The position numbers were made by a program, and so were the translations under genes. The notes beneath the pieces are model-generated. The model made no database searches, had not been told where the DNA came from, and saw nothing but the letters and a program-made list of their open reading frames with translations. DNA of 64,000 nucleotides from a bacterium (lineage in GTDB: Bacteria > Zhuqueibacterota > QNDG01 > CAYUAG01). This document shows positions 1-64,000 of the stretch, piece by piece. Within the stretch, counting starts at the first letter, position 1. The number at the start of each line of letters is the position of its first letter. Location of the stretch: the NCBI GenBank assembly GCA_046483025.1, contig JAWODZ010000126.1, positions 11,981 through 75,980 on the forward strand. The letters run 5' to 3'.

Positions 1-1568
1 CCGGTTAAACCGTTTGGCTTTTGTTTAATAAGAAGTTTGGCACCATTAGTGATGCCTTCTCTGTTCTCAATAACATTATTTAAAAAATCAAGTCTGCCGT
101 TTAATAATTCACAATCGTTTTGGGTTTTATAGGTTTCTTCTTTTAGCTCTGTTAGCTGATTATTAAGGTTCTGTTCTTTATCAGTTATTTTTTCAAGAGA
201 ACTGGTCAGTTTGTTTTTTTTATTGTTCAGTTCATTCAGAGATGAGGTTAAATTCTTTTCTGAAGTTTGGGCCTCATTAAGTGATATTCGCACCCGGGAA
301 TCCTCTTCATCCAGTCTTTCCAGTCTTCCTTGATTATTATCAATTTTTGTCCGGGAGGCAGATTCTTCATTGCTGAGACTGTTTATTTTTTCAAGGCATT
401 CAATTATCTCTTTTTTCTTGGCATTCAAGTCCAGTCGTTTGAGGTTCAGATTTTGCTGAAATACTTCCAGTTCTTTCTTTTTATTATTAAAAATTCTTCC
501 GGAACTGGTAATTTTAACCTGAAAAGATTCCCGCTCATGTCTGGTATATTCCAGATGTTCTTTTTGATCTTTGTATCTTTGTTTTAAATTTACTATTTCA
601 TGTTCAGCTCTCTGAACTCTGCTCTTTAAAGAAGAAATTTTTTCTTTACTTACTTTTATATCACTTTCCTGATGATGAATTTTTTCAATAATGTTGTTTA
701 ACGCATTTCTACACTCAATCACATATTTTTCGTTTTCAGTTAGTTTTAATCTCAGGGTTTCCAGATCAGCTTCTTCTTTTGAAATTTCTACTGTTCTTCC
801 CTCTTTGGATTTTTTCAGTGTGTCTAATTTTATTCTTAAAGGTTTGATTTGCTCCTGATAATCGAACAGAATTTTACGACTGATTTTCAGTTCCAGCTCT
901 TTTTTTTCTTCCTGTAATTTTTTGTATCTTCTTGCCCGCTGAACCTGTCTTTTCAGAGATCTCTCATTACGTGCAACTTCCTGAATGATATCATTTACCC
1001 GCAGGAGGTCATTCTGAGTTGCATCTAATTTTTTCTCTGCGGATTTGATTCTGTATTTATATTTGGTTACTCCTGCAGCCTCTTCCAGAAGTTTTCTTCG
1101 ATCCTCAGCTTTATCGCTGAGGATATCTTCGATCATCTTTAATTCAATTACTGAATAGCAATCAGCACCAATTCCGGTATCCATGAGCAGGTTGTTGATG
1201 TCTTTCAGCCGGACAGGGGACTTATTAAGAAGATATTCACTTTCACCAGAGCGGAATAATCTTCTGGTGATCACCACTTCATTGTAGTCTATGGGCATTA
1301 TTCCTCTGGAATTATCAAAAGTGATAGAAACTTCGGCCATGCCCAGAGGTTTGGCAGATTGAGCACCACTGAAAATAATGTCCTCCATTCGATCAGTGCG
1401 GAGAATAGAATGCTTCTGCTCTCCCAGCCCCCAGCGAATAGCATCTACAATATTAGTTTTACCGCATCCGTTAGGGCCGACTACAGCAGTCAGTTCTCCG
1501 TCAAAATGCAGGTCAATTTTTTTGGCAAAGGATTTAAATCCATGAAGAGAAACTTTTGATAAAATCAT
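1..1568 (-). CDS. smc: chromosome segregation protein SMC, N-terminal part (gene runs off the window start)
   Basis: Minus-strand translation from the ATG complementary to 1566-1568 gives MILSKVSLHGFKSFAKKIDLHFDGELTAVVGPNGCGKTNIVDAIRWGLGEQ... It has the Walker A GPNGCGKTN and the SMC N-terminal signature, followed by a long K/E/L-rich coiled coil. Track ORFs 330-587 and 1359-1559 (+) are antisense artefacts inside it. Confidence 0.85.
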   Translation of the reverse strand, partial: MILSKVSLHGFKSFAKKIDLHFDGELTAVVGPNGCGKTNIVDAIRWGLGEQKHSILRTDRMEDIIFSGAQSAKPLGMAEVSITFDNSRGIMPIDYNEVVITRRLFRSGESEYLLNKSPVRLKDINNLLMDTGIGADCYSVIELKMIEDILSDKAEDRRKLLEEAAGVTKYKYRIKSAEKKLDATQNDLLRVNDIIQEVARNERSLKRQVQRARRYKKLQEEKKELELKISRKILFDYQEQIKPLRIKLDTLKKSKEGRTVEISKEEADLETLRLKLTENEKYVIECRNALNNIIEKIHHQESDIKVSKEKISSLKSRVQRAEHEIVNLKQRYKDQKEHLEYTRHERESFQVKITSSGRIFNNKKKELEVFQQNLNLKRLDLNAKKKEIIECLEKINSLSNEESASRTKIDNNQGRLERLDEEDSRVRISLNEAQTSEKNLTSSLNELNNKKNKLTSSLEKITDKEQNLNNQLTELKEETYKTQNDCELLNGRLDFLNNVIENREGITNGAKLLIKQKPNGLT

Positions 1569-1747
1569 ATATCACTCTAAATAATAGATTTTTACACAAA
1601 ATACACATTCAATAACTTACCTGTCAGTTTACATAGGTTAATTATTCACCTGAAATAGTTAAACTGGGGAAGTAAAATGAATTGCTCCCTAAACAAAAAA
1701 AATATACTGAATAAATAAAAAATAGTCAAGTTTAATTTTTTAACTCA

Positions 1748-1776
1748 TTGACTCTTAGTTATAGATTGATTATATT
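1748..1776 (+). promoter_or_regulatory. sigma70-like promoter TTGACT-17-TATATT upstream of lepA; the -10 lies only about 8 nt from the ATG, so the mRNA may be leaderless
   Basis: ttgactcttagttatagattgattatatt. No SD sits between the -10 and the ATG at 1785. Confidence 0.45.
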
Positions 1777-1784
1777 ATCGAACT

Positions 1785-3581
1785 ATGTGGAAGAATAATA
1801 TACGAAATTTTAGTATCATTGCTCATATTGATCATGGCAAGTCTACTCTGGCAGACCGTCTCCTGGAGCATACCCATACTGTATCTCCTCAAACCATGAT
1901 GGATCAGGTTCTTGATGATATGGATTTGGAGCGGGAAAGAGGTATTACCATAAAATCTCATGCCATTACTATGTATTATACTCATTCCGATAGGGAAAAA
2001 TATACCCTGAATCTTATAGACACCCCCGGACATGTGGATTTTTCCTATGAAGTATCCCGCAGTCTGGCTGCCTGTGAAGGGGCTTTGGTGGTTGTTGATG
2101 CAAGCCAGGGAATTGAAGCCCAGACGGTGAGCAATATATACCTGGCTATGGAGAATGATCTTACCATGATCCCGGTTATAAATAAAATTGATCTCCCCGG
2201 GGCTCAAATAGATGAAACCAGAGAACAATTAAAAGAACTTATGGGAGTTTCTGATGAAGAAATTCTCCTGGTAAGTGCTAAGGAAGGCCGGGGTATCAAG
2301 AAATTACTTGATACTATTATTGAAAAGATTTCTGCTCCCAGGGGAGACAGTAAAGCGCCTCTGCGGGCCTTGATTTTTGATTCTGTCTATGATTACTATA
2401 GAGGAGTTATAACCTATATTAAAATTATTGATGGTTGTTTAAAAAAGGGGGATACAATTACATTTTTTTCCAATGGAAAGGAATTTACTGCTGAGGAGCT
2501 CGGATTACTTCGTTTACATCGCCAACCAACTGAAAATTTTAAAACCGGAGAAGTAGGCTATCTGATTGCTAATGTGAAGAATTTAAAAGATGCCAGAGTG
2601 GGGGATACCATAATGTTAGCTGATAATCCTCATCCAGAACCGCTTCCCGGATTTAAGAAATGTAAACCGATGGTGTTTTCGGGGATGTTCCCTGCTTCTG
2701 CAGAGGATCTGGAAGATTTGCGGAACAGTCTGGATCGGTTGCAGCTCAATGATGCTTCTTTAATTGTTGAGCCCGAAAATTCAGAAGCTCTGGGATTCGG
2801 TTTTAGAGTAGGATATCTGGGACTTCTTCATATGGAAATAATACAGGAAAGACTGGAGAGAGAATATGACCAGAATTTAATTACCACTATCCCCAATGTT
2901 GAATACCGTATTACTTTAAATAATGGAGAAAAAGTTTTAATTGATAATCCTGCTCAGTTCCCTGCAAATCATACTATAGAAAAAGTGGAAGAACCTTTTA
3001 TTGCCGGACAAATAATTGTACCAGCTGATTTCCAGGGAAATATTATGCAATTAGCCCAGCAAAGAAGAGGTGTTTATAAAAATACTATTTATCTTGATTC
3101 TCAACGGGTAACACTTACTTATGATTTACCCCTTTCAGAAATCATCTTTGATTTTTATGATAAGCTGAAAAGTATTTCTAAGGGGTATGCTTCTTTTGAC
3201 TATGAGGTGACTGGATTCAGAGAATCAGATATGGTACGAGTGGATATTTTAATAAATTTTGAACCAGTGGATGCGTTATCCATGATTGTTCATAAAGAGA
3301 AAGCATATACCTGGGGGAAGAAATTAACCGGAAAATTGCGGGAGCTCATCCCCCGGCAAATGTTTGAGGTAGCAATTCAGGCTGCAATCGGCAGTAAAAT
3401 TATTGCCCGGGATACAGTTAAGGCTTTAAGAAAAAACGTTACAGCCAAATGTTATGGCGGGGATATTAGCAGAAAGCGGAAACTTTTGGAAAAACAGAAA
3501 GAGGGCAAGAAGCGGATGAAGAATCTGGGGAAGATAGAAATTCCCCAGGAAGCATTTTTGGCTGTTTTACAGATAAAATAG
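1785..3581 (+). CDS. lepA: elongation factor 4 (LepA), translational GTPase
   Basis: 598 aa. G1 motif AHIDHGKSTL, DTPGHVDF and NKIDL motifs. Full-length LepA architecture including the C-terminal LepA_C segment. Confidence 0.95.
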   Translation: MWKNNIRNFSIIAHIDHGKSTLADRLLEHTHTVSPQTMMDQVLDDMDLERERGITIKSHAITMYYTHSDREKYTLNLIDTPGHVDFSYEVSRSLAACEGALVVVDASQGIEAQTVSNIYLAMENDLTMIPVINKIDLPGAQIDETREQLKELMGVSDEEILLVSAKEGRGIKKLLDTIIEKISAPRGDSKAPLRALIFDSVYDYYRGVITYIKIIDGCLKKGDTITFFSNGKEFTAEELGLLRLHRQPTENFKTGEVGYLIANVKNLKDARVGDTIMLADNPHPEPLPGFKKCKPMVFSGMFPASAEDLEDLRNSLDRLQLNDASLIVEPENSEALGFGFRVGYLGLLHMEIIQERLEREYDQNLITTIPNVEYRITLNNGEKVLIDNPAQFPANHTIEKVEEPFIAGQIIVPADFQGNIMQLAQQRRGVYKNTIYLDSQRVTLTYDLPLSEIIFDFYDKLKSISKGYASFDYEVTGFRESDMVRVDILINFEPVDALSMIVHKEKAYTWGKKLTGKLRELIPRQMFEVAIQAAIGSKIIARDTVKALRKNVTAKCYGGDISRKRKLLEKQKEGKKRMKNLGKIEIPQEAFLAVLQIK

Positions 3582-3596
3582 TAAATAGAGGTAATT

Positions 3597-4577
3597 ATGG
3601 GAAAAGAAACAAACAGTAATAGTAAGGATCTGAAAAAAAGAAAATCAACTCAAGAGAAAAAGGGATCTGTCAGAGAGTTTTTTGAATCACTTGTTTTTGC
3701 AGTAGTAGTAGCTTTGGTAATACGGGCACTGGTAATCTATCCTTTTCGTATTCCTACTGGTTCTATGGAGGATACACTTTTGATAGGAGATTTTTTACTG
3801 GCTAACAAGTTTGTCTATGGGATTCGTTCTCCGGACTGGATTGGAATACCAACTACCAGAGTTGGTTTCAGTATTCCATTTTTTCGCACTCCGGGATTCA
3901 GAAAACCGAAAAAAGGAGATGTGGTTATTTTTAAATATCCTCAGGATTCCCAGTTGAATTATATCAAAAGATGCGTGGGGGTGAGTGGGGATACTATTTT
4001 GATCCGTGACAAAGTTTTATATATTAATGGGGAAAAATTCCCGAATCCTCCTGAATCCAAATTTATCAATTATCAAACTGCTCCGGAAGATTTTATTCAA
4101 CCGGAAATTTTTCCTCCGGGAGCAGGTAATATTGATTTTTATGGCCCGGTGCGGGTTCCGGCAAAAGGGGATACTTTTCATTTTACCCAGTCAAATAAAG
4201 ATGAATGGTTTGAACGGTTTCAGCTTATGGTGTACGAAGGGAATAAGCTGGAGATCTCCTATAAAGGGGAATCAATAGCGTTAACTGTTGACAATCAAAA
4301 TCGATGGCAGAGAGCAATTCAGGTTTATCCGCCGGAATCATTTCTTGTAAATGGTACACCTGTTAATCAAGTGGTATATGAAGTGGAAAATCGTCACTAT
4401 TTTATGATGGGCGACAACCGGGACAACAGTCTTGACAGCAGATACTGGGGATTTCTTCCGGAAAGATATGTGGTGGGAGAAGGGTTGATAATATATTTTT
4501 CCTGGAACAAAGATGTTCCTCTGTACAGGATTTTTAAAAAAATTCGCTGGGGCAGGATCCTGAAACTCATCAGATAA
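3597..4577 (+). CDS. lepB: signal peptidase I (S26 family)
   Basis: N-terminal TM helix, catalytic Ser box GSMEDTL, and conserved box E region (MMGDNRDNSLDSRYWGF). Classic lepA-lepB synteny. Confidence 0.9.
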   Translation: MGKETNSNSKDLKKRKSTQEKKGSVREFFESLVFAVVVALVIRALVIYPFRIPTGSMEDTLLIGDFLLANKFVYGIRSPDWIGIPTTRVGFSIPFFRTPGFRKPKKGDVVIFKYPQDSQLNYIKRCVGVSGDTILIRDKVLYINGEKFPNPPESKFINYQTAPEDFIQPEIFPPGAGNIDFYGPVRVPAKGDTFHFTQSNKDEWFERFQLMVYEGNKLEISYKGESIALTVDNQNRWQRAIQVYPPESFLVNGTPVNQVVYEVENRHYFMMGDNRDNSLDSRYWGFLPERYVVGEGLIIYFSWNKDVPLYRIFKKIRWGRILKLIR

Positions 4578-4584
4578 AGGGATA

Positions 4585-5688
4585 ATGGAAGGAATATACC
4601 TACACTTTCCTTTTTGTCAGTCTAAATGCAGCTACTGTGATTTTTATTCCATTGTTTATTCCGAAAAACTGGTTTCAGAATATGTTCAGGCTCTGAAAAC
4701 CGAGATTCGGCTTTATTCTGATTTTTTCACCAGCAATAAAACAATCGATACAATTTATTTGGGGGGAGGTACTCCTTCCCTTCTTAAAATCGGACAGATT
4801 AAAGATATATTACATCATTTGTATAATGTCTTCAACATCAGTGAATCTTCGGAAATAACCATTGAGATGAATCCCGGAAATACCTCCCTGAAAGATCTCT
4901 CTGCTTACAGAGAGATTGGTATTAACCGGATCAGTATCGGGGCTCAGTCTTTTAAAAAGAATGAGCTGGCCGTAATGAAACGGATCCACAATCCTGATGA
5001 AATTAAAACCATATGTTCCTCTGTCCGGAAAGCCGGTTTAGAGAATTTCAGTCTTGATCTTATTTTTGGTCTTCCCGGACAGAATCTTCAGGACTGGAAA
5101 TACACCTTATCTGAATCTTTTTCTTTACAGCCAAAACATATTTCAGCGTACAGTTTAACCTGGAGTTCTAAAACGCCTCTGGGCAGAAAGATAATCAAAG
5201 GAGATATCCCGGCTCCTCAGGAGGAAATGGTAGCTGAAATGTTTCTGTATGCAGATGATATGTTAGTAGAAAGCGGATATGAGCATTATGAAATTTCCAA
5301 TTATGCCTTGCCGGGATACCGGTGCAGACATAATGAGGGATACTGGAATGGACAATCCTATCTGGGGCTGGGCCCGTCTGCTCATTCTTTCAGAGAAAAT
5401 AAGCGGTTCAGGAATGTTTCTGATGTCAGAGAGTATATTTCACGACTTTCCCAATCTTTTCTCCCGGTTGAGGAAGAAGAAGTGCTGTCTTCAGAACAGA
5501 TACGAACAGAACGTATTGCAGTGGGGCTGCGGAGAAAAGAGGGGATTGACATCAGGAAAAACAATATCGATCTGTCTGAAGTTGAGGGTTTTGTGCAGAA
5601 GGGATTGGTAGTTCATGATGAAAATGTACTTACGTTAACTCCCCAGGGGATGCTTTTTGCGGATGAGGTGGCGTTGCGGGTGGTGTGA
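4585..5688 (+). CDS. hemW: radical SAM heme chaperone HemW / oxygen-independent coproporphyrinogen-III oxidase-like protein
   Basis: CxxxCxxC radical SAM motif CQSKCSYCDF, GGGTPS motif and a HemN_C-like C-terminus. Ends with a TGA stop at 5686-5688. Confidence 0.85.
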   Translation: MEGIYLHFPFCQSKCSYCDFYSIVYSEKLVSEYVQALKTEIRLYSDFFTSNKTIDTIYLGGGTPSLLKIGQIKDILHHLYNVFNISESSEITIEMNPGNTSLKDLSAYREIGINRISIGAQSFKKNELAVMKRIHNPDEIKTICSSVRKAGLENFSLDLIFGLPGQNLQDWKYTLSESFSLQPKHISAYSLTWSSKTPLGRKIIKGDIPAPQEEMVAEMFLYADDMLVESGYEHYEISNYALPGYRCRHNEGYWNGQSYLGLGPSAHSFRENKRFRNVSDVREYISRLSQSFLPVEEEEVLSSEQIRTERIAVGLRRKEGIDIRKNNIDLSEVEGFVQKGLVVHDENVLTLTPQGMLFADEVALRVV

Positions 5689-5922
5689 GTCTTATTTTTT
5701 ATATTGAGGGGAGTATGAAAATTATCGGAGGTTATTTATGGCCACAGGATTAGGATTTTCCTGTGGAACTCAGAAACCCTCCCCCGAGATCCTGAAATGA
5801 ATTCAGGATGACAACCCCATTCTGTATTATATTGAATCTTATTTTAAATATGTCATGCTGAGCCTTGTGCTGAACTTGGTTCAGTATTGTTCCAGAATCT
5901 CATGCAGTAATTAATTAGCCAA

Positions 5923-5969
5923 CCTCCCGAAGGTTTTGAATCCTCTTCATTCAGGACAAGTTCTTCGGG
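5923..5969. repeat. REP-like hairpin element (family C), copy 1: CCTCCCGAAGG...CTTCGGG stem
   Basis: Near-identical copy at 19595-19648 (cctcctgaaggtttcgaatccttcatt..caggacaggctcttcagggggg). It sits in a 565-bp non-coding gap with three more perfect hairpins (ccacagg/cctgtgg, atcctgaa/ttcaggat, ctgaac/gttcag). Confidence 0.6.
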
Positions 5970-6182
5970 AAATGTTGCCTTAACCCTGGGGCTGACCAAA
6001 AAATCCAAAAATAATGAAAACACAAGATCACAAAATAAATATAAATAATATATTACATCTGTATCCTCATCTTTTACTCTGTGAATTCTGTGGTTATTTT
6101 TTTCTTTTTGGACCGATCCACCAGAAGGAGTGAAACAGAGTTTAACACTTTAATACGTTACCAAAGGAGTAAAATTGCCCAC

Positions 6183-6211
6183 TTGACTTTAATAATTCGA
6201 TTGATTATAAT
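6183..6211 (+). promoter_or_regulatory. consensus sigma70 promoter TTGACT-17-TATAAT
   Basis: ttgactttaataattcgattgattataat, 44 bp upstream of the ATG at 6255. It shares the GATTGATTATA(A/T)T -10 context with the lepA promoter. Confidence 0.55.
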
Positions 6212-6254
6212 AGATTAACATGTAAAATTTTAAAGAAAAGAAAGGATACATTCT

Positions 6255-6569
6255 ATGGATCAAAATAAAGGCAGACAGCAGGTTAATGTTGAACTGGGTG
6301 ATAAGGAAGCTGAGGGAATTTATTCTAATTTAGTGTTGATAAGCCATTCCCCTGCAGAATTTGTTATGGATTTTACCCGTATGGTGCCTGGTGTACCTAA
6401 GGCCAAGGTTTATTCCCGTATAATAATGACACCCCAGCATATCAAGTCATTCTCCAAGGCATTGAATGATAATATAGAAAAATTCGAAAAGCAACATGGT
6501 GAAATTAAAGCTGCCGGAAATCAGGGGAAAAATATTGGATTTAAACCTGCAGGAACACAGCAGCAATAG
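6255..6569 (+). CDS. DUF3467 family protein
   Basis: 104 aa. Core YSNLVLISHSPAEFVMDFTRMVPGVPKAKVYSRIIMTPQHIKSFSKAL matches the DUF3467 signature seen in Bacteroidetes/Chlorobi. RBS aaagga upstream. Confidence 0.7.
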   Translation: MDQNKGRQQVNVELGDKEAEGIYSNLVLISHSPAEFVMDFTRMVPGVPKAKVYSRIIMTPQHIKSFSKALNDNIEKFEKQHGEIKAAGNQGKNIGFKPAGTQQQ

Positions 6570-6591
6570 GGCAATATCGGAATATATTTAT

Positions 6592-7233
6592 ATGAGATCA
6601 ATAATCTACACATTAAAAAAATATTTTTTCACATTTAATGTATGCATTTTTACCATTCTGATGAGTATTATTCTGACAGACAGTGCATCTGCTCAGAACA
6701 GCATAATACCTAAAAGAAAATCTTTATCTCTGGAAATCGGAAACTGGCAGCCCAATACCATTAATAATGAACCAAGTTTTGATACCTTTGGCAAAGCCGG
6801 AGCCACTCCCTATATGGGAGTATCTTTTTATATGCCCGTTGTCAAAAATTTGGGGGTTGAACTTTCAGCTGCTTACTGGTCTCTCCGGGATGTGGAAAAA
6901 ATTGAACAAGTACATTCTTTGATAATCCATCCGGTAAGAGTAGATATAAAATACTGGCTGGTTCCGGATTCCTTTTTATCTGCCTATGTGATTTATGGTG
7001 GGGGTGTTTATTGGGGGGTTGAGAATGAAATCAGGCCTTTGGGTTCCAGCATAACCAAGGCCAGAGCAGGGTGGGGTTGTGATCTGGGCGCTGGTTTTGA
7101 TATTGCTTTTACCAGTTTTTTTGGAATGGGAATCTCCTGTACCTATCTTTATGTCACATTTAATAAAAAGTTGGCTGGTGTAGATGACTTCAGCGGACCC
7201 AAGATATCAGGAGTTTTTTATTTTTACCTTTAA
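6592..7233 (+). CDS. small outer-membrane beta-barrel protein (OmpW/OmpA-like 8-strand type)
   Basis: Sec signal peptide ending SASA/QN, alternating amphipathic beta-strands, Gly/aromatic-rich, C-terminal FYFYL. Start moved to the internal Met at 6592 because the track ORF start at 6496 overlaps the upstream gene. Confidence 0.65.
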   Translation: MRSIIYTLKKYFFTFNVCIFTILMSIILTDSASAQNSIIPKRKSLSLEIGNWQPNTINNEPSFDTFGKAGATPYMGVSFYMPVVKNLGVELSAAYWSLRDVEKIEQVHSLIIHPVRVDIKYWLVPDSFLSAYVIYGGGVYWGVENEIRPLGSSITKARAGWGCDLGAGFDIAFTSFFGMGISCTYLYVTFNKKLAGVDDFSGPKISGVFYFYL

Positions 7234-7257
7234 TACATATTATTTTTAGGGGGTGTT

Positions 7258-8691
7258 ATGTCAGATAAGTATTCATTTATTATTGACGGAGAACATTGTA
7301 CCTCGGGAGAGGTTCTGGAAGTGAAAAACCCTTACAAAAGTGAAGTTATTGGTGTTGTTTTCCGGCCCGGGGATTCTGAGGTGGAAAGATCCATTGAATC
7401 GTCAGTCCGCGGCTTTCAGAAGAGCAGAAAATTTCCAACTTATAAGCGATCCCAGCTTCTTGCTTCCGCAGCATCCACTATTGATAAAAGAAAAGAGGAG
7501 CTGGCAGCCCTACTCTGCCGGGAGTCAGGAAAACCAATAAAATTCGCTAAAGCAGAGGTGCAAAGAGCAGTCAGCACTCTCAGCATTGCCTCTGAAGAGG
7601 CAACCCGTATAGTAGGAGAAACTGTGCCCCTGGACATAACTGAAAAAGCAGGAGATCGTCTGGGTATTGTACGCCGGTTTCCTGTAGGACCGATTGCCGG
7701 AATTACTCCCTTTAATTTTCCTCTTAATCTGGTGTGTCATAAAGTTGCACCTGCTTTAGCAGCGGGCAATACCATCTCTATTAAACCTGCCACAGCAACA
7801 CCGCTCTCAGCCCTGACTCTGGGGGAGATTTTTCTGGAGAATGATATCCTGCCGGGTTTTTTGAATGTTATTCCCTGTTCTTCACAGACAGCTGATAAAC
7901 TGGTTACAGATCCACGGATTAAAATGATCACCTTTACCGGCAGTGCGGAGGTAGGATGGAATCTTAAATCCGAGGCAGGAAAAAAGAAAGTCTGTCTTGA
8001 GCTGGGGGGAAACGCAGCAGTCGTAATAGAGCCGGATTGTGATATTAAAACAGCGGTGCAGCGCTCTATTCTGGGAGGTTTTGCTTTTTCCGGGCAGGTA
8101 TGTATTTCAGTACAGCGGATCTTTGTACATGAGAAGATTTTTGATGAGTTCACTGAATCCTTTCTCCGGGAAGTAAAGAAACTCATCCTGGGAGATCCTC
8201 TTTCCGAAAAAACGGATATAGGTCCTATGATTGATGAGGGTGCAGCTATACGAACTGAAGAATGGGTAAAAGAGGCAACCGATAAGGGAGGAAAAATCCT
8301 CACCGGTGGGGAACGGGATGGAAATATGTTCGCGCCCACAGTATTGACCAATGTACCTGCTGAGGCCCGGGTTTGCAGCGCTGAAGTTTTTGCTCCGGTG
8401 GTAGTTATGGAAAAGTATACATCTTTTGAGGATGCGCTTGATAAAGTAAACGATTCTGTTTTTGGTCTGCAGGCAGGAGTGTTTACCAGAGATATTGACA
8501 AGGCCTTCCGTGCTTTTAATACCATAGAAGTGGGAGGTGTGATAATCAATGACGTGCCTACTTTCAGAGTTGATTCCATGCCCTATGGAGGAGTAAAGGA
8601 GTCCGGATTCGGACGGGAAGGTGTCAAGTATGCATTAGAGGAAATGACAGAATTAAAGATTATGGTGGTTAATCATGGGCTGGACCGGTGA
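7258..8691 (+). CDS. NAD(P)-dependent aldehyde dehydrogenase (GapN / succinate-semialdehyde DH-like)
   Basis: 477 aa. Motifs ITPFNFP, catalytic Glu in ELGGNAAV and catalytic Cys in FSGQVCISV. Ends with a TGA stop. Confidence 0.85.
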   Translation: MSDKYSFIIDGEHCTSGEVLEVKNPYKSEVIGVVFRPGDSEVERSIESSVRGFQKSRKFPTYKRSQLLASAASTIDKRKEELAALLCRESGKPIKFAKAEVQRAVSTLSIASEEATRIVGETVPLDITEKAGDRLGIVRRFPVGPIAGITPFNFPLNLVCHKVAPALAAGNTISIKPATATPLSALTLGEIFLENDILPGFLNVIPCSSQTADKLVTDPRIKMITFTGSAEVGWNLKSEAGKKKVCLELGGNAAVVIEPDCDIKTAVQRSILGGFAFSGQVCISVQRIFVHEKIFDEFTESFLREVKKLILGDPLSEKTDIGPMIDEGAAIRTEEWVKEATDKGGKILTGGERDGNMFAPTVLTNVPAEARVCSAEVFAPVVVMEKYTSFEDALDKVNDSVFGLQAGVFTRDIDKAFRAFNTIEVGGVIINDVPTFRVDSMPYGGVKESGFGREGVKYALEEMTELKIMVVNHGLDR

Positions 8692-8871
8692 TGAGTTTTT
8701 TTGACCTGGAAAAACTAAAAAGAGTCCACTAATTACACTAATTACACGAATTTCACTAAATAGAATTAATTAATATAATTTATGAGGTTGCCGTAAGTGG
8801 AGAAAACAGAAGTTATGGGATTAATAACTTCTGTTTAATCAAAAAAAATTGAATGGATTACTGTTCGCACT

Positions 8872-10017
8872 ATGAAAAATTACAATTTTGATGCTTTTAT
8901 TGACAGGAATCGGACTGCAAGTTTAAAATGGGATACATATAAAGGGAAAGATATTATTCCTCTCTGGGTAGCGGATATGGATTTCAAATCACCTGATGTT
9001 GTGATAGAAGCCTTGAAACAGAGAAGTGAGCATGGGATATATGGATATACACTTCCACCTGAAGAATTGTATGAAGTGGTGATATCCCGGTTAAAGCAGA
9101 AATACGGATGGCACATAAAAAAAGACTGGCTGGTATGGCTGCCGGGTCTGGTGAGCGGGATTAATATAGCCTGCCGGGCAGTAGGCAGTGAGGGAGATGA
9201 GGTGATGACTGTTACTCCGGCCTATCCTCCTTTTTTAACTGCACCTGATAATATGAACCGCACTTTAGTGACCTCTCTCATGATCAGTGATCAGAACAGC
9301 TGGATAATGGATATGGATGATCTCCGCTCAAAGGTTACTTCCCGGACAAAACTATTTCTTTTGTGCAGTCCTCACAATCCCACCGGACGGATATTTTCCA
9401 GAAGAGAATTATCGGATTTTATTGAATTCTGTGTGGAAAATGACATCATAATCTGTTCTGATGAAATCCACTGCGATATAATTCTAAATGAGACTACACA
9501 GCATGTGCCGACTGCAGCTTTCAGTTCCGAAGCTGCAGACAGAACTATCACTCTGATGGCACCCAGTAAGACCTATAATATTGCCGGACTGGGGTGTTCA
9601 TTTGCAGTAATTCCAAACTCTTCTCTGAGGCAGTCTTTCAGAAAGGCAATGGAAGGTATCGTCCCTCATGTAAATCTTATGGGATATACAGCAGCTTTGG
9701 CAGCATACAAATATGGTCATACCTGGCTGACCGAGGTATTGGCTTATCTGAAAAAAAATCATGATTATGTTTATTCCAGTATAAAAGGCATGAACTTTTT
9801 GCATATGTATCCTGCTCAGGGAACCTATTTAGCCTGGATTAATGCTGCTGCGATTGAAAAGAAGAATCCGGCAGCCTTCTTTGAACAGTATGGGCTGGGT
9901 TTTTCAGATGGATATGACTTTGGAGAGAAGAATTTTATTCGTTTGAATTTCGGATGTCCACGTTTTCTGCTGGAAAAAGCAATAGATAGATTACACCATT
10001 CTTTAAAGAATCTATAA
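8872..10017 (+). CDS. PLP-dependent C-S lyase / aminotransferase class I (MalY/PatB family cystathionine beta-lyase-like)
   Basis: N-terminus FDAFIDRNRTASLKWD....PLWVADMDF is the MalY/PatB signature. PLP-lysine region SKTYNIAG. Confidence 0.8.
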   Translation: MKNYNFDAFIDRNRTASLKWDTYKGKDIIPLWVADMDFKSPDVVIEALKQRSEHGIYGYTLPPEELYEVVISRLKQKYGWHIKKDWLVWLPGLVSGINIACRAVGSEGDEVMTVTPAYPPFLTAPDNMNRTLVTSLMISDQNSWIMDMDDLRSKVTSRTKLFLLCSPHNPTGRIFSRRELSDFIEFCVENDIIICSDEIHCDIILNETTQHVPTAAFSSEAADRTITLMAPSKTYNIAGLGCSFAVIPNSSLRQSFRKAMEGIVPHVNLMGYTAALAAYKYGHTWLTEVLAYLKKNHDYVYSSIKGMNFLHMYPAQGTYLAWINAAAIEKKNPAAFFEQYGLGFSDGYDFGEKNFIRLNFGCPRFLLEKAIDRLHHSLKNL

Positions 10018-10027
10018 AGGAGAAATA

Positions 10028-10918
10028 ATGAAATTCAAAAAATTATCTGTATTCCAGATATATGCTGCAGTTTTAGTACTGACATTTTTATTTCAGGTTT
10101 CTGCATCAGCAGAAGATAAAAACTGTCTCTGGAGAATAAAGACAGACAACAATACAGTTTATTTTTTAGGATCAATTCATATGCTCAAGAAGGAGTGTTA
10201 TCCTCTGGACCCTGCTATTCAGGATGCCTATCATGATGCTCAGATAGTGGTCTTTGAAGTTAATATTGACAGCAGTCAGTCTTTTCAGGCTCAACAGAAA
10301 ATTATGGTAAAAGCAATATCTAAGGATACTACCTCCTTAAAGGATAAATTAAATTCAGATACTTATCAGCGAGCTGCTTGCATACTCAGTGAAGCAGGTG
10401 TAAATATTTCACAATTTAATATGTTTGAACCCTGGTTTTTTTCCATCAGTCTTATGGCTATGAAAATTCAGCAGTTAGGCTTTGATCCGTCGTATGGAAT
10501 TGATTATCATTTTTTCAATAAGGCTAAACAAAACGGCAAACAAATATTGAGTCTGGAAACAATTGACTTTCAAATTGATCTTTTTGATGAGTTAAATAGT
10601 GAAGATCAGGAAGCCATTGTCAAGCAAACTCTGGATGAGATAGATTTGCTGGAAGAAGAATTGGATAAAATGATAAATCTCTGGGTTACAGGAGATGCTG
10701 AGCAGTTGGCAGAAATGGTGATTAAGAATTTTAGGGATTATCCCCGTATATACAACAAATTTCTGATAGAAAGAAATAAAAGGTGGTTAGATTTAATTGA
10801 GTCCTTATTAAAAGATGATAAGAACAGTTTGATTATTACTGGTACAGCTCATTTATTGGGAGATGAAGGTGTACTTTCTTTATTAGAGAGAAAAAAATAT
10901 ATTATTGAACAGCTATAA
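10028..10918 (+). CDS. TraB/GumN family protein, secreted
   Basis: Signal peptide and the family motif VYFLGSIHML near the N-terminus. 296 aa. Confidence 0.65.
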   Translation: MKFKKLSVFQIYAAVLVLTFLFQVSASAEDKNCLWRIKTDNNTVYFLGSIHMLKKECYPLDPAIQDAYHDAQIVVFEVNIDSSQSFQAQQKIMVKAISKDTTSLKDKLNSDTYQRAACILSEAGVNISQFNMFEPWFFSISLMAMKIQQLGFDPSYGIDYHFFNKAKQNGKQILSLETIDFQIDLFDELNSEDQEAIVKQTLDEIDLLEEELDKMINLWVTGDAEQLAEMVIKNFRDYPRIYNKFLIERNKRWLDLIESLLKDDKNSLIITGTAHLLGDEGVLSLLERKKYIIEQL

Positions 10919-10932
10919 CAAAACGGAAAAAT

Positions 10933-11376
10933 ATGTCCAAGAAAAGTCAATTACGCATAAAAAAAATTTTTTATGCTTCCACAGGCACCAAACAGGAGAT
11001 ACCACTCTATTCCTCCCGGGTTTCTGCAGGATTTCCATCTCCGGCTGAAGACTATATCACCAGACAGCTTGATTTAAACGATTTACTTATTAAACGGCCG
11101 GCTGCAACATTTTTTGTAGAAGTTGAAGGAGATTCTATGCTGGATGCAGGAATCCATGATGGAGATATCCTGGTTGTGGACAGAGGAGAAATGCCTGCTA
11201 ATAATAAAATTGTGGTGGCAGCTCTGGACGGAGAGCTAACCGTGAAAAAGATTGCTAAAATTAAAGGCAAACTTTATTTATTACCAGAGAATCCGGATTT
11301 TGATCCTATGGAAATATCCGGTGAGATGGAACTAATGATCTGGGGTATTGTGACCTATGTTATTCATAAAGTATGA
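10933..11376 (+). CDS. umuD: translesion polymerase V accessory subunit UmuD (S24 LexA-like peptidase)
   Basis: 147 aa. Ser-Lys dyad context GDSMLDAGIHDGD ... VVAALDGELTVKKI. Confidence 0.85.
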   Translation: MSKKSQLRIKKIFYASTGTKQEIPLYSSRVSAGFPSPAEDYITRQLDLNDLLIKRPAATFFVEVEGDSMLDAGIHDGDILVVDRGEMPANNKIVVAALDGELTVKKIAKIKGKLYLLPENPDFDPMEISGEMELMIWGIVTYVIHKV

Positions 11377-11529
11377 AGTACTTTTTATCGGAAAACAATA
11401 ATAAGTTTAATCTAAAAAGATATCTCCCACGAAATACACAAAACTCACTAAATAATTTATTTGATCTATATTTCGTGAATTCAGTGTCTTTTGTGGGAAT
11501 TACAGAATGAGCGTAAAAGTAGAACAATC

Positions 11530-12825
11530 ATGAAACAAACATCTCCCATATTTGCCCTGGTCGATTGTAATAATTTTTACGTGTCCTGTGAACGGGTATT
11601 TAATCCCTGTCTGGAGAATCATCCTACAGTGGTGTTATCCAATAATGACGGATGTGTGGTTGCCCGTTCCGAAGAGGTGAAAAAATTAGGAATTGCCATG
11701 GGCATGCCTTTATTTAAGTGCAGAGATGTGATAAAAAAATACGATATTGCAGTGCGTTCTTCAAACTATGCTCTGTACGGAGATATGTCCCGTCGGGTTA
11801 TGCAGACACTGGAGCAGTTTACTGACAGAATAGAAATATATTCCATAGACGAGGCATTTCTTCGTCTGGATAATTTACCCATTACTGATTATCACAAATA
11901 TGCAGAAAAGGTCAAACGTACCGTGTTTAAGTGGACAGGCGTCCCTGTTTCCATTGGTATTGCTGAGACCAAGACTCTTGCTAAGATTGCCAACAGAGTG
12001 GCCAAGAAGGAAAAAGCTCAAAGAGGAGTTATGAATATAGTTCGGCATCCTGATATAGATAGAATTCTGGAGTCAATTGAGATTGGAAAAGTATGGGGAG
12101 TAGGACGTCAATATGCCAGGATGCTGAGGAGAAATGGTATTAACAATGCAAAACAGTTTAAATATGCGGACAGGAAATGGATTAAAGGGAATATGACAGT
12201 TGTAGGGGAGAGACTTTTGCTGGAACTGGGAGGTGAGCCGGTCATTACCCTGGAACAAGCTCCTCCGCCTAAAAAAGCCATCTGCACTTCAAAATCTTTT
12301 GGAAGGCCGGTTGAGCAAAAGAGCGAAATGCATGCTGCGGTTACCGAGTATGCTGCCCGTTCTGCTGAAAAAGCAAGAAAGCAGGGTTCAGCAGCTTCCA
12401 TGGTGATGGTCTTTATGACTACAAATCCGTTTAAAAAGGAACCGCAGTATGCAAACTATAAACAGATGCGTCTTCCTGGTCCCAGTAATAATACCATGGA
12501 AATAGTAAAGGTTGCTTCCAGTCTGGGGGATCAGATATTCCGAGAAGGATATAAATACAAAAAATGCGGAGTTTTATTAACTCAGTTAATATCCTCTCAT
12601 ACTATACAGAAGAATTTGTTTACCGATGAACAGTTAACTGACAAAAGAAATAAATTGATGCAGGTGATTGACAGTATAAACAGTGTCTGGGGCAAGGATA
12701 AAATCAGAGTAGCATCAGCTGGTTTTACCAATCCCTGGGCCATGAGAAGGGAAATGAAGTCTCCTGAGTATACAACCTGCTGGGCAGAAATACCTGTTGT
12801 ACATTGTCAGGATAATAAAACATAA
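11530..12825 (+). CDS. umuC: Y-family DNA polymerase UmuC (Pol V catalytic subunit)
   Basis: [29 protein letters not shown]-terminus with SIDEAFLD motif. Start set at the internal Met ([17 protein letters not shown]). A 153-bp spacer separates it from umuD. Confidence 0.85.
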
Positions 12826-12959
12826 GAACTTGATAAATTATTAAGTATATATCTTCTATTAAATTAGGAAAGGATTCAATATTTGTTAAAGTTGAATATT
12901 TAGATAATTTTTGATAAATTGGAAAACGTAAAAATATTAAATTAATATCGGGTGTCTAA

Positions 12960-14267
12960 ATGAAAACAAGACATACTTGCATTATTGGTGATTCAAGAAA
13001 AATGGATGATATTAAAGATTCTTCCGTCCATTTAGTTGTAACTTCACCTCCTTATTGGCAATTGAAAGATTATGGTTCTGATGAACAAATAGGTTATTTT
13101 GATTCATATGAGGATTACATAAATAATCTTAATTTAGTATGGTTGGAGTGTTTTCGTGTTTTACACCCAGGTTGTAGATTATTGGTAAATATTGGAGATC
13201 AATTTGCTCGGGCTGTATATTATGGACGTTATAAAATAATACCAATAAGAACTGAAATTATTAAATTTTGTGAAACTATTGGTTTCGATTATATGGGTGC
13301 AATAATTTGGCAGAAAAAGACTACGATGAATACAACTGGTGGCGCAACGGTAATGGGTTCTTATCCATATCCTAGAAATGGCATTATCGAAATTGATTAT
13401 GAATTTATTTTAATTTTTAAAAAATCTGGTAAAGCTCCAAAAGTAAGTAAAAAAATAAAGGAGAAATCAAAAATAACTAAGGAAAAATGGAGAAAATATT
13501 TTTTAGGACATTGGTATTTTAATGGTGTTCGACAAAATAATCATATTGCTATGTTTCCCTTAGAATTACCTAAAAGAGCTATTGAAATGTTTACTTTTGT
13601 AGGTGATACAGTTTTAGACCCTTTTTTAGGGAGTGGAACTACATCCTTAGCAGCAATAAAGACAAATCGGAATTCTATTGGATATGAACTTAATGAGGAG
13701 TTTCTTCCTATTATTAAAGAAAAACTTAATGTAAATGAAAAGACTTTTTTTGATGATCATGATTTTGTTTTAAAACATCAAGATTATTTAAATATCAATT
13801 GGAAAAAAGAAATTCAGAAATTAAAATATATTTTTAATGATCCAATTAAGTTTAATAAAAAAATCGACCCAAATAAAATGAAATTTGGATCCAAAATTAA
13901 TATTTCTGATGGTATTAGCGGTGCAAAACGTGAAGAATATTTTTATGTAAAAAAAATTATCAAACCAAATTTGATAAAACTTTCAAATAATTTAATAATC
14001 AAATTAATTGGGGTTAAACCGTTTGAAAAGAAACAAAAAGATGCAATAAAATTTCTTGAGAATAAAATATTAAAACGACCGATTTTTTTAAAGTATGATA
14101 AAATGAAATATGATAAAGAAAATAATTTAATGGCATATGTATATATGAAAAATCGGACTTTCATTAATGCCCATTTAATAAAGAATCAATTATGTGGATT
14201 AGATGATAAATATGATTTTAAATATAAACAAAAATTTGAAACATTTATTAAAGGGGAATATAGATGA
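12960..14267 (+). CDS. beta-class N4/N6 DNA methyltransferase (SPPY then FxGxG order) with a C-terminal SNase-like extension
   Basis: Motif IV VVTSPPYW precedes motif I DPFLGSGTT. Residues about 300-435 are extra and resemble the staphylococcal nuclease fold: IKLIGVKPFE versus FRLLLVDTPE, and NLMAYVYMKNRTFINAHLIKNQLC versus [22 protein letters not shown]. Catalytic Arg/Asp positions are substituted. Lies in an AT-rich (about 27% GC) patch. Confidence 0.8.
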   Translation: MKTRHTCIIGDSRKMDDIKDSSVHLVVTSPPYWQLKDYGSDEQIGYFDSYEDYINNLNLVWLECFRVLHPGCRLLVNIGDQFARAVYYGRYKIIPIRTEIIKFCETIGFDYMGAIIWQKKTTMNTTGGATVMGSYPYPRNGIIEIDYEFILIFKKSGKAPKVSKKIKEKSKITKEKWRKYFLGHWYFNGVRQNNHIAMFPLELPKRAIEMFTFVGDTVLDPFLGSGTTSLAAIKTNRNSIGYELNEEFLPIIKEKLNVNEKTFFDDHDFVLKHQDYLNINWKKEIQKLKYIFNDPIKFNKKIDPNKMKFGSKINISDGISGAKREEYFYVKKIIKPNLIKLSNNLIIKLIGVKPFEKKQKDAIKFLENKILKRPIFLKYDKMKYDKENNLMAYVYMKNRTFINAHLIKNQLCGLDDKYDFKYKQKFETFIKGEYR

Positions 14268-14854
14268 AAACACGTGTTAAAATTAAAAATTCTGAAATTA
14301 AAGAATTACTAGGTACTAAACCAATTGAATTCCCAAAATATTCAACACAAATTATTAATTTAGCAAATCAGAATGCTCAAGGTACTAGACCTCCTGTTGT
14401 TGGTCAAATGAGTGAATTAATTCAAGAATTTACAGGGAAATCTATTTCAGAATGGGAGAAATGGTATTTAGCTAGGCATCCAGATGCTATTGATAAAGCT
14501 ACTGAAAAGATATCTGAAATGGTTGAGAAATTTTGAAATGTAATAAATGAAATTGATCGTAATATGATTGAAGATTGGGTAAAAGATTTAGTAATTATAA
14601 AAACTTTTATAGGATTAAAATTTCAAGAAGCAATTTTAAAGAAAACAGCGAATTTATTAAATACTTCATACCGTTTATCTGACTCTTTAGACGAATCTAA
14701 GGGGATCGATGGATATATAAATGATATTCCAATAAGTATCAAACCTGAAACATATAAAACTAAGAAGAGTCTCCAGGAAAAAATTGAAGTAAAATTTATA
14801 TATTATAAGAAAGTAAAAGATGGAATAAATATTGATTTAGAGGAAATAGTATAA
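14264..14854 (+). pseudogene. MTase-coupled partner ORF (candidate cognate restriction endonuclease) interrupted by a single in-frame TGA at 14534-14536
   Basis: Track ORFs 14264-14536 and 14564-14854 are in the same frame, separated only by one TGA and 9 sense codons. The ATGA overlap with the MTase stop implies translational coupling. A D...SIK segment (GIDGYINDIPISIK) is a possible PD-(D/E)xK-like motif. TGA is a genuine stop elsewhere in the window. Confidence 0.5.
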
Positions 14855-14926
14855 ATAAATAGATAATTTAATTATTAATAATCTGATTTTTTTATAATTA
14901 TAATTAAGACAAACAAAGGAGAAATT

Positions 14927-15961
14927 ATGTTAAAGAAAGTTGTAGTTATCTTATTAATTTCTGTGGTGTTTTGTTACTGCAGCGGTTCTTATTCCCCTCC
15001 TTTTAAAAAGGAAGGGCAAATCCATTCATTTTTTAAAAAAATGTCCGATTCTCTTGATATTAAGGTTCTGGATCCTGATAATTCGGTAAAGTTGATCACT
15101 ACGAATTCTTTTTCTATATATAATGGTGATATTATGCCTGATTTGTATCAGCAGTTTAGTAATTTTTTAAATAGTCTGAGTTCATTAAAACAAAGAAAAG
15201 ACTATATAATAAATATTATTAAAGCTTTTGCTGAACAAAAAGCAGAAAACAGAATTTTATTACAGAAGGCAAAAGAAAAAGATGTTACAGTTTCTGAGGA
15301 CAGTGTTATTGCCCGTAAAGAAGCCCTTTATAAAGACTATGGAGATAAAGAAACATATCTTGCTTTAATCGATTCATTAGGGTTGTCTGAAGAATATGTA
15401 ATGAAGAATATTAGGGAAGGATTAAGGATGCAGGCCTTCATTGATCAATATATATTGACAGAAGGATTAGTATTGGATCAGGAATTAAGGCAATATTATT
15501 CCAGAGATAAAGCTGCTACAGTACGCCATATTTTATTTTTAACTCAGGAGAAATCAGAATCTGAAAGAATGGAAATCATAGAAAAGGCTCAGCGTGTTCT
15601 TGGAATGGCACGATCCGGATATGATTTTGCCGAACTTGTGGAAAAATATTCAGAGGATCCGGGGTCTAATACTAAAGGTGGATTATATGAGAATATTGAA
15701 CGAGGTGATATGGTCAGACCTTTTGAACAGGCTGCATTTAATTTACCTGTGGGTGAAGTCAGTGATATAGTAGAGACCAGATACGGCTATCATATAATCA
15801 AGGTGCTGGAAAGAAGTAAAGAGGAGCGTCCTCTTGAAGAAGTGAAAGATGAATTGATCGAAGAGATTCTTCAGCAGAAACAGGGGAATGTTCTTTTTAT
15901 AACCTTAAATTATTTAAAGAATGAATGTGGATATCAGGAACATTTTGATTTATTAGAATAA
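14927..15961 (+). CDS. parvulin-type peptidyl-prolyl cis-trans isomerase lipoprotein (SurA/PrsA-like)
   Basis: Lipoprotein signal with Cys (VVFCYCSGS). PpiC domain HILF...GGLYENIERGDMVRPFEQAAFNLPVGEVSDIVETRYGYHIIKV. Confidence 0.8.
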   Translation: MLKKVVVILLISVVFCYCSGSYSPPFKKEGQIHSFFKKMSDSLDIKVLDPDNSVKLITTNSFSIYNGDIMPDLYQQFSNFLNSLSSLKQRKDYIINIIKAFAEQKAENRILLQKAKEKDVTVSEDSVIARKEALYKDYGDKETYLALIDSLGLSEEYVMKNIREGLRMQAFIDQYILTEGLVLDQELRQYYSRDKAATVRHILFLTQEKSESERMEIIEKAQRVLGMARSGYDFAELVEKYSEDPGSNTKGGLYENIERGDMVRPFEQAAFNLPVGEVSDIVETRYGYHIIKVLERSKEERPLEEVKDELIEEILQQKQGNVLFITLNYLKNECGYQEHFDLLE

Positions 15962-16028
15962 TGATGTTAATTTTGCTGTGAATTATATTCGTACTTGTAG
16001 ACCATTGATGTTCTAGAAAGGAGTTTGC

Positions 16029-16604
16029 ATGATAAACAGTAATGATATTGAAAATATTTTTAAAGAACAGCTTGCAAAAATAGATGATGATACCTTGAAA
16101 GGAAATGTTATAAAAACCTGGATCAAAGCATGCACCCAAGGGAACTGGAACAGCATAGAAGAGTTAAAAAATATACCGTTTACACTTTTGGTTGAAACCG
16201 CGGGAATTAATTTTATTGAACATACAATAGCTGTTACAGAAGGAGCTGCATGTTTAGCCAGGTCACATATGGATTATTATAACACATTACCTTATCAAAT
16301 AGATTTTGACAGAATATATGTCGGAGGTCTCTTACATGATGTAGGGAAATTGGTTGAGATTGAGCCTGATGAAAAGGGCGGGTATCAAAAAAGTCTGTCC
16401 GGGAAATATGCCAGACACCCCATCAGCGGAGCTATCCTTGCGGCTGAATGTGGAATACCAGAGTCTATTGTTAATATTATTGCCTGTCACTCCAAAGAAG
16501 GCGATGGCAGACCTCAGGTCATTGAAACGATCTTTATACATCAGGCAGATTTTGCCTGTTTTAATCCATTGGTAATGAAAGCGAATGGACTGCTCATAGA
16601 GTAA
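16029..16604 (+). CDS. HD/HDIG domain phosphohydrolase
   Basis: H..H and GGLLHDVGK motifs. 191 aa. Confidence 0.7.
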   Translation: MINSNDIENIFKEQLAKIDDDTLKGNVIKTWIKACTQGNWNSIEELKNIPFTLLVETAGINFIEHTIAVTEGAACLARSHMDYYNTLPYQIDFDRIYVGGLLHDVGKLVEIEPDEKGGYQKSLSGKYARHPISGAILAAECGIPESIVNIIACHSKEGDGRPQVIETIFIHQADFACFNPLVMKANGLLIE

Positions 16605-16695
16605 ATGTGGAAGAGGGACAAAGGAAAGAGATGAAGGAGAATGGAGGAAGGAGAAGTGAATATGGAGAATGGAAAATGGCGAAAATCCTCCTGTT

Positions 16696-16719
16696 TCCAT
16701 TTTCCCGTTTCCGTTTTCC
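16696..16719. repeat. dispersed repeat family B (TCCATTTTCCCGTTTCCGTTTTCC), copy 1
   Basis: Near-identical 24-mer at 58877-58899. Here it is the pyrimidine arm of a long purine/pyrimidine hairpin spanning 16607-16722. Confidence 0.55.
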
Positions 16720-16792
16720 TCGAATAAAACTCTAACATTAAGAAAATTGGATTAGTTACAATTTTCAAAAAATTGAGTAAAGGAGACGGCAC

Positions 16793-18598
16793 ATGGGACA
16801 GACAATGATAGAGAAGATTTTTACCAATCACAGCAGTAAAAAGATTACTGCCGGGGATATTGCAGAAATCAGCATAGATGCCCGTATTGCCAGGGATTTT
16901 GGCGGGGCAAATGTAGTAAAGAATATTCAGTCCCATAATCTTGCAATTGATGATCCTCAAAAAACCTTTTTTACCTTCGACTGTAATCCGGGAGGATCTG
17001 ATCAGCAATATGCAGAGAATCAGCACATCTGCCGTCAGTTTTCCCGGGAACGGGGAATCAAGGTGTATGATATCCAGTCAGGGATCGGTACTCATATTGC
17101 CATTGATGAGGGTCTGGTCCGACCAGGGGGCACGTTGGTATCCACAGATTCTCATGCCAATATTTTAGGATCAATCGGTGCATTTGGACAGGGTATGGGA
17201 GATCGGGACATTGCAGCGGTCTGGTCGGAAGGGAAAATTTGGTTTAAAACTCCGGAAACGGTAAAATTACTTTTTCATGGTACTCCACCAGATGAAATTT
17301 GTGCCAAGGATATAGTGCTGTTTTTATTGAAAAATCTGGGAGCTGCAGGATTATTAGGAAAAGCTGCGGAGTTGGAAGGTGACTATATCCAAACGCTCAG
17401 TCTAAATTCCCGCATAACCATTTCATCCATGGCTACTGAAATGGGTGGTATCATCGCTCTTTTTGCCCCCAATAAGGATGTCCTAGACCATTTTAAGGAA
17501 GCTACTGGAGAGGAGATAGAGCCAGTATACGCAGACAAGGATGCTCGATATGTTGCGGTGAAGGAATGTGATTTAAGTAAGATGGAACCTCTGACTTCCC
17601 TGCCCGGCCATCCGGAGGATGTGGTCAAGGTTACCGACCTGAAAGAAGTCAAAATTGATTCAGCCTTCATCGGATCCTGTACTAATGGACGATTATCAGA
17701 TATGCAAGCAGCTGCTAATATATTAAAGAACCGTAAGGTAGCTCCCGGAGTGGTGTTAAAGATTGTTCCATCTACCCGAAAAATATGGGAGCAGTGTCTG
17801 GAACAGGGAATCATTGATATTTTCATGAAAGCAGGAGCCTTGGTGGGTAATGCCGGTTGTGCCGGCTGTGCCAAGGGACAGATCGGGCAGAACGGTCCGG
17901 GTGAGATCACCATAAGTACCGGGAACAGGAATTTTGCCGGAAAGCAAGGTAAAGGGGAGGTGTATCTGGCCTCCCCGGAAACAGTTGCTGCTTCTGCAGT
18001 CAGCGGAATCATTACCAGTAAAAATAATATTCTGTCAAGTCCGAAAAGATACAAAACGGCAGATTATACAAAATCTGAAAAGAAAGTATCTTCACCAAAA
18101 ACCGAGAAGAAACCGGTAGAAATCCAGGGGCGGGTTTGGGTAGTTGACCAGGATAACATTGATACGGATATGATTTTTCACAATCGTTATCTTACCATAA
18201 CCGATGTTGACGAAATGGGGCAGTATACTTTTGATAATCTCAAAGGCTGGGAGGATTTTTCCGATAAAGCTGAAAAAGGTGACATCATTGCGACCGGATC
18301 CAATTTCGGAGCCGGTTCTTCCCGACAGCAGGCTGTGGATTGTTTTAAAAGCCTGGGAATACAGGCCATAATTGCAAAATCATTCGGAGCAATTTATGAG
18401 AGAAACGGCGTCAATTCCGGTTTTCCATTGATCAGTGGTGATTTGATTTCGTCGGGTATAGAAAGTGGTGAAGAAATAAAAGTGAATTTCAAGACCGGTG
18501 AAATTACCCGGTTAAAAACGGGTGAGACCATTCAGGCACAGCCCTTTTCTGACGTGCAGATGGACATTTATCAGAAGGGGGATCTGTTGAGGAAGTAA
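16793..18598 (+). CDS. aconitase-family dehydratase: fused large (LeuC-like) plus small (LeuD-like) subunits, 3-isopropylmalate/homoaconitate dehydratase type
   Basis: 601 aa. Residues 1-420 are LeuC/HACN-like with the Fe-S ligands ...GSCTNGR... and ..NAGCAGCAKG... Residues about 440-600 are LeuD-like (GSNFGAGSSRQQA). The unfused paralog pair lies at 19927-21677. Confidence 0.8.
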   Translation: MGQTMIEKIFTNHSSKKITAGDIAEISIDARIARDFGGANVVKNIQSHNLAIDDPQKTFFTFDCNPGGSDQQYAENQHICRQFSRERGIKVYDIQSGIGTHIAIDEGLVRPGGTLVSTDSHANILGSIGAFGQGMGDRDIAAVWSEGKIWFKTPETVKLLFHGTPPDEICAKDIVLFLLKNLGAAGLLGKAAELEGDYIQTLSLNSRITISSMATEMGGIIALFAPNKDVLDHFKEATGEEIEPVYADKDARYVAVKECDLSKMEPLTSLPGHPEDVVKVTDLKEVKIDSAFIGSCTNGRLSDMQAAANILKNRKVAPGVVLKIVPSTRKIWEQCLEQGIIDIFMKAGALVGNAGCAGCAKGQIGQNGPGEITISTGNRNFAGKQGKGEVYLASPETVAASAVSGIITSKNNILSSPKRYKTADYTKSEKKVSSPKTEKKPVEIQGRVWVVDQDNIDTDMIFHNRYLTITDVDEMGQYTFDNLKGWEDFSDKAEKGDIIATGSNFGAGSSRQQAVDCFKSLGIQAIIAKSFGAIYERNGVNSGFPLISGDLISSGIESGEEIKVNFKTGEITRLKTGETIQAQPFSDVQMDIYQKGDLLRK

Positions 18599-18798
18599 GG
18601 GGGTGTACTTATAGCCACGGATTTACACGGATAGACATGGATTTAGGTTAGTTAATAATTCTTGAAAAAAAATACCCATGGCAAAATTACCCATTTCCCT
18701 CCCTTGAAGGGAGGGAATAAAGGGAGGGTGAGATCGGAGCAGTCACTCTCCCCGAAAGAGTAGTTACCCTTCTTTCAGAAGGTTAGCTTCTGAATTGT
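18599..18798. repeat. about 200-bp dispersed intergenic repeat (family A), copy 1
   Basis: About 90% identical to 19645-19841. It contains three tandem CACGGATnnn units and a perfect hairpin CCCTCCC-ttgaa-GGGAGGG at 18697-18715. Confidence 0.75.
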
Positions 18799-18804
18799 GC
18801 ACCA

Positions 18805-18842
18805 GGTGGACTCCATCTCAGAGATGGAGTCCACCTTTGTGG
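18805..18842 (+). terminator. candidate intrinsic terminator (13-bp stem GGTGGACTCCATC / GATGGAGTCCACC, 5-nt loop, followed by TTTGTGG)
   Basis: Perfect inverted repeat unique to copy 1 of repeat A, downstream of the fused leuCD gene. The T-tract is weak. Confidence 0.45.
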
Positions 18843-18939
18843 TATATTTAGAAATCTGCTTGATTTATTTGAATTATTTCTATATATTAAAGTTGAACTT
18901 GAAGTTTAACTCTAATATGAAAATGAAAAGGAGCATACA

Positions 18940-19173
18940 TTGAAAAAAATTTCTATGTTACAATTGCGGAAAAATTCAAAACAAATAATCCAATGGGCCC
19001 GGCAGGGGAAAAAAATGATTTTAACCTATAGGGGAAATCCTGTTTTTCGTATTGAACCTATACAGGAAAATTCACCGGATGAAAACGATTTATTTTATAG
19101 TATAGATAAGCTTGCTGTGGATGAAGGGCAAAATATAACCAACCAGAAAATGGATACAATCATTTATGAATAA
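18940..19173 (+). CDS. type II antitoxin, Phd/YefM-like
   Basis: 77 aa. TTG start with RBS AAAGGAG 7 nt upstream. Overlaps the downstream PIN toxin by 8 nt (ATGAATAA). Confidence 0.65.
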   Translation: MKKISMLQLRKNSKQIIQWARQGKKMILTYRGNPVFRIEPIQENSPDENDLFYSIDKLAVDEGQNITNQKMDTIIYE

Positions 19174-19579
19174 AAATATATTTATTGATACCAGCGGTTA
19201 TTATGCTTTACTTATAAATCAGGATAATGCCCATAGAAAAGCAGTAGATATTTTACATGAAGCAGCTGAGGAGAAAATTCAATTTATAACTTCAGATTAT
19301 ATTCTTGATGAGATTGCTACCTTACTTCAATTTCGAGGAGTCGGGCACTTACTTCCTGAATTTTTTAAAAGAGTTTTCAACTCTCAGGCGTGTAGAATTG
19401 AATGGATGGACGAAGAACTGTTTCAGCAAACTAAATTATTTTTTTTCAAAAATAGTGATCATAAATATTCATTCACGGATTGTTTTAGTTTTATATTGAT
19501 GCAAAGAAACGGATTGGAAAAAGCATTGACCAAAGATCATCATTTCCGGGAAGCTGGATTTATTTCTCTTTTGAGTTAA
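19166..19579 (+). CDS. vapC: type II toxin VapC (PIN domain ribonuclease)
   Basis: 137 aa. N-terminal IFIDTSGYYALL with Asp7, and later D/E acidic residues typical of the PIN fold. Confidence 0.75.
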   Translation: MNKNIFIDTSGYYALLINQDNAHRKAVDILHEAAEEKIQFITSDYILDEIATLLQFRGVGHLLPEFFKRVFNSQACRIEWMDEELFQQTKLFFFKNSDHKYSFTDCFSFILMQRNGLEKALTKDHHFREAGFISLLS

Positions 19580-19594
19580 TTTTCAGTGCAAAAA

Positions 19595-19648
19595 CCTCCT
19601 GAAGGTTTCGAATCCTTCATTTCATTCAGGACAGGCTCTTCAGGGGGG
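19595..19648. repeat. REP-like hairpin element (family C), copy 2, directly abutting repeat A copy 2
   Basis: cctcctgaaggtttcgaatccttcatttcattcaggacaggctcttcagggggg versus the copy at 5923-5969. Confidence 0.6.
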
Positions 19649-19841
19649 TGTACTTTTAGCCACGGATTTACACGGATAGACACGGATTTGGGTTGGTAAA
19701 TAACTCTTGAAAAAATTATTCATTGCAAATCACCCATTTCCCTCCCTCGAAGGGAGGAAATAAAGGGAGGGTGAGATCTGAGCAGTCACTCTCCCCGAAA
19801 GTGAAGCTACCCTTCTCTCATAAGGTTAGCTTCTGAATTGT
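19645..19841. repeat. about 200-bp dispersed intergenic repeat (family A), copy 2
   Basis: Aligned with 18599-18798 over its whole length: same CACGGAT triplet and same CCCTCCC..GGGAGG hairpin. Confidence 0.75.
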
Positions 19842-19926
19842 CCACCTAAACTTAAAAAAAATTTATAAAAATTGCTGAAAAATTTGTATCTTTATGATAA
19901 AAGGTTATTAATTAAAAAAGGCATAT

Positions 19927-21198
19927 ATGATGGGAAAAACATTTATTGAAAAAATGCTTGCCAAAAAATCCGGTAAAGAATCTGTAGAGGTTGGAGAAAT
20001 AGTAACAGTGAAACCTGATCATCTTTTAACTCATGATAATACCTCGGCTATAATTTCCAAGATCAAACCGGAATTAAAAAAATATGGAGTAGTTGATCCT
20101 GAATTTCCGGTCATTGTTCTTGATCATGTCATTCCGGCTGCCAGTGAAAAGAATGCATCCGGTCATAAAAAAATACGCGAGTTTGTAAAAGAACATTCCC
20201 TGATAAATTTTTTTGATATTGGAGAAGGAATCTGTCACCAGGTAGTGTATGAAAAGGGACTGGCTTTACCGGGAATGCTGGTGGTTGGAAGTGATTCCCA
20301 CACCTGTTCTTATGGTGCAGTGGGAGCCATGTCAATCGGAATTGACAGAACCGAAGCAGCAAGCTTACTGCTTACCGGTGAAATGTGGCTAAAGGTGGTT
20401 CCAACTATCAAGGTAACTGTTAAGGGTACACTGCAGCCCGGTGTGTCTGCCAAAGATGTCATCCTATATTTTATTGGTAGAATAGGTGCAGATGGTGCTA
20501 CCTACTGTGCAGTAGAATTTCACGGAGAAGTAGAGAATCTCAGCATGGATGAGCGCTTTACCATTGCCAATATGGGAATTGAAATGGGAGCCAAGATAGC
20601 AGTTTTTCCGGTGGATACTCTAACCAGAGAGTTTTTATCTTCGATAGGTATTAAGTCCGGTAGTTACAAGGAAGTTTGGGCTGATAAAGATGCTGAGTAT
20701 ATGGAGGAGCTAACCATTAATCTAAATGAGATCACGCCGGTGATTGCCAAACCGCATACGGTTGACAATGTAGTTAAGATCAGTGAAGTTAAGGGAACAT
20801 CCATTGATCAGGGATTGATCGGGACCTGTACCAATGGCAGATTAAGTGATTTCAGAGAAGCTGCAGAAATTCTTAAGGGGAAAAAGATTGCTAAAAATTT
20901 CCGGCTTTTAATTCTTCCGGCTTCCAGAAATATTTATCGACAGTTAGTGAAAGAGGGATTAATGGATACTCTGGTGGAATCAGGGGGAGTTATACTGCCC
21001 CCGGGTTGCGGTCCCTGTCTGGGGGCGCACCAGGGAGCTCTGGCTCCGAAAGAGACATGTCTGAGTACGGCAAACCGGAATTTCAAAGGGCGTATGGGTT
21101 GCAAGGAAGCAGAAATCTATCTGGGAAGTGCTCAAACAGTCGCAGCATCTGCTCTGTATGGTAAAATAACTGATCCCAGAAAGGAGATTAAAAAATGA
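19927..21198 (+). CDS. leuC: 3-isopropylmalate/homoaconitate dehydratase large subunit (archaeal-type LeuC)
   Basis: 423 aa. Motifs ..GSDSHT.., GTCTNGR and PGCGPCLG. Confidence 0.85.
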   Translation: MMGKTFIEKMLAKKSGKESVEVGEIVTVKPDHLLTHDNTSAIISKIKPELKKYGVVDPEFPVIVLDHVIPAASEKNASGHKKIREFVKEHSLINFFDIGEGICHQVVYEKGLALPGMLVVGSDSHTCSYGAVGAMSIGIDRTEAASLLLTGEMWLKVVPTIKVTVKGTLQPGVSAKDVILYFIGRIGADGATYCAVEFHGEVENLSMDERFTIANMGIEMGAKIAVFPVDTLTREFLSSIGIKSGSYKEVWADKDAEYMEELTINLNEITPVIAKPHTVDNVVKISEVKGTSIDQGLIGTCTNGRLSDFREAAEILKGKKIAKNFRLLILPASRNIYRQLVKEGLMDTLVESGGVILPPGCGPCLGAHQGALAPKETCLSTANRNFKGRMGCKEAEIYLGSAQTVAASALYGKITDPRKEIKK

Positions 21199-21677
21199 AG
21201 GTATGGAAATATAGTGATGATATTAATACTGATATGCTTTTCCCGGGTAAATATACCTATACCTGTTCCACACCCGAGGAAATCAAACCTCATTTACTGG
21301 AAGATTTGGATCCTGATTTCAACAAGCAGGTCCAACCAGGGGATGTTATTTTTGCCGGAAAGAATTTTGGCTGCGGCAGTTCACGAGAACAGCCGGCTGT
21401 AGGATTAAAACATGTGGGGATAGCAGCAATAGTAGCAAAAAGTTTTTCCAGAATTTTTTACCGTGCCTCTTTAAATCAGGGATTACTACTTATAGAATCT
21501 CCTGAAAGTGTGGAAGCTTATACTTCCGGGGATCAGGTAGAGATAAAAGCCAGGGAAGGGAAAATATTGGTTGGGGATAAAGAATTTAGCTTTCCCCGAC
21601 TCCCTGATTCTATTATCGGAATAATGGAAGCAGGTGGATTACTGGAATATACTCGGAGGAGGTTGGGAAAAAGTTAG
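21195..21677 (+). CDS. leuD: 3-isopropylmalate/homoaconitate dehydratase small subunit (LeuD)
   Basis: 160 aa. GKNFGCGSSREQ motif. Its ATGA overlaps the leuC stop. Confidence 0.85.
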   Translation: MKVWKYSDDINTDMLFPGKYTYTCSTPEEIKPHLLEDLDPDFNKQVQPGDVIFAGKNFGCGSSREQPAVGLKHVGIAAIVAKSFSRIFYRASLNQGLLLIESPESVEAYTSGDQVEIKAREGKILVGDKEFSFPRLPDSIIGIMEAGGLLEYTRRRLGKS

Positions 21678-21785
21678 GTTCGGTTAAGGTTCAGGGTTCA
21701 AAGGTTCAGAGTTCAGGGTTGGAAGGTTAATAATCAACATATATCCTGAATTTTAAACCCGGAACTCAGAACTCTGAAATTTGAA
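21677..21785. repeat. short tandem repeat (GGTTCAG-type heptamers) plus complementary CTGAA-rich arm forming an imperfect long hairpin
   Basis: aggttcggttaaggttcagggttcaaaggttcagagttcagggttgg, then ...cctgaattttaaacccggaactcagaactctgaaatttgaa. TTCAGAGTTC pairs with GAACTCTGAA. Confidence 0.6.
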
Positions 21786-21842
21786 TTTAAAAAACCTAAG
21801 CAGTTTCTAGTAATCAGATAAACTTAGTAATTTTACAATGAG

Positions 21843-23138
21843 GTGATGATGCGATTATATGAGAATGAATCAAAGAAAATTTTCACTCGTCAAGGAATTC
21901 CGGTTCCCGGTCAGCTGGGAATAATATGCAGATCCAAGGAAGTTAAAAAAGTTTTAAAAGAGAGTGACTTCCCGGTGATGTTGAAATCTTTAATACTGGT
22001 AGGAGGAAGAGGAAAAGCAGGAGGAATAAAAAAGGCAAACAATGTTGCAGAAGCAGAAAGGAATGCCAAGAAGATTTTAAAAATGAGAATCAAGGGATAT
22101 CCGGTTGAAATGCTCATGCTGGAAAAGGCGGTTGTAGAAAACAGTGCAGTATATCTGGGAGTAACCATGAATCCTGAAACCTATAACAATATCATTATTG
22201 TAAGTCCCTCCGGAGGAGTAGATATTGAAACTGTAGCCAATGAGACTCCGGAGTTAATTTTCAGGTTGGAGTTGAAAGAAAATGAAAAGATCCTGCCGGA
22301 TGCTGCTGCTCAAAATGCTTCCGATTTTTTGACTGAGCATCTGGATACAGATGCTCAGTTCAATAATGAATTAAAAGACATTATTTCCATACTCTATAAT
22401 ACTTATCAAAAGCTGGACTGTAAAACTGCAGAGATTAATCCTTTGATTATCACTCCTGAAGGTCCGGTGGCAGCGGATGCCAAAATTGTGCTGGATGATA
22501 ATGCTCTGTTCAGACAAAAAGAAGTTTTCGGATTGCTGGGCATAAAAGAAGTCAGACATGATGTTTCCGAACCTACCAGAAATGAAGTCAGGGCTAGAGA
22601 GGCCGGATTTCCCTATGTTGATTTGCTTTCTGAAGATCACAAAAAAGACAATGATAAACTCTATGTTGGTCTGGTACCCGGGGGTGCCGGATATGGAATA
22701 TTTTCCATTGATGAAGTAGCCAATGTAGGAGAACGATTCTTTGACGGTCGAGTGATTCCGGTAAATTTTATGGATTCCGGGGGAGGTCCCTCCCTGGAGA
22801 AAGTTGCTGAAATGTTTCATTTGTTAATGGATTATAAGATTGTGGATTTAATTATTACTTCCAGATTCGGGGGTATTTCTTCCTGTGATACTTTTATCAA
22901 AGGATTGATTCAAGCAATTCTGGACCGGTTCAGATCAGGCAGGAGAATGATTCCTGTGTATGGCCGCATGGTGGGAACAGATCTTCCCAGTGCACGGGAA
23001 TATTTAGATAAAGCCAAGCAAAGATATTCAGAAGAATTAAAGGATATGGATATAACCGTTGGTAATAAAAAGATAATGGCAGAAGTTATCCGAGAAGGTA
23101 TTGAAAAAGCATTTAATAATAAGGAAAGGAAATCATGA
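21843..23138 (+). CDS. aclB: ATP-citrate lyase small subunit (ATP-grasp, SucC-like)
   Basis: 431 aa ATP-grasp fold (..VMLKSLILVGGRGKAGG..). Translationally coupled to the downstream large subunit (ATGA overlap at 23135). Confidence 0.75.
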   Translation: MMMRLYENESKKIFTRQGIPVPGQLGIICRSKEVKKVLKESDFPVMLKSLILVGGRGKAGGIKKANNVAEAERNAKKILKMRIKGYPVEMLMLEKAVVENSAVYLGVTMNPETYNNIIIVSPSGGVDIETVANETPELIFRLELKENEKILPDAAAQNASDFLTEHLDTDAQFNNELKDIISILYNTYQKLDCKTAEINPLIITPEGPVAADAKIVLDDNALFRQKEVFGLLGIKEVRHDVSEPTRNEVRAREAGFPYVDLLSEDHKKDNDKLYVGLVPGGAGYGIFSIDEVANVGERFFDGRVIPVNFMDSGGGPSLEKVAEMFHLLMDYKIVDLIITSRFGGISSCDTFIKGLIQAILDRFRSGRRMIPVYGRMVGTDLPSAREYLDKAKQRYSEELKDMDITVGNKKIMAEVIREGIEKAFNNKERKS

Positions 23139-25279
23139 AGCAAAAAATAAATGCTACTGAAGGAATGCTCTATTATATTGTAGAAAAGATACGGCCGAAA
23201 CTGGCTGAAAAGATAAAAAAGACCAATGAGCTGGAAACCATGATTATTGGATTGGGGGGACAGGGTACTAAACATGCAGGATTGATGAAAGAATTTGGAA
23301 CAAATGTAACTGCAGGGGTTGCTCCGGGAAAGGGGGGAAGAAGGGTACATGAAACTATTCCGGTCTATAATACAATTCAAGAGACTTTGGAAAACCACCC
23401 GAATATTGTAGCAGCCAGTATCTGGAGACATTATTCTACTGCAAAAAATTCTGCTGTTGAAGCTATTGAAGCAGGGATACCGCTGATTGTTTTAATTTCT
23501 GAGTTTATTCCTCTGAAAGATGTACGAGATATTCTCATTACAGCCAGAAAACATAATACTCTCTTAATCGGCGGCAATACTCCGGGTTTGATATTTCCTC
23601 CGGAAAGGATTAAAATCGGAATGCTTCCTGATGTTTTTCAGCCCCAGGTGAAAAAATCCGGTCAGTTGGGATCAAAAGGGGTTACCATTATTTCCAGAAG
23701 CGGAGCAATTCTGTATCATATGTCGGATGCAATGTCCAGTGTGGGGATAGCCCAGAATGCAGTTATCGGAGTGGGAGGAGATGGAGCTATTGGTTCAACT
23801 TTTAAAGATTTGGTACCTCTGGCCATGGAATATAAGAATACAGATGCAGTGGTGGTGGCAGGTGAGATCGGAGGATGTCAGGAAGAAGTTCTGGCCCGGG
23901 ATATGAAAGAGAATCCGGAGAAATATCCCAAACCCTTAATAGCTTTAATTTCCGGGGCCCATGCTCCGGAAGGAAAAACCATGGGACATGCAGGTGCAAT
24001 AGTAACTCCGGGAGGAGAAACCGGAACTTTCGCTTCCAAAAAGAAAGCTTTAGAAGAAGCGGGTGTGATAGTTGTTAACAGTCAATATGATTTAATTACA
24101 GCTGTTCAGAAAGCACTTCAGGATAAACAATATTTCGATCCGAAAGAATATTATAAAAAAATGAAAGAAAAATGGGAGGCACCTCCTCCTGAGCCCAGCT
24201 GGGGAACTATGATCACAGAGGTTAAGCCTAATAATTTGATAATCAGAGGATACGGACTACAGGATATTATAGAAAGTACTTCTCTTCTTTCTGCTGCTAG
24301 CTTAATTCTTCAAGGCGAGATTTTAGATGAACGATACGGCAGAGCGTTGAACAAACTTGCCTGTGATGCTGCCAAAAAGAGAGCACCTGAAATCCCTCAT
24401 AATCCGGATGAAGATATCTCCAAGAGTTTACAGAAGTATTTATTAAACGATGAAGAGCTGGTAAGTTTTGAGCCTCAGGGTGAAAACAGACCGGTTGAAA
24501 AATCCATCTATTGTCTGGGACGTTTTTGCTCCTATTTAGCTGATTCCCTGGGTAATCAAAAAGTCTTGATGGAAAAAAGTGATAGAGAGAATTTTTCTGA
24601 TTTGATTTATAACGCCTTAACCGGGGAATCGCAAAATATAGAAAAATCAAAAATGATAGAAGCAATGATAACGGCCTGCATTGATCATGGTGTAACTCCA
24701 CCTTCTGCTCAGGCTACACTTATTGCTGCTTCAGTGAGGGCAGATTATGAAGTTGCAGTTGCGCAAGGTGTGGGAGCTATTACTGATGTTCATGGTGGTG
24801 CCGGCGAAAAAGCAGCCGAATTTTTTATCAAATGTGCCGCCTTGGCTAAAGAGCGGAAAATTTCCCTGAAAGATGCAACCTATACTATGATGCAACAGTT
24901 CATTACTTCAGGTATCAGAATTGAAGGAATGGGCCACCGCATTCACACCCAGGATCCCAGAAGAGATGTTCTGTGGTCAATAGCAGAGAAAAATAAAATT
25001 TCAGGAGACTGTATAAAAATATCAAAGATCGCAAGTGGGGTTTTACAGCAGATAAGGGGGATTAATCTGCCGGTAAATGTGGATGGAGTAATTGGAGCAA
25101 TTATAGCGGATATGGGACTTGATCCCAAATGTGCGAAAGCAATTTTTATTTTTGGTCGGGTCTGTGGGCTGTCTGCGCATTATTTTGAAGAAATCATTAC
25201 ACAGTCACCTATGCGCAGAATTAATTTTTCTCAAGCTGTATACAAGGGAAGTAAAGAGAGAAAGTTTCCTAAAACCTGA
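23135..25279 (+). CDS. aclA: ATP-citrate lyase large subunit (CoA-binding SucD-like domain plus citrate-synthase-like domain)
   Basis: N-terminal CoA-binding GLGGQGTKH. Phosphohistidine loop MGHAGAIV. C-terminal citrate synthase-type GMGHRIH motif. Confidence 0.75.
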   Translation: MKQKINATEGMLYYIVEKIRPKLAEKIKKTNELETMIIGLGGQGTKHAGLMKEFGTNVTAGVAPGKGGRRVHETIPVYNTIQETLENHPNIVAASIWRHYSTAKNSAVEAIEAGIPLIVLISEFIPLKDVRDILITARKHNTLLIGGNTPGLIFPPERIKIGMLPDVFQPQVKKSGQLGSKGVTIISRSGAILYHMSDAMSSVGIAQNAVIGVGGDGAIGSTFKDLVPLAMEYKNTDAVVVAGEIGGCQEEVLARDMKENPEKYPKPLIALISGAHAPEGKTMGHAGAIVTPGGETGTFASKKKALEEAGVIVVNSQYDLITAVQKALQDKQYFDPKEYYKKMKEKWEAPPPEPSWGTMITEVKPNNLIIRGYGLQDIIESTSLLSAASLILQGEILDERYGRALNKLACDAAKKRAPEIPHNPDEDISKSLQKYLLNDEELVSFEPQGENRPVEKSIYCLGRFCSYLADSLGNQKVLMEKSDRENFSDLIYNALTGESQNIEKSKMIEAMITACIDHGVTPPSAQATLIAASVRADYEVAVAQGVGAITDVHGGAGEKAAEFFIKCAALAKERKISLKDATYTMMQQFITSGIRIEGMGHRIHTQDPRRDVLWSIAEKNKISGDCIKISKIASGVLQQIRGINLPVNVDGVIGAIIADMGLDPKCAKAIFIFGRVCGLSAHYFEEIITQSPMRRINFSQAVYKGSKERKFPKT

Positions 25280-25366
25280 TATTTTTTATAAAATGCAGAG
25301 TTTGCTGAGAAAATGGAGGAAAATTGAAATAGTTTTAATTACTAATTTTTCTAACAGGAGAGTAAT

Positions 25367-26740
25367 ATGAATAAAAATATTTTCAGAACCTATGATATCC
25401 GGGGAATTGCTGATAAAGATCTGACAGATGATGTAGTAGAAATGATCGGAAAAGCATATGGTACCTACATGATCAGGAAAAAGAAAAAAACTATTACCGT
25501 GGGAAGAGATATCCGGTTGTCTTCGGAACGAATAAAAAATGCTTTAGTTCGGGGAGTTCTTTCTACTGGAGTAAATGTTATTGATGTGGGAGTGGTACCT
25601 ACTCCGGTTGTTTATTTTTCAATTGTTCATTATGCAACAGATGGGAGTGTAATGATAACCGGTAGTCATAATCCTATAGAATATAATGGTCTTAAAATGA
25701 ACAATGGGCTGTATTCAATTTACGGAGATGAGGTTATAAAAATAAGAGAACTTATTGAGAAACAAGATTTTGAATCAGGGGATGGCTCCATTGAGAATCG
25801 GGAAATAGTATCTCATTATAAACAGATGCTCAGGGAGAGAATAAACATAAATAAACCTTTTAAAATAGTTATTGATGCCGGAAATGGAACTGCTGGACCT
25901 ATTGCTCCGGATATGTTTGAGGAGTTTGGATGTACAGTAACACGACTTTATTGTGACCCTGATGGTACCTTTCCCAACCATCTTCCTGATCCAACTGTGA
26001 TGAAATATATTGAGAAGCTGCGTACAACAGTAGTGGAGGAACATGCTGATATTGGGATCGGATATGACGGAGATTCAGATAGAATGGGGATTGTAGATGA
26101 TAGGGGAAAGGTTATCTATGCTGATAAGTTACTGGCAGTTTTAGCCAGAGAAGTATTGAAGAAGAACCCAGGATCAAAAATAATTTTTGATGTAAAATGC
26201 TCTCAGTTGGTTCCTGAAGAGATTGAGAGAATGGGTGGAATACCCCTGATGTGGAAAACAGGTCATTCCATAATCAAAGAAAAGATGAGAAATGAGCAAG
26301 CTCCACTTGCAGGAGAGATGTCCGGGCATATATTTTTTAAAGATGGGTATTTCGGGTATGATGATGGTATTTTTTCTTCCTTCCGTTTACTGCAGTATTT
26401 ATCCAAGCAAAAACAGACTCTAGGAGAAATTGTTGATCAGTTACCACAGTTTTATTCCACCCCTGAAATAAGAATTGCCTGTCCGGATGATAAGAAATTC
26501 AAAATTGTGGAAAAACTGAAAGAGGATTTTAAAAAAGAACATGAGGTTATTGATGTTGACGGGGCCCGAGTATTATTTGGGGACGGTTGGGGATTGGTCA
26601 GAGTTTCCAATACCCAGCCACTTCTAGTACTTCGTTTTGAAGCTAAAACAGAGAAGCGTTTAAAAGAAATGATAGCGTTGTTTAAGGAAAGACTCATTAA
26701 ATTTCCTTCTGTTGCGGTTGAAGAAATGGATAACATTTAA
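25367..26740 (+). CDS. phosphoglucomutase/phosphomannomutase (alpha-D-phosphohexomutase family)
   Basis: Active-site ITGSHNP, metal loop DGDSDR, sugar loop GEMSGH. Confidence 0.9.
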   Translation: MNKNIFRTYDIRGIADKDLTDDVVEMIGKAYGTYMIRKKKKTITVGRDIRLSSERIKNALVRGVLSTGVNVIDVGVVPTPVVYFSIVHYATDGSVMITGSHNPIEYNGLKMNNGLYSIYGDEVIKIRELIEKQDFESGDGSIENREIVSHYKQMLRERININKPFKIVIDAGNGTAGPIAPDMFEEFGCTVTRLYCDPDGTFPNHLPDPTVMKYIEKLRTTVVEEHADIGIGYDGDSDRMGIVDDRGKVIYADKLLAVLAREVLKKNPGSKIIFDVKCSQLVPEEIERMGGIPLMWKTGHSIIKEKMRNEQAPLAGEMSGHIFFKDGYFGYDDGIFSSFRLLQYLSKQKQTLGEIVDQLPQFYSTPEIRIACPDDKKFKIVEKLKEDFKKEHEVIDVDGARVLFGDGWGLVRVSNTQPLLVLRFEAKTEKRLKEMIALFKERLIKFPSVAVEEMDNI

Positions 26741-26898
26741 TCTTTTAATGATTTGGCATGATATTAGCCTTTATTTTATTCAATAGAGAATAAGGTAAGC
26801 AATGATTATGTATAAGTTTATATTATTTATTAATTTATATGGGTTATTAATACCTTTTAGATTTATTGAATTTAAGAAATAGTGGATAATATTCTTTC

Positions 26899-29800
26899 AT
26901 GCTTGATAAATATTATATAAAAATGATTAAAAAAATAATTGCGCTGATATTGTTTTCAATAATTATTATTTGGGCAACTACTCTTTATTCACAGGAAAAC
27001 TGGGTCTGGTCGGATCCGATTGATATATTATCTTATGTAAATACACCAGATTTTGATATTGACAGGAATAATTCACACTTACATATTGTTTCAATGAAAG
27101 TGTTTGGGGGAGGGGTTCGCTATACTGAGGTTGATTCACTCGGTAATATTATTATTGAAGCTTTTCCTGTAGACAACAAAGATCTGGGAGGGATTTATTA
27201 TGGTGCAAGTATTGCAGTTGATCAGGATGGGTATCCACATATTTGTTACAGAAAACATTTAGTTGAACCCTGGTATTATCATCTATACTATACTTATAAA
27301 ACGGATAGCGGATGGTCAAATCATAAGTTAATAGCTGCTAATGTTAAAAGAGGATATCTTGTCAGAATGGATATAGATGGGGAAAATAGAGTACATATTA
27401 TTCATAGTTCTTTATCTGATTCTTCATACGGGAAAGTTACCTATTATCAGATCCGGGATGGTAATGTTATGGGCCAGTTAACCAAAACAATAACTGATCC
27501 TTTAAATTCTGAAGATGTTCTTTTTAAACTGGATAATCGATTTGAACTTGAAGCTTCCTATGATGGTGATATTCATGTGGTGCTTGGCTGCCCTTTTCCA
27601 GAATATGGGAAAATTACTTATTTTTATTCTCATGATGCCGGAGAGAGTTTTACTAAATGGGGTCACCTTCATTCGACCGATTGTAAAAGAAGGAAGGGTG
27701 ATCCTGATGTTTTCCTGGATCAGGTTGGCAACATTCATTTCAGTTATGGAACAAACCATGATAGATCTTTAGATAATGAACCATCTGTAAGATATTTACG
27801 CATGTCAGATGATGATATACAGGAACATAATGTTGTTAATACTAAAGGTTCCATAGAAAAATCGGGTGATGATCCATTCTGGGGATTAGGGTCAGTAGCA
27901 GCCAGTGATAAAGGTAAGTATGTTGTTGCTACTTATTTATCTAAATCTGGCGGAAAACTGTGGGCAAGAATTTCTGAGGATGGTGGTGAAACCTGGGGAA
28001 CTCGGAAAATGTTATCTGAGTCATGTGGCGGTTATGAAGGGAGAAACAAACATCTTATAAGAGCCTGCAGAAATCATTTTTATGTAGTTTATCCTGAAAA
28101 TAATCCCACAAAATTGCGTATGAGAATGATCCATTTTGGTGACTATCATCCTGTAGCTTCAGCCGGGGGACCATATTCTGGTAAAGAAGGTGAGTCCATA
28201 GAACTTGATATGTCAGCTTCATCTGACAGCGGCTGGTATGCAGGTATTTCTGAGTATGCCTGGGATTGGGATCAGGATGGGGAATACGATTTTAAAACCA
28301 AACTTTCAAAAACCACCTATACATTTGATGATGATTTTTCAGGAAATGCTGTTTTAAGAGTTACCGATAATTCTGGAAAATTTGATTTTGATACTGCATA
28401 TTTTACTGTTACTAATGTCCCTCCTATAGTAGATGCAGGAAGTGATATAGTTTGTGAAGAAGGGGATACTTTACATTTTTCTGCAGTTGTAGAAGATCCG
28501 GGAGATGATGTGATTTCATTTGTTTGGGATTTTGATGATGGCAATTATAGTGACGAACCAAAACCCACCCATATTTATATTGATGACAGCACTTATAATG
28601 TTACTGTGAGGGTAGATGATGGAGATGGCGGTGTAAGTGAGGATGAAATAGTGTGTCATGTCAATAATTGTGATCCGATAGCTGATGCAGGAGGGCCATA
28701 TGTTGGGGTGATAAAATCTGATATCTTATTAAAGGCAGAGGTGTACGACAAAGGAGCTGGGGATTCAATTATTTATAAAAGATGGGATTTAGATAATGAT
28801 AATATTTTTGAAACCTCGGGATATGAAGCTGTAGTAAATTATGAACAGGCCGGGACTTATATTGTGTGGTTTAAAGCAGGAGATGATGATGGAGGAGTAG
28901 GATCAGACAGCGCAGTTGTTTTAGTTTCATGTGAAGCGCCCTATATATCATCTATACCTAATCAGTCAATTGATGAGGGGGGTACATTCCAGGAAGTAGA
29001 ACTGGATAATTATGTGTATGATCAGGATCATACTGTAGATCAGTTGGAATGGAGTTTTAAAGGAAATGAAGTCTTGGATGTTTCAATTAATGAACGAATA
29101 TTGTTTGTTTGTGTTCCGGATAGTAATTGGTGGGGAGAGGAAAAAATTACTTTAATGGTTAGAGATCCAGTGGATAACAAGGATAGTTGTGAGGTTTTAT
29201 TTACAGTACACCCGGTAAATGATCCTCCCCGATGGATTAGCATAGATAAATTTTCTTTTACTGAAGATGATTCACTTATTATTGGATATCAGGAATTTTA
29301 TGATCATGTTGAAGATATTGATGATGAATTAGAAGATTTACGTTTTGACATTGAAGGTAATGTTAATATACAATGGTACACAGACTATAATAGAGAAATT
29401 TTTTGTTTGTTTGCTCCCCCCGATTGGTATGGTACAGAAGAATTAACGTTTATTGTAATTGATACCTCTGATGCCAGAGATCAAATTCAAAATACAGTAT
29501 CTGTTTATGATGATAAGTCTGATCCTCCCTTACCGTTTGATTTAATTCAACCATTATCTTATTCTTTTAAACACTGGCCGGATACCATTAAATTTATATG
29601 GCACAGTACCACTGATCCGGATTCAGAAAGTTATGTATTTTATAAATGGGAGTTAAGGTCTCAGGGTGGGGGTGTTGTTGTTGATAATAAAACATTTTTA
29701 AATGAGGAAGATACAGTTTTTTACCATCAACCTGATACAACTCTTCCTGCCGGTACCTATCTTTGGAATGTTACGGCGTACGATGAACAAAATTATAGTT

Positions 29801-30153
29801 TTAAAGCTTATCCTCCCGGATCATTAATATTGGAACGTCCTACTGCTGTTGAGAAGAACAGAGCTTCTGTCCCCAATGACTTCAGACTTTTAGAAAACTA
29901 TCCCAATCCATTTAATCCTGAGACAAAAATAAAATATGAATTACCTGTTGCAGGAAATGTAACAATTAAAATTTATAATATGATGGGTCAGCAGGTACGA
30001 ACCCTGGTAAATGGTTTTGAAGAAGCTGGATATCATCAGGTTATTTGGGATGGATGTAATGATAAGGCAAATAAGGTGCCCAGCGGGATGTATATATATA
30101 TCATGCAATGTGGTTCGCATGTACGTATGCAGAAAGCATTATTAATGAAGTAG
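26899..30153 (+). CDS. large secreted multidomain protein with BNR/Asp-box beta-propeller, PKD/cadherin-like repeats and a T9SS C-terminal sorting domain
   Basis: Signal peptide. Asp-box SxDxGxTW motifs (SHDAGESFTKW, SEDGGETWG). Repeated D-rich Ig-like modules. C-terminal ...NYPNPFNPETKIKYELPVAGNVTIKIYNMMGQQVRTLV... is the type A Por-secretion CTD. Confidence 0.8.
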   Translation: MLDKYYIKMIKKIIALILFSIIIIWATTLYSQENWVWSDPIDILSYVNTPDFDIDRNNSHLHIVSMKVFGGGVRYTEVDSLGNIIIEAFPVDNKDLGGIYYGASIAVDQDGYPHICYRKHLVEPWYYHLYYTYKTDSGWSNHKLIAANVKRGYLVRMDIDGENRVHIIHSSLSDSSYGKVTYYQIRDGNVMGQLTKTITDPLNSEDVLFKLDNRFELEASYDGDIHVVLGCPFPEYGKITYFYSHDAGESFTKWGHLHSTDCKRRKGDPDVFLDQVGNIHFSYGTNHDRSLDNEPSVRYLRMSDDDIQEHNVVNTKGSIEKSGDDPFWGLGSVAASDKGKYVVATYLSKSGGKLWARISEDGGETWGTRKMLSESCGGYEGRNKHLIRACRNHFYVVYPENNPTKLRMRMIHFGDYHPVASAGGPYSGKEGESIELDMSASSDSGWYAGISEYAWDWDQDGEYDFKTKLSKTTYTFDDDFSGNAVLRVTDNSGKFDFDTAYFTVTNVPPIVDAGSDIVCEEGDTLHFSAVVEDPGDDVISFVWDFDDGNYSDEPKPTHIYIDDSTYNVTVRVDDGDGGVSEDEIVCHVNNCDPIADAGGPYVGVIKSDILLKAEVYDKGAGDSIIYKRWDLDNDNIFETSGYEAVVNYEQAGTYIVWFKAGDDDGGVGSDSAVVLVSCEAPYISSIPNQSIDEGGTFQEVELDNYVYDQDHTVDQLEWSFKGNEVLDVSINERILFVCVPDSNWWGEEKITLMVRDPVDNKDSCEVLFTVHPVNDPPRWISIDKFSFTEDDSLIIGYQEFYDHVEDIDDELEDLRFDIEGNVNIQWYTDYNREIFCLFAPPDWYGTEELTFIVIDTSDARDQIQNTVSVYDDKSDPPLPFDLIQPLSYSFKHWPDTIKFIWHSTTDPDSESYVFYKWELRSQGGGVVVDNKTFLNEEDTVFYHQPDTTLPAGTYLWNVTAYDEQNYSFKAYPPGSLILERPTAVEKNRASVPNDFRLLENYPNPFNPETKIKYELPVAGNVTIKIYNMMGQQVRTLVNGFEEAGYHQVIWDGCNDKANKVPSGMYIYIMQCGSHVRMQKALLMK

Positions 30154-30205
30154 TAACATACTAATAATCTTATTATAAAATTGGTTTTTAAAAAAGCAAA
30201 TCCAT

Positions 30206-31720
30206 TTATTTTTGTCTTTCTTTGACCATCTCGGTTATGGTCCTGAAATCAAGTTTTCCGCTTCCCATTTTGGGTAGTTCAGGAAAAACCATGAATATTT
30301 TTGGAATTGCTATCTTAGGTAATTCTTTACCTAATTTTTTAAGTATTTCTTTTCTGTTAATTTTCTCAGACACAGCAGCAATTAATTGAGCTCCTTTGGT
30401 GGGATGCGGGACTTCTACTACGCAACAATCAATATGATCCGGAAGTGCGGTATTCAGTATACTTTCCGTATTAACCAGAGAAACCATTTCACCTCCAATT
30501 TTCACAAATCGTTTTAGTCTCCCTTTATGCCAGAGATACCCATCCTCATCCAGCATACCCATATCACCGGTATCATACCATCCGTCTTTGATACGAAGAG
30601 AGGTCTCTTCAATATCATCGAAATAACCTTTCATAACATTGGGGCCTTTAACCAGAATTTTTCCTTCTTTATTTGGCGGTAATTCAGTACCACTTTCAAT
30701 ATCCACTATTTTAACGTTTTGATCCGGAAAAACTTTTCCAATACTACCGGCTCGGTTATGTTCCAGAGTATTTACTGAAATCACCGGACTTGTTTCAGTG
30801 GTTCCATACCCCTCCAGTAATAACTTATTATGTTTTTCTTTATACCCTTTTCGGAGTCTGTCCGGAGTTTTATCAGCACCAGCAACTAAAATTCGGAGAG
30901 AATCAAAATCTCCGGGTCGTGATTCTCTTAAATACCCTGCAAAAAAGACCGGAGTGGCAGCGATCATGACTGGTTTTTCTTCTTTTATTATTTTGGGGAT
31001 AGTTTTGAAATCAAGTGGATTGGCATAGGTTATAGCAGTTGAACCTAAGAGAAGCGGAAGCCAGAAATTTACCATATGCCCGAAAACATGAAAGAGAGGG
31101 AGAATACAGAGAATACTGTCTTCAGGGGTTAATTTAAAAATTTCGATTGCAGTCAGTGCATTTGAAGCTAAATTTTTATGGGTTAACTGAACAGCTTTGG
31201 GCTCTTTTTCGCTGCCGCTGGTGAAAAGAATAACAGCATTATAATCTTCAGTCAATTTTGCAGTTGATTTACAGATTTTTTTTACAGATAATTTAGAACG
31301 AAATAAAGCTTTTATTTTGTCAAATTTTGTAATACTCTCCATTATATCTTCGATATATATCATTCCCTCAATTTTTGGACATTTAATTTTTTCCAGAAGA
31401 GCCTTGGAGGTAATGATTTTTTTAAATCCACATTTATCCTGAGCATATACTGCATTTTTTTCCGCACCAGTAGAATAGTTGATCATAACCGGAACTTTTC
31501 CAGCCAGGAGTGCACCTAAAATTGCCAGAAATGATCCGGCGGAATTGGGGATCATTATTCCCAGGTAGCCCTTTTCGTATTTATTGAATTTTCTTGCCAA
31601 AAGAATTGCTGCAATTAAGGCTTTAGAGTAAGGAACTCTTTTATCAGTAGTACGGTCAATGATTGCTAATTTTTTTCCCATTTTTTTGGCAATTTTTACA
31701 AATTCATGATGTAATATCAT
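30206..31720 (-). CDS. AMP-dependent acyl-CoA synthetase/ligase
   Basis: 504 aa. AMP-binding motif TSGSEKEPKAV, EGYGTTE and the C-terminal GKLDFR lysine motif. Confidence 0.85.
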   Translation of the reverse strand: MILHHEFVKIAKKMGKKLAIIDRTTDKRVPYSKALIAAILLARKFNKYEKGYLGIMIPNSAGSFLAILGALLAGKVPVMINYSTGAEKNAVYAQDKCGFKKIITSKALLEKIKCPKIEGMIYIEDIMESITKFDKIKALFRSKLSVKKICKSTAKLTEDYNAVILFTSGSEKEPKAVQLTHKNLASNALTAIEIFKLTPEDSILCILPLFHVFGHMVNFWLPLLLGSTAITYANPLDFKTIPKIIKEEKPVMIAATPVFFAGYLRESRPGDFDSLRILVAGADKTPDRLRKGYKEKHNKLLLEGYGTTETSPVISVNTLEHNRAGSIGKVFPDQNVKIVDIESGTELPPNKEGKILVKGPNVMKGYFDDIEETSLRIKDGWYDTGDMGMLDEDGYLWHKGRLKRFVKIGGEMVSLVNTESILNTALPDHIDCCVVEVPHPTKGAQLIAAVSEKINRKEILKKLGKELPKIAIPKIFMVFPELPKMGSGKLDFRTITEMVKERQK

Positions 31721-31933
31721 AATATTCCCCTTAATTTTTTATTAAATTAGAATATGATATAATTTTTGTTACTATTTAAACAATTATTAATAACCAAAAA
31801 CAATACTGAATAATATATAAAATATTAAATTTTTTTAAAAATTGCAATATTTTTTTATGAATAAATTCTTTGATTAAAAGTAAATATTTATTAATATTAG
31901 AGTATTCATTAATCGGAATCTTTCGAAATTACT

Positions 31934-33847
31934 ATGAAATCAAAATATAAAAAAAGTCCCTATAACATATTCCAGTTTTTTAAAAATGTTCTGGATGCTA
32001 TGGCTGATCTGGTTTATATAGTTAACAAAGACAGAGAGATACAGTATATCAATCCTGCCATGAAAAAAGTATTCGGCTCCAAAGATGGTAAAAAATGCTA
32101 TGAATACCTTTCAGATTTATCGATGACCTGCCCCTGGTGCAGTCATGAAAATGTATTAGATGGTCATACCATTCGCAGGGAGTGGTATTGTCAAAAAAAA
32201 GATAGAATCTATGATGTAATTGAAACTCCTTTACATAATGAGAATGGTCAGGTTTTCAAGCTAAAAATTATGCGTGATATCACAGATCTAAAGAGATGGG
32301 AACAAAAACTTCAGAATGAGAGAGATTTATTGAAAAATATCATGGAAAACACCCATTCCATGATGGCATATCTGGATAAAGATTTTAATTTTATTCATGT
32401 CAATACAGCTTATGCAGAAGGTTCGGGTTATTCAGTTAAAGAGCTAATCGGCAGAAATCATTTTGATTTATTTCCCAATCAAGAGAATTATGCAATATTT
32501 AAAAAAGTCAGAGATACCGGCAACTCAATCGGGTTAAAAGATAAACCTTTTACATTTGCCCATCAACCGGAAAGAGGTGTTACGTACTGGAACTGGACAC
32601 TCAATCCCATAACAAATTCAGCTGGGGATACAGAGAATCTGGTTTTAACGCTGGAAGAAACCACCAAACGAAAAAGAATTGAAAATAAACTCAAGGAAAG
32701 TGAGGCCAGGTATAAACTTGCCCAAAAAGCTGCCCATATTGGTACCTGGGATTGGGATATCAAAACAGGCAAGCTTGTCTGGTCTGAAGAAGTTGAAACC
32801 TTGTTTGGGTTGCAAACCGGAGAGTTTAAAAATGATTATAAAGAATTTGTCAAACTAATCCATCCTGAGGACAGAGAGAAGGTTCAGTCAGCAATTGACA
32901 GATGCATTGAAGTAAAAGAAGATTATGATGTAGAACACCGTATAATCTGGCCGGATGGATCAATTCACTGGTTGAGAGAAATGGGGAATGTTATTTGTGA
33001 TGAAAAACAATTGGCAGTACGTATGCTGGGAATTGTTCAGGATATCACTGAACAAAAGGAAGCCCGAGAAATATTGGAAAACACCAGAGAGCAGTTGGAG
33101 CGAGGTGTAAAAAAGCGAACCGAAGAGCTGGAAAAACTCAATACAATATTACAGCAGGAAATTGCAGAACGTAAAAATTATCAAGAACAGCTCCACTCTT
33201 TAATGTCTCGTATGACAAAGATGGAAGAACAGGCGCGCAGAAGAATTGCCACCGGATTACATGATCGCATTGTTCAATCTTTGGCCCTGACCAAAATCAA
33301 ACTGGAGAAGATCATTGATAATAATGAGGATATAAAACTGAAAGACACCTTAGAAGAGATTCATCAGCTTGTGGATCAAAATATTAATGAGACCCGTTCC
33401 TTAACTTTTGAAATAAGTCCGCCTATACTGTATGAAATGGGTTTGGTATCGGCTATTGAATGGCTTGCAGATAAGATGAGCAAAAAGCACGATCTTGATA
33501 TTACTGTTAAAAACGATGGTGAATTCACATCCATGGATGATAATATACGCAATATTCTTTTTCAAACCGTTCAGGAATTACTGAATAACATTCAAGAACA
33601 TGCCGGAGCCAGCCAGGCAGAAATACAGATAGCAGAAGAAGAGGATAATATTGTAATTCAGATTAAAGATAACGGAGTTGGTTTTAAGGTATCGGAAGTA
33701 AAACCGGATATGTCCCGTTTGACCGGCTTTGGGCTTTTCAATATTAAAGAACGACTGAAATATGTAAAGGGTCAGTGCAGGATTACATCCGGGAAGAATC
33801 AAGGTACAACTGTTGTTATTAAAGCCCCCTGGAAAAAGAATAATTGA
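31934..33847 (+). CDS. PAS-domain sensor histidine kinase (HisKA_3 / NarL-type), copy 1
   Basis: Two or three PAS/PAC modules, coiled-coil linker, H-box HDRIVQSLA and HATPase_c (GFGL..). Paralogous to 55773-58067. Confidence 0.85.
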   Translation: MKSKYKKSPYNIFQFFKNVLDAMADLVYIVNKDREIQYINPAMKKVFGSKDGKKCYEYLSDLSMTCPWCSHENVLDGHTIRREWYCQKKDRIYDVIETPLHNENGQVFKLKIMRDITDLKRWEQKLQNERDLLKNIMENTHSMMAYLDKDFNFIHVNTAYAEGSGYSVKELIGRNHFDLFPNQENYAIFKKVRDTGNSIGLKDKPFTFAHQPERGVTYWNWTLNPITNSAGDTENLVLTLEETTKRKRIENKLKESEARYKLAQKAAHIGTWDWDIKTGKLVWSEEVETLFGLQTGEFKNDYKEFVKLIHPEDREKVQSAIDRCIEVKEDYDVEHRIIWPDGSIHWLREMGNVICDEKQLAVRMLGIVQDITEQKEAREILENTREQLERGVKKRTEELEKLNTILQQEIAERKNYQEQLHSLMSRMTKMEEQARRRIATGLHDRIVQSLALTKIKLEKIIDNNEDIKLKDTLEEIHQLVDQNINETRSLTFEISPPILYEMGLVSAIEWLADKMSKKHDLDITVKNDGEFTSMDDNIRNILFQTVQELLNNIQEHAGASQAEIQIAEEEDNIVIQIKDNGVGFKVSEVKPDMSRLTGFGLFNIKERLKYVKGQCRITSGKNQGTTVVIKAPWKKNN

Positions 33848-33859
33848 AAAGGATTTTTT

Positions 33860-34507
33860 ATGAAAACCAAAATCATACTGGCTGATGATCATCAGATAAT
33901 CAGGGATGGATTAAAATCTTTAATTGATAAGGAGACGGTTTTTGAGCTGTTGGCCGAGGCCAGTAATGGAAGAACCACTGTACAACTGGCTGAAGAGATG
34001 AAGCCGGATGTGGTGATTATGGATATCAGCATGCCGGGACTCAATGGTATGGAAGCAGCTCGTCAGATTTTACACACCAATCCTGATATTAAGATTATTG
34101 CTCTGTCAGTACATTCAGAAAAACAGTTTGTATCCGGAATGCTGCGGGCGGGTGCTTCTGCTTATTTGTTGAAAGACTGTGCCTTCCGGGAGCTTAAAGA
34201 GGCCATTAACTTGGTCAAGCAGAATCAAATTTATTTAAGTCCGAAAATTACCGGTTTAATTATTCATGATTACAAAGAAAAACTGATTAAAGAAGATCAG
34301 TCAGTATTCAATGTGTTAACCGGCAGAGAAAGGGAAGTGCTTCAGCTACTTGCAGAGGGGAAAACAACCAAACAGGTTGCCGGAGAGCTGTATATCAGTG
34401 TGAAAACAGTTGAAACTCACAGACAGAATATAATGAACAAATTGAGTGTATACAACCTTCCGGAACTGGTAAAATATGCAATCCGCCAGGGTATTGTAAG
34501 TCTTTAA
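33860..34507 (+). CDS. LuxR/NarL-family response regulator, copy 1
   Basis: REC domain (DDH...D in VIMDISMP...K) plus a C-terminal GerE/LuxR HTH. About 60% identical to 58091-58741. Confidence 0.9.
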   Translation: MKTKIILADDHQIIRDGLKSLIDKETVFELLAEASNGRTTVQLAEEMKPDVVIMDISMPGLNGMEAARQILHTNPDIKIIALSVHSEKQFVSGMLRAGASAYLLKDCAFRELKEAINLVKQNQIYLSPKITGLIIHDYKEKLIKEDQSVFNVLTGREREVLQLLAEGKTTKQVAGELYISVKTVETHRQNIMNKLSVYNLPELVKYAIRQGIVSL

Positions 34508-34605
34508 CCAACCTGAATAATTTAGGCTGGATTTTTTAACCTTCCATCCATTTTACAAGTATTTTTTATTTACAGATTAACATCTCATACTTTTTTTCTG
34601 TGAAA

Positions 34606-34622
34606 ATAGGGAATTTCCCTAT
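34606..34622. promoter_or_regulatory. 17-bp perfect palindrome ATAGGGAA-T-TTCCCTAT, 34 bp upstream of the second regulator gene
   Basis: Seen directly: 8-bp arms around a central T. Size and symmetry fit a LuxR/GerE-type dimer operator. Confidence 0.5.
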
Positions 34623-34655
34623 TGTATCTCTCTCCCAATATTTTTTTCTTAGGTT

Positions 34656-35288
34656 ATGAGTATAAACATTTTAGTTGCTGAAAATAATATTGATATGAGA
34701 AAACAGATTTGTGAACTTTTGAGAAATGAGAGGAGTTTCAAAATTATTGCTGAAGATGCTGATGGTATGTCAGCCGTACAGACAGCCAAAAGAATAAAGC
34801 CGGATATGGTTTTAATGGATATTGCCATGCCGGAGCTTAGTGGAATGGCAGCTACTCATCTTATCAAGGAATTTAGTGAAAAAATAAAGATAGTGGGTTT
34901 AACCATGTTTATGGAGATGAGTTTTGTGAAGAGTATGTTCAAGGCCGGGGCCTCGGGATATATTTTAAAGGATACAATGGTACGAGAACTTCCGGTGGCA
35001 GTGCATAAGGTCTCTAGAAATCAGATTTATTTCAGTAATAAGATTGAGACTATGATTCTTTCTGATTATTTAAAAAAAATGAATACAGAACAATATAATC
35101 GGCAACAGTATCTTTCTGAGAATGATATGAAAATATTACAGTGTCTGGCACGGGGAGAAACCTGGGAGGAAATAACTGAAAAAACAGGACTGAATTGTAA
35201 TACGGTTGAAATAATTCACCAAAAAATATTACAGACCTGGATAATTTTTATAAAATCATTGAATAGTCAGGGAAAGAACTATTTGTAG
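34656..35288 (+). CDS. REC-domain protein with LuxR-type HTH and atypical receiver (AENN replaces the DD acidic pair)
   Basis: [16 protein letters not shown]... The phospho-acceptor Asp (MDIAMP) and the conserved Lys are retained. C-terminal GerE-like HTH ([29 protein letters not shown]). Sits directly upstream of korAB. Confidence 0.7.
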
Positions 35289-35299
35289 GAGACAATCAG

Positions 35300-37012
35300 A
35301 TGGTAAAAAAAGATGACATTTCTATAGTGCTTTGTGGTCCAGCAGGTCAGGGCATAAAGACTGCTGAACAGGTAATGGTGTCAATTTTTCGAAAAGCAGG
35401 ATATAATGTTTTTGCCACCAAAGAATACATGTCCCGTATCAGAGGAGGCAGTAATTCCACCTCTATCCGAGTATCATCAAAACAAGTGAAATCTTTTGTA
35501 GATCGCATGGATATCTTGGTTCCTCTCGACCGGGAGGCCTTGGAACATATTGAATCCCGTATTACCCCGGAAACAATGGTCATCGGGGAAAAGGAAATTT
35601 TACTAAAAGAAGATAAAAAGATAGATTATCAGATCCATGATGTAGCTTTAACTGAATTGGCCGAAGAAGCAGGTGGTAAAATTTATTCCAACATGATAGT
35701 AGTGGGAATTATAGCTGGTTTACTAGATATTGATAGTTCCTTGGTTCATACTTTTGTAGAAGAAATCTTCAGTAATAAAGAAAAAGAGATTGTAAAAAAG
35801 AATATTAGTGCTATTGATAAGGGATATAACCTCAGTTCCATTTTAGCAGCAGATTCCATCATTGAAATCAAAACCAAAGATAAGAACCAGATCCAAAAGG
35901 AGTTTTTAGTTAATGGTGGCGAGGCGGTAAGTATGGGAGCAGTAGCCGGAGGCTGTAATTTCATTGCTTCCTATCCTATGACTCCTTCCACCTCGGTTTT
36001 GACCTTTCTTGCCCAACATGGGAAAAAGTTCACTATTATTGCAGAGCAGGCTGAAGATGAAATAGCAGCCATTAATATGGTATTGGGTGCCTGGTATGCA
36101 GGAGCGCGGGGTATGGTGACCACCTCCGGAGGAGGATTTGCTTTGATGACAGAAGGATTGAGTCTTTCCGCCATGCTGGAGTCACCCCTGGTGATTCACC
36201 TTGCCCAGAGGCCGGGTCCGGCAACCGGGCTTCCTACCCGTACGGAGCAGGGTGATCTCTTGTTTGCTTTGCACGCCGGTCATGGTGAATTTCCCCGCAT
36301 AATTTTTTCCCCCGGTACTTTAGAGGATGCTTTCTTTTTAACCCAGAAGGCTTTTAATCTGGCAGATAAATACCAGATTCCGGTATTCATTCTCACGGAT
36401 CAGTATTTTATTGATTCCTATTACAACATCCGGAAGTTTGATCTATCGAAAGTTAAAAACCAACACTTTATAGTTAAAACCGGTAACGACTACCAGAGGT
36501 ATGAGCTTACAGACAATGGGGTTTCTCCCCGGGGAATACCGGGATATGGCGATGGTCTGGTGGCAGTGGACAGTGATGAACATGACTATGAAGGACATAT
36601 TACGGAAGATTTAGAGATCCGTGCCAACATGGTGGAGAAACGGTTAAAGAAGATGAACAGTCTGGTCAAAGAAGCATTAGTTGCGGAAAGAATTGGTCCG
36701 GATAACAGTGATACTCTGGTGATCTGCTGGGGATCGACAGTTCATATAGTGAAAGAGGCCCTGGAAAACATTGATGCAGATAAGATTGCTGTACTGTATT
36801 TCAAACAGGTCTTTCCGCTTTCTCCTCAGACAGCAGATATTCTTAATAAGGCAAAAAAGCTGATTATGGTAGAAAACAATGCAACGGCTCAATTTGCCCA
36901 GCTTTTGAAACTGCACCTAAATATTGATATTTCGATTAAAGTTTTAAAATACAATGGTCTGTGCTTTTCAGTGGAAGAGGTGGAAAAAGAATTACAGAAG
37001 GTAATCAATTAG
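35300..37012 (+). CDS. korA: 2-oxoacid:ferredoxin oxidoreductase alpha subunit (KorA/OorA type)
   Basis: 570 aa. Fused gamma-alpha organisation typical of two-subunit OFORs. Confidence 0.85.
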
Positions 37013-37018
37013 GAGAAC

Positions 37019-37876
37019 ATGATGAGTAAAAATGTTTACGACATGAGCGATATTGATGTGGCCTGGTGTCCGGGATGTGGTAATTTTACTATCTGGAAAG
37101 TGTTAAGGGAAACACTTTCGGAGATGAGCATAAAACCCCAGGAAGTAGTGATTGTATCCGGTATTGGTCAGGCAGCTAAGATGCCTCATTATTTACGCTG
37201 CAATGTATTTAACGGCTTGCACGGCAGAGCTTTACCTCCGGCTGTTGGTATAAAGTCAGTTAATCCTGAACTTACCGTAATTGCAGAAAGCGGAGACGGA
37301 GATATGTATGGTGAAGGAGGTAATCATTTTATGCACACCATCAGAAGAAATCCCAATATTACCAATCTTGTGCATAACAATATGGTTTACGGCTTGACCA
37401 AAGGCCAGGCTTCTCCCACCAGCCAGTCGGGATTTGTGACCCCGATACAGGTTGACGGTGTTACTCTGAAGCCTTTTAATCCGCTTGTGGTGGCAATTGC
37501 CCTGGATGCATCTTTTGTAGCCCGAACCAGCACCGTGGATACCGAGAAATTCAAGATGATCCTGAAAGAGGCAATAGAGCATCCCGGATATGCCCTAATT
37601 GATATTTTTCAACCCTGTGTTTCCTTTAACAAAGTCAATACCTACAAATGGTTCAAGGAAAACACCTATTATCTGGAAGAAAAGTATGATCCGAGGAACA
37701 AGGTTGAAGCCTTTACCCGGGCTTCGGAAACAGAAAAATTTCCTTTGGGAATTCTCTATAAAAATACTGATAAAAAGAGCTTTGAGCAAAGTCTGACAGT
37801 ATATCAGAAAGATAAAAGTCCTGTTATAAACAGATCCTTTAACCTGGAAAAGTTAGAGGAATTTATGAATAAGTAG
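37019..37876 (+). CDS. korB: 2-oxoacid:ferredoxin oxidoreductase beta subunit (TPP-binding)
   Basis: CPGCGNF motif at the N-terminus, TPP-binding GDG..Y region. An alternative ATG at 37022 has better SD spacing. Confidence 0.85.
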
Positions 37877-37914
37877 AATTTAGGATTGTAGAATGAATCT
37901 AAAGAATTAGGGAT

Positions 37915-37975
37915 TAGTGTCGCTGTCGCAATTGATTCCGATAGCGATTGCGATCCTGATACCGATAGTGATGAA
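37915..37975. repeat. hexamer-periodic GATnnn tract (intergenic)
   Basis: gtcgctgtcgcaattgattccgatagcgattgcgatcctgataccgatagtgatgaa. Confidence 0.55.
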
Positions 37976-38020
37976 AATTTAAAATTATTAATTGTAATAA
38001 TGATAAGAAAGGAGAAGAAG

Positions 38021-38245
38021 ATGAAAGTAACAATTGACAGAGATGAATGCACTATGTGTGCTTTATGTTGGGAAACCTGCCCGGATTTTTTTGAAGAAAG
38101 TCAGGAGGATGGGATGAGCCAAATAGTAGCAGAATACAGGGATAACGGTAATGTTGATCAGGGTGAAGCTCCTGAATCCTTGTATGATTGTGTAACTGAA
38201 GCAGCAGAAGAATGCCCGGTGGAGATTATTCACATTGAAGAATGA
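38021..38245 (+). CDS. small single-cluster ferredoxin
   Basis: CxxCxxCxxxCP (CTMCALCWETCP) plus a distal CP (EECP). SD aggagaag precedes the ATG at 38021; the track ORF starts at 38000. Confidence 0.75.
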   Translation: MKVTIDRDECTMCALCWETCPDFFEESQEDGMSQIVAEYRDNGNVDQGEAPESLYDCVTEAAEECPVEIIHIEE

Positions 38246-38313
38246 GCAGGTTAATACTAATACCGCGATAATGATTTATAATCAATCAATTAGACATAAG
38301 GGAGGAAGAAAAA

Positions 38314-38709
38314 ATGAAAAATTTAGGTGAACATATTCAGCAAGCAGATTGGAAAACAGAAAAACATGTACCAGTCATTGAATGTTCGGATAAGGTGAAA
38401 GCGGAAGAAGTATTCGAGGTAAAAGTAGGATTGGGTAAGGAAGTGGCACATCCCAATACTACTGAGCATCATATTCGCTGGATCAGTCTTTATTTTTATC
38501 CGGAAGGTGATAAGTTTCCTTATGAAGTCGGTCATTTTGAATTCAATTCTCATGGAGAAGCTGTAAAAGGGGCTAATGAAGGACCGGTTTATACCCACCA
38601 TCAGGTTGGAGTCAATATGAAAGTTACCAAATCCGGGACTTTGCATGCTCTGGCTTTATGTAATATTCACGGACTCTGGGAAAACAGTAAAGATATTGAG
38701 ATTGGTTAA
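38314..38709 (+). CDS. sor: superoxide reductase (neelaredoxin/desulfoferrodoxin centre II type, 1Fe-SOR)
   Basis: EKHVPV motif with the E-K pair, His ligands, and CNxHGxW (CNIHGLW). Confidence 0.85.
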   Translation: MKNLGEHIQQADWKTEKHVPVIECSDKVKAEEVFEVKVGLGKEVAHPNTTEHHIRWISLYFYPEGDKFPYEVGHFEFNSHGEAVKGANEGPVYTHHQVGVNMKVTKSGTLHALALCNIHGLWENSKDIEIG

Positions 38710-38738
38710 AGGGTCGGGGAAAATTTTTGGGGATTAAT

Positions 38739-38789
38739 GATAGTGATGTCGAATACGATATCGATACCGATACCGATACCGAAAGTGAG
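38739..38789. repeat. hexamer-periodic GATnnn / CGATAC tandem tract (intergenic)
   Basis: gatagtgatgtcgaatacgatatcgataccgataccgataccgaaagtgag. Confidence 0.55.
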
Positions 38790-38825
38790 GAAAAGATAAA
38801 GAAGTAATATTACATATATTAATTT

Positions 38826-39851
38826 ATGGAGGCAATAATGATTGATATAAGTACTCAGTATATGGGAATAGAATTAAAAAATCCTGTCATTGTCGGAGCC
38901 AGTAGTTTGACATCGGATATGGAAACCATAAAACACATTGAAAAAGCCGGTGCTGGTGCTCTTGTGACCAAATCTCTTTTTGAAGAGCAGATTCAGCTGG
39001 AACGATATAAAATGGATGAGGACCGGGAGAAGTACAGCTATCGTAATGCGGAAATGATTACGGTTTTTCCGGAACAGGAACATGCGGGGCCCAAAGAACA
39101 TCTCTACTGGGTTGAGAAAACCAAGGAAAGTCTTTCAATTCCTGTAATTGCCAGCTTGAATGCAGTACATAAAGAAACCTGGATTGAATATGCCAAACTC
39201 CTGGAAGAGACCGGTGTGGATGCCCTGGAATTGAACTTTTATGCTTCTCCCAAAGAATTCAAAAAAGATGCGGAATCCATTGAAAAAGAACAGATCTCCA
39301 TAATAAAAAAGATCAAAGCAAAAGTTTCGATTCCGGTATCAGTGAAGCTGAGTTTTTTCTATACCAATCCTCTTCATTTCATTTCTCACATTGATAAAAT
39401 TAATGTTGACGGACTGGTATTATTCAATCGGTTTTTCCAGCCTGATATAGATGTATACAAACAAAAACACATTTCCCCTTTTCTTCTAAGTGAACGATCA
39501 GACAACCGTTTGCCTTTGAAATTTACCGGATTATTATCAGAGAATATCAAAGCAGATATTTGCAGCAGTACCGGACTCATCGAGGGTGAAGATGTGGTTA
39601 AAATGATCCTGGCTGGTGCAGCTTCAGTTCAGGTAGTGAGCACCCTGTACAAAAATGGTATTGATTATATCAGTAAGATATTAGAAAATTTACAATTCTG
39701 GATGGAACAGAAAGGATATACTGCCTTAAATGATTTTCGGGGAAAGATGAATAAGAAAAACAGTACTGATCCTTGGGTGTATATGCGTTCTCAGTATATA
39801 AAATTGTTGATGAATCCCAAAGATTTATTGGATAATTATCCTGTACCTTAA
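38826..39851 (+). CDS. dihydroorotate dehydrogenase-like TIM-barrel flavoprotein
   Basis: MGIELKNPVIVGAS N-terminus and overall PyrD class-1-like layout. The catalytic Cys position reads NFYASP rather than NxSCPN, so function is uncertain. Confidence 0.6.
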   Translation: MEAIMIDISTQYMGIELKNPVIVGASSLTSDMETIKHIEKAGAGALVTKSLFEEQIQLERYKMDEDREKYSYRNAEMITVFPEQEHAGPKEHLYWVEKTKESLSIPVIASLNAVHKETWIEYAKLLEETGVDALELNFYASPKEFKKDAESIEKEQISIIKKIKAKVSIPVSVKLSFFYTNPLHFISHIDKINVDGLVLFNRFFQPDIDVYKQKHISPFLLSERSDNRLPLKFTGLLSENIKADICSSTGLIEGEDVVKMILAGAASVQVVSTLYKNGIDYISKILENLQFWMEQKGYTALNDFRGKMNKKNSTDPWVYMRSQYIKLLMNPKDLLDNYPVP

Positions 39852-39866
39852 TCAAGGAGGGTTCTC

Positions 39867-40373
39867 ATGAAGGTTGCAATTTTATTGGAAAATCAGTATC
39901 AGGTTTTGGAAGTATGGTATCCCTTCCTCCGGTTTCGGGAAGAAGGCATAGAAACGGTTCTGGTGGGAACCGATAAAACAAATTACCTGAGTAAGGAAGG
40001 TTATCCGGCACAGGAAACAATTCCTGTTAAAAAGGCCAGGTCCAAAGATTTCGAGGGAGTAATTGTTCCGGGCGGGTATGCCCCTGATTACCTGCGCCGG
40101 CATGCAGAAATCAATCAATTTGTAAAAAATATATTCGAGTCCGGAAAACTGACAGCTGCTATCTGTCACGGCGGATGGGTACTGGTTTCAGCCGGGATAT
40201 TAAAGAAAAAAAGAGTTACCTCATTTATGGCCATTAAAGATGATATGATCAATGCCGGGGCAGAATATCTGGATCAGGAAGTAGTGGTTGATAATAATCT
40301 TATTACTTCCAGGAATCCTTATGATCTTCCTGCTTTTTGTAGGGAAATCATTTCCTTTTTAAAATCAGGGTAA
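39867..40373 (+). CDS. DJ-1/PfpI family protein
   Basis: Nucleophile elbow AICHGGWVL. 168 aa. Confidence 0.8.
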   Translation: MKVAILLENQYQVLEVWYPFLRFREEGIETVLVGTDKTNYLSKEGYPAQETIPVKKARSKDFEGVIVPGGYAPDYLRRHAEINQFVKNIFESGKLTAAICHGGWVLVSAGILKKKRVTSFMAIKDDMINAGAEYLDQEVVVDNNLITSRNPYDLPAFCREIISFLKSG

Positions 40374-40379
40374 AAGTGA

Positions 40380-41051
40380 ATGAAAGAGAGAATCATCAAG
40401 TACAAAGGCAGGGATATTGACGTCTATTTTACGGTTGATCGCTGTACCCATGTTGCTGAGTGTATCCGGGGTTCCCCGGACGTATTTAATGCGGGCAGAC
40501 GTCCCTGGATTATGGCTGATGCTGCAGAATCCGATAAAGTAGCAGAAGTAATTCAACGTTGTCCTACCGGAGCTTTACATTTTAAAAGAAAAAACGGAGG
40601 ATCAGAGGAGGCGGTTCCTGCTGAGAATGCAGTTCGAATTTGTCGGCATGGCCCTCTGTACCTGAAAGGTGATCTGAAGCTGAAAAATTTTGACGGATCA
40701 TCGATTTTAACAGATACCCGTATTGCTCTGTGTCGGTGCGGTGAATCCCGGATAATGCCTATTTGTGATAAAAGTCATGCTTTTACCGGGTTCCGGGACA
40801 AGGGAACATTTGCTCGAGGAAAAATACAGCAGAATTCAGACCAGGGATCACTTACTGTTACTCTCACAAAAAATGGACCTCTTCTCCTGCAGGGACCGGT
40901 GGAAATACTGGATCCGGAAGGTGAACTATGCTTTAAAGGAAAAACTGTTACCCTGTGCCGTTGCGGTCAGTCTCAGAATATGCCTTTCTGCGACGGAACA
41001 CATGTAAAGGCAGGTTTTAAAACCAAAAAAGATGTTGTGTTACATCATTAA
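40380..41051 (+). CDS. iron-sulfur protein: divergent 4Fe-4S mono-cluster domain plus two CDGSH-type [2Fe-2S] domains
   Basis: N-terminal C..C..C...CP-like CTHVAEC...RCPTGAL. Two CDGSH motifs: CRCGESRIMPICDKSH and CRCGQSQNMPFCDGTH. Confidence 0.8.
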   Translation: MKERIIKYKGRDIDVYFTVDRCTHVAECIRGSPDVFNAGRRPWIMADAAESDKVAEVIQRCPTGALHFKRKNGGSEEAVPAENAVRICRHGPLYLKGDLKLKNFDGSSILTDTRIALCRCGESRIMPICDKSHAFTGFRDKGTFARGKIQQNSDQGSLTVTLTKNGPLLLQGPVEILDPEGELCFKGKTVTLCRCGQSQNMPFCDGTHVKAGFKTKKDVVLHH

Positions 41052-41067
41052 ATAAGGAGTTTGAAAA

Positions 41068-42234
41068 ATGGCAACAGATCCTATTTGCGGTATGAAAGTA
41101 GATGAAAAGCATGGATTAAAACTCACTCATGAAGGTAAAACCTACTATTTCTGCAGCCAGCATTGTATGGAAAAATTTATTGAAGAAAACCAGATAACCG
41201 GAGTTCAATGTACTGAATGCGGTCCGGAAGCAAAGCAGCCTTTTTACCGCAATAAGCTGTTTATTGTTGTTTCCGCATTAGCAGTACTGTCGTTATTGTC
41301 TTTTTGGATTCCTTTTCTACAAGCCTTCCGCAGAGAATTATTCGACTATTTCCGAATGATCTGGTGGGCAATTCTGCTGGGGCTGGTTCTTGGAGGTGTG
41401 ATCGATTATTTTATTCCCAGAGAGTATGTCTCCCATGTACTTGCCCGGCCCTCCAAACGAACCATTGTTTATTCCGTATTTGTGGGATTTCTCATGAGTG
41501 CCTGTTCCCACGGAATACTGGCCCTTGCCATTCAGCTTTATAAAAAGGGAGCTTCGGTGCCGGCAGTGGTGGCCTTTCTCTTGGCCAGTCCCTGGGCAAA
41601 TATGACTCTGACTATTATGCTTATTGGTCTTTTCGGACTCAAAGCTCTCTTCATTATCCTCTCTGCCATTGTAGTCGCAATTATTACCGGACTGATATTT
41701 CAGGTTCTGGAAAAGGCAAAGCGGGTGGAAACCAATCCTCATTCAATTCCTTTTGATGAAAAATTTTCCATTGTGCAGGACATTAAAAAAAGAGTAAGAC
41801 AAACCAAGCTAACCTCTTCTACAGTGGGAGAAGCTTTCAAAGGGATTTTTCAGGGGATAGTCAGCCTGAGCAATATGGTTCTGTGGTGGATTCTGATTGG
41901 TATGGGGCTGGCGAGTTTGGCCGGAGCCTATGTTCCCAGTTCTTTTTTTGTGAACTATATGGGCCCTACCATTGCGGGACTTCTGATTACTCTGGCTTTT
42001 GCTACTATTATTGAAATATGTTCCGAAGGCTCGGCTCCCATGGCTTTCGAGATTTTCAAACAAACTGCCGCCTTTGGCAACAGTTTTGTGTTTCTTATGG
42101 CTGGTGTGGTTACTGATTACACCGAGATCGGACTGTTATGGCATAATGTAGGGAAGAAAACCGCAATTATGCTTCCAGTGATCACAGTTCCTCAGGTGAT
42201 CTTACTCGGTATGCTGGCTAACTGGCTGTTTTAG
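41068..42234 (+). CDS. YHS/TRASH metal-binding domain fused to a DUF318-type permease
   Basis: N-terminal DPICGMKVDEK...YYFCSQHCMEKF (YHS), then a second Cys cluster CTECGPE, then about 8 TM helices with an EICSEGSAP motif. Confidence 0.7.
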   Translation: MATDPICGMKVDEKHGLKLTHEGKTYYFCSQHCMEKFIEENQITGVQCTECGPEAKQPFYRNKLFIVVSALAVLSLLSFWIPFLQAFRRELFDYFRMIWWAILLGLVLGGVIDYFIPREYVSHVLARPSKRTIVYSVFVGFLMSACSHGILALAIQLYKKGASVPAVVAFLLASPWANMTLTIMLIGLFGLKALFIILSAIVVAIITGLIFQVLEKAKRVETNPHSIPFDEKFSIVQDIKKRVRQTKLTSSTVGEAFKGIFQGIVSLSNMVLWWILIGMGLASLAGAYVPSSFFVNYMGPTIAGLLITLAFATIIEICSEGSAPMAFEIFKQTAAFGNSFVFLMAGVVTDYTEIGLLWHNVGKKTAIMLPVITVPQVILLGMLANWLF

Positions 42235-42261
42235 ACATCTAAGATGGAAAATCCTTGCTAT

Positions 42262-42298
42262 TCGGAATCGACATTGGATTGGTAATCGAAATCGAAGG
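42262..42298. repeat. hexamer-periodic CGAnnn tract (intergenic)
   Basis: tcggaatcgacattggattggtaatcgaaatcgaagg. Confidence 0.45.
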
Positions 42299-42393
42299 GA
42301 AAATAATGTTTCTTTGATGAATGATAACAGCTATAATGATGATTGGATATATCATTAAATTTTAAACATGATTGACAAAAAACGGGTGGTGAC

Positions 42394-42819
42394 ATGAAAG
42401 AAATTGGGATAATTGTGGATGTAAAAAAAGATAAGGGGATTGTGCGGCTGAGTTCGAAAAAGGAATGCAGGCATTGTTCTATGAATCAGCTTTGTCAAAG
42501 TACGGATCCCGGGAATAGAGTACTTGAAGTCGGACTTGGAGGGAAAAACTATCAGGTTGGAGATTGTGTGCAAATCATGACATCTGCTAAAAGCTATATG
42601 ACTGCTGCTGCATTGGTTTTCATGGTACCTCTGATTATTTCAATTGCAGGTTATGCTTTGGTGTATTCCATTACCAGGAGTCAGGGATGGGGAATTGCCG
42701 GTTTTACAGGATTCCTGGTTCTTTCCGGATTTTTTCTTTACTGGTTTGATAAAAGGTTTGGAAAGAAACGATTTTTCGAACCGCGTATCATTGGGAAAGT
42801 GAACAGGAGTCTGGGGTGA
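42394..42819 (+). CDS. RseC/MucC (SoxR-reducing system) family membrane protein
   Basis: N-terminal Cys cluster CRHCSMNQLC plus two C-terminal TM helices. 141 aa. Confidence 0.65.
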   Translation: MKEIGIIVDVKKDKGIVRLSSKKECRHCSMNQLCQSTDPGNRVLEVGLGGKNYQVGDCVQIMTSAKSYMTAAALVFMVPLIISIAGYALVYSITRSQGWGIAGFTGFLVLSGFFLYWFDKRFGKKRFFEPRIIGKVNRSLG

Positions 42820-42913
42820 ATCTCTGGATAAAGGGATAATTTATAAAAAAATGAAATGAGAAGGTCGGGGCATAATGAGTAGAAAAAATCAATAAGGTTA
42901 ATGAGGTGTTTCA

Positions 42914-44014
42914 ATGTTTATTGATCCTGTATGTGGTATGGAAATAAAGGATGATACATATTCCCTGTTGAGGAAAGGCAGACTATATCACTTTTGTTCT
43001 GAAGGATGTATGAAGCGGTTTAAAAAGTCAAAAGGAAAGTACATTAAACGAAAAGATTACGATCTTATTATTATTGGAGGAGGACCTGCTGGATTGACAG
43101 CAGCTGTCTATGCATCCATGCAACATCTGGATACTTTTCTCATCACCAAAGATATCGGTGGTCAGGCCATTGATAGTACAAAAGTTAAGAATTATATGGG
43201 ATTTGATTTTATTACAGGACCGGAACTGACCTCTAAATTTCAAAACCAATTTCTTCACACCCATTTCATCGATCATCGAATTGGTGAGGTCATTGCTATT
43301 GAGAAAAAAGAGAATCGGTTCTTGCTCCGAACCAGAAATGGAGAAAACTACATTGCCCTTTCCATTATTCTGACGACCGGCATGCAGAGAAAAAAACTTG
43401 GAGTACCTGGTGAGGAGAGACTTCAGCGCCAAGGGATTTTTTATAATCGGGTTCAAGATACCGGCCTCTTGGAGGATATTCCAGTAGCTGTGATCGGTGG
43501 TGGCAATACAGGCGTTCAGGCAGCATTGGACTTATTCAAGGTGGCTTCTAAAGTAACTCTGATTACTTTCGAAGATTTAACTGCCGACGCTCATTTGAAA
43601 AAAGATATTCAACGGTCACCTATACAGGTGTTCACACAGTATGCGGTTGTATCTATCGAAGGAGAAGATCGAGTCAAAGGAGTTGTTATTAGGCCTCGGT
43701 CAGGAGGCAAGACGATTTCTATTGAAGTGGGAGCAGTTTTTGTTGGGATTGGTTTAATGCCCAATACTTCACTAGTATCCAAACTTCTAAAAAGAAACAA
43801 ATTAGGAGAGGTCGTCATCTCAAAGGATTGTTGGACTTCTGTTCCTGGAATTTTTGCAGCTGGCGATGTTACGGATGTTCATGATAAAAGAATCGTTATC
43901 GCTTCGGGAGAGGGTGCAAAGGCAGCACTTGCTGCCCATCGTTATTTGAAAGAATTGAAGAGGAGTAATTCAAATTTTAATAAAGGAAAATTGGAGGATG
44001 TTGATTATGAATAA
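42914..44014 (+). CDS. YHS domain fused to a thioredoxin-reductase-like FAD/NAD(P) flavoprotein lacking the CxxC redox disulfide
   Basis: N-terminal [23 protein letters not shown]. FAD motif [12 protein letters not shown]. The region aligning to Trx[13 protein letters not shown] reads [13 protein letters not shown], with no Cys. GGGNTG second dinucleotide fold. GD motif AAGDVTD. Confidence 0.75.
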   Translation: [366 protein letters not shown]

Positions 44015-46094
44015 ACCTCCGGATTCAAGAAATAAGGATTACCAACAACATGATGAGAAGAATATGGGGCGTAAGAGGCATAAAGGTCAAAAGATACATG
44101 AATCGCATGACCAGCAGGTACACTCTAATCATAACAGGCATCATGATCACCATGCCCACATGGTGGCTGATTTTCGCAAACGGTTCTGGATTTCCCTGGG
44201 AGCAACCATCCCTATTTTGATCTTGTCGCCCATGATTCAGGGTTTTTTGGGTTTTACACAGGCGCTTGATTTTCCGGGGGATGTGTATGTATTATGGACT
44301 CTTTCCTCGTTTGTTTACTTTTACGGCGGCTGGCCCTTTCTCAAAGGACTTTTTAATGAACTGCAAAAGAAACAGCCCGGAATGATGACCTTGATTGCGG
44401 TTGCTGTTACTACAGCTTATGGTTACAGCAGCATAGTTGTTTTCGGTTTGAGCGGAAAGGTTTTTTTCTGGGAATTAGCCACGCTTATCGATATCATGCT
44501 TTTGGGGCACTGGATTGAAATGAAGTCGGTCATGGGTGCTTCCCGCGCCCTGGAAGAGATTGCCAAACTCATGCCTTCCGACGCCCACAAAGTCATGGAG
44601 GACGGAAGTACCGAAGACGTTCCCATCGAAGAGCTCCAGCCCGGGGACAAGGTTCTGATAAAACCGGGAGAGAAAGTTCCGGTCGACGGAGAGGTGGTGG
44701 AAGGCGAGAGCTCGGTGAATGAGGCCATGTTGACCGGAGAATCCAGGCCGGTGGAAAAACAAACCGGGTCCAGAGTGATCGGTGGTTCCCTTAATGGTGA
44801 AGGCGCAATCACTACAGAAGTACAAAAAACAGGTAAGGATTCTTTTTTGTCCCAGATGATCGATCTGGTGGAACAGGCTCAGAAAAGCAAATCCAGAAGT
44901 CAGGATCTGGCCAATCGTGCTGCTTTATGGCTTACTATCATTGCCCTTACAGTGGGAGTGATCACTTTGGCAGTATGGCTGGTTATCCTGGAAAGGGACT
45001 TTTCTTTTGCACTGGAAAGGACGGTGACAGTTATGGTGATCACCTGTCCTCATGCCCTGGGACTTGCAGTACCCTTGGTTGTTGCTGTATCCACCGCACT
45101 TTCCGCCAAGAACGGCCTTCTTATACGGGATCGGGCTTCTTTTGAGAGAGGACGTAACATCCAGGCAATCATCTTTGACAAAACCGGTACCCTGACCAAG
45201 GGTGAATTCGGTGTAACTGATACAATTTCATTTTCTGATGGAATGGATGAGAAAAAATTACTTGAATATGCTGCTGCAGTGGAAGCACATTCAGAACATC
45301 CTATAGCAAAAGGAATTGCTGCTTCAGTTGAAAAACCACCTGGTGTCAAGGATTTCAAGGCTATACCCGGAAAAGGTGCCCAGGGTCTGGTTGAGGGAAA
45401 GCAGGTCAAAGTTGTAAGTCCTGGTTTTCTCAGAGAAAATAATATGTCCAGGCAAGATGAGAGGATCGACACATTCAATTCCCAGGCGAAAACCGTGGTT
45501 TTTGTGATAATTGATGGAGATCTCAAAGGGGCTGTTGCACTGGCGGATATTATCAGGGAGGAATCCAAAGAAGCTATCTCCAGACTCAAGGGAATGGGAA
45601 TAAAGTGCATGATGCTCACTGGTGACAACAATCTGGTCGCCAAGTGGGTTGCAGAGGAGATAGGTCTGGATGAATATTTTGCTGAAGTTTTGCCCCAGGA
45701 TAAAGCTGAAAAAGTTAAGGAGGTTCAGTCACGGGGGTTGATTGTGGCAATGACCGGAGACGGTGTCAATGATGCTCCAGCCCTTGCCCAGGCCGATGTG
45801 GGCATTGCTATCGGCGCCGGGACGGATGTTGCAGTCCAAACAGCTGATATTATACTGGTTCACAGCAATCCCCTGGATGCTGTGGCCATTTTGGATCTTT
45901 CCCGGGCTACTTACCGGAAGATGGTACAGAATCTGGGATGGGCAACCGGTTACAATGCTTTTGCCATCCCTTTAGCTGCCGGAATTCTATTCAAATACGG
46001 TATACTTTTGAGTCCTGCAGCAGGTGCTATTTTAATGTCATTGAGTACAGTAATTGTGGCCATCAATGCAAGATTTTTAAAGATTAAGCATTGA
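43998..46094 (+). CDS. copB: heavy-metal P1B-type ATPase, CopB-like (P1B-3, CPH motif, His-rich N-terminus)
   Basis: His-rich N-terminus HKGQKIHESHDQQVHSNHNRHHDHHAHM. TM6 CPH (ITCPHALGL), not CPC. DKTGTLT phosphorylation site, GDGVNDAP hinge. Confidence 0.85.
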   Translation: MLIMNKPPDSRNKDYQQHDEKNMGRKRHKGQKIHESHDQQVHSNHNRHHDHHAHMVADFRKRFWISLGATIPILILSPMIQGFLGFTQALDFPGDVYVLWTLSSFVYFYGGWPFLKGLFNELQKKQPGMMTLIAVAVTTAYGYSSIVVFGLSGKVFFWELATLIDIMLLGHWIEMKSVMGASRALEEIAKLMPSDAHKVMEDGSTEDVPIEELQPGDKVLIKPGEKVPVDGEVVEGESSVNEAMLTGESRPVEKQTGSRVIGGSLNGEGAITTEVQKTGKDSFLSQMIDLVEQAQKSKSRSQDLANRAALWLTIIALTVGVITLAVWLVILERDFSFALERTVTVMVITCPHALGLAVPLVVAVSTALSAKNGLLIRDRASFERGRNIQAIIFDKTGTLTKGEFGVTDTISFSDGMDEKKLLEYAAAVEAHSEHPIAKGIAASVEKPPGVKDFKAIPGKGAQGLVEGKQVKVVSPGFLRENNMSRQDERIDTFNSQAKTVVFVIIDGDLKGAVALADIIREESKEAISRLKGMGIKCMMLTGDNNLVAKWVAEEIGLDEYFAEVLPQDKAEKVKEVQSRGLIVAMTGDGVNDAPALAQADVGIAIGAGTDVAVQTADIILVHSNPLDAVAILDLSRATYRKMVQNLGWATGYNAFAIPLAAGILFKYGILLSPAAGAILMSLSTVIVAINARFLKIKH

Positions 46095-46143
46095 ATAAAA
46101 TACGAAAATTTGAATCGCATCTATTAACTATAAAAAGAGGGGT

Positions 46144-46860
46144 ATGGTAATGAACGTAAAATTGGTTATTTTGATTTTTGGAATCTTAATATTTAATCTA
46201 CAGTTTGCTCATACTCAACATATTGAAGAAGAGCATGAAGATCATTTTCTGCATCCATTTCTGGCTCATATGGCACTCCCGGACAGGCCCGGTGAAATTA
46301 GTGTCAGAGTGTCTCCGTTTCAAGAACGTTTGGGTGTGGAGACGATTCAAGACATTGGTGTCCATATTGAAGCAGGAATTTTACCAAGACTGGGCCTTCA
46401 TGTCAGGAATGATGCGATAAAAGAAGGTCCTTATACGGAAATGATGATCATGTACGCTCTTATCCAAAATACTTCACTGAGTAGAGGTATCAGTCTATTT
46501 GGTCAGTTAAGTATACCGACAGGCCCGATTGAGTCCAATCGGAACAGGACATTGTTCGGATTAGCAGCCAGGGAAACCTTGAAAAAATTCGTTATCATCA
46601 ATACAAATGTTCATATTGATGTCAAAGAGGAGATGGCAGATATTGGAAGTTCTTTCGTATTTCGGCTATCGGAAAAATTATATCCTATCTTTGAAGTACA
46701 TGGAGAAATAGGAGAAGAAGAAACACATGCATCCGGCTTGTTTGCTTTAAAATTCAGGGTTAAACAACATACTGGTCTGGGATTTGGGTTCCAATTTCCC
46801 TTCAGTGGACATAAAGAATATGATACCCAATTGCTGGCCACTTTCGATTTGACTTTTTAA
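46144..46860 (+). CDS. secreted beta-strand-rich protein with His-rich N-terminus, putative outer-membrane barrel
   Basis: Signal peptide. HIEEEHEDHFLHPFLAHM. Alternating hydrophobic pattern. C-terminal ...ATFDLTF. Confidence 0.5.
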   Translation: MVMNVKLVILIFGILIFNLQFAHTQHIEEEHEDHFLHPFLAHMALPDRPGEISVRVSPFQERLGVETIQDIGVHIEAGILPRLGLHVRNDAIKEGPYTEMMIMYALIQNTSLSRGISLFGQLSIPTGPIESNRNRTLFGLAARETLKKFVIINTNVHIDVKEEMADIGSSFVFRLSEKLYPIFEVHGEIGEEETHASGLFALKFRVKQHTGLGFGFQFPFSGHKEYDTQLLATFDLTF

Positions 46861-46880
46861 TATAAAGGAGGAGATCAAAT

Positions 46881-47084
46881 ATGTTCGGAGGAATGATTAT
46901 TATCTGGATTTTTATAGTTGTAGGAGTTATCTGGTTGATCAGATATTTGACTGAACAAAAAAATATGAAAAATAATGAAATGGAAAAAGAAACCAGCGCC
47001 CTGGATATATTGAAAATACAATATGCCAAGGGTGAGATCAACAGAGAAGAGTTCAAGAAACGTAAAAAAGATTTAGAAAATTAA
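46881..47084 (+). CDS. SHOCT-domain small membrane protein (copy 1)
   Basis: One TM, then ALDILKIQYAKGEINREEFKKRKKDL, the SHOCT signature. Confidence 0.7.
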   Translation: MFGGMIIIWIFIVVGVIWLIRYLTEQKNMKNNEMEKETSALDILKIQYAKGEINREEFKKRKKDLEN

Positions 47085-47088
47085 AAAA

Positions 47089-47340
47089 TTGAAAGGAGTG
47101 AAAATTATGCATGACTGGGGAATGATGAACTGGGGCTGGGGCGGTATGATTGTTCAATTGCTTTTCTGGATAGTTATTATTGTTGCTATTATCTGGGCAA
47201 TCAGGCATTTTACCGGACCTGGTCGAAGTGATGGATCTGCTTCCGGCAGTGAATCGGCTCTGGATGTACTGAAAAAACGTTACGCCAGCGGAGAGATCGA
47301 CAAACAAGAATTTGAAGAAAAGAAAAGGGATATTTTATGA
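47089..47340 (+). CDS. SHOCT-domain small membrane protein (copy 2)
   Basis: W/G-rich N-terminus, one TM, ALDVLKKRYASGEIDKQEFEEKKRDIL. An alternative start at 47107 is possible. Confidence 0.7.
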   Translation: MKGVKIMHDWGMMNWGWGGMIVQLLFWIVIIVAIIWAIRHFTGPGRSDGSASGSESALDVLKKRYASGEIDKQEFEEKKRDIL

Positions 47341-47732
47341 AAAAAACTTCATATGCATTCACCAAAACAGTAAATAGAGATTTTGACCAAACCATTCAGA
47401 AACTTACGGAAGAATTGAAAAAGGAGGGTTTTGGTATTCTGACTGAGATTGATGTTCAGGCTACTCTTAAGAAAAAACTGGATGTTGATTTCAGGCCTTA
47501 CAAGATTCTGGGTGCTTGTAATCCTTCCTTTGCCTATAAAGCCTTACAGGCGGAAGAACAGATCGCATTAATGCTGCCCTGTAATGTTATTGTGTATGTG
47601 AATGAAGAGAAAGAAACCGTAGTCGCAGCTATTGATCCGGAGGCCTCAATGACGGCAATTGATAATCCTGAATTACAGGGAATCAATAAAGAAGTTCAGA
47701 CCAAGCTCAGATCAGTGATTGAGCGATGTTGA
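47337..47732 (+). CDS. DUF302 domain protein
   Basis: 131 aa. GFGILTEIDVQATLKKKLDV...YKILGACNP is the DUF302 core. Confidence 0.7.
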   Translation: MKKTSYAFTKTVNRDFDQTIQKLTEELKKEGFGILTEIDVQATLKKKLDVDFRPYKILGACNPSFAYKALQAEEQIALMLPCNVIVYVNEEKETVVAAIDPEASMTAIDNPELQGINKEVQTKLRSVIERC

Positions 47733-47779
47733 GAGAATAAGAAAAGATTAAAAAATTTTTGTAAGGAGGTGAACGAATT

Positions 47780-48016
47780 ATGCACGGATGGGAGTTTATG
47801 CACTGGGGCTGGTTTGGTTTTATTGTGCAGATTATTTTCTGGGTAGCAATCATACTGCTTATAGTATGGGTGGCAAAGAAAGTCACAGAGTCAGGTTCCG
47901 GAGATCGATCTTCTTCTGCGGGAGAATCAGCCCTGGACATTTTGAAAAAAAGATATGCCAAGGGAGAGATTGACAAAGATGAGTATGAAAAAAAGAAAAA
48001 GGACTTGACTGCATGA
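47780..48016 (+). CDS. SHOCT-domain small membrane protein (copy 3)
   Basis: MHGWEFMHWGW.. TM, then ALDILKKRYAKGEIDKDEYEKKKKDL. Confidence 0.7.
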   Translation: MHGWEFMHWGWFGFIVQIIFWVAIILLIVWVAKKVTESGSGDRSSSAGESALDILKKRYAKGEIDKDEYEKKKKDLTA

Positions 48017-48274
48017 AAAATGTACTCATTGGGAGGTCAGATTATTATTAGTTGTAACTGTTGCAAAAGTTATTTTATGTCTTTTCAAGAAGCACAGTGA
48101 TCAGGCAATCTCCTGACATAGAGTGAGAATTCAGGTGGTTATTGTACAAAAAAAATTCTTGCTATGATAAGATGAGTACTTTTTTTATCAGTCACCAAAA
48201 AGGGGGTGGTAACTAAAGATGAATTTGAGTAATGTAACTAAACTGTACGTTAATATTTTAAAGGAGAGATAATT

Positions 48275-48781
48275 ATGAAAAAACAATTATTCATTTTATT
48301 GGTAAGTATGCTGGTACTGGCTTTGTTTACATTGCCGGTTTTTTCTCAGCAGCATCATAAAAAAGAGAAACAGGAAAAAATGGAAATGATGCAGCATGGA
48401 AAAATGATGGGAGAACAGAAAGGTATGATGGATATGCATCAGATGAATGTTATGATGGATTCTACCATGAAGAGATGCAAAATGACAAATGAGTACATGC
48501 AGAAAATGAAAGACAGTCAAATGATGGGTGGTAAAATGGGTATGAAATCCATGATGGGAATGAATCAGAACCTGGAGGGAATGGCACAACAGATGAAGAT
48601 GATGACTGAAAACATGGAAACAATGATGAACAGCGAAGAGATGATGTCTGATAAAGATTTTATGGAACATATGAATAAAATGCATGAAATGATGTCACAG
48701 ACTTCCAAAAACATGGACCAGATGGCAAAGATGATGCATAGTATGATGGAGCAGACTGACAAACAAAAAGAGATGGAATAG
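48275..48781 (+). CDS. secreted methionine-rich protein (about 30% Met; MxM/MxxM repeats), putative Cu(I)-binding periplasmic protein
   Basis: Signal peptide, then MEMMQHGKMMGEQKGMMDMHQMNVMMDSTM...MMSQTSKNMDQMAKMMHSMMEQ. SD ggagag upstream. Confidence 0.7.
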   Translation: MKKQLFILLVSMLVLALFTLPVFSQQHHKKEKQEKMEMMQHGKMMGEQKGMMDMHQMNVMMDSTMKRCKMTNEYMQKMKDSQMMGGKMGMKSMMGMNQNLEGMAQQMKMMTENMETMMNSEEMMSDKDFMEHMNKMHEMMSQTSKNMDQMAKMMHSMMEQTDKQKEME

Positions 48782-48983
48782 AATTCGGTTAGAGTTGGAG
48801 GTTGTTATATAAGTTTACAAAAATGAAACCACAGGATACACAGAGAAAATAAAGAAGTTAAAAAGTATATGAATTAGTAATCCCCTTATTTTATTTTTTG
48901 CTCTGTGTATTCTTTATGGTTTTTTGTCATCCTTTAGTTTGTAAATCAATGTTAATGTAAAATTCGATAATAAAATACTGAAT

Positions 48984-49616
48984 ATGAATATACATACCAG
49001 AAAAATAAAAAGACGCTACGGCCGTATTGCCGGCATATATGATGTGATGGAAAAACCCATGGAGTTCATATTTGCCACATGGCGTCGGGAATTGATGAAA
49101 GAAGTATCCGGAGAAGTGCTGGAAGTAGGAGTGGGTACAGGTAAAAATTTACAATACTATCCCCAGGGTATGAACGTGACAGCCATAGATTTCAGTTCCC
49201 GCATGATTGACAAAGCTAGGCAAAAAGTTCGAGAACTTGAACGGCACTTCGATTTACGGGTGATGGACGTTCAGGATATGAATTTCCCGGATAACACTTT
49301 CGATACCGTGGTGACTTCCTGTGTGTTCTGTTCGGTACCGGATCCGGTAAAAGGACTGAAAGAGATCCGCCGGGTGTGTAAATCAGGAGGAAAAGTAGTG
49401 ATGCTGGAGCATGTACGCAGTCAGAGACCAATATTAGGCCCTTTAATGGATATTTTGAATCCTGTACCAGTTTTAATGTATGGAGCCAATATCAATCGAA
49501 ATACCATTCAGAATCTGAGAATGGCCGGTTTTCGGAATATAGAAGTCAGGAATTTATGGTTGGATATTGTAAAACTGATCGTTGTTACACATGTAAAACA
49601 ATCAGTAGGTAAATAG
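48984..49616 (+). CDS. class I SAM-dependent methyltransferase (Methyltransf_11/UbiE-like)
   Basis: Motif I VLEVGVGTGKNL, motif post-I IDFS..M. Confidence 0.75.
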   Translation: MNIHTRKIKRRYGRIAGIYDVMEKPMEFIFATWRRELMKEVSGEVLEVGVGTGKNLQYYPQGMNVTAIDFSSRMIDKARQKVRELERHFDLRVMDVQDMNFPDNTFDTVVTSCVFCSVPDPVKGLKEIRRVCKSGGKVVMLEHVRSQRPILGPLMDILNPVPVLMYGANINRNTIQNLRMAGFRNIEVRNLWLDIVKLIVVTHVKQSVGK

Positions 49617-49676
49617 ATTTTAATCCGGAACTTTACATGGTAAAATACTAATTTTTATATGTACGAGGAGAAATGA

Positions 49677-51926
49677 ATGAAGAAAATTTTAGGGATTCTA
49701 CTGGTTTTGTTATTATTTAATACAGTTTTTGCTCATAATGAATTGACTCCCACAGTCAATGGGGATTCTATTATTTATGAGCTTACCATTCATTATAAAA
49801 CCGTCAATTTTACCGGAAAAGAAACCCAGGCCATAGCGGTGAACAATTCCATTCCGGCTCCCGTGCTCCGGTTTCAGGAAGGTAAAATTGCTGTAATACA
49901 AGTGACAAACGAAATGTCGGAAGAGGCGTCCATTCACTGGCATGGACTGATTCTGCCTAATTTTCAGGATGGAGTACCCTATCTTACTACACCTCCCATA
50001 CGTGCCGGTAAAACCTTTACTTACAGTTTTCCGCTCAAACAGTCAGGCACTTACTGGTATCACTCCCATACCGGGCTGCAGGAACAAAAAGGATTATACG
50101 GCGGGATTATAATTGAACCCAGAGAAAGTACAATTCAGTACGATCGGGATCTGGTCCTGGTGCTTTCGGACTGGACGGATCAGGATCCCCGCAAGGTTCT
50201 TAAAAACCTGAAACGTCATAATGAGTGGTACGGAGTAAAGATCGGAAATGCTCCCTCACTCTGGGATGCAGTAAAAAATAACACCTTGATACCCCAGTTT
50301 AAATTATGGGCTGATCAGATGCCGGGCATGCATATATCTGATATTTATTATGATGCTTTTTTGATCAACGGTAAGAAGGAACAGGTATACGAAGATTTTT
50401 TACCTGGTGAAGAGGTCAGGTTACAGGTAATAAATGCTGCTGCCTCCAGTTATTTCTGGCTCACCTGGGCCGGAGGTGATTTGGAGATTATCTCAGCAGA
50501 TGGCCTGAATGTACAGCCGGTTAAAGCTGAGAAAGTTTTGATCGGGATAGCGGAAACTTATGATTTTATCATTACAATTGCGGAAGGTAAAAGCCTTGAA
50601 TTCAGGGCCACTGCTCAGGATGTTACCGGAAGTTCATCTGTTTTTATGGGGAGAGGAAAAAGAACAGAAGCTCCCGGGATCCCTTTTCCCAATTATCAAA
50701 AGCTGGGAAGAAAGATGGCAGAGCTGCACGGGGGAGGAGACAGTATGGAGCTTAAAGGTGATGAAAAAGGTGATTTAAAAAAGCATGATAATGTCATGAA
50801 AATGTCCAGTGATCATTCTACAGATAAAATGCAGAAAAATACGGACTCAGCCATGCAGCATACCATGCAGGAAGAACATGGTATGAAAGTAACCGATCCC
50901 ATGATTATGTGGAACGCGGGGTATTCTAATACAATATTAAAATCAGTGGAACCGACAAAATTTTCCCAGGATTCCCCGGTAAGACATCTGGTTTTAAATC
51001 TTACAGGTGATATGTGGCGATATAACTGGAATATCAACGGAAAACCTCTCTCAAAAGCGGATAAGATCAGGATAAACAAAGGTGAAGTAGTCCAGATTAC
51101 TCTGAACAATACTACTATGATGCATCATCCCATGCATTTACACGGTCATTTTTTCAGAGTGCTGAATGGTAATGGAGATCATTCTCCCCTGAAACATACA
51201 GTGGACATACCCCCAATGAGCAGAACAACCATTGAATTTGCTGCCTCAGAAGATAAAGACTGGTTCTTTCACTGTCATATTCTGTATCATATGTCAGCGG
51301 GTATGGCCCGGATTTTCAGTTATAATCACAGCATTAGAGATAAAAGACTTGATAAATATCCACTCAAAAATTTCTTAAAACATGACAGTGAATGGTTTTT
51401 CTGGGGTGATATCAGCGGATTAAGTCATAAGGGGGTACTTGAACTGGTTTTGTCCAACACCTATAATCAAATTAATCTAAAAGCAGAATATGGGTGGCAA
51501 CAACAGATATATGAAGCCAAATTAGACTATGAACGATTTATCCAAAATTATTTCAGAATATACACCGGTCTGAAAGCTGAAACCGAAGAAGCTGATAACT
51601 GGGATGATCCGCATACATCCGGCAGAGTCGGTATTCGGTATTTACTTTTGTATATTTTAGATACGGATATAAGCATTGATCATCAACTGAGACCGGAAAT
51701 AGCCTTGGAAGCCCATCTGCCTCTTACCAAACGCCTGATATCGGCAGGGCATCTGGAATGGAAAAATGATTTTGGCTGGATCAATGAATTACCTGAAGGT
51801 GTGAACCAGGAAGGGGAGCTGGTCTGGAATGTGAATCTTGAATATATTTTAGGAAAGAATTTTTTGCTTTCAGCCGGATATGATAATCGTTTTGAGTGGG
51901 GAGGGGGACTTAAAATATTATTTTAA
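49677..51926 (+). CDS. multicopper oxidase (CopA/CueO-like) with Met-rich insert and an about 210-aa C-terminal beta-rich extension ending in Phe
   Basis: Copper motifs HWHGL, WYHSH, HPMHLHGH and HCHILYHMSAGM. Met-rich segment MKMSSDHSTDKMQKNTDSAMQHTMQEEHGMKVTDPMIMW. Extension from about residue 540 ends ...GGGLKILF. Confidence 0.8.
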   Translation: MKKILGILLVLLLFNTVFAHNELTPTVNGDSIIYELTIHYKTVNFTGKETQAIAVNNSIPAPVLRFQEGKIAVIQVTNEMSEEASIHWHGLILPNFQDGVPYLTTPPIRAGKTFTYSFPLKQSGTYWYHSHTGLQEQKGLYGGIIIEPRESTIQYDRDLVLVLSDWTDQDPRKVLKNLKRHNEWYGVKIGNAPSLWDAVKNNTLIPQFKLWADQMPGMHISDIYYDAFLINGKKEQVYEDFLPGEEVRLQVINAAASSYFWLTWAGGDLEIISADGLNVQPVKAEKVLIGIAETYDFIITIAEGKSLEFRATAQDVTGSSSVFMGRGKRTEAPGIPFPNYQKLGRKMAELHGGGDSMELKGDEKGDLKKHDNVMKMSSDHSTDKMQKNTDSAMQHTMQEEHGMKVTDPMIMWNAGYSNTILKSVEPTKFSQDSPVRHLVLNLTGDMWRYNWNINGKPLSKADKIRINKGEVVQITLNNTTMMHHPMHLHGHFFRVLNGNGDHSPLKHTVDIPPMSRTTIEFAASEDKDWFFHCHILYHMSAGMARIFSYNHSIRDKRLDKYPLKNFLKHDSEWFFWGDISGLSHKGVLELVLSNTYNQINLKAEYGWQQQIYEAKLDYERFIQNYFRIYTGLKAETEEADNWDDPHTSGRVGIRYLLLYILDTDISIDHQLRPEIALEAHLPLTKRLISAGHLEWKNDFGWINELPEGVNQEGELVWNVNLEYILGKNFLLSAGYDNRFEWGGGLKILF

Positions 51927-51975
51927 AAAAGTAAGATGTACATTATAAAACCTACTGAATATAAATGGCAAGGTT

Positions 51976-52614
51976 ATGAAGTTAACATTTCTGGGAACTC
52001 GTGGGTACATTGAGGCTCGAAGCCGCCATCACCGGATGCACAGTTCCCTGATGGTCAGCTATCAGGGTAAAAAAGTAATGATCGACTGCGGTGAGGACTG
52101 GCTGGGAGCAGTATATGATCTTCATCCCCGGGCTATTGTGCTCACGCATGCGCATCCGGATCATGCCGGGGGACTGAAGGGGGAAGCTCCCTGTCCGGTG
52201 TATGCTATCCGAGTATCCTGGGAAAAGTTAAAGGATTACGGAATCGAGAAGCGAGTAACTATACCGGAAAGAAAGGCGGTGACAATTGCCGGGATTACTT
52301 TCCAGGCTTTTCCCGTGGATCATTCCACCCGGGCTCCTGCAGTAGGGTACCGTATCAGCGCCGGAAAGGTGACGATTTTTTATGCCCCGGATCTGGTCTG
52401 GATCCATGACCGTACAGCAGCTCTTTCCGGGGTTAAGGTATACATCGGAGACGCGGCTACTATCAGTAAATCCCTGGTGCGCAAGATGGAGGGGAATTTA
52501 ATCGGGCATACTTTTCTTCGTACTCAACTGACCTGGTGTCAGAAAGAAGGAGTTCCCCGGGCCATATTCACTCATCTTGGCGCTGAGATTGTGGAGGGTG
52601 ACGAGCGTTCTTAA
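51976..52614 (+). CDS. MBL-fold metallo-hydrolase (truncated by an in-frame TAA; ancestral frame continues to 52698)
   Basis: HxHxDH motif LTHAHPDHAGG. After the TAA at 52612-52614 the same frame encodes KARIKKLAEERGVQVQIAWDGREEILR, which looks like the usual A.DG..I.L MBL C-terminus. Confidence 0.7.
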   Translation: MKLTFLGTRGYIEARSRHHRMHSSLMVSYQGKKVMIDCGEDWLGAVYDLHPRAIVLTHAHPDHAGGLKGEAPCPVYAIRVSWEKLKDYGIEKRVTIPERKAVTIAGITFQAFPVDHSTRAPAVGYRISAGKVTIFYAPDLVWIHDRTAALSGVKVYIGDAATISKSLVRKMEGNLIGHTFLRTQLTWCQKEGVPRAIFTHLGAEIVEGDERS

Positions 52615-52786
52615 AAAGCCAGGATAAAAAAACTGGCTGAGGAGCGGGGAGTGCAGGTACAGATTGCCTGGGACGGCAGGGAAGAGATTTTGAGATAGTT
52701 CTGTTGACAATATCAATTTTATATTTTGGCTTGATCTTCTTTTTTCAAGTTGTAAAATCAAAGCCATAGTATCTGTAACATAACTA

Positions 52787-53023
52787 TTATTCATACGGAT
52801 ATATCTTTTTACAATTGTTAAATTCCTCTTCTAAATGTACCAAGGATATTTTATTTAGACTGCTTAATTTAGTATTTATGTTTTTTTCGAAAGATTGATC
52901 TACGATATCTTTGAGTTTTTTAGTTTTAATAAACTGAATAAAATCTAAAATTTCATTTAATGACTCGAATGACAAATTTTTTGTTTCTTCAATAATCATT
53001 TTTTCTAATATTTTTTTACTCAT
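52787..53023 (-). CDS. hypothetical small protein (78 aa) in an AT-rich patch
   Basis: Minus-strand ORF with SD GGAGAAAAT upstream. No recognisable domain. Confidence 0.4.
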   Translation of the reverse strand: MSKKILEKMIIEETKNLSFESLNEILDFIQFIKTKKLKDIVDQSFEKNINTKLSSLNKISLVHLEEEFNNCKKIYPYE

Positions 53024-53264
53024 ATTTTCTCCATATCAACGTTCAATTATATTTTGAAATTTACTTAATTAAATATATATAAAAATTTGGGAATAATCAA
53101 TCGTATTTATTTTTGTAGGTTAACATTTTTTCCGTATTAGATGTAAAGTATACCATTTGTTTAGTCAGATTCCCTGAAGAGAAAAATCAGAAATTTACCT
53201 ATTGAATTTTTAGCTTTTATATTCAAAATTTAACAATAAATAAAAGTATAAAACTAGAAAAAGT

Positions 53265-53699
53265 ATGAAAGGAGAAAATATGTATTGTCACAAAATACGA
53301 AATATTCCCATTTATCTGTTTCTGGTAATTGTTGTGATTCTGACAACCGGAATTCTTACTTTGTGTAAAAAGAAAGATCCCAGAGATCAATTTGTAGTAG
53401 AAGGGTATGATGTGGAAATTGTTGATCATGAATTTCACCCCAACAGCATAGATGTGATAAAAGGAAATGAAGTAGTGTGGGAAAATCTGGGGGATACTGT
53501 GCATACAGTTACCAGCGGATTTCCCGAGGATCCCGAACATTATTTTAACAGTGACATCATCAAATCGGGTGAGGAGTTTCACGTACGCTTTGACAGTCTG
53601 GGCTCTTTTGTCTATTACTGTCAATTTCATCCTGATTCCATGACCGGGATTGTGAATGTAGTGGAAGATACCTTAATCAAAAAACCAATTAGTGAATAA
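53265..53699 (+). CDS. cupredoxin (plastocyanin/azurin-like type 1 copper protein), probable lipoprotein
   Basis: Lipobox LTLC. Type 1 Cu ligands H..(n)..YYCQFHPDSM (Cys-His-Met). An alternative start at 53280 is possible. Confidence 0.8.
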   Translation: MKGENMYCHKIRNIPIYLFLVIVVILTTGILTLCKKKDPRDQFVVEGYDVEIVDHEFHPNSIDVIKGNEVVWENLGDTVHTVTSGFPEDPEHYFNSDIIKSGEEFHVRFDSLGSFVYYCQFHPDSMTGIVNVVEDTLIKKPISE

Positions 53700-53711
53700 A
53701 GAGAGGAATCT

Positions 53712-53900
53712 ATGATTTTAGGAATTATTTTTGTTTTAGCCGGAGTGTTAATTGCTCTGTTCCCCCAGTTGCTTGTCTGGATTGTTGCTATTTCTCTGAT
53801 TTTCTGGGGTTTATCTTTTATTTATCTTAGTTTTTATTACCGCAGGATTTCCCGCAGGTTTGACGATCCTTATATTGATTTCTTTTTTCGTTTGAAATAA
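53712..53900 (+). CDS. small two-TM membrane protein, hypothetical
   Basis: 62 aa, two hydrophobic helices. SD agagagg upstream. Confidence 0.45.
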   Translation: MILGIIFVLAGVLIALFPQLLVWIVAISLIFWGLSFIYLSFYYRRISRRFDDPYIDFFFRLK

Positions 53901-53910
53901 AATACCTGGA

Positions 53911-55512
53911 ATGGCTCAGATCGATCAAAAAGAGAAACAATTAAGCGAACAATTGCTCACCGATTTACAGTCACCGGAATCATACCCTTTTCCGGTTGAA
54001 GAAGTGAAGGTGATTCAAACCCACATTTCTTTTGTGGCTCTTACCTCCGACTGGGTCTATAAAATCAAAAAACCGGTGAATCTGGGATTCCTGGACTTCT
54101 CCACCCTGAAAAAACGACGAAAACAATGTGAAAAAGAAGTAAAACTGAATCGACGGTTGTGCAAAAATATGTATGAAGGGGTAGTACCCATTTCCAGAAA
54201 AAATGGTTCTCTGAAGATAGAGGAGGACAGCAACATTGTTGATTATGCCGTAAAGATGAGAAGACTTTCAGAGAATGGATTTTTAAACCGTCAGGTTAGA
54301 GAAGGCAATGTAGATAAAAAAGACATTGATCGGGTAGTGGAGCTTTTAAAAGAATTTTACCGGTCTCAGGAACCGGCAGCTGAACCAGCGGAATGGGGAC
54401 GTCCGGAGAACCTGATGATTTCCATTGATGAAAATTTCCAACAGACAGCCGGTTTTCAGGGTGATTTGTTAAAGGAGTCGGCTTTCCGGGCCATTCAGAC
54501 TTTTCAGAAACAGTTTATGTACTGCCAATCCGATCTTTTAAACCAGAGGAGAGCGGAGGGATGTATTGTAAACGGTCACGGGGATCTGCGTCTGGAACAC
54601 ATCCATCTTACTTCCCCAAATATAAATATTTTTGACTGTATTGAATTCAATGATCGTTTCAGGTTTATTGACATTGCCAATGACGTAGCCTTTTTGGCCA
54701 TGGATCTGGATTATCATAACTGTAGTGATCTGGCTGCATATTTTATCCGCAGAATGAGCAAGGCTCTAGCGGATTCCGATTTACCCCGGATGGTGGATTT
54801 CTATAAAAGTTATCGAGCCTATGTAAGAGCAAAAGTGCAGAGCCTGAAAAGCTGTGAACCTGAGGTTTCTGAGGAACAGAAGAAAAAAAGCAGAAAAGCG
54901 GCGGTTGATTTATTTCGTCTGGCCTTGAATTATTCCCTGAATGGATTGAAACCCATGGTATTGATAATCATGGGAGGAATTGGAACCGGAAAAACAACCG
55001 TAGCACAAGGTCTTGCGGATGCCCTGGGATGGGAGGTATTCCGATCCGACTGCCAGCGTAAACAATTGGCACAGGTTCCCTTACGGAAACGTCCGTTACC
55101 GGAAGAACGGGAAAAACTGTACTCTCCGAAAATGACTAAAAAAACCTATACCGCCCTAAAAGAAAAAGCAATTAAAAGAACACACAATGGAAAAAGTAGT
55201 CTGCTGGATGCCACGTACGGCAGCAAAGGGCTGCGTGATGATCTCCGAGAATCATTACATTCAGCAAATATTCCCTATTTTTTTGCTGAATTATCTGTGA
55301 GTGAAGAGAAGGTCAAGAAACGACTCCAGGAACGTGAATACACATCAAACCTTATTTCTGATGCCAGGATAGAGGATTTTCATCAACTGAAAAAAATGTA
55401 TGAATCACCAGATGCTCTGGAAGATGCCCGGCATTTCGTTGTTGACAGCGAACAATCTCTGGAAAATACTTTGTATGATATTTTAAACGGGACAATCCGT
55501 TTAAGAAATTAG
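53911..55512 (+). CDS. bifunctional aminoglycoside-phosphotransferase-like kinase domain / P-loop ATP-binding (AAA_33-like) protein
   Basis: N-terminal APH/protein-kinase-like fold (HGDLRLEHIHL, D..FLAMDLD). C-terminal Walker A LIIMGGIGTGKTTVA. Confidence 0.7.
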   Translation: MAQIDQKEKQLSEQLLTDLQSPESYPFPVEEVKVIQTHISFVALTSDWVYKIKKPVNLGFLDFSTLKKRRKQCEKEVKLNRRLCKNMYEGVVPISRKNGSLKIEEDSNIVDYAVKMRRLSENGFLNRQVREGNVDKKDIDRVVELLKEFYRSQEPAAEPAEWGRPENLMISIDENFQQTAGFQGDLLKESAFRAIQTFQKQFMYCQSDLLNQRRAEGCIVNGHGDLRLEHIHLTSPNINIFDCIEFNDRFRFIDIANDVAFLAMDLDYHNCSDLAAYFIRRMSKALADSDLPRMVDFYKSYRAYVRAKVQSLKSCEPEVSEEQKKKSRKAAVDLFRLALNYSLNGLKPMVLIIMGGIGTGKTTVAQGLADALGWEVFRSDCQRKQLAQVPLRKRPLPEEREKLYSPKMTKKTYTALKEKAIKRTHNGKSSLLDATYGSKGLRDDLRESLHSANIPYFFAELSVSEEKVKKRLQEREYTSNLISDARIEDFHQLKKMYESPDALEDARHFVVDSEQSLENTLYDILNGTIRLRN

Positions 55513-55772
55513 CATACCTGAAACATATCACTTATAAATTACTAATTTATTTTGTTTCCCTTTTATGAGAATGTTTAATTGTAAAATTATCTGAATTTTT
55601 TTGATATTTTAAGTATATTTAGTTACATTATTTTATAATAGATATGATTATCCGGTTATTGGTACCGGAGATTGTATTCTTTAAATGTATTCAAAAAATT
55701 TGTTTAAATTTCAGAATAAATATTTTTTCATGAAAATTACCCATGAAGTGTAAAGGTTAAAATTTAAGATTA

Positions 55773-58067
55773 TTGAAATTAAACAAAAAAAAATTATATA
55801 CTCCGGAATTGATTGCTGCCATAATTGAAACTATCCGTGGGGCTCTCGTTATTTTAGATGAGGATCTCCGGGTTGTTCATGCAAATCAGTCTTTTTACAG
55901 CACGTTTAAAGTAAATCCTGAGGAAACGGAATCCTGTCTTCTATATGAAATAGGAAACAACCAATGGAATATTCCTAAGTTACGTGAAATCCTGGAGAAG
56001 ATACTTCCCCCAAAAAAAACTATGATGGATTTTCTGGTGGAACATGATTTTCCTCATATTGGCTACCGTATTATGAAGCTGAATGCCATACAGATTACCA
56101 GCAAAGAGAACAGGATGCCGCTGATTCTTTTGGTAATTGAAGATATAACGGACAGAAAAAATAAAGAAAGAGAACTTTATAGTTCCAGAAATCTGCTGCA
56201 ATCAATCATAGATCATGCCGGCTCTATGCTGGCCTATCTGGATAGGGATTTTAATTATGTTTATGTGAATAGACTTTATGCTGAGAACCTGGGATATACT
56301 ATAAAAGAACTGGTAGGACAAAACCACTTTAATCTGTTTAAAAAAACAGAAAATTATAAGGTGTTTAATAAAGTAAGGGAAACAGGAGAAACTGTTTACC
56401 TGCAGGATAGGATAAATCCCTTTATTCGGAATGTAAAAGAAATAAAATATTATAACTTTATTCTGTCTGCGGTTAAAAACAGTAAGGGTAAGGTGAAAGG
56501 TCTGATTTTAACTCTTATGGATACTACCCGGAGAAAAGAATATGAAGATAGCCTTGATGCCAGTGAGAAACGATATAAACTGGCCCAAAAGATGGGTGGG
56601 ATCGGCACCTGGGAGTGGAACATTGAAACCAATAAACTCACCTGGTCGAAGGAGGTTTCCCGGCTCTATGGATTAAAAAAAATTCCCTCAAACTTGACCT
56701 ATAAGGGTTTTCTCAGAATGGTTCATCATGAAGACAGAAGAGAAGTGGAACTGGCTGTGAACCGGTGTATTGAGGAGGAACAAGAATATAATGTGGATCA
56801 CCGTATCCGGTTACCTGATGGTTCCATTCACTGGCTGAGAGAAAAAGGGAATGTGGTGCGGAATAAAAACAAAATGGCTGAGAGAATGCTGGGCGTAGTA
56901 ATGGATATTACCAGCGAAAAGAAAGCAGCTTTGGAGAAAGCCAGGCTGGCTGCTATTGTAAACACCTCTACCGATGCAATTTTGCTCTATAGTTCCCGGG
57001 GTATTCTCATTCACTGGAATTCCGGGGCTCGTCTGGTGTTTGGATATTCGGAAAAGGAGATGGTGGGTAAATCTATTTTCAGATTGGTGCCGGAGAGAAA
57101 GATGGATGAGTTGAATAAAATATTAAAACAGACCCGAGAAGGCAAATCCATCCGATATCTGGAAACCATCCGGAAAAGAAAAGATGGTAAAGAAATTCAT
57201 ATTGCCCTTACTGTAACTCCCATTCGGAATGAGAAGGGAAAAGTCAGTGCCATCTCTACTGTTGAGCGGGATATTTCACATCGCAAGGAGGTGGAAGCAA
57301 AATCCAGAAAACAGCACCAGGAACTGGAGATACGGGTAAAGCAACGAACTGAGGATCTTGCCCGGAGTCGGGACAAGTTGCAGCAGGAAGTGGAAGAACG
57401 TCGTCATTATCAGAAAGAGCTTCAGTCATTGGCTTCTGGTATTTCTCTGGTTGAAGAAAGAGAACGTCGTAAAATAGCTACTTATTTACATGATCAGGTA
57501 GTTCAAAATCTGGTATATTCAAATTTAAAACTGGGTCAACTGGGTCAGATGAAGGTAAATACATCTCAGAAAAATATTTTGAAGGAAGTCTCAAAATATA
57601 TCCGGGAAACTATTGGTGATCTGCGAAACCTGACTTTTGAAATCAGTCCTCCCATTCTCTATGAACTGGGATTTATAAAAGCAGTGGAATGGCTGGCTCA
57701 GCAGTATCAGGAACAATGGAAAATATCAGTTGAAGTAAAATCTACCTCTCTTTCTGTTCCTCTTGATGAAACAAAGCGGGTAGTTTTATTTCAAAGTGTA
57801 CGGGAATGTCTGAACAACATATGTAAACATGCTCAGTCTGAGAAAAATAAAATTTTTATCCGAGAACAAAAAAATAACCTCGAAGTTGAAATAGTGGATG
57901 ATGGTGAGGGTTTTAATCCGGAAGAAGTAAAATTATCCAGTGCTTCAGCACATGGATTCGGCCTGATCAATATACGGGAAAGACTGGAATATTTGAGTGG
58001 TTCCCTGGAAATTCAATCCCAGCCGGGACAAGGAACCCGAATACGGATGCGGATTCCAATTAATTAA
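55773..58067 (+). CDS. PAS-domain sensor histidine kinase (HisKA_3 / NarL-type), copy 2
   Basis: Paralogous to 31934-33847 (for example MLAYLDRDFNYVYVNRLYAE... versus MMAYLDKDFNFIHVNTAYAE...) with one extra PAS module. H-box HDQVVQNLV. TTG start per the track. Confidence 0.85.
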   Translation: MKLNKKKLYTPELIAAIIETIRGALVILDEDLRVVHANQSFYSTFKVNPEETESCLLYEIGNNQWNIPKLREILEKILPPKKTMMDFLVEHDFPHIGYRIMKLNAIQITSKENRMPLILLVIEDITDRKNKERELYSSRNLLQSIIDHAGSMLAYLDRDFNYVYVNRLYAENLGYTIKELVGQNHFNLFKKTENYKVFNKVRETGETVYLQDRINPFIRNVKEIKYYNFILSAVKNSKGKVKGLILTLMDTTRRKEYEDSLDASEKRYKLAQKMGGIGTWEWNIETNKLTWSKEVSRLYGLKKIPSNLTYKGFLRMVHHEDRREVELAVNRCIEEEQEYNVDHRIRLPDGSIHWLREKGNVVRNKNKMAERMLGVVMDITSEKKAALEKARLAAIVNTSTDAILLYSSRGILIHWNSGARLVFGYSEKEMVGKSIFRLVPERKMDELNKILKQTREGKSIRYLETIRKRKDGKEIHIALTVTPIRNEKGKVSAISTVERDISHRKEVEAKSRKQHQELEIRVKQRTEDLARSRDKLQQEVEERRHYQKELQSLASGISLVEERERRKIATYLHDQVVQNLVYSNLKLGQLGQMKVNTSQKNILKEVSKYIRETIGDLRNLTFEISPPILYELGFIKAVEWLAQQYQEQWKISVEVKSTSLSVPLDETKRVVLFQSVRECLNNICKHAQSEKNKIFIREQKNNLEVEIVDDGEGFNPEEVKLSSASAHGFGLINIRERLEYLSGSLEIQSQPGQGTRIRMRIPIN

Positions 58068-58090
58068 AATTAAAAAGAAAGGAAAGACTG

Positions 58091-58741
58091 ATGTCAATCA
58101 AGGTACTACTGGCAGAAGATCATCATATTATGCGTCAGGGCCTTCGCAGTTTATTAGAGGATCAATCCAATATAACTGTTGTGGGGGAAGCAAAAGACGG
58201 CCGGGAGACCATACAATTAGCCGGCAAGTTTAAACCTGATGTAATTGTTATGGATATAAGTATGCCTAACCTTAATGGAATGGAAGCTACTTACCAGATA
58301 CTGGAAGAACTCCCTGACGTAAAAATTATTGGATTATCGGTCCACTCTGATGAACAGTTCATTTCCGGGATGTTTCGGGCTGGAGCCTGCGGTTATCTGC
58401 TCAAAGATTGTGTAATAGATGAATTGATGAACGCTATTGATACAGTAGTACGAGATCAAATTTATATCAGCCCCTCTATTTCCAAACAGGTTATCAAGGA
58501 TTACCGACAATATCTTAAAAAAGATAAGGATTCCGTTTTTGAATTATTAACCGAGCGGGAACGAGAAGTGCTGCAGCTTATAGCAGAAGGCAAGTCCACC
58601 AAAGAGATTGCCGGTACTCTTTATGTCAGTGAAAAGACTGTAGCCACTCATCGACAGAATATGATGAACAAACTTGATATTTACAGTGTTCCAGAATTGG
58701 TGAAATATGCTATTAAAGAAGGGCTGATTTCCCTGAAATGA
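58091..58741 (+). CDS. LuxR/NarL-family response regulator, copy 2
   Basis: REC plus GerE HTH. About 60% identical to 33860-34507. Confidence 0.9.
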   Translation: MSIKVLLAEDHHIMRQGLRSLLEDQSNITVVGEAKDGRETIQLAGKFKPDVIVMDISMPNLNGMEATYQILEELPDVKIIGLSVHSDEQFISGMFRAGACGYLLKDCVIDELMNAIDTVVRDQIYISPSISKQVIKDYRQYLKKDKDSVFELLTEREREVLQLIAEGKSTKEIAGTLYVSEKTVATHRQNMMNKLDIYSVPELVKYAIKEGLISLK

Positions 58742-58876
58742 TTTCTAAAACACCCTCTCTTTTATCTCTCCCTTCGGCGAGCTCAGGAAAGGCCCTCAAG
58801 GGGGCATTCGTATTACTATTTCTTTCCCCTTGAGGGGAGATGTCCGCTGAAGGCGGACAGAGGGGTGTTTTTCCCT

Positions 58877-58899
58877 CCATTTTCCGTTACCCCGTTTCC
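58877..58899. repeat. dispersed repeat family B, copy 2, inside a 400-bp structured intergenic region
   Basis: tccattttccgttaccccgtttcc versus 16696-16719. Confidence 0.55.
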
Positions 58900-58977
58900 T
58901 TCCCCTAAACAGCGTCAACTTCAGAGTACTGTCTTCCGGCCTCTGAACGCTAATCCTCTCACGTTCTAATGCTCTCA

Positions 58978-59022
58978 GGTTCTTAAGTTCTTGTATCTTG
59001 ATTCTTGAGTCTTGAGTCTTCC
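58978..59022. repeat. tandem 7-8-bp repeat (TCTTGAG-like, 6 units)
   Basis: ttcttaagttcttgtatcttgattcttgagtcttgagtcttcc. Confidence 0.6.
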
Positions 59023-59141
59023 TTTTTCCATATCAGACTTTCTGAAGTCAATTATCAGAAACTTCCTGATTGAATTTTTCTTTTAAAATCAATACTTATA
59101 AGTATACTATAGGTTATTGATAAAAAGAAAATGGAAAAGAT

Positions 59142-59747
59142 ATGCCCAAAATTAAAATTTTAGTTGCTGATGATCATGAGATTGTACGTAAGGGGCTCCG
59201 GGAACTGATTAATCAGCAATCTGATATGGAAGTAGTATCTGAGGCAAAGGATGGAGAGGATGCGGTTCGTATGGTCCGTCAATATGCTCCAGATGTTGTG
59301 TTAATGGATGTGGTCATGCCCAACACCAATGGAATCGAGGCAACAAAAGAGATCAAATCTCAATTTCCACAAACCCGTATTATAGCCCTCTCTATTTATG
59401 CTGATCGTTCTTATGTTATTCAGATGTTCAAAATGGGGGTGTCGGGATATTTGCTCAAGGAAAGTGCTTTTAATGAATTGATTAAGGCTATTCGAAAAGC
59501 TCTTAATAATCAGGTTCATCTCAGTTATTTACTTTTTAAAGGAGTTTATCTGGAATTTCAATCTCTCATGCAGAAAGATACAGATCACAATGTACAAATA
59601 TTAAATCAAAGAGAGCAGACAGTTTTAAAGGAATTATCCGATGCGAATTCCATGAAAGAAATTGGGGAAAGAATGAATACCTCGGTTGATAGTATTGAGT
59701 CAGTGATTGAGAGTATTTTAAATAAGTGGATGTTAATTAACAGATAA
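59142..59747 (+). CDS. REC-domain protein with degenerate LuxR-type C-terminus (third member of triad 2)
   Basis: ILVADDHEIVRKGL...VLMDVVMP. C-terminal helix-turn-helix-like EIGERMNTSVDSIESVIESILNKW. Confidence 0.7.
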   Translation: MPKIKILVADDHEIVRKGLRELINQQSDMEVVSEAKDGEDAVRMVRQYAPDVVLMDVVMPNTNGIEATKEIKSQFPQTRIIALSIYADRSYVIQMFKMGVSGYLLKESAFNELIKAIRKALNNQVHLSYLLFKGVYLEFQSLMQKDTDHNVQILNQREQTVLKELSDANSMKEIGERMNTSVDSIESVIESILNKWMLINR

Positions 59748-59834
59748 AGCAAGAAGGAGAGGTGTTATATATTACCTGTAAAAAAAGTTTTATGTCCAAC
59801 GGATTACAGTGATTTTTCCTACCAGGCTCTGGAT

Positions 59835-60218
59835 GTGGCTGTTGAATTTTGTGAGAAATTTAAAGCAAAACTCTATTTGGTACATGTGATTGCACCTGTT
59901 CCGCAATCCATGGGAATGCCCACCTCAGCCGGTTTTGATATTCCCATGTATCAGGAACAGCTCAAGGAGCATAATCAGGAATCACTGAAAAAAGTGACAG
60001 AGGAAAAAATACCGGATAAAATTCAAACGGAATCCCTTATCGGGTATGGATTTGAAGCTGACAGTATCATTAAGGTTGCAGAAGAAAAAGATGTGGATCT
60101 TATAGTTATTTCCACCCATGGTCGGACTGGATTGAAACATTTTTTTCTGGGTTCTGTAGCGGAAAAGGTGCTTCGTCATACTTCCAAACCTGTGCTTACC
60201 ATCCGTGCTTCCGAGTAA
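59835..60218 (+). CDS. universal stress protein (UspA family), N-terminally truncated as annotated
   Basis: ...LYLVHV...GS...ISTHGRTGL..LGSVAEKVLRH..PVLTIR is the UspA core. The same frame upstream encodes KKVLCPTDYSDFSYQALD (the expected first strand) but has no ATG/GTG/TTG. A GTG at 59761 with SD aaggag is +1 out of frame across an A7 run (59779-59785). Confidence 0.7.
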   Translation: MAVEFCEKFKAKLYLVHVIAPVPQSMGMPTSAGFDIPMYQEQLKEHNQESLKKVTEEKIPDKIQTESLIGYGFEADSIIKVAEEKDVDLIVISTHGRTGLKHFFLGSVAEKVLRHTSKPVLTIRASE

Positions 60219-60251
60219 TAAAAGTATAAAATCAAAAAAAAGGAGATATCT

Positions 60252-60683
60252 ATGCGATTATATAATAAGAAAGCAATTATCATAAGTTTTATGATTTTGT
60301 CTGTGGTTATCTGGATGGGATATTCTGACTGCCAGACTGTATCAGAAGATACTCCGAAAAAGTCTTCGGATAGTTTAAAAGTTGCTGGATCCGAAATACA
60401 ATCTGATAAACCGGGAAAAGTCAAAAGAGAATCTGAGACAGATTCCCTGGAAAAACAGATACAATCAGTAGTTTCCCAGATTCAAAGAAAAGAAAATGCC
60501 CTGGAAGAAAAGGAAGCTGAACTGCAAAAGAAAGAAAAACGCTTGCACCGTATGCAGTGGATTTCCTGGATTTTTTTTGGAGTTGGAATTGTTGCTCTGG
60601 GTTTGACTGTGGGAATAATATGGTTTCGACAAAAATCCGGAAAAGAATCCAAACAAACCTCTTCTGCAAAGAAAAAGCAGTAA
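60252..60683 (+). CDS. hypothetical membrane-anchored coiled-coil protein
   Basis: N-terminal TM/signal, central coiled coil (ENALEEKEAELQKKEKRL), C-terminal TM and a basic tail. Confidence 0.45.
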   Translation: MRLYNKKAIIISFMILSVVIWMGYSDCQTVSEDTPKKSSDSLKVAGSEIQSDKPGKVKRESETDSLEKQIQSVVSQIQRKENALEEKEAELQKKEKRLHRMQWISWIFFGVGIVALGLTVGIIWFRQKSGKESKQTSSAKKKQ

Positions 60684-60842
60684 TAATAGAAATTAGTTAG
60701 AAAATAAAATATTCTTTTTTCATTTTTTTAATTCTGCCTTTTATTTGTTTGAACTGATTGATCAAGGGATGAGAATGAAGAAAGATTTGAATTTTTTATA
60801 TCCATTTTTTTATAAATTTTCATTTCTTGAGGAAAATTTTAT

Positions 60843-62762
60843 ATGATAAAGAAGCAAAATAATTCCAATAGTTCAACGTCACAAAAAAGTCCTAAAAAGC
60901 ATTTTTTTGGAAATAAATATTTCATTCCGTTTTTCTGGATGCTGATGTTACTGTTGTTGGTTTGGTTTTTAATTTTACAGCCGCGTGGCAGGAAAAGCAT
61001 TACTATTCCCTATTCAGAGTTTAAAAAGGAAGTTAAACAGAACAGGATACAATCAATAACTGTGAAGGGCCAACAAATTACCGGAGAGTTCAGTGAATTC
61101 TATTTAGAAATAGATAAAAAAAATGAGGATACTCTGACTTATACCTATTTTTCCACCATTAAACCCCCTTTTGAAGATACAGAATTAATAGGGCTATTGG
61201 AAAAACATGAGGTAGAAGTTAAGGCTAGCAAAAAAGATGGATCCTGGCTTCAGACTGCCTTGATTTTCCTCTTACCCTGGATTTTGATTATCGGATATTT
61301 TGTTTATATGGGCCGTAAAATGAAGGGGGGAAAAAAGGGAATGATGGGAGGTGGAATCTTTGATGTGGGAAAGTCCCGTGTTAAGCGGTATAAAAAGGGC
61401 AGTTCGAATGTTACTTTTAAGGATGTTGCCGGGTTAAAAAATGCCAAGCAGGATCTCCGTGAGATCATTGATTATTTGAAAGAACCGGAGAAATTTAAAA
61501 CCCTGGGGGCTGATATCCCCAAAGGAGTTTTATTGATGGGCCCTCCGGGAACAGGAAAGACCTTATTAGGAAGAGCAACTGCAGGTGAAGCAGATGTTTC
61601 TTTTTTCAGTATCAGTGGGTCCGAATTTATTGAAATGTTTGTAGGGGTGGGCGCTTCCCGGGTTCGGGATATGTTTAACAAAGCCAAAAAAGAAGCTCCT
61701 GCGGTTATTTTTATTGATGAAATTGATTCAGTAGGCCGTTCCCGGGGTACTGGTCTGGGGGGTGGTCATGATGAACGGGAACAGACCCTTAATCAGATTC
61801 TATCTGAAATGGATGGATTTTTACCCAATCAATCCGTAGTGGTTATTGCAGCGACCAACCGTCCTGATGTACTTGATCCTGCTCTGACCAGACCGGGGAG
61901 ATTCGATCGGCAAATCACTCTGGAATTACCGGTTAAAGATGCCAGAAAAGAGATTTTAAAAATACATACTCAATCAGTGCCTTTGGCACAAGATACTGAT
62001 TTGAATAATATTGCAGCCCGGACCGTAGGGTTTTCCGGCGCTGATCTTAAAAATTTAGTCAATGAAGCTGCTTTACTGGCTGGTAGAAAGGGTAAAAACA
62101 AGGTTGAACCTAAGGATTTTGATAAGGCCAGAGATAAAATCCTGTTGGGCGCAGAACGGGAAGAAACTATTGAAGATGATGAAAAGCGGCTTATTTCTTA
62201 TCATGAAGCTGGGCATGCCCTGATAGCTACCAAGCTTCCTCATGCTGATCCTCTGCAAAAAGTAACCATTATTCCACGGGGTAGAAGCCTGGGGGTTACC
62301 GAGCAAATCCCAGAGAGCGACAGACATAATCTGAGCAAGTCTTATATGCTGGATCGGATTACAGTGGCTTTGGGAGGAAGAGCTGCGGAAAAATTGATGT
62401 TTAAAGAGATGACCAATGGAGCAGCTAATGATCTGAAACATGTTACCCGGATTGTGCGCCGCATGATAACTCAATGGGGTATGAGTGAAAGGTTAGGTCC
62501 CAGGACATTTCGTCAGGATGAAGATCATCCTTTTCTGGGCCGGGAAATGGCTTCCACCAGGAATTTCAGTGAAGAAACTGCCCGAATAATTGATGAAGAA
62601 ATTCAAAGAATTTTAAAAGATATGGAGACCAGAGCCTTGGATATTCTGAAACAGAACCGTAAACAGTTGGATGCACTGTCCAATGCTCTTCTGGATAAGG
62701 AAACTCTGGACGGGGATGAGATTGAATCGATTTTAAAAAGTCAAAAACAAAAAAAGAAATAA
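60843..62762 (+). CDS. ftsH: ATP-dependent zinc metalloprotease FtsH
   Basis: Walker [20 protein letters not shown] zinc motif, two N-terminal TM helices. Confidence 0.95.
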
Positions 62763-62775
62763 GTTCAGAAAATAT

Positions 62776-62804
62776 TTGACACATTCAGTTATTTGGAAAT
62801 AAAT
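62776..62804 (+). promoter_or_regulatory. sigma70-like promoter TTGACA-17-ATAAAT
   Basis: ttgacacattcagttatttggaaataaat, 27 bp upstream of the ATG at 62831. Confidence 0.5.
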
Positions 62805-62830
62805 GCCCTTATCATCAAAGGAGTTTTAAA

Positions 62831-63415
62831 ATGCAAGTACCGTTAGAAATATCCTACAGAAAGGTAGAAAAAACAGAAAAAATTGAAAACCTTATCCGGC
62901 AAAAAGCAGGGTCACTGGAACAGGCTCATAATCATATCACATCCTGCCGGGTAGCAGTGGAAAAACCCCAGCAGCATCAAAGCAGAGGAAATCCTTACCG
63001 GGTGAGAATTGATCTTACCGTACCACCCGGGCATGAGATTGTAGTCAAACAGGAACCTTCAAAAGGCATTTTACATCGAGGATTGGATGCTGTGATAAGA
63101 AAAGCTTTTTCATCTGCGCGCAGACAGCTGAAAAAACTGGACCAGCGCCAAAGAGGAAAGGTTAAAGCACATCCTGCGGAAACAGAGAATCAGGGTATTG
63201 TCAAACGTATTTTTCCGGAACGTGGCTATGGTTTCTTGAGAACCCTGGATGGACGAGATGTTTATTTTAATAGAAACAGCGTAATACATAACGATTTTGA
63301 TCGGTTGGAAGTCGGCACTGTAGTCCGCTATAGTGAAGAAATGGGAATCAAGGGGCCTCAGGCGAGCACTGTACAAATCGTGGATAAACCGGGTTCTCGG
63401 ATATCGGAGTTGTAA
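62831..63415 (+). CDS. ribosome hibernation factor (HPF/RaiA, S30AE domain) fused to a C-terminal cold-shock domain
   Basis: Residues 1-110 match the HPF pattern (I.I.....V..TE.I...I..K...LE......I....V.V....Q.........V.I.L.VPG.E.V..........L..A.D....K......QLKK). Residues about 125-190 have the CSD motifs RGYGFL and VYFN. Confidence 0.65.
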   Translation: MQVPLEISYRKVEKTEKIENLIRQKAGSLEQAHNHITSCRVAVEKPQQHQSRGNPYRVRIDLTVPPGHEIVVKQEPSKGILHRGLDAVIRKAFSSARRQLKKLDQRQRGKVKAHPAETENQGIVKRIFPERGYGFLRTLDGRDVYFNRNSVIHNDFDRLEVGTVVRYSEEMGIKGPQASTVQIVDKPGSRISEL

Positions 63416-63417
63416 GA

Positions 63418-64000
63418 ATGATGCAAATTCCTGAAAAAGTAAGGAAAAGAGACGGATCAGAGGATCAGTTTGACTCACAGAAGATCACCGAGGCTGTCAG
63501 GAAAGCAGCAACAGAAGTGGTACAGGATCAGAAGAAAGCAAAAACGATTGCTGAACAAGTGACTGAGACAGTAATAAAAAATCTATCCAGGGAAAAAAAT
63601 CCAACTATCGAGACCACTCAGGATGCAGTTGAATCTGCACTGATGGAATCCGGTTATATTCAGATTGCCAGAGCCTATATTCTATACCGGAGTGATCACA
63701 GCCGGATTCGAAAATCAAAATCGGTTTTAGGACTTCAGGATGACATAAAGCTTCCGGTAAACAGTCTTATGGTTTTAAGAAGCCGATACCTTCGGAAGGA
63801 TAACAAACAAAATATTATAGAAACACCACGGGAGATGTTCCGCAGAGTTGCTCATCATGTATCCCGTGCAGAAGAGCGACTGAACACGCAGAAATCTCCT
63901 GATGAGGTAGAAGATACATTCTTCAAAATGATGAAACAGCTTGAATTCCTTCCTAACTTGCCTACCTTAATGAACGCCGGGTCCCCATTGGGACAGCTTG
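63418..64000 (+). CDS. nrdJ: class II (adenosylcobalamin-dependent) ribonucleotide reductase, N-terminal part with ATP-cone (runs off the window end)
   Basis: ATP-cone VRKRDGSEDQFDSQKI. Downstream RNR motif PNLPTLMNAG. No stop before 64000, so it is absent from the ORF track. Confidence 0.7.
   Translation, partial: MMQIPEKVRKRDGSEDQFDSQKITEAVRKAATEVVQDQKKAKTIAEQVTETVIKNLSREKNPTIETTQDAVESALMESGYIQIARAYILYRSDHSRIRKSKSVLGLQDDIKLPVNSLMVLRSRYLRKDNKQNIIETPREMFRRVAHHVSRAEERLNTQKSPDEVEDTFFKMMKQLEFLPNLPTLMNAGSPLGQL

Follow-up and report, generated by a model that had tools for sequence, protein, structure and literature searches.

Repeat A, the element duplicated in the stretch of DNA analysed here (64,000 nucleotides; hereafter the window), is best read, at a probability of roughly 0.55, as a non-coding REP/BIME-like mosaic following a gene, its 5′ module representing an arm of a widespread palindromic insertion element and its 3′ part a stack of hairpins. 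It is present as two direct copies of ~214 nt, i.e. longer than originally delimited, which are 92% identical per ungapped block and 88% identical in the gapped alignment including the ends. In each copy, CAYGGAT heptamers recur three times with a period of exactly 10 nt, ahead of a stack of GC-rich hairpins; both copies are located within an inserted block:

18599..19884, + strand: whole inserted block (copy 1, terminator-like hairpin, phd-vapC, copy 2, AT-rich tail), from the comparison with the relative L136
18599..18812, + strand: repeat A copy 1 (direct-repeat families D2 and D3; pairwise alignment)
18616..18642, + strand: array 1, CACGGAT-tta-CACGGAT-aga-CATGGAT preceded by TTATAGC, matching the family consensus T-rich-A-R-C + (CACGGAT-nnA)x2 + CACGGAT
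18674..18682, + strand: ACCCATGGC, which may perhaps be the decayed remains of the outermost unit of a partner arm once present here (paired by RNAfold with GCCACGG, 18613-18620)
19644..19856, + strand: repeat A copy 2 (direct-repeat search; pairwise alignment)
19661..19687, + strand: array 2, CACGGAT-tta-CACGGAT-aga-CACGGAT preceded by TTTTAGC (direct reading; 29-mer search)

The three CACGGAT-type decamers at 10-bp spacing, described in the original prediction, were confirmed by direct reading in both copies. The heptamers of array 1, which begins 17 nt past the stop codon of an aconitase-family gene, are CACGGAT (18616-18622), CACGGAT (18626-18632) and CATGGAT (18636-18642); those of array 2, starting at 19661, 19671 and 19681, are all CACGGAT. 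The leader once written as (T)TAGCC is present in both copies (GGTGTACTTATAGCC from 18602 in copy 1, GGTGTACTTTTAGCC from 19647 in copy 2), but its T is not optional, the copies differing by a substitution (A versus T). With up to three mismatches allowed, the 29-mer occurs at these two sites only in the 64-kb window and in none of 100 shuffles. An inverted partner arm (ATCCGTG x3) is missing, since no ATCCGTG was found anywhere within the inserted block. Concerning repeat A as a whole, no full-length relative was found: BLAST against 120 array loci matched the triplet alone, and a metagenome scan for hairpin 2 (GGGAGGGTGA-N6-16-TCACTCTCCCC) yielded nine matches, every one of them in unrelated sequence. 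Seen twice in the 64-kb window and not recovered in full length by these searches, it does not appear to be a dispersed repeat.

The block is flanked by a fused aconitase-family gene (16793-18598) and a leuC-like gene (19927-21198). Since the relative L136 (82% amino acid identity in the aconitase gene) has just 51 nt at this place, TAA-AGCGGTTGTATCTTTATGATAAAAGG...ATG, the ~1.3-kb block as a whole was inserted into the gap separating two aconitase-family genes, the native sequence picking up again at 19885 of the window (TGTATCTTTATGAT); the earlier view that repeat A is not explained by the flanking genes was therefore correct. A second relative shows the same block architecture. Relatives have other hairpin modules at the same intergenic position; in L206 it is occupied by an ORF for a RAYT-like Y1 transposase, with REP hairpins on either side. 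A 13-nt motif at the junction, GGKTGTA(T)CTTTWAGC, is similar to the native site. Between copy 1 with its terminator-like hairpin and copy 2, the block carries a toxin-antitoxin (TA) pair and its accessory sequences:

18892..18910, + strand: operator-like palindrome GTTGAACTTGAAGTTTAAC preceding phd, in the control region belonging to the cassette itself (in L131, L132 and L134, homologous TA pairs are preceded by similar palindromes)
18940..19173, + strand: phd/yefM-type antitoxin gene (Pfam PF02604, E=2e-5, below the gathering score)
19166..19579, + strand: PIN-domain (vapC-type) toxin gene (Pfam PF01850, 34.6 bits versus a cut-off of 23.6)
19600..19619, + strand: small hairpin after vapC, homologous to the hairpin module preceding the array in L134

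The idea that repeat A travels with the TA pair was rejected, the VapC homologues of L131-L133 having the phd-PIN pair and the operator-like palindrome and neither repeat A nor arrays. In a relative still carrying the TA pair, the array is cut to one unit. Within each genome, the repeat A flanks share 88% identity; between genomes they share 58-73%, calculated over the shorter sequence, and the TA DNA 85%. Since the copies stayed more alike than their orthologues, gene conversion between them is suggested. Direct repeats that are 88-92% identical, can each fold and flank a TA cassette with its own promoter also recall chromosomal integrons, in which VCR-type repeats flank TA cassettes, so that the two copies could be regarded as attC-like sites bounding a gene cassette. 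This is extremely improbable: reading the sequence revealed no RYYYAAC/GTTRRRY core sites at the repeat ends, no integrase-like ORF is among those called within ~5 kb on either side, there is one cassette only, and the modules making up the mosaic repeats also occur outside cassettes.

The 3′ part of repeat A and the sequence following copy 1 contain the structures listed below:

18693..18718, + strand: hairpin 1, TTTCCCTCCCT-tga-AGGGAGGGAA (folding; copy comparison)
18722..about 18752, + strand: hairpin 2, GGGAGGGTGA / TCACTCTCCC(C), 10 bp, one of them a G-U pair (+ strand) (folding; copy comparison)
18762..18788, + strand: hairpin 3, AGTTA.CCTT...AAGG.TAGCT, not listed originally (copy comparison)
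18804..18839, + strand: terminator-like perfect 16-bp hairpin (18804-18836) followed by TTT, in the window after copy 1 only (folding)
19736-19761, 19765-19795 and 19805-19831, + strand: hairpins 1-3 of copy 2 (folding; copy comparison)

The CCCTCCC-ttgaa-GGGAGGG hairpin noticed originally at 18697-18715 is the core of hairpin 1 (CCCTCCC 18697-18703, GGGAGGG 18709-18715), the stem of which reaches further, to about 18693-18718. The second G-rich/C-rich complementary pair has likewise been verified as hairpin 2, with the arms GGGAGGGTGA (18722-18731) and TCACTCTCCC(C) (18743-18753); in copy 2, CCCTCCC is at 19740 and GGGAGGGTGA at 19765. The two copies exhibit nine differences in the hairpin region, seven unpaired and two in stems, both stem changes leaving the bases paired, by way of G-U on the + strand; in hairpin 1, G->A in copy 2 makes a U-G pair into U-A, and in hairpin 3 a U-G pair corresponds to a C-G pair. 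Directly after hairpin 3 comes GCTTCTGAATTGT, conserved in L134. The terminator-like hairpin follows both flanks in L134, where it differs from that of the window by a compensatory change (A..T to T..A), and has been largely deleted after copy 2 in the window; its T-tract is too short for the consensus terminator scan.

Since repeat A is placed between the stop codon and the terminator-like hairpin, it is probably transcribed as a 3′ UTR. The originally suggested structured RNA is weakly supported: it agrees with this position and with the stem-preserving differences between the copies, but not with the absence of hairpin 2 from both L134 flanks homologous to repeat A, nor with the folding of copy 2, no better than that of shuffled sequence (z = -1.9). 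The covariance-model search proposed along with it was run and gave no Rfam family: with Rfam 15, the window had no match at the gathering threshold and none relevant even at E<=10 (TwoAYGGAY and Acido-Lenti-1 included), and the search of 18 family loci brought nothing relevant, the one Acido-Lenti-1 match, in L103, lying 1.2 kb off and being unrelated. Judged from the sequence, the hairpins would most likely form a REP/BIME-like mosaic in a 3′ UTR. That repeat A is instead a structured small RNA gene or a cis-regulatory RNA, with a promoter in the array region and a ~175-nt transcript of hairpins 1-3 ending at the terminator-like hairpin, is unlikely. A sigma-70-like match (TAGACA-16-AATAAT, 18632-18659, 10/12 positions) does lie upstream of the three hairpins and the strong terminal one, and the copy differences leave the stems intact, G-U pairs arising on the + strand only; promoter-like matches, however, are at the shuffled level (6 versus a mean of 6.0), copy 2 combines its weak fold with a weaker -10 element and no terminator-like hairpin, the array is, like hairpin 2, not conserved in L134, and the empty-site relative is devoid of the whole element.

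The arrays of the window are members of a family of CACGGAT triple-decamer arrays. The phased pattern was found at more than 120 genome loci (a lower bound) of many phyla, versus ~0.5 expected by chance (our own estimate, 1.2e12 positions x 4^-20 x 0.5), and in 67 viral (IMG/VR) stretches, i.e. about 190 loci in all among the matches listed. The loci being unrelated and the 29-mer absent from the shuffles, a chance origin of the array is excluded. The motif is common to Acidobacteriota, Verrucomicrobiota, Planctomycetota, Proteobacteria, Bacteroidota and other phyla as well as phage-like contigs, and its phasing is kept at these loci together with the three-unit count and the flanking bases, the reverse of the lost phasing named originally as a refuting result. 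The prefix, the spacer A, the unit count and the partner arm were not part of the search. Among the matches listed, the prefix has C at -1 (81%), R at -2 (95%), A at -3 and a T-rich stretch from -6 to -4, the third spacer base (before units 2 and 3) is A in 69-76% of arrays, and exactly three units are present in 96% of them. The prefixes TTATAGC and TTTTAGC and the spacers TTA and AGA of the window fit this profile, TTTAGC being among the two commonest family prefixes.

An inverted partner arm accompanies 88 of the 143 genome-locus arrays listed (~60%), the median loop being 42 nt; the remaining ~40%, as well as most viral arrays, are solitary. The arms have sharp edges at ~32 nt, their complementarity ending 5 nt outside the array and being absent on the loop side. 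Solitary arrays abut a gene with the prefix edge, as array 1 of the window does, in 38/46 cases and with the other edge in 13/46; in this stop/start-proximity test, based on crude ORF calls, the prefix edge faces 21 gene ends versus 17 gene starts, i.e. it has no gene-direction bias. There was no signal of a target-site duplication around 66 complete elements and no transposase gene recurring among the neighbours of the arrays, the recurrent neighbour families being GxxExxY (5-6 loci) and DnaB-like helicases (6/187 loci). In the partner arm, unselected by the search, the heptamer positions are 70-85% conserved, and the spacer positions are 39-65% complementary. This much better conservation of the heptamers than of the 3-nt spacers supports a sequence-specific recognition of each heptamer, and, with the phasing kept, the multimeric protein of the original prediction plausibly binds here, although no binder was found.

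The same arms could be mere halves of RNA (or single-stranded DNA) hairpins, the complete elements being intervening-sequence-like brackets cut by RNase III that let a cassette sit in an operon, and the periodicity a by-product arising with no sequence-specific protein. This explanation, which we consider rather doubtful, accounts for ~32-nt inverted arms bracketing ~0.4-kb ORFs, as in the Coxiella 23S IVS (PMC4990558), for cassettes within operons (pyrB-pyrC and fab genes), for a heptamer type that varies between elements yet matches between the arms of one, and for the covariation of position -2 between arms (0.80 versus 0.48 in shuffles). It is at odds with units of one arm sharing the heptamer while the spacers diverge and often mismatch (56% Watson-Crick between arms versus 41% in the control), with the many arrays that have no partner arm and with the lack of a strand bias relative to genes; moreover, a stem does not require exactly three units.

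Three direct heptamers with 3-bp spacers share the geometry of known phased operators, and the unit junctions, T[GT][GA]ACA, resemble the -35 hexamer. The triplet might thus be an operator- or iteron-like site of a host regulator, comparable with MraZ boxes or OmpR/PhoB-type repeats, for the aconitase/leuCD-like operon or the TA pair. This is very unlikely: across many phyla, and also in phage-like contigs, the same array stands beside unrelated genes that number in the hundreds, the orthologous empty site has no array, the relative retaining the TA pair has a single unit of it, and homologous TA pairs elsewhere have their own operator-like palindrome and no array. Replication iterons were dropped from consideration as well, the block of the window being flanked by metabolic genes and DnaB-like genes being confined to the few array loci given above; so were a three-frame stop-codon insulator, because many spacers have no stop codon, and a CsrA sponge, the arrays being without strand bias and the motif lying in the stem, not the loop, of complete elements.

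What complete elements may carry is seen in six paired arrays with loops of ~0.4-0.6 kb, five of which enclose an intact GxxExxY (PDDEXK_3) gene and one, in L058, a disrupted one. Three further GxxExxY genes, not selected through arrays, likewise lie between inverted arrays that have a period of 9-10 nt and consist of other heptamers; the types seen around such genes are CACAGAG, CGCAGAT and CACAAAG/CACGAAG. Genes for close homologues of the L027 protein, with the same arms around them, are located in the pyrB-pyrC interval and downstream of folD. Because the heptamer type differs between cassettes of one genome (L110), the two arms of one element matching each other, a single host factor cannot recognise all arrays; a purely structural role of the arrays (hairpin or RNase III substrate) is possible. 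The GxxExxY/PDDEXK_3 family comprises 6,776 clusters at E<=1e-10 (one search); a PDB sequence search with the GxxExxY profile gave no solved relative, and in the literature searched 'GxxExxY' comes up in passing only. Neither the window nor the viral loci carrying arrays contain a GxxExxY gene. We tentatively propose, as a possibility that is far from assured, that the CACGGAT-type arrays and their variants (CACAGAG, CGCAGAT, CACGAAG and others) define the ends of small selfish cassettes forming a cross-phylum class that is so far undescribed and has numerous gene-less derivatives (three heptamers phased ~10 nt per array, arm ~32 nt), the arrays being recognised by their own GxxExxY/PF13366 protein and the cassettes settling in housekeeping operons and phage genomes; the repeat of the window would then be a relic involved in the capture of the TA cassette.

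Returning to the mosaic reading of repeat A, the 5′ module (TTTAGC and three 10-nt-phased CACGGAT units) is one terminal arm of a palindromic insertion element, in the complete form of which two ~32-nt arms are set opposite each other around a short loop or a ~0.4-kb gene for GxxExxY, a member of the PD-(D/E)XK nuclease superfamily. An element-associated protein most likely recognises the three heptamers as sites that are in phase on one helix face; the analogy of RAYT transposases and their REP sequences makes the GxxExxY protein itself the candidate binder. Being inverted, the arms would also be able to form a hairpin or cruciform marking the element ends. The arrays of the window are probably inactive relics, both being without a proper partner arm and the third unit of copy 1 being mutated. 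The hairpin stack and the terminator-like hairpin probably act in the + strand transcript as 3′-end structures of the upstream gene, and the direct repeats may have arisen when the self-regulated phd-vapC cassette came in between, by recombination at, or duplication of, a resident copy. The element of the window probably matters little physiologically, being a repeat mosaic in decay that gives 3′-end hairpins and marks the boundaries of the TA insertion. The motif itself is sharply defined, its three heptamers following one another at intervals of one helical turn and its prefix and number of units being fixed, and it gives the large GxxExxY/PDDEXK_3 family a candidate DNA partner. It may also serve as a signature for annotating such cassettes and for removing spurious ORFs (MNTDEHG..., ...IRVHPW) translated from arrays. 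It was not found in Rfam or the literature searched, where no paper contained these sequences, or in plasmid and cultured-phage collections, PLSDB and the GenBank phages giving no credible match to a complete element or consensus arrays; the array element is apparently undescribed.

Among known systems, the phased binding sites (MraZ, OmpR and PhoB boxes, plasmid iterons, lambda Int arm-type sites) share three direct repeats spaced by one helical turn and a conserved core with variable spacers, whereas the present arrays are scattered, frequently form inverted pairs, have no link to a particular gene class or to replication genes and consist of units shorter than those of iterons. The ACGGAU/AUGGAU core fits AYGGAY of the TwoAYGGAY RNA (RF01731) and the A(N)GGA of CsrA sites; both likenesses end at the missing strand bias and the stem position of the motif, and TwoAYGGAY was dropped after cmscan gave no match at E<=10. 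MITEs of the Correia/NEMIS type are likewise small, intergenic and non-autonomous; their terminal inverted repeats measure ~26-30 bp, and they are co-transcribed with neighbouring genes and can give RNA hairpins. Unlike MITEs, the present elements show neither a target-site duplication nor a recurring transposase, the heptamers of the family keep their sequence from phylum to phylum although the spacers are free to vary, and the copies of the window have no inverted end.

The 23S IVS of Coxiella burnetii, with its 28-bp terminal stem and internal S23p ORF, is cut by RNase III and regarded as selfish (PMC4990558). The GxxExxY cassettes of the family resemble it in the terminal inverted repeats of ~28-32 bp bracketing a ~0.4-kb ORF, but they are located between protein-coding genes, not in rRNA, and have periodic heptamer arms and GxxExxY cargo instead of S23p (a four-helix-bundle protein); the copies of the window are, in addition, direct rather than inverted, with a TA pair as cargo.

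The comparison with REP, BIME and REPIN sequences extends over more features. The family repeats are short, intergenic and imperfectly palindromic, occurring as inverted doublets and singlets and as mosaics clustered beside stop codons, with no target-site duplication. They differ in that their arms are three 10-nt-phased heptamers, the REP being a single hairpin with a GTAG head, in that the CACGGAT motif is cross-phylum whereas REPs are lineage-specific, and in that the window holds just two copies in 64 kb. No RAYT gene is present beside repeat A in the ORF list for 14-24 kb, and the RAYT-like ORF of L206, although occupying this same intergenic site together with REP hairpins, is flanked by a different hairpin. 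A small nuclease-family gene flanked by its own repeats is nevertheless found in both systems, the RAYT being an HUH Y1 transposase and the arm-enclosed gene here belonging to the PD-(D/E)XK family (PDDEXK_3); if the tentative proposal of selfish cassettes is true, they would represent a nuclease-based counterpart of the RAYT-REPIN partnership.

The positions originally predicted for the array and the hairpins proved accurate on direct reading of the sequence. Repeat A is present in two direct copies, 92% identical per ungapped block and 88% in the gapped alignment including the ends, with no further copy elsewhere within the 64-kb window. The copies enclose a toxin-antitoxin (TA) pair, the block being located between genes of the aconitase/homoaconitase family.

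Features in and around the block (window positions unless a contig is named)
16793-18598, fused large- and small-subunit aconitase/homoaconitase-family gene, upstream of the block
18599-18812, repeat A copy 1, direct repeat of copy 2
18693-18718, 18722-18752 and 18762-18788, hairpins 1, 2 and 3 of copy 1
18804-18839, perfect 16-bp hairpin with TTT (terminal hairpin), directly after copy 1
18892-18910, operator-like palindrome upstream of the TA genes
18940-19173, phd/yefM-type antitoxin gene, between the repeat A copies
19166-19579, PIN-domain toxin gene, overlapping the antitoxin gene
19644-19856, repeat A copy 2, direct repeat of copy 1
19927-21677, unfused large-subunit and small-subunit genes of this family, downstream of the block
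18601-18614, 19646-19659 and 19883-19896, motif GGKTGTA(T)CTTTWAGC
about 2455-2470, 2528-2545 and 3783-3796 of contig L134, the same motif

Each copy opens with the leader GGGGGTGTACTT(A/T)TAGC, followed 3' by the array CACGGAT-tta-CACGGAT-aga-CA(T/C)GGAT with an exact 10-nt period, an AT-rich stretch, three hairpins and the conserved tail GCTTCTGAATTGT; the terminal hairpin is mostly deleted after copy 2. It may be mentioned that the unit junction GAT-nnA-CAC reads T[GT][GA]ACA, a -35-like hexamer every 10 bp (e.g. 18632-18659), TAGACA-16-AATAAT of copy 1 scoring 10/12 as a sigma-70 promoter.

Relatives were chosen as homologues of the fused aconitase-family protein and their contigs were read. 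In contig L136 (82% amino acid identity), two aconitase-family genes lie just 51 nt apart (TAA-AGCGGTTGTATCTTTATGATAAAAGG...ATG), with neither the TA pair nor the repeat between them. Since this spacer is empty and the window matches it again from position 19885, the segment 18599-19884 is inserted DNA. Contigs L134 and L135 (85% identity) exhibit the architecture of the window, i.e. flank, hairpin, phd, PIN, flank and hairpin, but their flanks are unlike those of the window in that one lone CACGGAT unit precedes a periodic hairpin of another kind (GATTAACGATTTTAGATTT... / ...AAATCTAAAATCGTTAATC). They lack hairpin 2 and have kept hairpin 3, the tail and the terminal one, the last with a compensatory A..T to T..A change. 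Yet other small periodic hairpins follow the same aconitase-family stop codon in L137, L138 and L207. At the same intergenic site, L206 (77% identity; 2540-3470) carries a 189-residue ORF resembling RAYT, the Y1 transposase of REP elements, which shows the motif HNHYH and weakly matches the Y1-transposase family (Pfam Y1_Tnp, E=3.5e-4), flanked by three REP-type hairpin copies GTGAAACATC(A/C)GGGATGTTTCAC, plus GCAGCATCCATGGTGCTGC. REP-like modules thus pile up at this site and turn over rapidly in this lineage, the relatives differing in those carried there.

Within each genome the flanks share 88% identity, against 58-73% between genomes (over the shorter sequence), despite the TA DNA being 85% identical between genomes, a pattern suggesting that the flanks were homogenized by gene conversion or were replaced repeatedly. 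Where homologous phd-PIN pairs occur in unrelated contigs, the operator-like palindrome is again present but repeat A is not, so that repeat A does not belong to the TA cassette as such. The direct arrangement of the two copies most likely arose on arrival of the cassette, through recombination at a resident copy of repeat A or its duplication. Each inserted module has at its left edge the 13-nt motif GGKTGTA(T)CTTTWAGC, which resembles the native GGTTGTATCTTTATG of the empty site of L136; the likeness may reflect duplication, microhomology or coincidence.

The hairpins, originally predicted to indicate a transcribed structured RNA, can together with the terminal hairpin be read as probable 3'-end structures of the upstream transcript. 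In line with this reading, the copies differ at nine positions of the hairpin region, seven of them unpaired and two located in stems, both of which keep pairing via G-U on the + strand; hairpin 2, moreover, has an invariant G-U pair, in place of which the opposite strand would have A and C mismatched. The chance probability of this pairing-preserving pattern was roughly estimated at <1%, two sequences alone being a weak basis. A dedicated structured RNA produced from repeat A is unlikely, because a covariance-model check gave no match to any Rfam family, a relative dispenses with hairpin 2, and shuffled sequence folds as well as copy 2 does.

The array itself is widespread. A scan of one genome per species (596 Gb) with the pattern CACGGATNNNCACGGATNNNCAYGGAT revealed at least 120 genome loci against ~0.5 expected by chance, according to our own estimate. 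The matches listed cover Acidobacteriota, Verrucomicrobiota, Planctomycetota, several proteobacterial classes, Bacteroidota, Nitrospirota, Omnitrophota, Spirochaetota, Chloroflexota and others, based on the labels of MAG records, with a locus G+C of 0.38 to 0.73. In IMG/VR, the pattern occurs in 67 stretches, some contigs having 5-7 arrays. The exact triple heptamer defines this sample, so two-unit and variant arrays are under-sampled. The CACGGAT phasing, originally seen as suggesting binding of a multimeric protein, is kept in other copies, with the 10-nt register and three units across many phyla. The family was found neither in Rfam, PLSDB plasmids and GenBank phages nor in the searchable literature. 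Phage-like contigs with 5-7 solitary intergenic arrays each are represented by loci L186, L171, L183, L161 (IMG/VR contig 3300037067_012809); L194; and L156/L139/L204, one such contig having a second array type, AACCACGAAGgaCACGAAGggaCACGAAG, ~16 nt after each CACGGAT array. Tandem ~240-nt repeats in L116 and L104 combine the array with a tRNA T-arm-like sequence, GGTTCGAGCCCG.

Several features lying outside the search pattern characterize the family. Unit 1 is preceded by C in 81% of arrays, with R (95%), then A and a T-rich stretch upstream of it, and units 2 and 3 are preceded by A in 69-76%. Exactly three units are present in 224 of the 234 arrays, a distribution not as expected for a slippage repeat. 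An inverted ATCCGTG arm is found within 600 nt for 88 of the 143 genome-locus arrays (median loop 42 nt), the viral arrays being mostly solitary. The arms are ~32 nt long with sharp edges, since arm-arm complementarity reaches just 5 nt past the array and is absent on the loop side. Position -2 covaries between the arms (0.80 vs 0.48 in shuffles), and the 3-nt spacers are poorly complementary (56% vs 41% in the shuffled control). With only the outermost partner unit required, the inner ones match the heptamer at 70-85% per position in the 10-nt register, the spacer positions being complementary at 39-65%; pairing alone would not constrain the heptamers this strongly. No target-site duplication was found around the elements. 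Among the solitary arrays, the prefix edge abuts a gene in 38/46 (21 gene ends and 17 gene starts, by crude gene calls) and the other edge in only 13/46. The array is thus the outer end of an inserted block, without strand bias relative to genes or preferred direction relative to transcription, and represents a conserved terminal module of a palindromic insertion element.

Both window arrays share the non-selected features of the family, i.e. the prefixes TTATAGC and TTTTAGC and spacers ending in A, array 1 starting 17 nt past a stop codon. They are solitary, with at most a decayed outer partner unit left (ACCCATGGC at 18674), and the third unit of copy 1 carries a C-to-T change; we read them as inactive relics. 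Seeming two-unit relatives occur at 48826-48920, as an inverted pair AAACCACAGGATACACAGAG ... CTCTGTGTATTCTTTATGGTTT, and at about 6092 on the - strand (ATAACCACAGAATTCACAGAG). Directly after the leuD-like stop codon, at 21677-21778, there is another periodic-arm palindrome at a gene 3' end, its arms GGTTCAGGGTTCAAAGGTTCAGAGTTCAGGG ... AACTCAGAACTCTGAA consisting of 7-8-nt periodic GGTTCAG(R) units.

Concerning the complete elements, paired arrays with ~0.4-0.6-kb loops enclose an intact gene for a GxxExxY protein (TIGR04256, 124 bits; Pfam PDDEXK_3, PD-(D/E)XK nuclease superfamily) in five of six cases, in either orientation, the gene being disrupted in the sixth (L058); a longer element, L098, encloses a different 189-residue ORF. 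Three GxxExxY genes not selected for arrays—the second one in L110 and two from IMG/VR loci—likewise lie between inverted arrays, here with a 9-10-nt period, which use the other heptamers CACAGAG, CGCAGAT and CACAAAG/CACGAAG. Genes for close homologues of the L027 protein, bearing the same arms, occur between pyrB and pyrC as well as downstream of folD, and in L217 two arrays in direct orientation, like those of the window, flank a GxxExxY gene. Many database GxxExxY proteins start with MN(T/A)DEHG, the translation of the array; among homologues P0181-P0300, many annotated sequences begin (MNTDEHG, MNFEEEPRMNADEHG) or end (..NHG, ..TTDEHR) with residues translated from flanking arrays, so these gene models are often extended into the repeats. 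Neither the window nor the viral array loci contain a GxxExxY gene. The only other recurrent neighbours are DnaB-like helicases, adjoining arrays in six loci (five viral, one bacterial).

Each heptamer may be a recognition site, three in-phase sites lying on one helix face, and the inverted arms would also permit a hairpin or cruciform defining the element ends. By analogy with RAYT transposases flanked by REP sequences, the PD-(D/E)XK-family protein encoded between the arms suggests itself as the candidate partner. Since cassettes of a single genome can differ in heptamer type, every such protein would have to be specific for its own type; if that does not apply, the arms could instead form a structural bracket cut by RNase III, like the Coxiella intervening sequence (PMC4990558), a rather doubtful model.

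Elsewhere in the window, 12960-14854, which precedes the rotamase gene, holds two small ORFs and one that is DNA-methyltransferase-like (435 residues, SPPY motif), where L136 and L137 have TraB, LexA-like and Y-family polymerase genes; it may be an inserted restriction-modification island. A 77-nt coding repeat in three copies 69-75% identical (46998-47074, 47257-47333 and 47930-48006) encodes the motif ALDILK..YAKGEI..EEF..RKK, which seems to be a short domain repeated across adjacent ORFs.

The window element is classed as a kind of palindromic intergenic repeat or cassette element. Phased operators and iterons have their geometry in common with the arrays but not their distribution. Closest in behaviour, although not all of their defining features are shared, are the REP/BIME/REPIN elements with RAYT genes, the ORF-bearing 23S rRNA intervening sequences, and MITEs such as Correia elements.

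Follow-up and report, generated by a model that had tools for sequence, protein, structure and literature searches.

A SucC-like subunit and a SucD/citrate-synthase-like fusion protein as a candidate citrate/citryl-CoA enzyme of uncultured anaerobic bacteria and archaea

Does a gene pair with the layout of a two-subunit ATP-citrate lyase (ACL) mark a reductive TCA (rTCA) cycle, and with it autotrophy, in the bacterium that carries it? The question is raised by two adjacent genes in the 64,000-nt stretch of DNA analysed here (the window), which a preliminary description had read as the Chlorobi-type ACL of an anaerobe that may fix CO2 or at least run a reversed or branched TCA cycle. Carbon-fixation surveys use aclAB or ccsAB+ccl as markers, and in a 2026 survey ccl was discarded as a marker since it turned up far more frequently than ccsAB.

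Domain organization and conserved residues of the gene pair

The two open reading frames overlap by 4 nt, the ATG of the large-subunit gene overlapping the stop codon of the small-subunit gene (ATGA). The start codon listed for the small subunit is GTG; since the homologues and the beta subunit of succinyl-CoA synthetase (SCS) align from residue 3, translation probably begins at the ATG at 21849 instead, for a protein of approximately 429 aa. The 431-aa ATP-grasp protein and the 714-aa protein with its CoA-binding domain, MGHAGA loop and GMGHRIH motif were all recovered as first described:

21843-23138, + strand: small-subunit ORF, 431 aa as listed, SucC-like ATP-grasp and CoA-ligase domain
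23135-25279, + strand: large-subunit ORF, 714 aa, made up of N-terminal extension, SucD-like module, linker and full-length citrate-synthase-like module
23228..24121, + strand: SucD-like module, residues 32-329, containing the phosphohistidine loop
23981-23998, + strand: phosphohistidine loop MGHAGA, residues 283-288, with H285
24191..25276, + strand: citrate-synthase-like/long citryl-CoA-lyase-like module, residues 353-714
24326..24649, + strand: extra segment, approximately 108 residues (398-505)
24926-24946, + strand: GMGHRIH motif, residues 598-604

According to Pfam, the small subunit consists of ATP-grasp_2 (135 bits) and Ligase_CoA domains, and the large subunit of CoA_binding (residues 34-123), Ligase_CoA (186-311) and Citrate_synt (358-691) domains. 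Both ligase parts are closest to SCS, with 36-43% identity. In phmmer searches of the PDB, the small subunit scored 169 bits with SCS beta, 68 with CcsA and 44 with AclB, while the N-terminal half of the large subunit scored 195 bits with SCS alpha, 112 with CcsB and 110 with Chlorobium AclA. The hallmarks of SCS are present, namely the phosphohistidine loop, the supporting Glu residues, the CoA-binding Rossmann domain and the ATP-grasp fold, and neither H285 nor its two supporting Glu vary across 67 sequences from bacteria and archaea. The alpha-like half is extended by 31 residues at its N-terminus and by 385 at its C-terminus. All curated NCBIfam equivalog models considered (SCS alpha and beta, citryl-CoA lyase, citrate synthase) remained under their cutoffs for the gene pair, including those for SCS beta (236.8 bits, cutoff 370) and SCS alpha (219.8 bits, cutoff 336).

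Regarding the loops of the small subunit, NFMDSGGGP, SRFGGISSCD and GRMVGTD are invariant among 72 family members, and the latter two, which correspond to the acid-substrate loops, are SCS-like. The GGI loop bears changes specific to the family and invariant within it, with Ser in place of the Arg of GGI(V/T)R(C/A)D and a new Arg two residues before FGG. In the loop comparison with citrate-activating relatives, the small subunit lacked the GG-x-x-AN-x-T and RR(G/N)GP motifs. The AN-x-T and RR(G/N)GP motifs are present in every citrate-activating relative that could be read (CcsA, the archaeal ACL of M. concilii, human ACLY and type II ACL), and in human ACLY they contact citrate, with residues N346, T348 and R379.

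The C-terminal module matched Pfam Citrate_synt (PF00285) with 106.9 bits (cutoff 27). Its length of approximately 360 aa is that of citrate synthase, compared with approximately 260 aa for the short modules of the citryl-CoA lyase (CCL) type. The extra segment suspected earlier in the large subunit is real and of the citrate synthase type: it is missing from short citryl-CoA lyases and AclA, and citrate synthase fills these alignment columns with 110 residues. The top PDB match of this half was the biochemically defined citryl-CoA lyase of Hydrogenobacter thermophilus (6hxp, 121 bits; the C-terminal module of AclA reached 40), its top NCBIfam match was the citryl-CoA lyase model NF004866 (201.2 bits, under the cutoff of 245), and it nests among CCLs in a neighbour-joining tree that carries no support values. 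By motif alignment, on which the catalytic-residue mapping rests, the citrate-synthase-type residues H518, H553, H601, R609, D650, F671, R675 and R694 show no variation among 67 sequences, and R610 is kept in 66 of them. A full-length citrate synthase fold is present with its His/His/Asp triad and three Arg clamps. The large subunit does group with SucD, which had been named as an argument against ACL if the citrate synthase domain were lacking, but that domain is complete.

Family distribution and gene neighbourhood

The family to which the gene pair belongs is uncharacterised and highly conserved, and its carriers are uncultured anaerobes, both bacterial and archaeal. Its members share 55-85% identity and were seen in 77 species-level genomes, among them those of KSB1-like bacteria, Aminicenantes, Planctomycetota, Spirochaetaceae, Bipolaricaulota, Bathyarchaeia, Thermoplasmatota and Asgard archaea. 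The family is found mostly in lineages usually described as fermentative or heterotrophic anaerobes. The two genes are adjacent in 75 of the 77 loci, and stand-alone relatives of 367 aa also exist. In two loci (L036 and L047) the pair adjoins an additional, more distant SucC/SucD-like pair, which we read as the housekeeping sucCD; if so, the gene pair is not the housekeeping SCS.

The neighbouring genes of the window that bear on function are the following:

16029..16604, + strand: orphan protein of 191 aa with an HDIG domain, the neighbour most consistently found with the gene pair
16793..18598, + strand: fused LeuC+LeuD-like dehydratase, 601 aa, isopropylmalate-isomerase/homoaconitase family, part of the conserved cluster
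19927-21198, + strand: split LeuC-like dehydratase subunit, 423 aa, upstream of the gene pair
21195-21677, + strand: split LeuD-like dehydratase subunit, 160 aa, directly upstream of the gene pair
35300..37876, + strand: two-subunit 2-oxoacid:ferredoxin oxidoreductase (OFOR), korAB-like (OAFO_sf 657 bits; beta subunit PRK11869 454 bits)
38314-38709: desulfoferrodoxin (SOR)

The HDIG gene occurs in 43 of the 54 loci with at least 5 kb of upstream sequence, and its product conserves the ligand set H65, H103-D104, H130, H154 and D174. A search of the PDB returned no sequence homologue of this protein, and its best fold match was only the HD domain of YhaM (TM 0.56). The fused dehydratase, present in 48 of 77 loci, matched NCBIfam models at the subfamily level only, scoring 302 bits with the aconitase equivalog PRK07229 (cutoff 612). 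Likewise, the split subunits met only subfamily models (LeuC-like in 33 of 77 loci); their specificity loop FPGKYTYTCST is conserved, and the neighbouring LeuD-type specificity loops lack the Arg found in homoaconitase and in a genuine rTCA aconitase. Upstream of the HDIG gene, 19 loci bear a divergent beta-decarboxylating dehydrogenase, and in four of these (L024, L029, L050, L060) an OFOR heads the cluster. Dehydratases and dehydrogenase scored best with homoaconitase and homoisocitrate-dehydrogenase models, and none passed an aconitase or isocitrate dehydrogenase (IDH) equivalog cutoff. A near-equivalog CitF, a citrate CoA-transferase (497.8 bits, cutoff 501.45), directly adjoins the gene pair in six Asgard loci and lies in the same operon in one Bipolaricaulota locus.

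The korAB-like genes, located 10 kb downstream of the gene pair, indeed encode a two-subunit oxidoreductase, for which only the generic 2-oxoacid:acceptor type is supported. Their position is kept in the closest relatives (L001 and L002), their link to the gene pair is loose, and the OFOR at the cluster head in other lineages is a different one. Additionally, the window contains a ferredoxin-like protein, oxygen-defence genes, among which the expected SOR was found as desulfoferrodoxin, and the N-terminus of a ribonucleotide reductase cut by the window end.

Proposed function and alternative readings

On sequence grounds, we lean towards reading the gene pair as a heteromeric ATP(NTP)-dependent citrate/citryl-CoA enzyme that fills the role of ACL and has an origin separate from the known forms. 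The SucC-like subunit would bind the nucleotide and phosphorylate the SucD-like half of the large subunit at His285 of its MGHAGA loop; the phosphoryl group would then activate citrate, and thioesterification to CoA would yield citryl-CoA. This intermediate would be handed to the fused citrate-synthase-like module, where the His553/His601/Asp650 triad and the carboxylate clamps Arg609, Arg675 and Arg694 would cleave it to acetyl-CoA and oxaloacetate. With a standard transformed free energy of only -8 kJ/mol for ACL catalysis (PMC13147460), both directions would be feasible, and, the overall reaction being near equilibrium, the enzyme could also run in reverse as an ATP-conserving citrate synthase. 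In a KSB1-like anaerobic heterotroph, it would most likely feed or drain a branched TCA segment together with the adjacent dehydratases of the isopropylmalate isomerase family (acetyl-CoA + oxaloacetate <-> citrate <-> isocitrate <-> 2-oxoglutarate), rather than close an autotrophic cycle.

The AclB/AclA-like architecture, the close coupling of the two genes and the conserved catalytic residues speak for this reading. The gene context points to citrate as the substrate from two independent sides, the aconitase-superfamily dehydratases (with the dehydrogenase and OFOR) on the one hand and CitF on the other. The main caveat concerns the small subunit: its predicted acid-binding loops resemble those of SCS and are devoid of the motif that known citrate-activating enzymes share. 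The constant HDIG partner, which plays no part in the known citrate-cleavage systems, the equivalog scores under cutoff and the LeuD-type loops without Arg also count against citrate.

An alternative in which a related hydroxy-acid (2-methylcitrate, homocitrate or another alkyl-citrate) is activated and cleaved, in an undescribed pathway with the dehydratases, dehydrogenase, OFOR and HDIG protein, appears rather improbable to us, though worth keeping in mind. It would account for ligase loops that differ from those of citrate-activating enzymes as well as from those of SCS, for the homoaconitase and homoisocitrate-dehydrogenase models as top scores, for the LeuD-type loops devoid of the carboxylate-binding Arg and for the otherwise unexplained HDIG partner. 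However, those top matches may reflect only an archaeal-type subfamily and not the substrate, the full oxaloacetate/citrate-binding residue set of citrate synthase is invariant, the alternative neighbour CitF acts on citrate, and among characterised homologues of the lyase module a citryl-CoA lyase scores best. We consider it unlikely that the pair is a genuine SCS whose alpha subunit happens to carry a citrate synthase or citryl-CoA lyase as a fusion partner, i.e., two TCA activities with no intermediate passed between them. The ligase parts do score far above CCS and ACL (195 and 169 bits; 36-43% identity) and have SCS-like acid-binding loops, but they miss the SCS equivalog cutoffs by far (236.8 versus 370 and 219.8 versus 336 bits) and carry the family's own invariant GGI-loop changes. 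A second, more distant SucC/SucD-like pair lies next door in L036 and L047, channelling in ACL has as its hallmark just such a fusion, between a CoA-binding ligase half and a CoA-ester lyase, and the neighbours are citrate-side enzymes or CitF, none of them succinate-side.

The reading proposed at the outset, a classical Chlorobi-type AclB/AclA (type I), or else the postulated type II ACL, marking autotrophic rTCA, now seems very improbable and is largely refuted at the sequence level. The domain order and subunit split are indeed those of AclB/AclA, and OFOR, ferredoxin-like and oxygen-defence genes accompany the pair in the window; nevertheless, the ACL-specific model PF24948 stays under its cutoff, the AclA and AclB scores (110 and 44 bits) fall well below those of SCS, the C-terminal module has the length of citrate synthase and not of CCL, and the citrate loop motif is absent. 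The type II enzyme recovered by primer in locus L078 is only 26% identical, and in the ligase part only. Concerning the rTCA capability, a reversed or branched TCA is plausible, and the genes do stand in a TCA-like context, whereas an autotrophic cycle is unsupported because the family occurs mostly in lineages usually called fermenters or heterotrophs, the 64-kb window holds no fumarate reductase, and its genes of the pyruvate:ferredoxin oxidoreductase (PFOR) family comprise the korAB-like pair only, which is of the generic type. The gene pair alone is not evidence for CO2 fixation. Taken as an rTCA marker, it would lead to over-prediction of autotrophy; ignored, to under-prediction of TCA capacity in abundant sediment anaerobes, including Asgard archaea.

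The favoured citrate/citryl-CoA enzyme, if it works as an ATP-conserving citrate synthase, would bear on the energetics of life near the thermodynamic limit, and its mixed nature, with a CCL-like core in a fold of citrate synthase length, bears on the evolution of citrate synthase and ATP-citrate lyase. More tentatively, the gene pair may be the core of an unrecognised, horizontally mobile citrate/citryl-CoA module comprising the HDIG protein, two dehydratases as a two-step aconitase, the divergent isocitrate-type dehydrogenase and OFOR, with CitF instead in Asgard archaea. Were this so, energy-limited anaerobes would make citrate from acetyl-CoA and oxaloacetate and keep the thioester energy as ATP, or as acetyl-CoA via CitF; the frequent reports of 'missing' citrate synthase, aconitase and IDH in the genomes of Aminicenantes, KSB1, Bathyarchaeia, Thermoplasmatota and Asgard archaea would be explained; and the lyase module, with its citrate synthase length, would represent a surviving transitional form linking citryl-CoA lyase and citrate synthase.

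Comparison with known systems

Type I ACL (Chlorobium limicola AclB/AclA, PDB 6HXJ; human ACLY) likewise joins an ATP-grasp subunit to a CoA-binding/phosphohistidine module fused to a citrate synthase homology module. It provides the only solved fold covering the entire large subunit, since in Foldseek no solved chains other than AclA and ACLY matched the 714-aa predicted structure from end to end. The catalytic His and Asp of its lyase site, H491 and D543 in 6HXJ (PMC13147460), are kept as H601 and D650. In contrast, the gene pair is approximately 20% identical to it, has ligase halves much nearer SCS, reaches 44.8 bits with PF24948 (cutoff 83), lacks the AN-x-T and RRGGP loops, and has a C-terminal module approximately 108 residues longer. 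It also keeps the HGGA histidine, a position at which human ACLY presumably has no histidine. We infer that the oligomer core probably differs as well.

The CcsA/CcsB and Ccl enzymes of H. thermophilus (PDB 6HXQ, 6HXP) share with our gene pair an apparent descent from SCS together with a lyase that resembles CCL, and Ccl has the same catalytic residues, including the HGGA histidine. Here, however, the lyase is fused to the CcsB-like half instead of forming a separate polypeptide as in Hydrogenobacter, and it includes the citrate-synthase-type segment of 108 residues, which is missing from Ccl. With CcsA and CcsB the ligase subunits reach 68 and 112 bits, less than with SCS, and the citrate-loop motif of CcsA is absent.

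A type II ACL was postulated for Magnetococcus Mmc1_3638/3639 and tubeworm symbionts (Hugler & Sievert 2011; PMC3522073, PMC6315080), and it is similarly a non-canonical two-subunit putative ACL adjoining TCA genes. Its locus (L078) was recovered with the published primer acl2F1 (primers acl2F1/acl2R1, PMC3522073), and the 905-aa large subunit contains both primer peptides, VAKEEWF and NGFEAIA. In BLASTP this protein is 26% identical to ours over 304 aa of the ligase part only, with an unalignable C-terminal part, and the small subunits align over just 138 residues at 26%. The type II small subunit has loops of the ACL/CCS type, and the type II genes lie beside those for a monomeric IDH and a standard aconitase.

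Both parts of the pair fall under the SCS (SucC/SucD) equivalog cutoffs, and they differ from SCS by the extension and C-terminal addition, the altered acid loop and other neighbours. Compared with citrate synthase and 2-methylcitrate synthase, the module shows 15-20% identity, lies far under all citrate synthase equivalog cutoffs and is fused to a CoA ligase; presumably, therefore, it does not hydrolyse citryl-CoA.

Finally, a fused ccsB-ccl 'heterodimeric ACL' was proposed from phylogeny for Planctomycetes bacterium DG_20 (Thiel et al. 2017, PMC5459899), consisting of SCS alpha/beta and a CS_ACL-C_CCL-superfamily domain and branching between CCS/CCL and type II ACL. Matched by its description, it probably belongs to the same family as our gene pair; in agreement with this, family loci occur in Planctomycetota and Spirochaetaceae, and stand-alone relatives exist (cf. 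OTU-14 in PMC5459899). In that work the enzyme was treated as an rTCA marker of a few Planctomycetes, without the wide bacterial and archaeal spread, the module of citrate synthase length, the SCS-like loops, and the HDIG, dehydratase and CitF neighbourhoods described here.

Modules of the ACL-like gene pair

The two open reading frames (ORFs) of the preliminary description, with the domains and motifs assigned to them, were both recovered on the forward strand. They encode a small and a large subunit, overlap in the sequence ATGA, and end a gene cluster organized as follows.

Table. Genes of the cluster, with Pfam domains of the pair
16029-16604, HDIG protein, first gene of the cluster
16793-18598, fused LeuC-LeuD-like dehydratase, 601 aa
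18940-19579, antitoxin/PIN pair, inserted
19927-21198, LeuC-like protein
21195-21677, LeuD-like protein, followed by the two subunits
21843-23138, +, small subunit, 431-aa ORF with ATP-grasp_2 and Ligase_CoA
23135-25279, +, large subunit, 714-aa ORF with CoA_binding (34-123), Ligase_CoA (186-311), and Citrate_synt (358-691)

The GTG start of the small-subunit ORF is probably not the real one; since alignments to the beta subunit of succinyl-CoA synthetase (SCS) and to the family members begin at residue 3, translation would start at the ATG at 21849. In the large subunit, MGHAGA occupies residues 283-288 and GMGHRIH residues 598-604. Across 67 sequences from bacteria and archaea, the ligase-half residues H285, E123, and E244 were invariant. 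The citrate synthase (CS) residues H229, H264, H305, R314, D362, F383, R387, and R407 (E. coli numbering; PMC13147460) correspond to H518, H553, H601, R609/R610, D650, F671, R675, and R694, all of them invariant in the 67 sequences except R610, which was found in 66/67.

The pair had been labelled a Chlorobi-type aclB-aclA ATP-citrate lyase (ACL), a label that was not supported, as the ACL-specific Pfam model PF24948 stayed below its cutoff (44.8 bits vs. 83) and the ligase halves scored higher against SCS. The best NCBIfam matches were likewise below cutoff, namely SCS beta for the small subunit (236.8 vs. 370) and SCS alpha (219.8 vs. 336) and citryl-CoA lyase (CCL; 201.2 vs. 245) for the large one. 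Closeness to AclA and to CcsB of citryl-CoA synthetase was approximated by bit scores to solved structures, the trees being built without these proteins. The N-half of the large subunit scored best with SCS alpha (195 bits), ahead of CcsB (112), Chlorobium AclA (110), and human ACLY (85); the C-half with the CCL of H. thermophilus (121; archaeal citrate synthases ~55, AclA module ~40); and the small subunit with SCS beta (169; CcsA 68, AclB 44). When the AlphaFold model of the large subunit (pLDDT 74) was considered, AclA and ACLY were the only solved chains spanning its whole length, at ~20% identity, and SCS alpha superposed on its N-half with a TM of 0.86-0.89. The architecture is therefore that of an ACL, whereas the parts come from another source.

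The extra segment that had been suspected in the 714-aa subunit proved to be real. The H. thermophilus CCL aligned to the C-half as two pieces around a gap of ~100 residues, and citrate synthase 1vgp aligned continuously. A joint alignment placed 108 residues of the family and 110 of citrate synthase in the columns of window residues 398-505, and only 4 of thirteen short CCLs, the H. thermophilus CCL structure 6hxp, and two other SucD-CCL fusions. Given that this segment is filled in CS and nearly empty in short CCLs, the lyase module is of CS length with a CCL-like core; the extra length, being CS-homologous, is neither a linker nor a novel insert. Judged by its sequence, the pair is thus best described as a distinct, uncharacterised ACL-like lineage composed of an SCS-like ligase and a CS-length, CCL-like lyase.

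Conserved gene neighbourhood and the rest of the window

The neighbourhood of the pair was the most informative new result. The gene order of the window, minus the PIN insert, recurred across very different bacterial and archaeal phyla. For the 54 loci whose upstream sequence spans 5 kb or more, the HDIG gene was present in 43, the fused dehydratase in 40, the split dehydratase in 25, and the small subunit in all 54. A beta-decarboxylating dehydrogenase of ~395 aa, whose best NCBIfam matches were homoisocitrate and isocitrate dehydrogenases (all below cutoff), was situated directly upstream of the HDIG gene in 19 loci. The cluster was headed by a two-gene 2-oxoacid:ferredoxin oxidoreductase (OFOR) in 4 of these 19 (L024, L029, L050, and L060), a gene order corresponding to four successive steps of the TCA cycle.

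Six Asgard loci, namely L028 (citF at 12148-13692, reverse strand), L030, L035, L038, L040, and L067, carried none of the HDIG, dehydratase, or dehydrogenase genes and had a CitF homologue directly beside the pair instead. The homologue scored just under the cutoff of TIGR01584 (497.8 vs. 501.45 bits) and corresponds, in the Asgard loci and in one Bipolaricaulota locus, to a stand-alone citrate lyase alpha subunit/citrate CoA-transferase; the scanned neighbours in L028 included neither citD nor citE. In the Bipolaricaulota locus (L033), citF (6988-8589, forward strand) is adjacent to the pair, upstream of it and co-oriented, with HDIG and LeuCD-like genes downstream of citF. An indolepyruvate-type OFOR followed in five of the six Asgard loci, accompanied in two by a thioesterase.

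Regarding the HDIG protein, its ~192 residues carry a dinuclear-type H/HD/H/H/D ligand set, and 1929 homologue clusters were retrieved, with 63-93% identity among the best matches. It had no PDB sequence match, and no functional homologue was obtained by sequence or fold; its model (pLDDT 85) matched generic HD folds only, so no function was assigned. The insert that separates the fused dehydratase from the LeuC-like gene consists of a 77-aa antitoxin-like ORF (18940-19173) and, overlapping it, a PIN-domain gene (19166-19579); as related loci lack this insert at the same position, the two genes look like a toxin-antitoxin module that has inserted into the cluster. Promoter and terminator scans of 15.8-25.5 kb did not rise above shuffled controls, and therefore no operon boundary was claimed from them.

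Just upstream of the cluster, the low-GC stretch at 10933-16000 (0.29-0.33 between 12 and 16 kb) holds genes encoding an S24 peptidase and a Y-family polymerase (UmuD/UmuC-like) and a DNA methylase fused to a nuclease domain, and may be an acquired island. A secreted surface protein of 1084 aa with a T9SS type A sorting domain (26899-30153; TIGR04183, 32.5 bits vs. cutoff 23) adjoins the pair, is syntenic with it in the closest relatives (L001-L003), and points to an FCB-group (KSB1-like) organism. Two paralogous regulatory sets, each composed of a multi-PAS HisKA_3 histidine kinase, a LuxR-type response regulator, and a receiver-only protein, are located at 31934-35288 and 55773-59747, the first immediately upstream of the OFOR genes. 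The latter had been named korAB; an oxidoreductase pair does exist there, identifiable only as a generic 2-oxoacid:acceptor oxidoreductase, and the reported desulfoferrodoxin was also present in the window. A metal-handling region (41068-51926) comprises a YHS-domain permease, an RseC/MucC-like protein, a YHS-fused pyridine-nucleotide-disulphide oxidoreductase, a P-type ATPase, a DUF302 protein, and a 749-aa multicopper oxidase. An SMC-like gene (1-1770, reverse strand) is cut by the left edge of the window, and a ribonucleotide reductase gene (63300-64000, forward strand; ~200 N-terminal residues with PNLPTLMNAG) by its right edge. Rfam and tRNA scans of the 64 kb found nothing.

Distribution and relatives of the family

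The family is tight, widespread, and overlooked. Among 5.8 billion clusters searched, 695 matches were obtained, the best 120 of which were 62-100% identical and almost all 712-723 aa long; these matches carried no name or were called 'succinyl-CoA synthetase alpha subunit' or 'citrate/2-methylcitrate synthase'. In a library of 1.84 billion representatives, the fused family amounted to one full-length sequence plus fragments, and the nearest other proteins were stand-alone 'long CCL-like' proteins of 347-381 aa (38-51% identity), a 725-aa fusion (35%), SucD + short-CCL fusions of 575 and 555 aa (~35%), short CCLs (32-38%), and SucD proteins (roughly 35-44%).

Across GTDB species genomes, the family was found in 77 loci, the closest named relative being a KSB1 MAG (80%). 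Bacterial carriers include KSB1, Aminicenantes, Krumholzibacteriales, Eisenbacteria, Gemmatimonadota, Planctomycetota, Hydrogenedentota, Acetothermia/Bipolaricaulota, Fraserbacteria, and Spirochaetaceae. The archaea with family members belong to Bathyarchaeia, Thermoplasmatota, and Heimdall-, Hod-, Hermod-, and Promethearchaeota, whose proteins were 57-63% identical to that of the window. Trees were neighbour-joining without bootstrap and are read for grouping only, not for rooting or evolutionary direction. Bacterial and archaeal groups interleaved in one of them, for example Acetothermia beside Bathyarchaeia, which suggests inter-domain transfer. SucD-like and CCL-like modules occurred in several arrangements among the library proteins P0123-P0143 (stand-alone forms of ~367 aa, fusions of 555/575 and 725 aa), and the interleaving of stand-alone long forms with fused ones suggests repeated fusion or fission. 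Searches of the Asgard, Bathyarchaeota, and Aminicenantes literature yielded nothing specific to the family.

Substrate, direction, and comparison with known and postulated citrate-cleaving enzymes

The main reason to keep citrate as the candidate substrate is that the aconitase-superfamily enzymes and the citrate CoA-transferase beside the pair intersect on citrate/citryl-CoA. Motif and loop differences count against it. A GG-x-x-AN-x-T loop and an RR(G/N)GP motif are common to all readable citrate-activating relatives (CcsA, M. concilii ACL, human ACLY, and type II ACL), and Sun and colleagues are said to have reported in 2010 that both contact citrate in human ACLY. In their place, the small subunit has invariant SRFGGISSCD and GRMVGTD, which resemble the SCS loops (NIFGGITRADEV, VMRVAGT), although in the family Ser replaces the SCS Arg and an additional Arg stands two positions ahead of FGG. 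Likewise, the LeuD-type specificity loops, FHNR(Y/H)L(A/T)(I/V)T and FPGKYTYTCST, lack the L-R-(S/T) present in the genuine aconitase of the type II ACL locus L078 and in methanogen homoaconitase. The HDIG partner, with its dinuclear-type ligands and no informative homologue, is a further point against citrate. If the small subunit does bind citrate, it would do so in its own way.

Under the proposed mechanism, SCS-type chemistry would begin with phosphorylation of His285 by the nucleotide, an acyl-phosphate would form, and citryl-CoA, made on the SucC-like/SucD-like half, would then pass to the fused CS-like site and, as in ACL, undergo Claisen cleavage there. A branched-TCA role, making 2-oxoglutarate or draining it to acetyl-CoA, is favoured over autotrophy because the carrier lineages are mainly fermentative or heterotrophic anaerobes, as usually described, because Desulfobacter postgatei reportedly (Moeller and colleagues, 1987) uses ACL in the citrate-forming, ATP-yielding direction, and because the ACL reaction releases little free energy. 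The earlier proposal of CO2 fixation by a reductive TCA (rTCA) cycle found no support. The standard transformed free energy of the ACL reaction is ~-8 kJ/mol (PMC13147460).

When compared to published systems, the family and its 367-aa stand-alone relatives very probably include the proteins of Thiel et al. 2017, matched here by description and not by sequence: a 'heterodimeric ACL' of Planctomycetes DG_20 in which ccsB and ccl are fused and which branches off between CCS/CCL and type II ACL, and the unfused counterpart of a thermophilic relative. Type II ACL is known from genomes only (PMC6783814, PMC3522073, PMC6315080). When the published primer acl2F1 was used to scan metagenome contigs, one locus was recovered, L078 (contig Ga0256843_1000118, 570-9410), a complete symbiont-type rTCA cluster encoding a 423-aa AclB-like small subunit and a 905-aa AclA-like large subunit that contains both primer peptides (VAKEEWF and NGFEAIA), followed, as in the published cluster, by a 743-aa monomeric isocitrate dehydrogenase and a standard aconitase of 639 aa. 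The C-terminal part of the 905-aa protein had no CS/CCL match at E<1e-5 (PDB phmmer). This comparison rules out the pair as the postulated type II ACL, whose large subunit shares 26% identity with that of the window over 304 residues, in the ligase part only, and whose small subunit shares 26% over 138 residues.

Follow-up and report, generated by a model that had tools for sequence, protein, structure and literature searches.

The window, a 64,000-nucleotide stretch of bacterial DNA that was analysed as a whole, carries two copies of a three-gene signalling triad, which raises the question of how these copies are related to one another and to the genes that lie between and behind them. A first-pass annotation had proposed that they arose by segmental duplication and now frame an accessory island. 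Open reading frames, Pfam domains and pairwise protein comparison confirmed that the two triads are collinear and paralogous. Each encodes, in order, a PAS/HisKA_3 kinase (HK), a NarL-type response regulator (RR) and a third receiver (REC) protein, here called T, and all features of the window described below lie on the + strand. HK1 (31934-33847) is a cytoplasmic sensor kinase of 637 amino acids with three PAS domains, HisKA_3 and HATPase_c. RR1 (33860-34507) is a canonical NarL/LuxR-type response regulator (REC, 96.8 bits; GerE, 77 bits), and T1 (34656-35288) has a REC domain and a GerE score of 18.1 bits. Likewise, HK2 (55773-58067; 764 amino acids, TTG start) has four PAS domains, PAS-a to PAS-d, ahead of HisKA_3 and HATPase_c, and RR2 (58091-58741) is a canonical NarL/LuxR-type regulator with REC and GerE domains. 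T2 (59142-59747) joins a REC domain with a complete phospho-pocket to a shortened, acidic LuxR-like tail that ends in ...ILNKWMLINR. Its GerE score of 22 bits lies, like that of T1, below the Pfam cut-off of 23.5 bits, and its orthologues are 73-82% identical. By domain comparison, PAS-b of HK2 (aa 133-261) is kin to PAS-2 of HK1 and is missing from HK2 orthologues.

HK and RR are separated by 12 bp in triad 1 and 23 bp in triad 2, and the RR-to-T gaps are 148 bp and 400 bp, respectively, each with a hairpin and a U tract. The hairpin after RR1 (34508-34545) is weak and carries a U6 tract (fold -8 kcal/mol, z = -1.5), modest evidence that it is a possible terminator of the HK1-RR1 unit. The long GC-rich hairpin that precedes a U tract after RR2 (58747-58880; fold -55.3 kcal/mol, z = -2.55; terminator-like sites at 58792 and 58860) is the probable terminator of the HK2-RR2 unit. 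As read from the sequence, each triad would consist of two units, namely an HK-RR pair and a separate predicted promoter with a conserved palindromic box before T. T is the first gene of a downstream stress operon. The T1 stop codon lies 11 bp from the korA start, and Pfam domains and gene spacing place korA and korB (2-oxoacid:ferredoxin oxidoreductase), a ferredoxin gene (38000-38245) and a desulfoferrodoxin/SOR gene (38314-38709) behind T1 (35300-38709). T2 leads Usp and FtsH, with an unknown protein of 143 amino acids between them (59766-62762; Pfam), in an order that is kept in relatives. The start codon of Usp is ATA in place of ATG.

The cassette recurs in a group of uncultured bacteria, which probably belong to the FCB group because they encode T9SS-tagged proteins. 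T1-type loci include L018, L025 (where the order T1-korA-korB-ferredoxin is kept), L105 (HK-RR-T-cupredoxin-GSDH-Fd-SDR-SOR-SOD-DHODH-OsmC), L108 (HK-RR-T-hemerythrin-XFP-FtsH) and L016 (T-cupredoxin-...-MCO-SOR-...-SOD). Behind the L105 triad, as behind triad 1 of the window, there is a DHODH-like gene. At the T2-type loci, L020 and L022, genes for a cupredoxin, a DUF3096-like peptide and an AAA_33 protein precede the HK2 orthologues, and the order MCO...cupredoxin-AAA33-HK2-RR2-T2-Usp-FtsH is kept in relatives whose T2 is 74% identical. Other T-like genes occur at L110 (korAB-T-TonB-SOR-NiSOD), L111 (HK-RR-T-Fur-rubrerythrin) and the P0325 locus (RR-T-DegP-BON), and T adjoins SOR, SOD, rubrerythrin or korAB in several lineages. 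In relatives, triads of this kind are thus found together with redox, copper and oxidative-stress genes.

Candidate operators were observed at three promoters in the window. The T1-type box, ATAGGGAATTTCCCTAT-TGTAT (34606-34627), holds a perfect 17-bp palindrome, lies 50 bp before the start codon of T1 and is the single occurrence of TAGGG-N5-CCCTA in the window, where 0.08 are expected. A dual box precedes the cupredoxin gene (TCAGATTCCCTGAAG, 53165-53179; ATCAGAAATTTACCTATTGAAT, 53186-53207) and is 90% conserved over 48-50 nt in L020 and L022. A second dual box precedes T2 (TCAGACTTTCTGAAG, 59033-59047; ATCAGAAACTTCCTGATTGAAT, 59054-59075) and is 94% conserved over 50 nt in the same two loci, in spacers (400, 624 and 1336 bp) that are otherwise unalignable. 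At each promoter the box region is the sole block conserved between the window and its relatives (L018, L016 and L105 for the T1-type box) within otherwise diverged spacers. A 22-nt degenerate pattern has three matches in the window, one at each of these promoters, against 0.23 expected.

The boxes are specific to T-type loci. A relaxed pattern, AT[AC][AG]G[AG]N5[CT]C[CT][TG]ATTG, is present upstream of T in all 12 T loci whose sequence covers that region, including both T genes of the window as well as L110 and L111, which come from lineages left out when the pattern was defined. T-type genes of eight loci or contig groups, from seven lineages, have the box pattern ahead of them. The pattern had no match on either strand of 784,115 bp from 94 unrelated NarL-RR loci that served as a control. 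At L108, the relaxed pattern lies on the minus strand upstream of HK, and the box before T is degenerate.

The T proteins constitute a small, undescribed subfamily with a REC domain and a LuxR-type helix-turn-helix (HTH) in which the last helix is missing and a conserved Trp marks the end. An alignment and an AF2 model (pLDDT = 91.6) give T1 three C-terminal helices, no alpha10 and the ending ...ILQTW..., and the top Foldseek matches of the model are DesR, VraR, LiaR and NarL. The T1 acid pocket reads E9-N10 in the alignment in place of D-D, and one Asp of the pocket has been lost. Further family members carry a C-terminal (I/V)xxxW. Relative to canonical RRs, the T C-terminal domain is 11-16 residues shorter, or 5-16 when the tails of window T1 and of L016 and L105 are included. 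The exact T clade receives 22% support and a nearly pure T clade appears in about 55% of replicates; monophyly of the family is thus moderately supported.

The sensory end of HK1 is also conserved. PAS-1 (aa 1-125) contains a CX10CX2C motif (C55/C66/C69) that is invariant across five HK1 orthologues. Model confidence is low for the loop that bears these cysteines, and no structure matches it specifically; the comparison of PAS-1 with 9wex, a solved 132-residue sensor-kinase chain whose identity the result does not state, was not significant (E = 0.02).

The paralogy, operon geometry, operator conservation and specificity, T architecture and synteny with oxidative-stress genes are best explained, with a probability of roughly 60%, by two ancient paralogous cassettes that form an RR-activated, T-modulated oxidative- and metal-stress circuit. 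Its signal, box-binding protein, sign of regulation and T function are proposed as follows. The signal would be cytoplasmic, namely a redox, oxygen or metal cue. HK1 would perceive it at a Cys3(+1) site of PAS-1 and HK2 by means of different PAS domains, and each kinase would phosphorylate its cognate RR. An RR dimer may then bind the palindromic operator, which abuts a TTG element, and activate the T-led operon. In the window, the putative targets are T1-korAB-ferredoxin-SOR and the genes behind it, cupredoxin-AAA33, and T2-Usp with, perhaps, FtsH. T, with its intact or nearly intact receiver and an HTH that lacks the dimerisation helix, would be induced with its own operon and feed back through phosphoryl competition or through mixed dimers with RR.

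A different assignment of the box-binding protein seems doubtful to us but has evidence in its favour. The T proteins, at least those of the T1 family, might bind the boxes themselves, with T1 autoregulating through TAGGG-N5-CCCTA as a second kinase output and RR binding the other box class. The boxes fall into a TAGGG-type and a TCAG(G)-type class, a division that does not follow the recognition helices of the RRs; these helices are almost the same in RR1, RR2 and the RR of L111. T1 may bind its own promoter, since TAGGG boxes are confined to sites before T1-family genes, since that family keeps a conserved putative recognition helix (K-T-V-E..H.K) different from that of the RRs, and since L016 retains T and its TAGGG box next to an RR that has become a pseudogene. 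Furthermore, in L105 and L108 an RR1-clade RR occurs alongside a TCAGG-type box that precedes a divergent T9SS gene. In L105, T has a TAGGG box in front of it as well; in L108 that box is degenerate. However, T lacks alpha10, the helix through which LuxR-type DNA-binding domains dimerise on palindromes, and its C-terminal domains are neutral to acidic (net charge of -2 in T2). The corresponding helices of T2-family and other T-like proteins are highly variable while the boxes are conserved, which argues that RR is the binder there. GCA_964537715.1, the genome with the decayed RR, also encodes an intact RR of the RR1 clade on a different contig (L108), and this RR could act for L016 in trans.

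The original proposal can be cast as a rival model, in which a segmental duplication left two triads framing a horizontally acquired redox and copper island under a hierarchical redox-versus-copper two-sensor circuit. We consider this improbable as a whole, and the first-pass annotation is only partly supported. The paralogy on which it was built is far above chance level for HK (E = 2e-90), RR (E = 4e-100) and T (E = 1e-35). An RR identity of about 60% was reproduced over 215 amino acids. For the kinases, about 50% holds over 275 amino acids spanning two PAS domains (49%), but the kinase cores are 39-41% identical and the N-terminal PAS domains are unrelated (21-25%). Given that these sensor domains differ, two distinct signals are plausible. 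T1 and T2 are 30% identical rather than about 35%, and each is nearer to RR1 and RR2 (35-37%) than to the other. Against a recent event, DNA similarity between the triads is almost nil (two short matches of 65-68 nt), and third-codon-position identity between RR1 and RR2 is 0.37. RR1 is as close to the P0326 RR of another lineage as to RR2 (60%), the RR1 and RR2 clades each have 100% bootstrap support, and each triad has its own orthologues with their own conserved neighbours. Judged by these comparisons, the duplication is ancient.

The intervening genes, all of which had been described as redox- or metal-related, are mostly so. Behind the T1-led genes lie DHODH-like, DJ-1/PfpI, Fer4_19-CDGSH and YHS-permease genes (38826-42234; Pfam; gaps of 6-16 bp). 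Pfam domains and ORF translations then define a copper/metal block (42394-52614) that encodes RseC, a YHS-flavoprotein, a P-type ATPase, an unknown protein of 238 amino acids, three SHOCT-like peptides, DUF302, a Met-rich secreted protein, a methyltransferase, a multicopper oxidase (MCO) and an MBL hydrolase. A cupredoxin, a DUF3096-like 62-residue membrane peptide (53712-53900) and an AAA_33 kinase-like protein follow (53265-55512; Pfam). Those that count as redox or metal genes are korAB, ferredoxin, desulfoferrodoxin, DJ-1, CDGSH, the two YHS proteins, the P-type ATPase, DUF302, MCO and cupredoxin. Alongside them are the methyltransferase, the MBL-fold hydrolase, the AAA_33 protein, the unknowns, the SHOCT-like peptides and a degenerate toxin-antitoxin remnant (52498-53023). 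This remnant and differences in gene content from L020 and L022 around the MCO and MBL genes do speak for some local turnover. However, the region is not a mobile island: we found no tRNA, integrase or flanking DNA repeat in it, its GC profile is unremarkable and without a sharp break, its genes are co-directional and tightly spaced, and its gene order recurs in relatives. None of the relatives examined has adjacent triads with no genes between them. Pattern scans found no box in the copper/metal block, including before the copper ATPase and MCO genes, and this block is tied to either signalling system by position only. Because each HK-RR pair is followed by a box, the two triads lead into separate operons and do not enclose one unit; they are better described not as brackets but as two HK-RR pairs, each upstream of a box-bearing promoter.

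It is very improbable that these are two functionally unrelated housekeeping two-component systems that lie 20 kb apart by chance, with T a decaying RR duplicate without a role. In favour of this reading, NarL-type systems are abundant, no curated equivalog model is matched, T1 lacks an acid-pocket Asp, and T evolves faster than RR, T1 orthologues being 52-57% identical and RR1 orthologues 73-87%. Against it, T reading frames are intact in at least seven lineages, D55, K105 and the C-terminal Trp do not vary among them, the structure model is confident, boxes and stress-gene neighbours are kept across these lineages, and decay would not preserve so specific a truncated architecture.

The RR-activated, T-modulated circuit resembles several known systems in part. 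NreBC(A) of staphylococci and Bacillus licheniformis likewise pairs a cytoplasmic PAS-HisKA_3 kinase, in that case an Fe-S PAS kinase, with a NarL-type regulator, and NreC-type regulators bind a GC-containing palindrome (PMC8139620, PMC5694512). In HK1 the conserved cysteines occupy the region of the N-terminal PAS fold that holds the Fe-S cysteines in NreB (PMC13478379). However, their spacing is CX10CX2C(+C) rather than CX2CX11CX2C or CX2CX11C, and HK1 has two more PAS domains. The cassette also lacks an NreA/GAF gene and has an extra truncated regulator, and its putative targets are not nitrate respiration but genes for oxidative stress and ferredoxin oxidoreductase. Many database neighbours of RR and T carry the JGI label NreC.

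BldM-WhiI of Streptomyces is one of the two-regulator systems whose second regulator is atypical. So is CmrRST of Clostridioides difficile (PMC12548384). As in these systems, one kinase is encoded with two regulators of the same family, one canonical and one atypical, for which mixed dimers are proposed or shown. Unlike T, CmrR and CmrT belong to the OmpR family, and CmrT combines a pseudo-receiver with a full DNA-binding domain. The receiver is essentially intact in T2 and short of one Asp in T1, and the truncation affects the output domain instead. Moreover, T stands behind its own putative operator and leads the target operon.

RcsB is a NarL-family regulator that is modulated by a second LuxR-type protein, RcsA, BglJ or GadE (PMC5651002, PMC5758874), as we propose for T. 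These partners have a complete HTH and no phosphorylatable receiver, whereas T has a receiver and an incomplete HTH. In phosphate-sink systems, such as CheY1/CheY2 of Sinorhizobium, a second receiver competes for the phosphoryl groups of one kinase. By analogy, competition by T would provide the proposed negative feedback. Sink receivers, however, are single-domain proteins, whereas T retains a C-terminal domain of three helices that is conserved and includes an invariant Trp; this implies a further interaction.

The two triads lie at 31934-35288 (triad 1) and 55773-59747 (triad 2), and Pfam searches and the open reading frames bore out the positions and domain compositions that the first-pass annotation had given them. 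In each, a PAS/HisKA_3 kinase (HK1, HK2) is followed by a canonical NarL-type regulator (RR1, RR2) and by a third gene (T1, T2) that encodes a receiver (REC) and a shortened LuxR helix-turn-helix (HTH). HK1 scores 36 bits against HisKA_3 and 53 bits against HATPase_c, and HK2 scores 28.6 and 56 bits, all above the Pfam cut-offs; RR1 and RR2 score 96-97 bits for REC and 74-77 bits for GerE. By both their kinases and their regulators, the HK-RR pairs are NarL/LuxR-type two-component systems. An NCBIfam equivalog cut-off was reached by none of the six triad proteins, and exact-match queries with T1, T2 and P0001 gave no recorded entry.

T1 and T2 exceed the Pfam threshold for REC only. Their GerE scores of 18.1 bits (T1) and 22 bits (T2) fall below the 23.5-bit cut-off, and both GerE alignments are cut at helix 3, ending at profile position 41-44 of 57, so that neither protein has a complete four-helix GerE/LuxR HTH. 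Alignment of the two families shows that the last helix of the LuxR domain (alpha10) is missing: T1 and T2 end in I-L-(Q/N)-x-W, at the point where canonical regulators read N-K-L and continue into alpha10. A confident AlphaFold model of T1 (pLDDT 91.6) shows a receiver joined through a linker helix to three C-terminal helices; in structure it most resembles full-length NarL-family regulators. The C-terminal domains of T proteins are neutral to acidic (charge -4 to +2, versus 0 to +7 for canonical relatives), and in the T2 family the recognition helix no longer has its K/H/R contacts. In the receiver, every T protein keeps D55, T/S83 and K105, so we rejected the view that T is a pseudo-receiver or atypical regulator that has lost its phosphotransfer residues. 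The acid pair is DD or ED in T2 and in most T1 orthologues, and E-N only in T1 of the window and its closest relative, P0002.

We propose that these proteins form a subfamily of about 200 aa with a REC domain, a linker helix, three C-terminal helices without alpha10 and a C-terminal (I/V)(I/L/V)xxW, encoded downstream of an AT[AC][AG]G[AG]N5...ATTG box and adjacent to an HK-RR pair, to oxidative-stress genes or to both. T1 and T2 have all of these features, and the other members are P0003-5, P0081-85, P0321, P0325, P0338, P0354, P0396 and P0397; the T protein of contig L108 (P0327) lacks the C-terminal Trp. When 1.84 billion cluster representatives were searched with a profile, T2, T1 and P0085 ranked first, and the same truncated end at about 200 aa was found, among the best 150 matches, in P0321, P0325, P0338, P0354, P0396 and P0397. 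Everywhere, T is annotated as "response regulator transcription factor". In neighbour-joining trees the T1, T2, RR1 and RR2 clades each receive 98-100% and RR1 and RR2 are sisters (59-90%). Strict monophyly of all T proteins was not recovered in a small tree (18%), and in a large one only to a moderate degree. A T clade that is almost pure was seen in about 55% of replicates and the exact one in 22%, which makes a single origin of the T proteins likely rather than proven.

HK1 and all of its orthologues carry an invariant C55-X10-C66-X2-C69 in the first PAS domain (PAS-1), with a fourth Cys in four of the five; HK2 has no such motif. The cysteines occupy the same PAS region as the Fe-S cysteines of NreB kinases, whose motifs are CX2CX11CX2C ([4Fe-4S]) or CX2CX11C ([2Fe-2S]) (PMC13478379). 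The best PDB sequence match of PAS-1 has E = 0.02, and sequence and fold searches with this domain found no specific link. Membership of HK1 among the NreB kinases was rejected because the Cys spacing differs and there is no significant similarity. Given that spacing and the outcome of the searches, we can only infer an Fe-S or metal site in PAS-1.

The gaps between HK and RR are short (12 bp in triad 1, 23 bp in triad 2), and those between RR and T are long (148 bp and 400 bp, respectively); the T1 stop lies 11 bp from the korA start. A long hairpin with a U tract (-55 kcal/mol, z = -2.55) follows RR2, and a weak one with U6 follows RR1. Each triad is predicted to be two units, HK-RR and a T-led one. 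Scans for sigma-70 promoters gave sites near the shuffled expectation and those for terminators only modestly more, and such scans are therefore uninformative for this AT-rich DNA.

The RR-T spacers contain palindromic boxes about 50-110 bp 5' of each T start, namely ATAGGGAATTTCCCTAT before T1 and a dual box before T2 (TCAGACTTTCTGAAG, a 6-nt gap and ATCAGAAACTTCCTGAT). A dual box closely resembling that of T2 precedes the cupredoxin gene. The palindromes conserved in the three promoters, TAGGGAATTTCCCTA and TCAGA-N3-TCTGA, are candidate operators, which may be comparable to the GC-rich palindrome bound in target promoters by the regulator of NreBC systems. A degenerate 22-mer has no further match in the 64 kb window (0.23 expected), a circular test of uniqueness in that the 22-mer was derived from the three sites themselves. 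In pairwise comparisons of the spacers with those of relatives, the box regions are the sole conserved blocks, at 94% (50 nt) for T2, 90% (48-50 nt) for cupredoxin and 89-100% (23-27 nt) for T1. Apart from its boxes, the 400-bp RR2-T2 spacer is mostly unalignable with its counterparts in contigs L020 and L022; between the RR2 hairpin and the T2 boxes (58950-59020) it holds short tandem repeats, CTAATCCTCTCACGTT twice and TCTTGAG 3.6 times. A palindrome 5' of HK2 (55651-55669) was dropped, as it is not conserved in L020/L022.

A relaxed pattern, AT[AC][AG]G[AG]N5[CT]C[CT][TG]ATTG, lies upstream of T in all T loci covering that region except L108, whose T is preceded by a degenerate box and where the pattern is found on the minus strand 5' of HK. 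It also precedes the T-like genes of L110 and L111, two lineages that were not used in defining it, and it has no match on either strand of 784 kb from 94 unrelated NarL-regulator loci, a background that drew on the 79 generic loci recovered when metagenomes were scanned with the T1 alignment. The divergent T9SS gene adjoining the kinase in L105 and L108 also has a TCAGG-type box before it. Separately, an identical 19-mer, ATCAGGAACTCCCCGATTG, occurs in three lineages (L105 9834-9852, L107 780 and L108 2988, all on the minus strand, and L110 1625 on the plus strand), oriented toward the minus-strand T9SS-tagged gene by the kinase in L105/L107 and L108 and toward the T-like gene in L110. This shared 19-mer suggests that there may be additional regulon members.

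We read the contigs around orthologues of T1 (52-57% and 84% identical), T2 (73-82%) and HK1 (51-72%). The metagenome scan yielded one true T1 orthologue, in L025, where T is followed by korA, korB and ferredoxin; a scan of genome contigs with T1 gave generic NarL regulators only, among the matches listed. L018 has the context of triad 1, with a minus-strand AMP-binding gene followed by HK, RR and T. A T1-type cassette in L105-107 leads genes for cupredoxin, GSDH, ferredoxin, SDR, superoxide reductase (SOR), SOD, a DHODH-like protein and OsmC, with korAB just upstream, and that of L108/109 leads hemerythrin, phosphoketolase and FtsH. In L016/017, from the same genome as L108, T leads cupredoxin, GSDH, multicopper oxidase (MCO), SOR, pirin and SOD. 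T-like genes also stand in the orders korAB-T-TonB-SOR-NiSOD, HK-RR-T-Fur-rubrerythrin and RR-T-DegP-BON. No box was found in the P-type ATPase/MCO copper block of the window, and the only pointers to a link between either system and this block are its position and the occurrence, in relatives, of MCO and cupredoxin genes downstream of T1-type genes.

We propose that, in each cassette, the PAS kinase and the NarL-type regulator would control a T-led operon through the conserved palindromic operator. The regulator would bind the boxes as a dimer, and the operator abuts a TTG that may serve as a -33/-35 promoter element. T would be induced together with its own operon and could then feed back by phosphoryl competition or through mixed dimers. 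Another reading, to be taken seriously, is that the TAGGG box is bound by the T1-family proteins themselves. This class of box is found only before T1 genes, the helix of the T1 family is conserved, and the box is retained in L016 without an intact adjacent RR. In that contig (981-1560; GCA_964537715.1), phosphoglucomutase and an RR1-type regulator persist as frameshifted remnants directly 5' of an intact T1-type gene, the TAGGG box of which is intact as well; the same genome carries a complete HK-RR-T cassette on a different contig (L108/L109). A bolder and less likely reading is that T proteins would be a previously unrecognised class of regulator-like feedback modulators, with a phosphorylatable receiver and a three-helix LuxR remnant, which would be induced by the cognate NarL-type regulator and would then re-tune it through mixed dimers or phosphoryl competition. 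Together with a PAS kinase bearing a three-Cys (Fe-S or Cu/Zn) site, they would make a dedicated oxygen/ROS switch that protects ferredoxin-dependent (reverse-TCA) metabolism in uncultured anaerobes, and the paralogous systems would cross-talk where operators are hybrid, as in the cupredoxin box. We give this reading a probability of roughly 0.3.

The first-pass annotation had interpreted the triads as a segmental duplication framing an accessory island, citing identities of about 60% for the RRs, 50% for the HKs and 35% for the third genes. RR1 and RR2 are indeed 60% identical over their full length. The third genes are paralogous as claimed, at a measured 30% rather than 35%, and each is closer to RR1 and RR2 (35-37%) than to the other. 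For the kinases, shared PAS blocks were found in PAS-2/PAS-b (45%) and PAS-3/PAS-c (55%); the cores are only 41% identical, and PAS-1 of HK1 (PAS-1, PAS-2, PAS-3, core) and PAS-a and PAS-d of HK2 (PAS-a to PAS-d, core) are specific to one kinase. With only these three counterparts, the kinases are, by sequence, mosaics. None of the four HK2 orthologues (P0230, P0232, P0236, P0240) has PAS-b (HK2 aa 133-261; 56169-56555), and this domain is equally distant from PAS-2 of every HK1-type kinase (43-45% identical), which argues for an old domain gain or loss and not a recent conversion. This gain or loss accounts for much of the similarity described as shared PAS blocks. A recent segmental duplication was rejected: blastn finds only two matches between the triads (65-68 nt, 72-75% identity), and third-codon-position identity between RR1 and RR2 is 0.37. 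Since RR1 is also no closer to RR2 than to P0326, an RR of another lineage (60% in both cases), the duplication is ancient.

A genomic (mobile) island was rejected because the region has no tRNAs, no mobility genes in Pfam scans and no sharp GC edge (0.36-0.47 inside, 0.26-0.43 outside); scans for Rfam families and tRNAs were both empty. Synteny with relatives extends over the right half of the region, where the order of the window is kept in L020/L021 from the MCO, and in L022 from cupredoxin, through AAA33, HK2, RR2, T2, Usp and an unknown gene to FtsH. This synteny, the ancient divergence and the lack of island hallmarks speak against the earlier interpretation, and the region is best read as two stress cassettes that arose by an ancient duplication.

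With a GC of about 0.38 the window is AT-rich, and the plus strand holds nearly all genes. On the 5' side of triad 1 there are housekeeping genes and genes of the reverse TCA cycle (LepA, aconitases, ATP-citrate lyase, phosphoglucomutase), and then a PKD protein with a T9SS tag and an AMP-binding enzyme on the minus strand. A very AT-rich stretch at 12960-15000 (GC 0.26-0.29) with a DNA methylase (N6_N4_Mtase), which adjoins UmuD/UmuC-like genes at 10933-12825, could be a small piece of foreign DNA with no connection to the triads. Between the triads are korAB and genes for a ferredoxin, the SOR desulfoferrodoxin, a DHODH-like protein, DJ-1/PfpI, a CDGSH protein, two YHS-domain proteins, RseC, a P-type ATPase, DUF302, a Met-rich secreted protein, a methyltransferase, the MCO, an MBL hydrolase, cupredoxin and an AAA_33 protein. 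Spacers after korB, SOR and the YHS permease (37933-37972, 38756-38788, about 42260-42300) contain hexamer/12-mer repeats of the GATACC/CGATAG type, and near-matches to GATACCGATACCGA (12 versus 2.2 expected) fall mostly within them. Around DUF302, in apparent intergenic gaps, are three paralogous small membrane proteins (46881-47084, 47089-47340, 47780-48016) with a SHOCT-like C-terminus, ALD[IV]LK.RYA.GEI...E[FY]; an orthologous SHOCT ORF is called in L022. The secreted protein (48275-48781; 168 aa) has an extreme Met content with MxxM runs and no Pfam family, and the MCO (49677-51926) carries an insert rich in Met and extends by about 200 aa at its C-terminus; the features of both proteins fit copper handling in the periplasm. 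The sole minus-strand ORFs between the triads (52498-53023) are an antitoxin-like one of 78 aa and one with a PIN-toxin-like start (MNNSYVTDTMALILQLEKR...) that continues antisense into the MBL gene, and this toxin-antitoxin remnant is therefore degenerate. It is absent from L020 and L022, which have a glycosyltransferase instead, just upstream of the cupredoxin region (in L020, between the MCO and MBL genes). Triad 2 is followed by Usp, an unknown gene and FtsH. In the Usp 5' region (59748-59834), the L020 and L022 orthologues begin ATG-TTA-CC(C/T) (MLPIKKILCPTDFS) and the window reads ATA-TTA-CCT in frame at 59766 (ILPVKKVLCPTDYS), so the start codon has been altered from ATG to ATA. The first canonical start is GTG at 59835, use of which would drop the first beta-strand; the ATA may act as an unusual start codon, mark a pseudogene or stem from a sequencing error in the MAG.

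In strict or facultative anaerobes, PerR, OxyR, Rex and sigma factors are the main known means of controlling oxidative stress. To these, a conserved two-component cassette that has its own operator and precedes genes for SOR, SOD, rubrerythrin and 2-oxoacid:ferredoxin oxidoreductase would add control through a kinase, in lineages represented by metagenomes only, and its operator sequences and gene sets could be used for regulon prediction in related MAGs. As a distinct subfamily at a fixed genomic position, T would also provide a model for how an output-impaired second regulator shapes a two-component response. In a limited search, the literature on kinase-based superoxide reductase regulators and on truncated LuxR regulators did not yield any account of this cassette. 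The cassette would work like a NarL-family two-component system to which an auxiliary second regulator has been added. Conceptually close are BldM-WhiI and RcsB-RcsA. Likewise close is CmrRST (PMC12548384), and NreBC is similar in sensor type. The cassette differs in which domain of the second regulator is degenerate, in the fixed place of T as operon leader behind the operator, and in its Cys motif and target genes.
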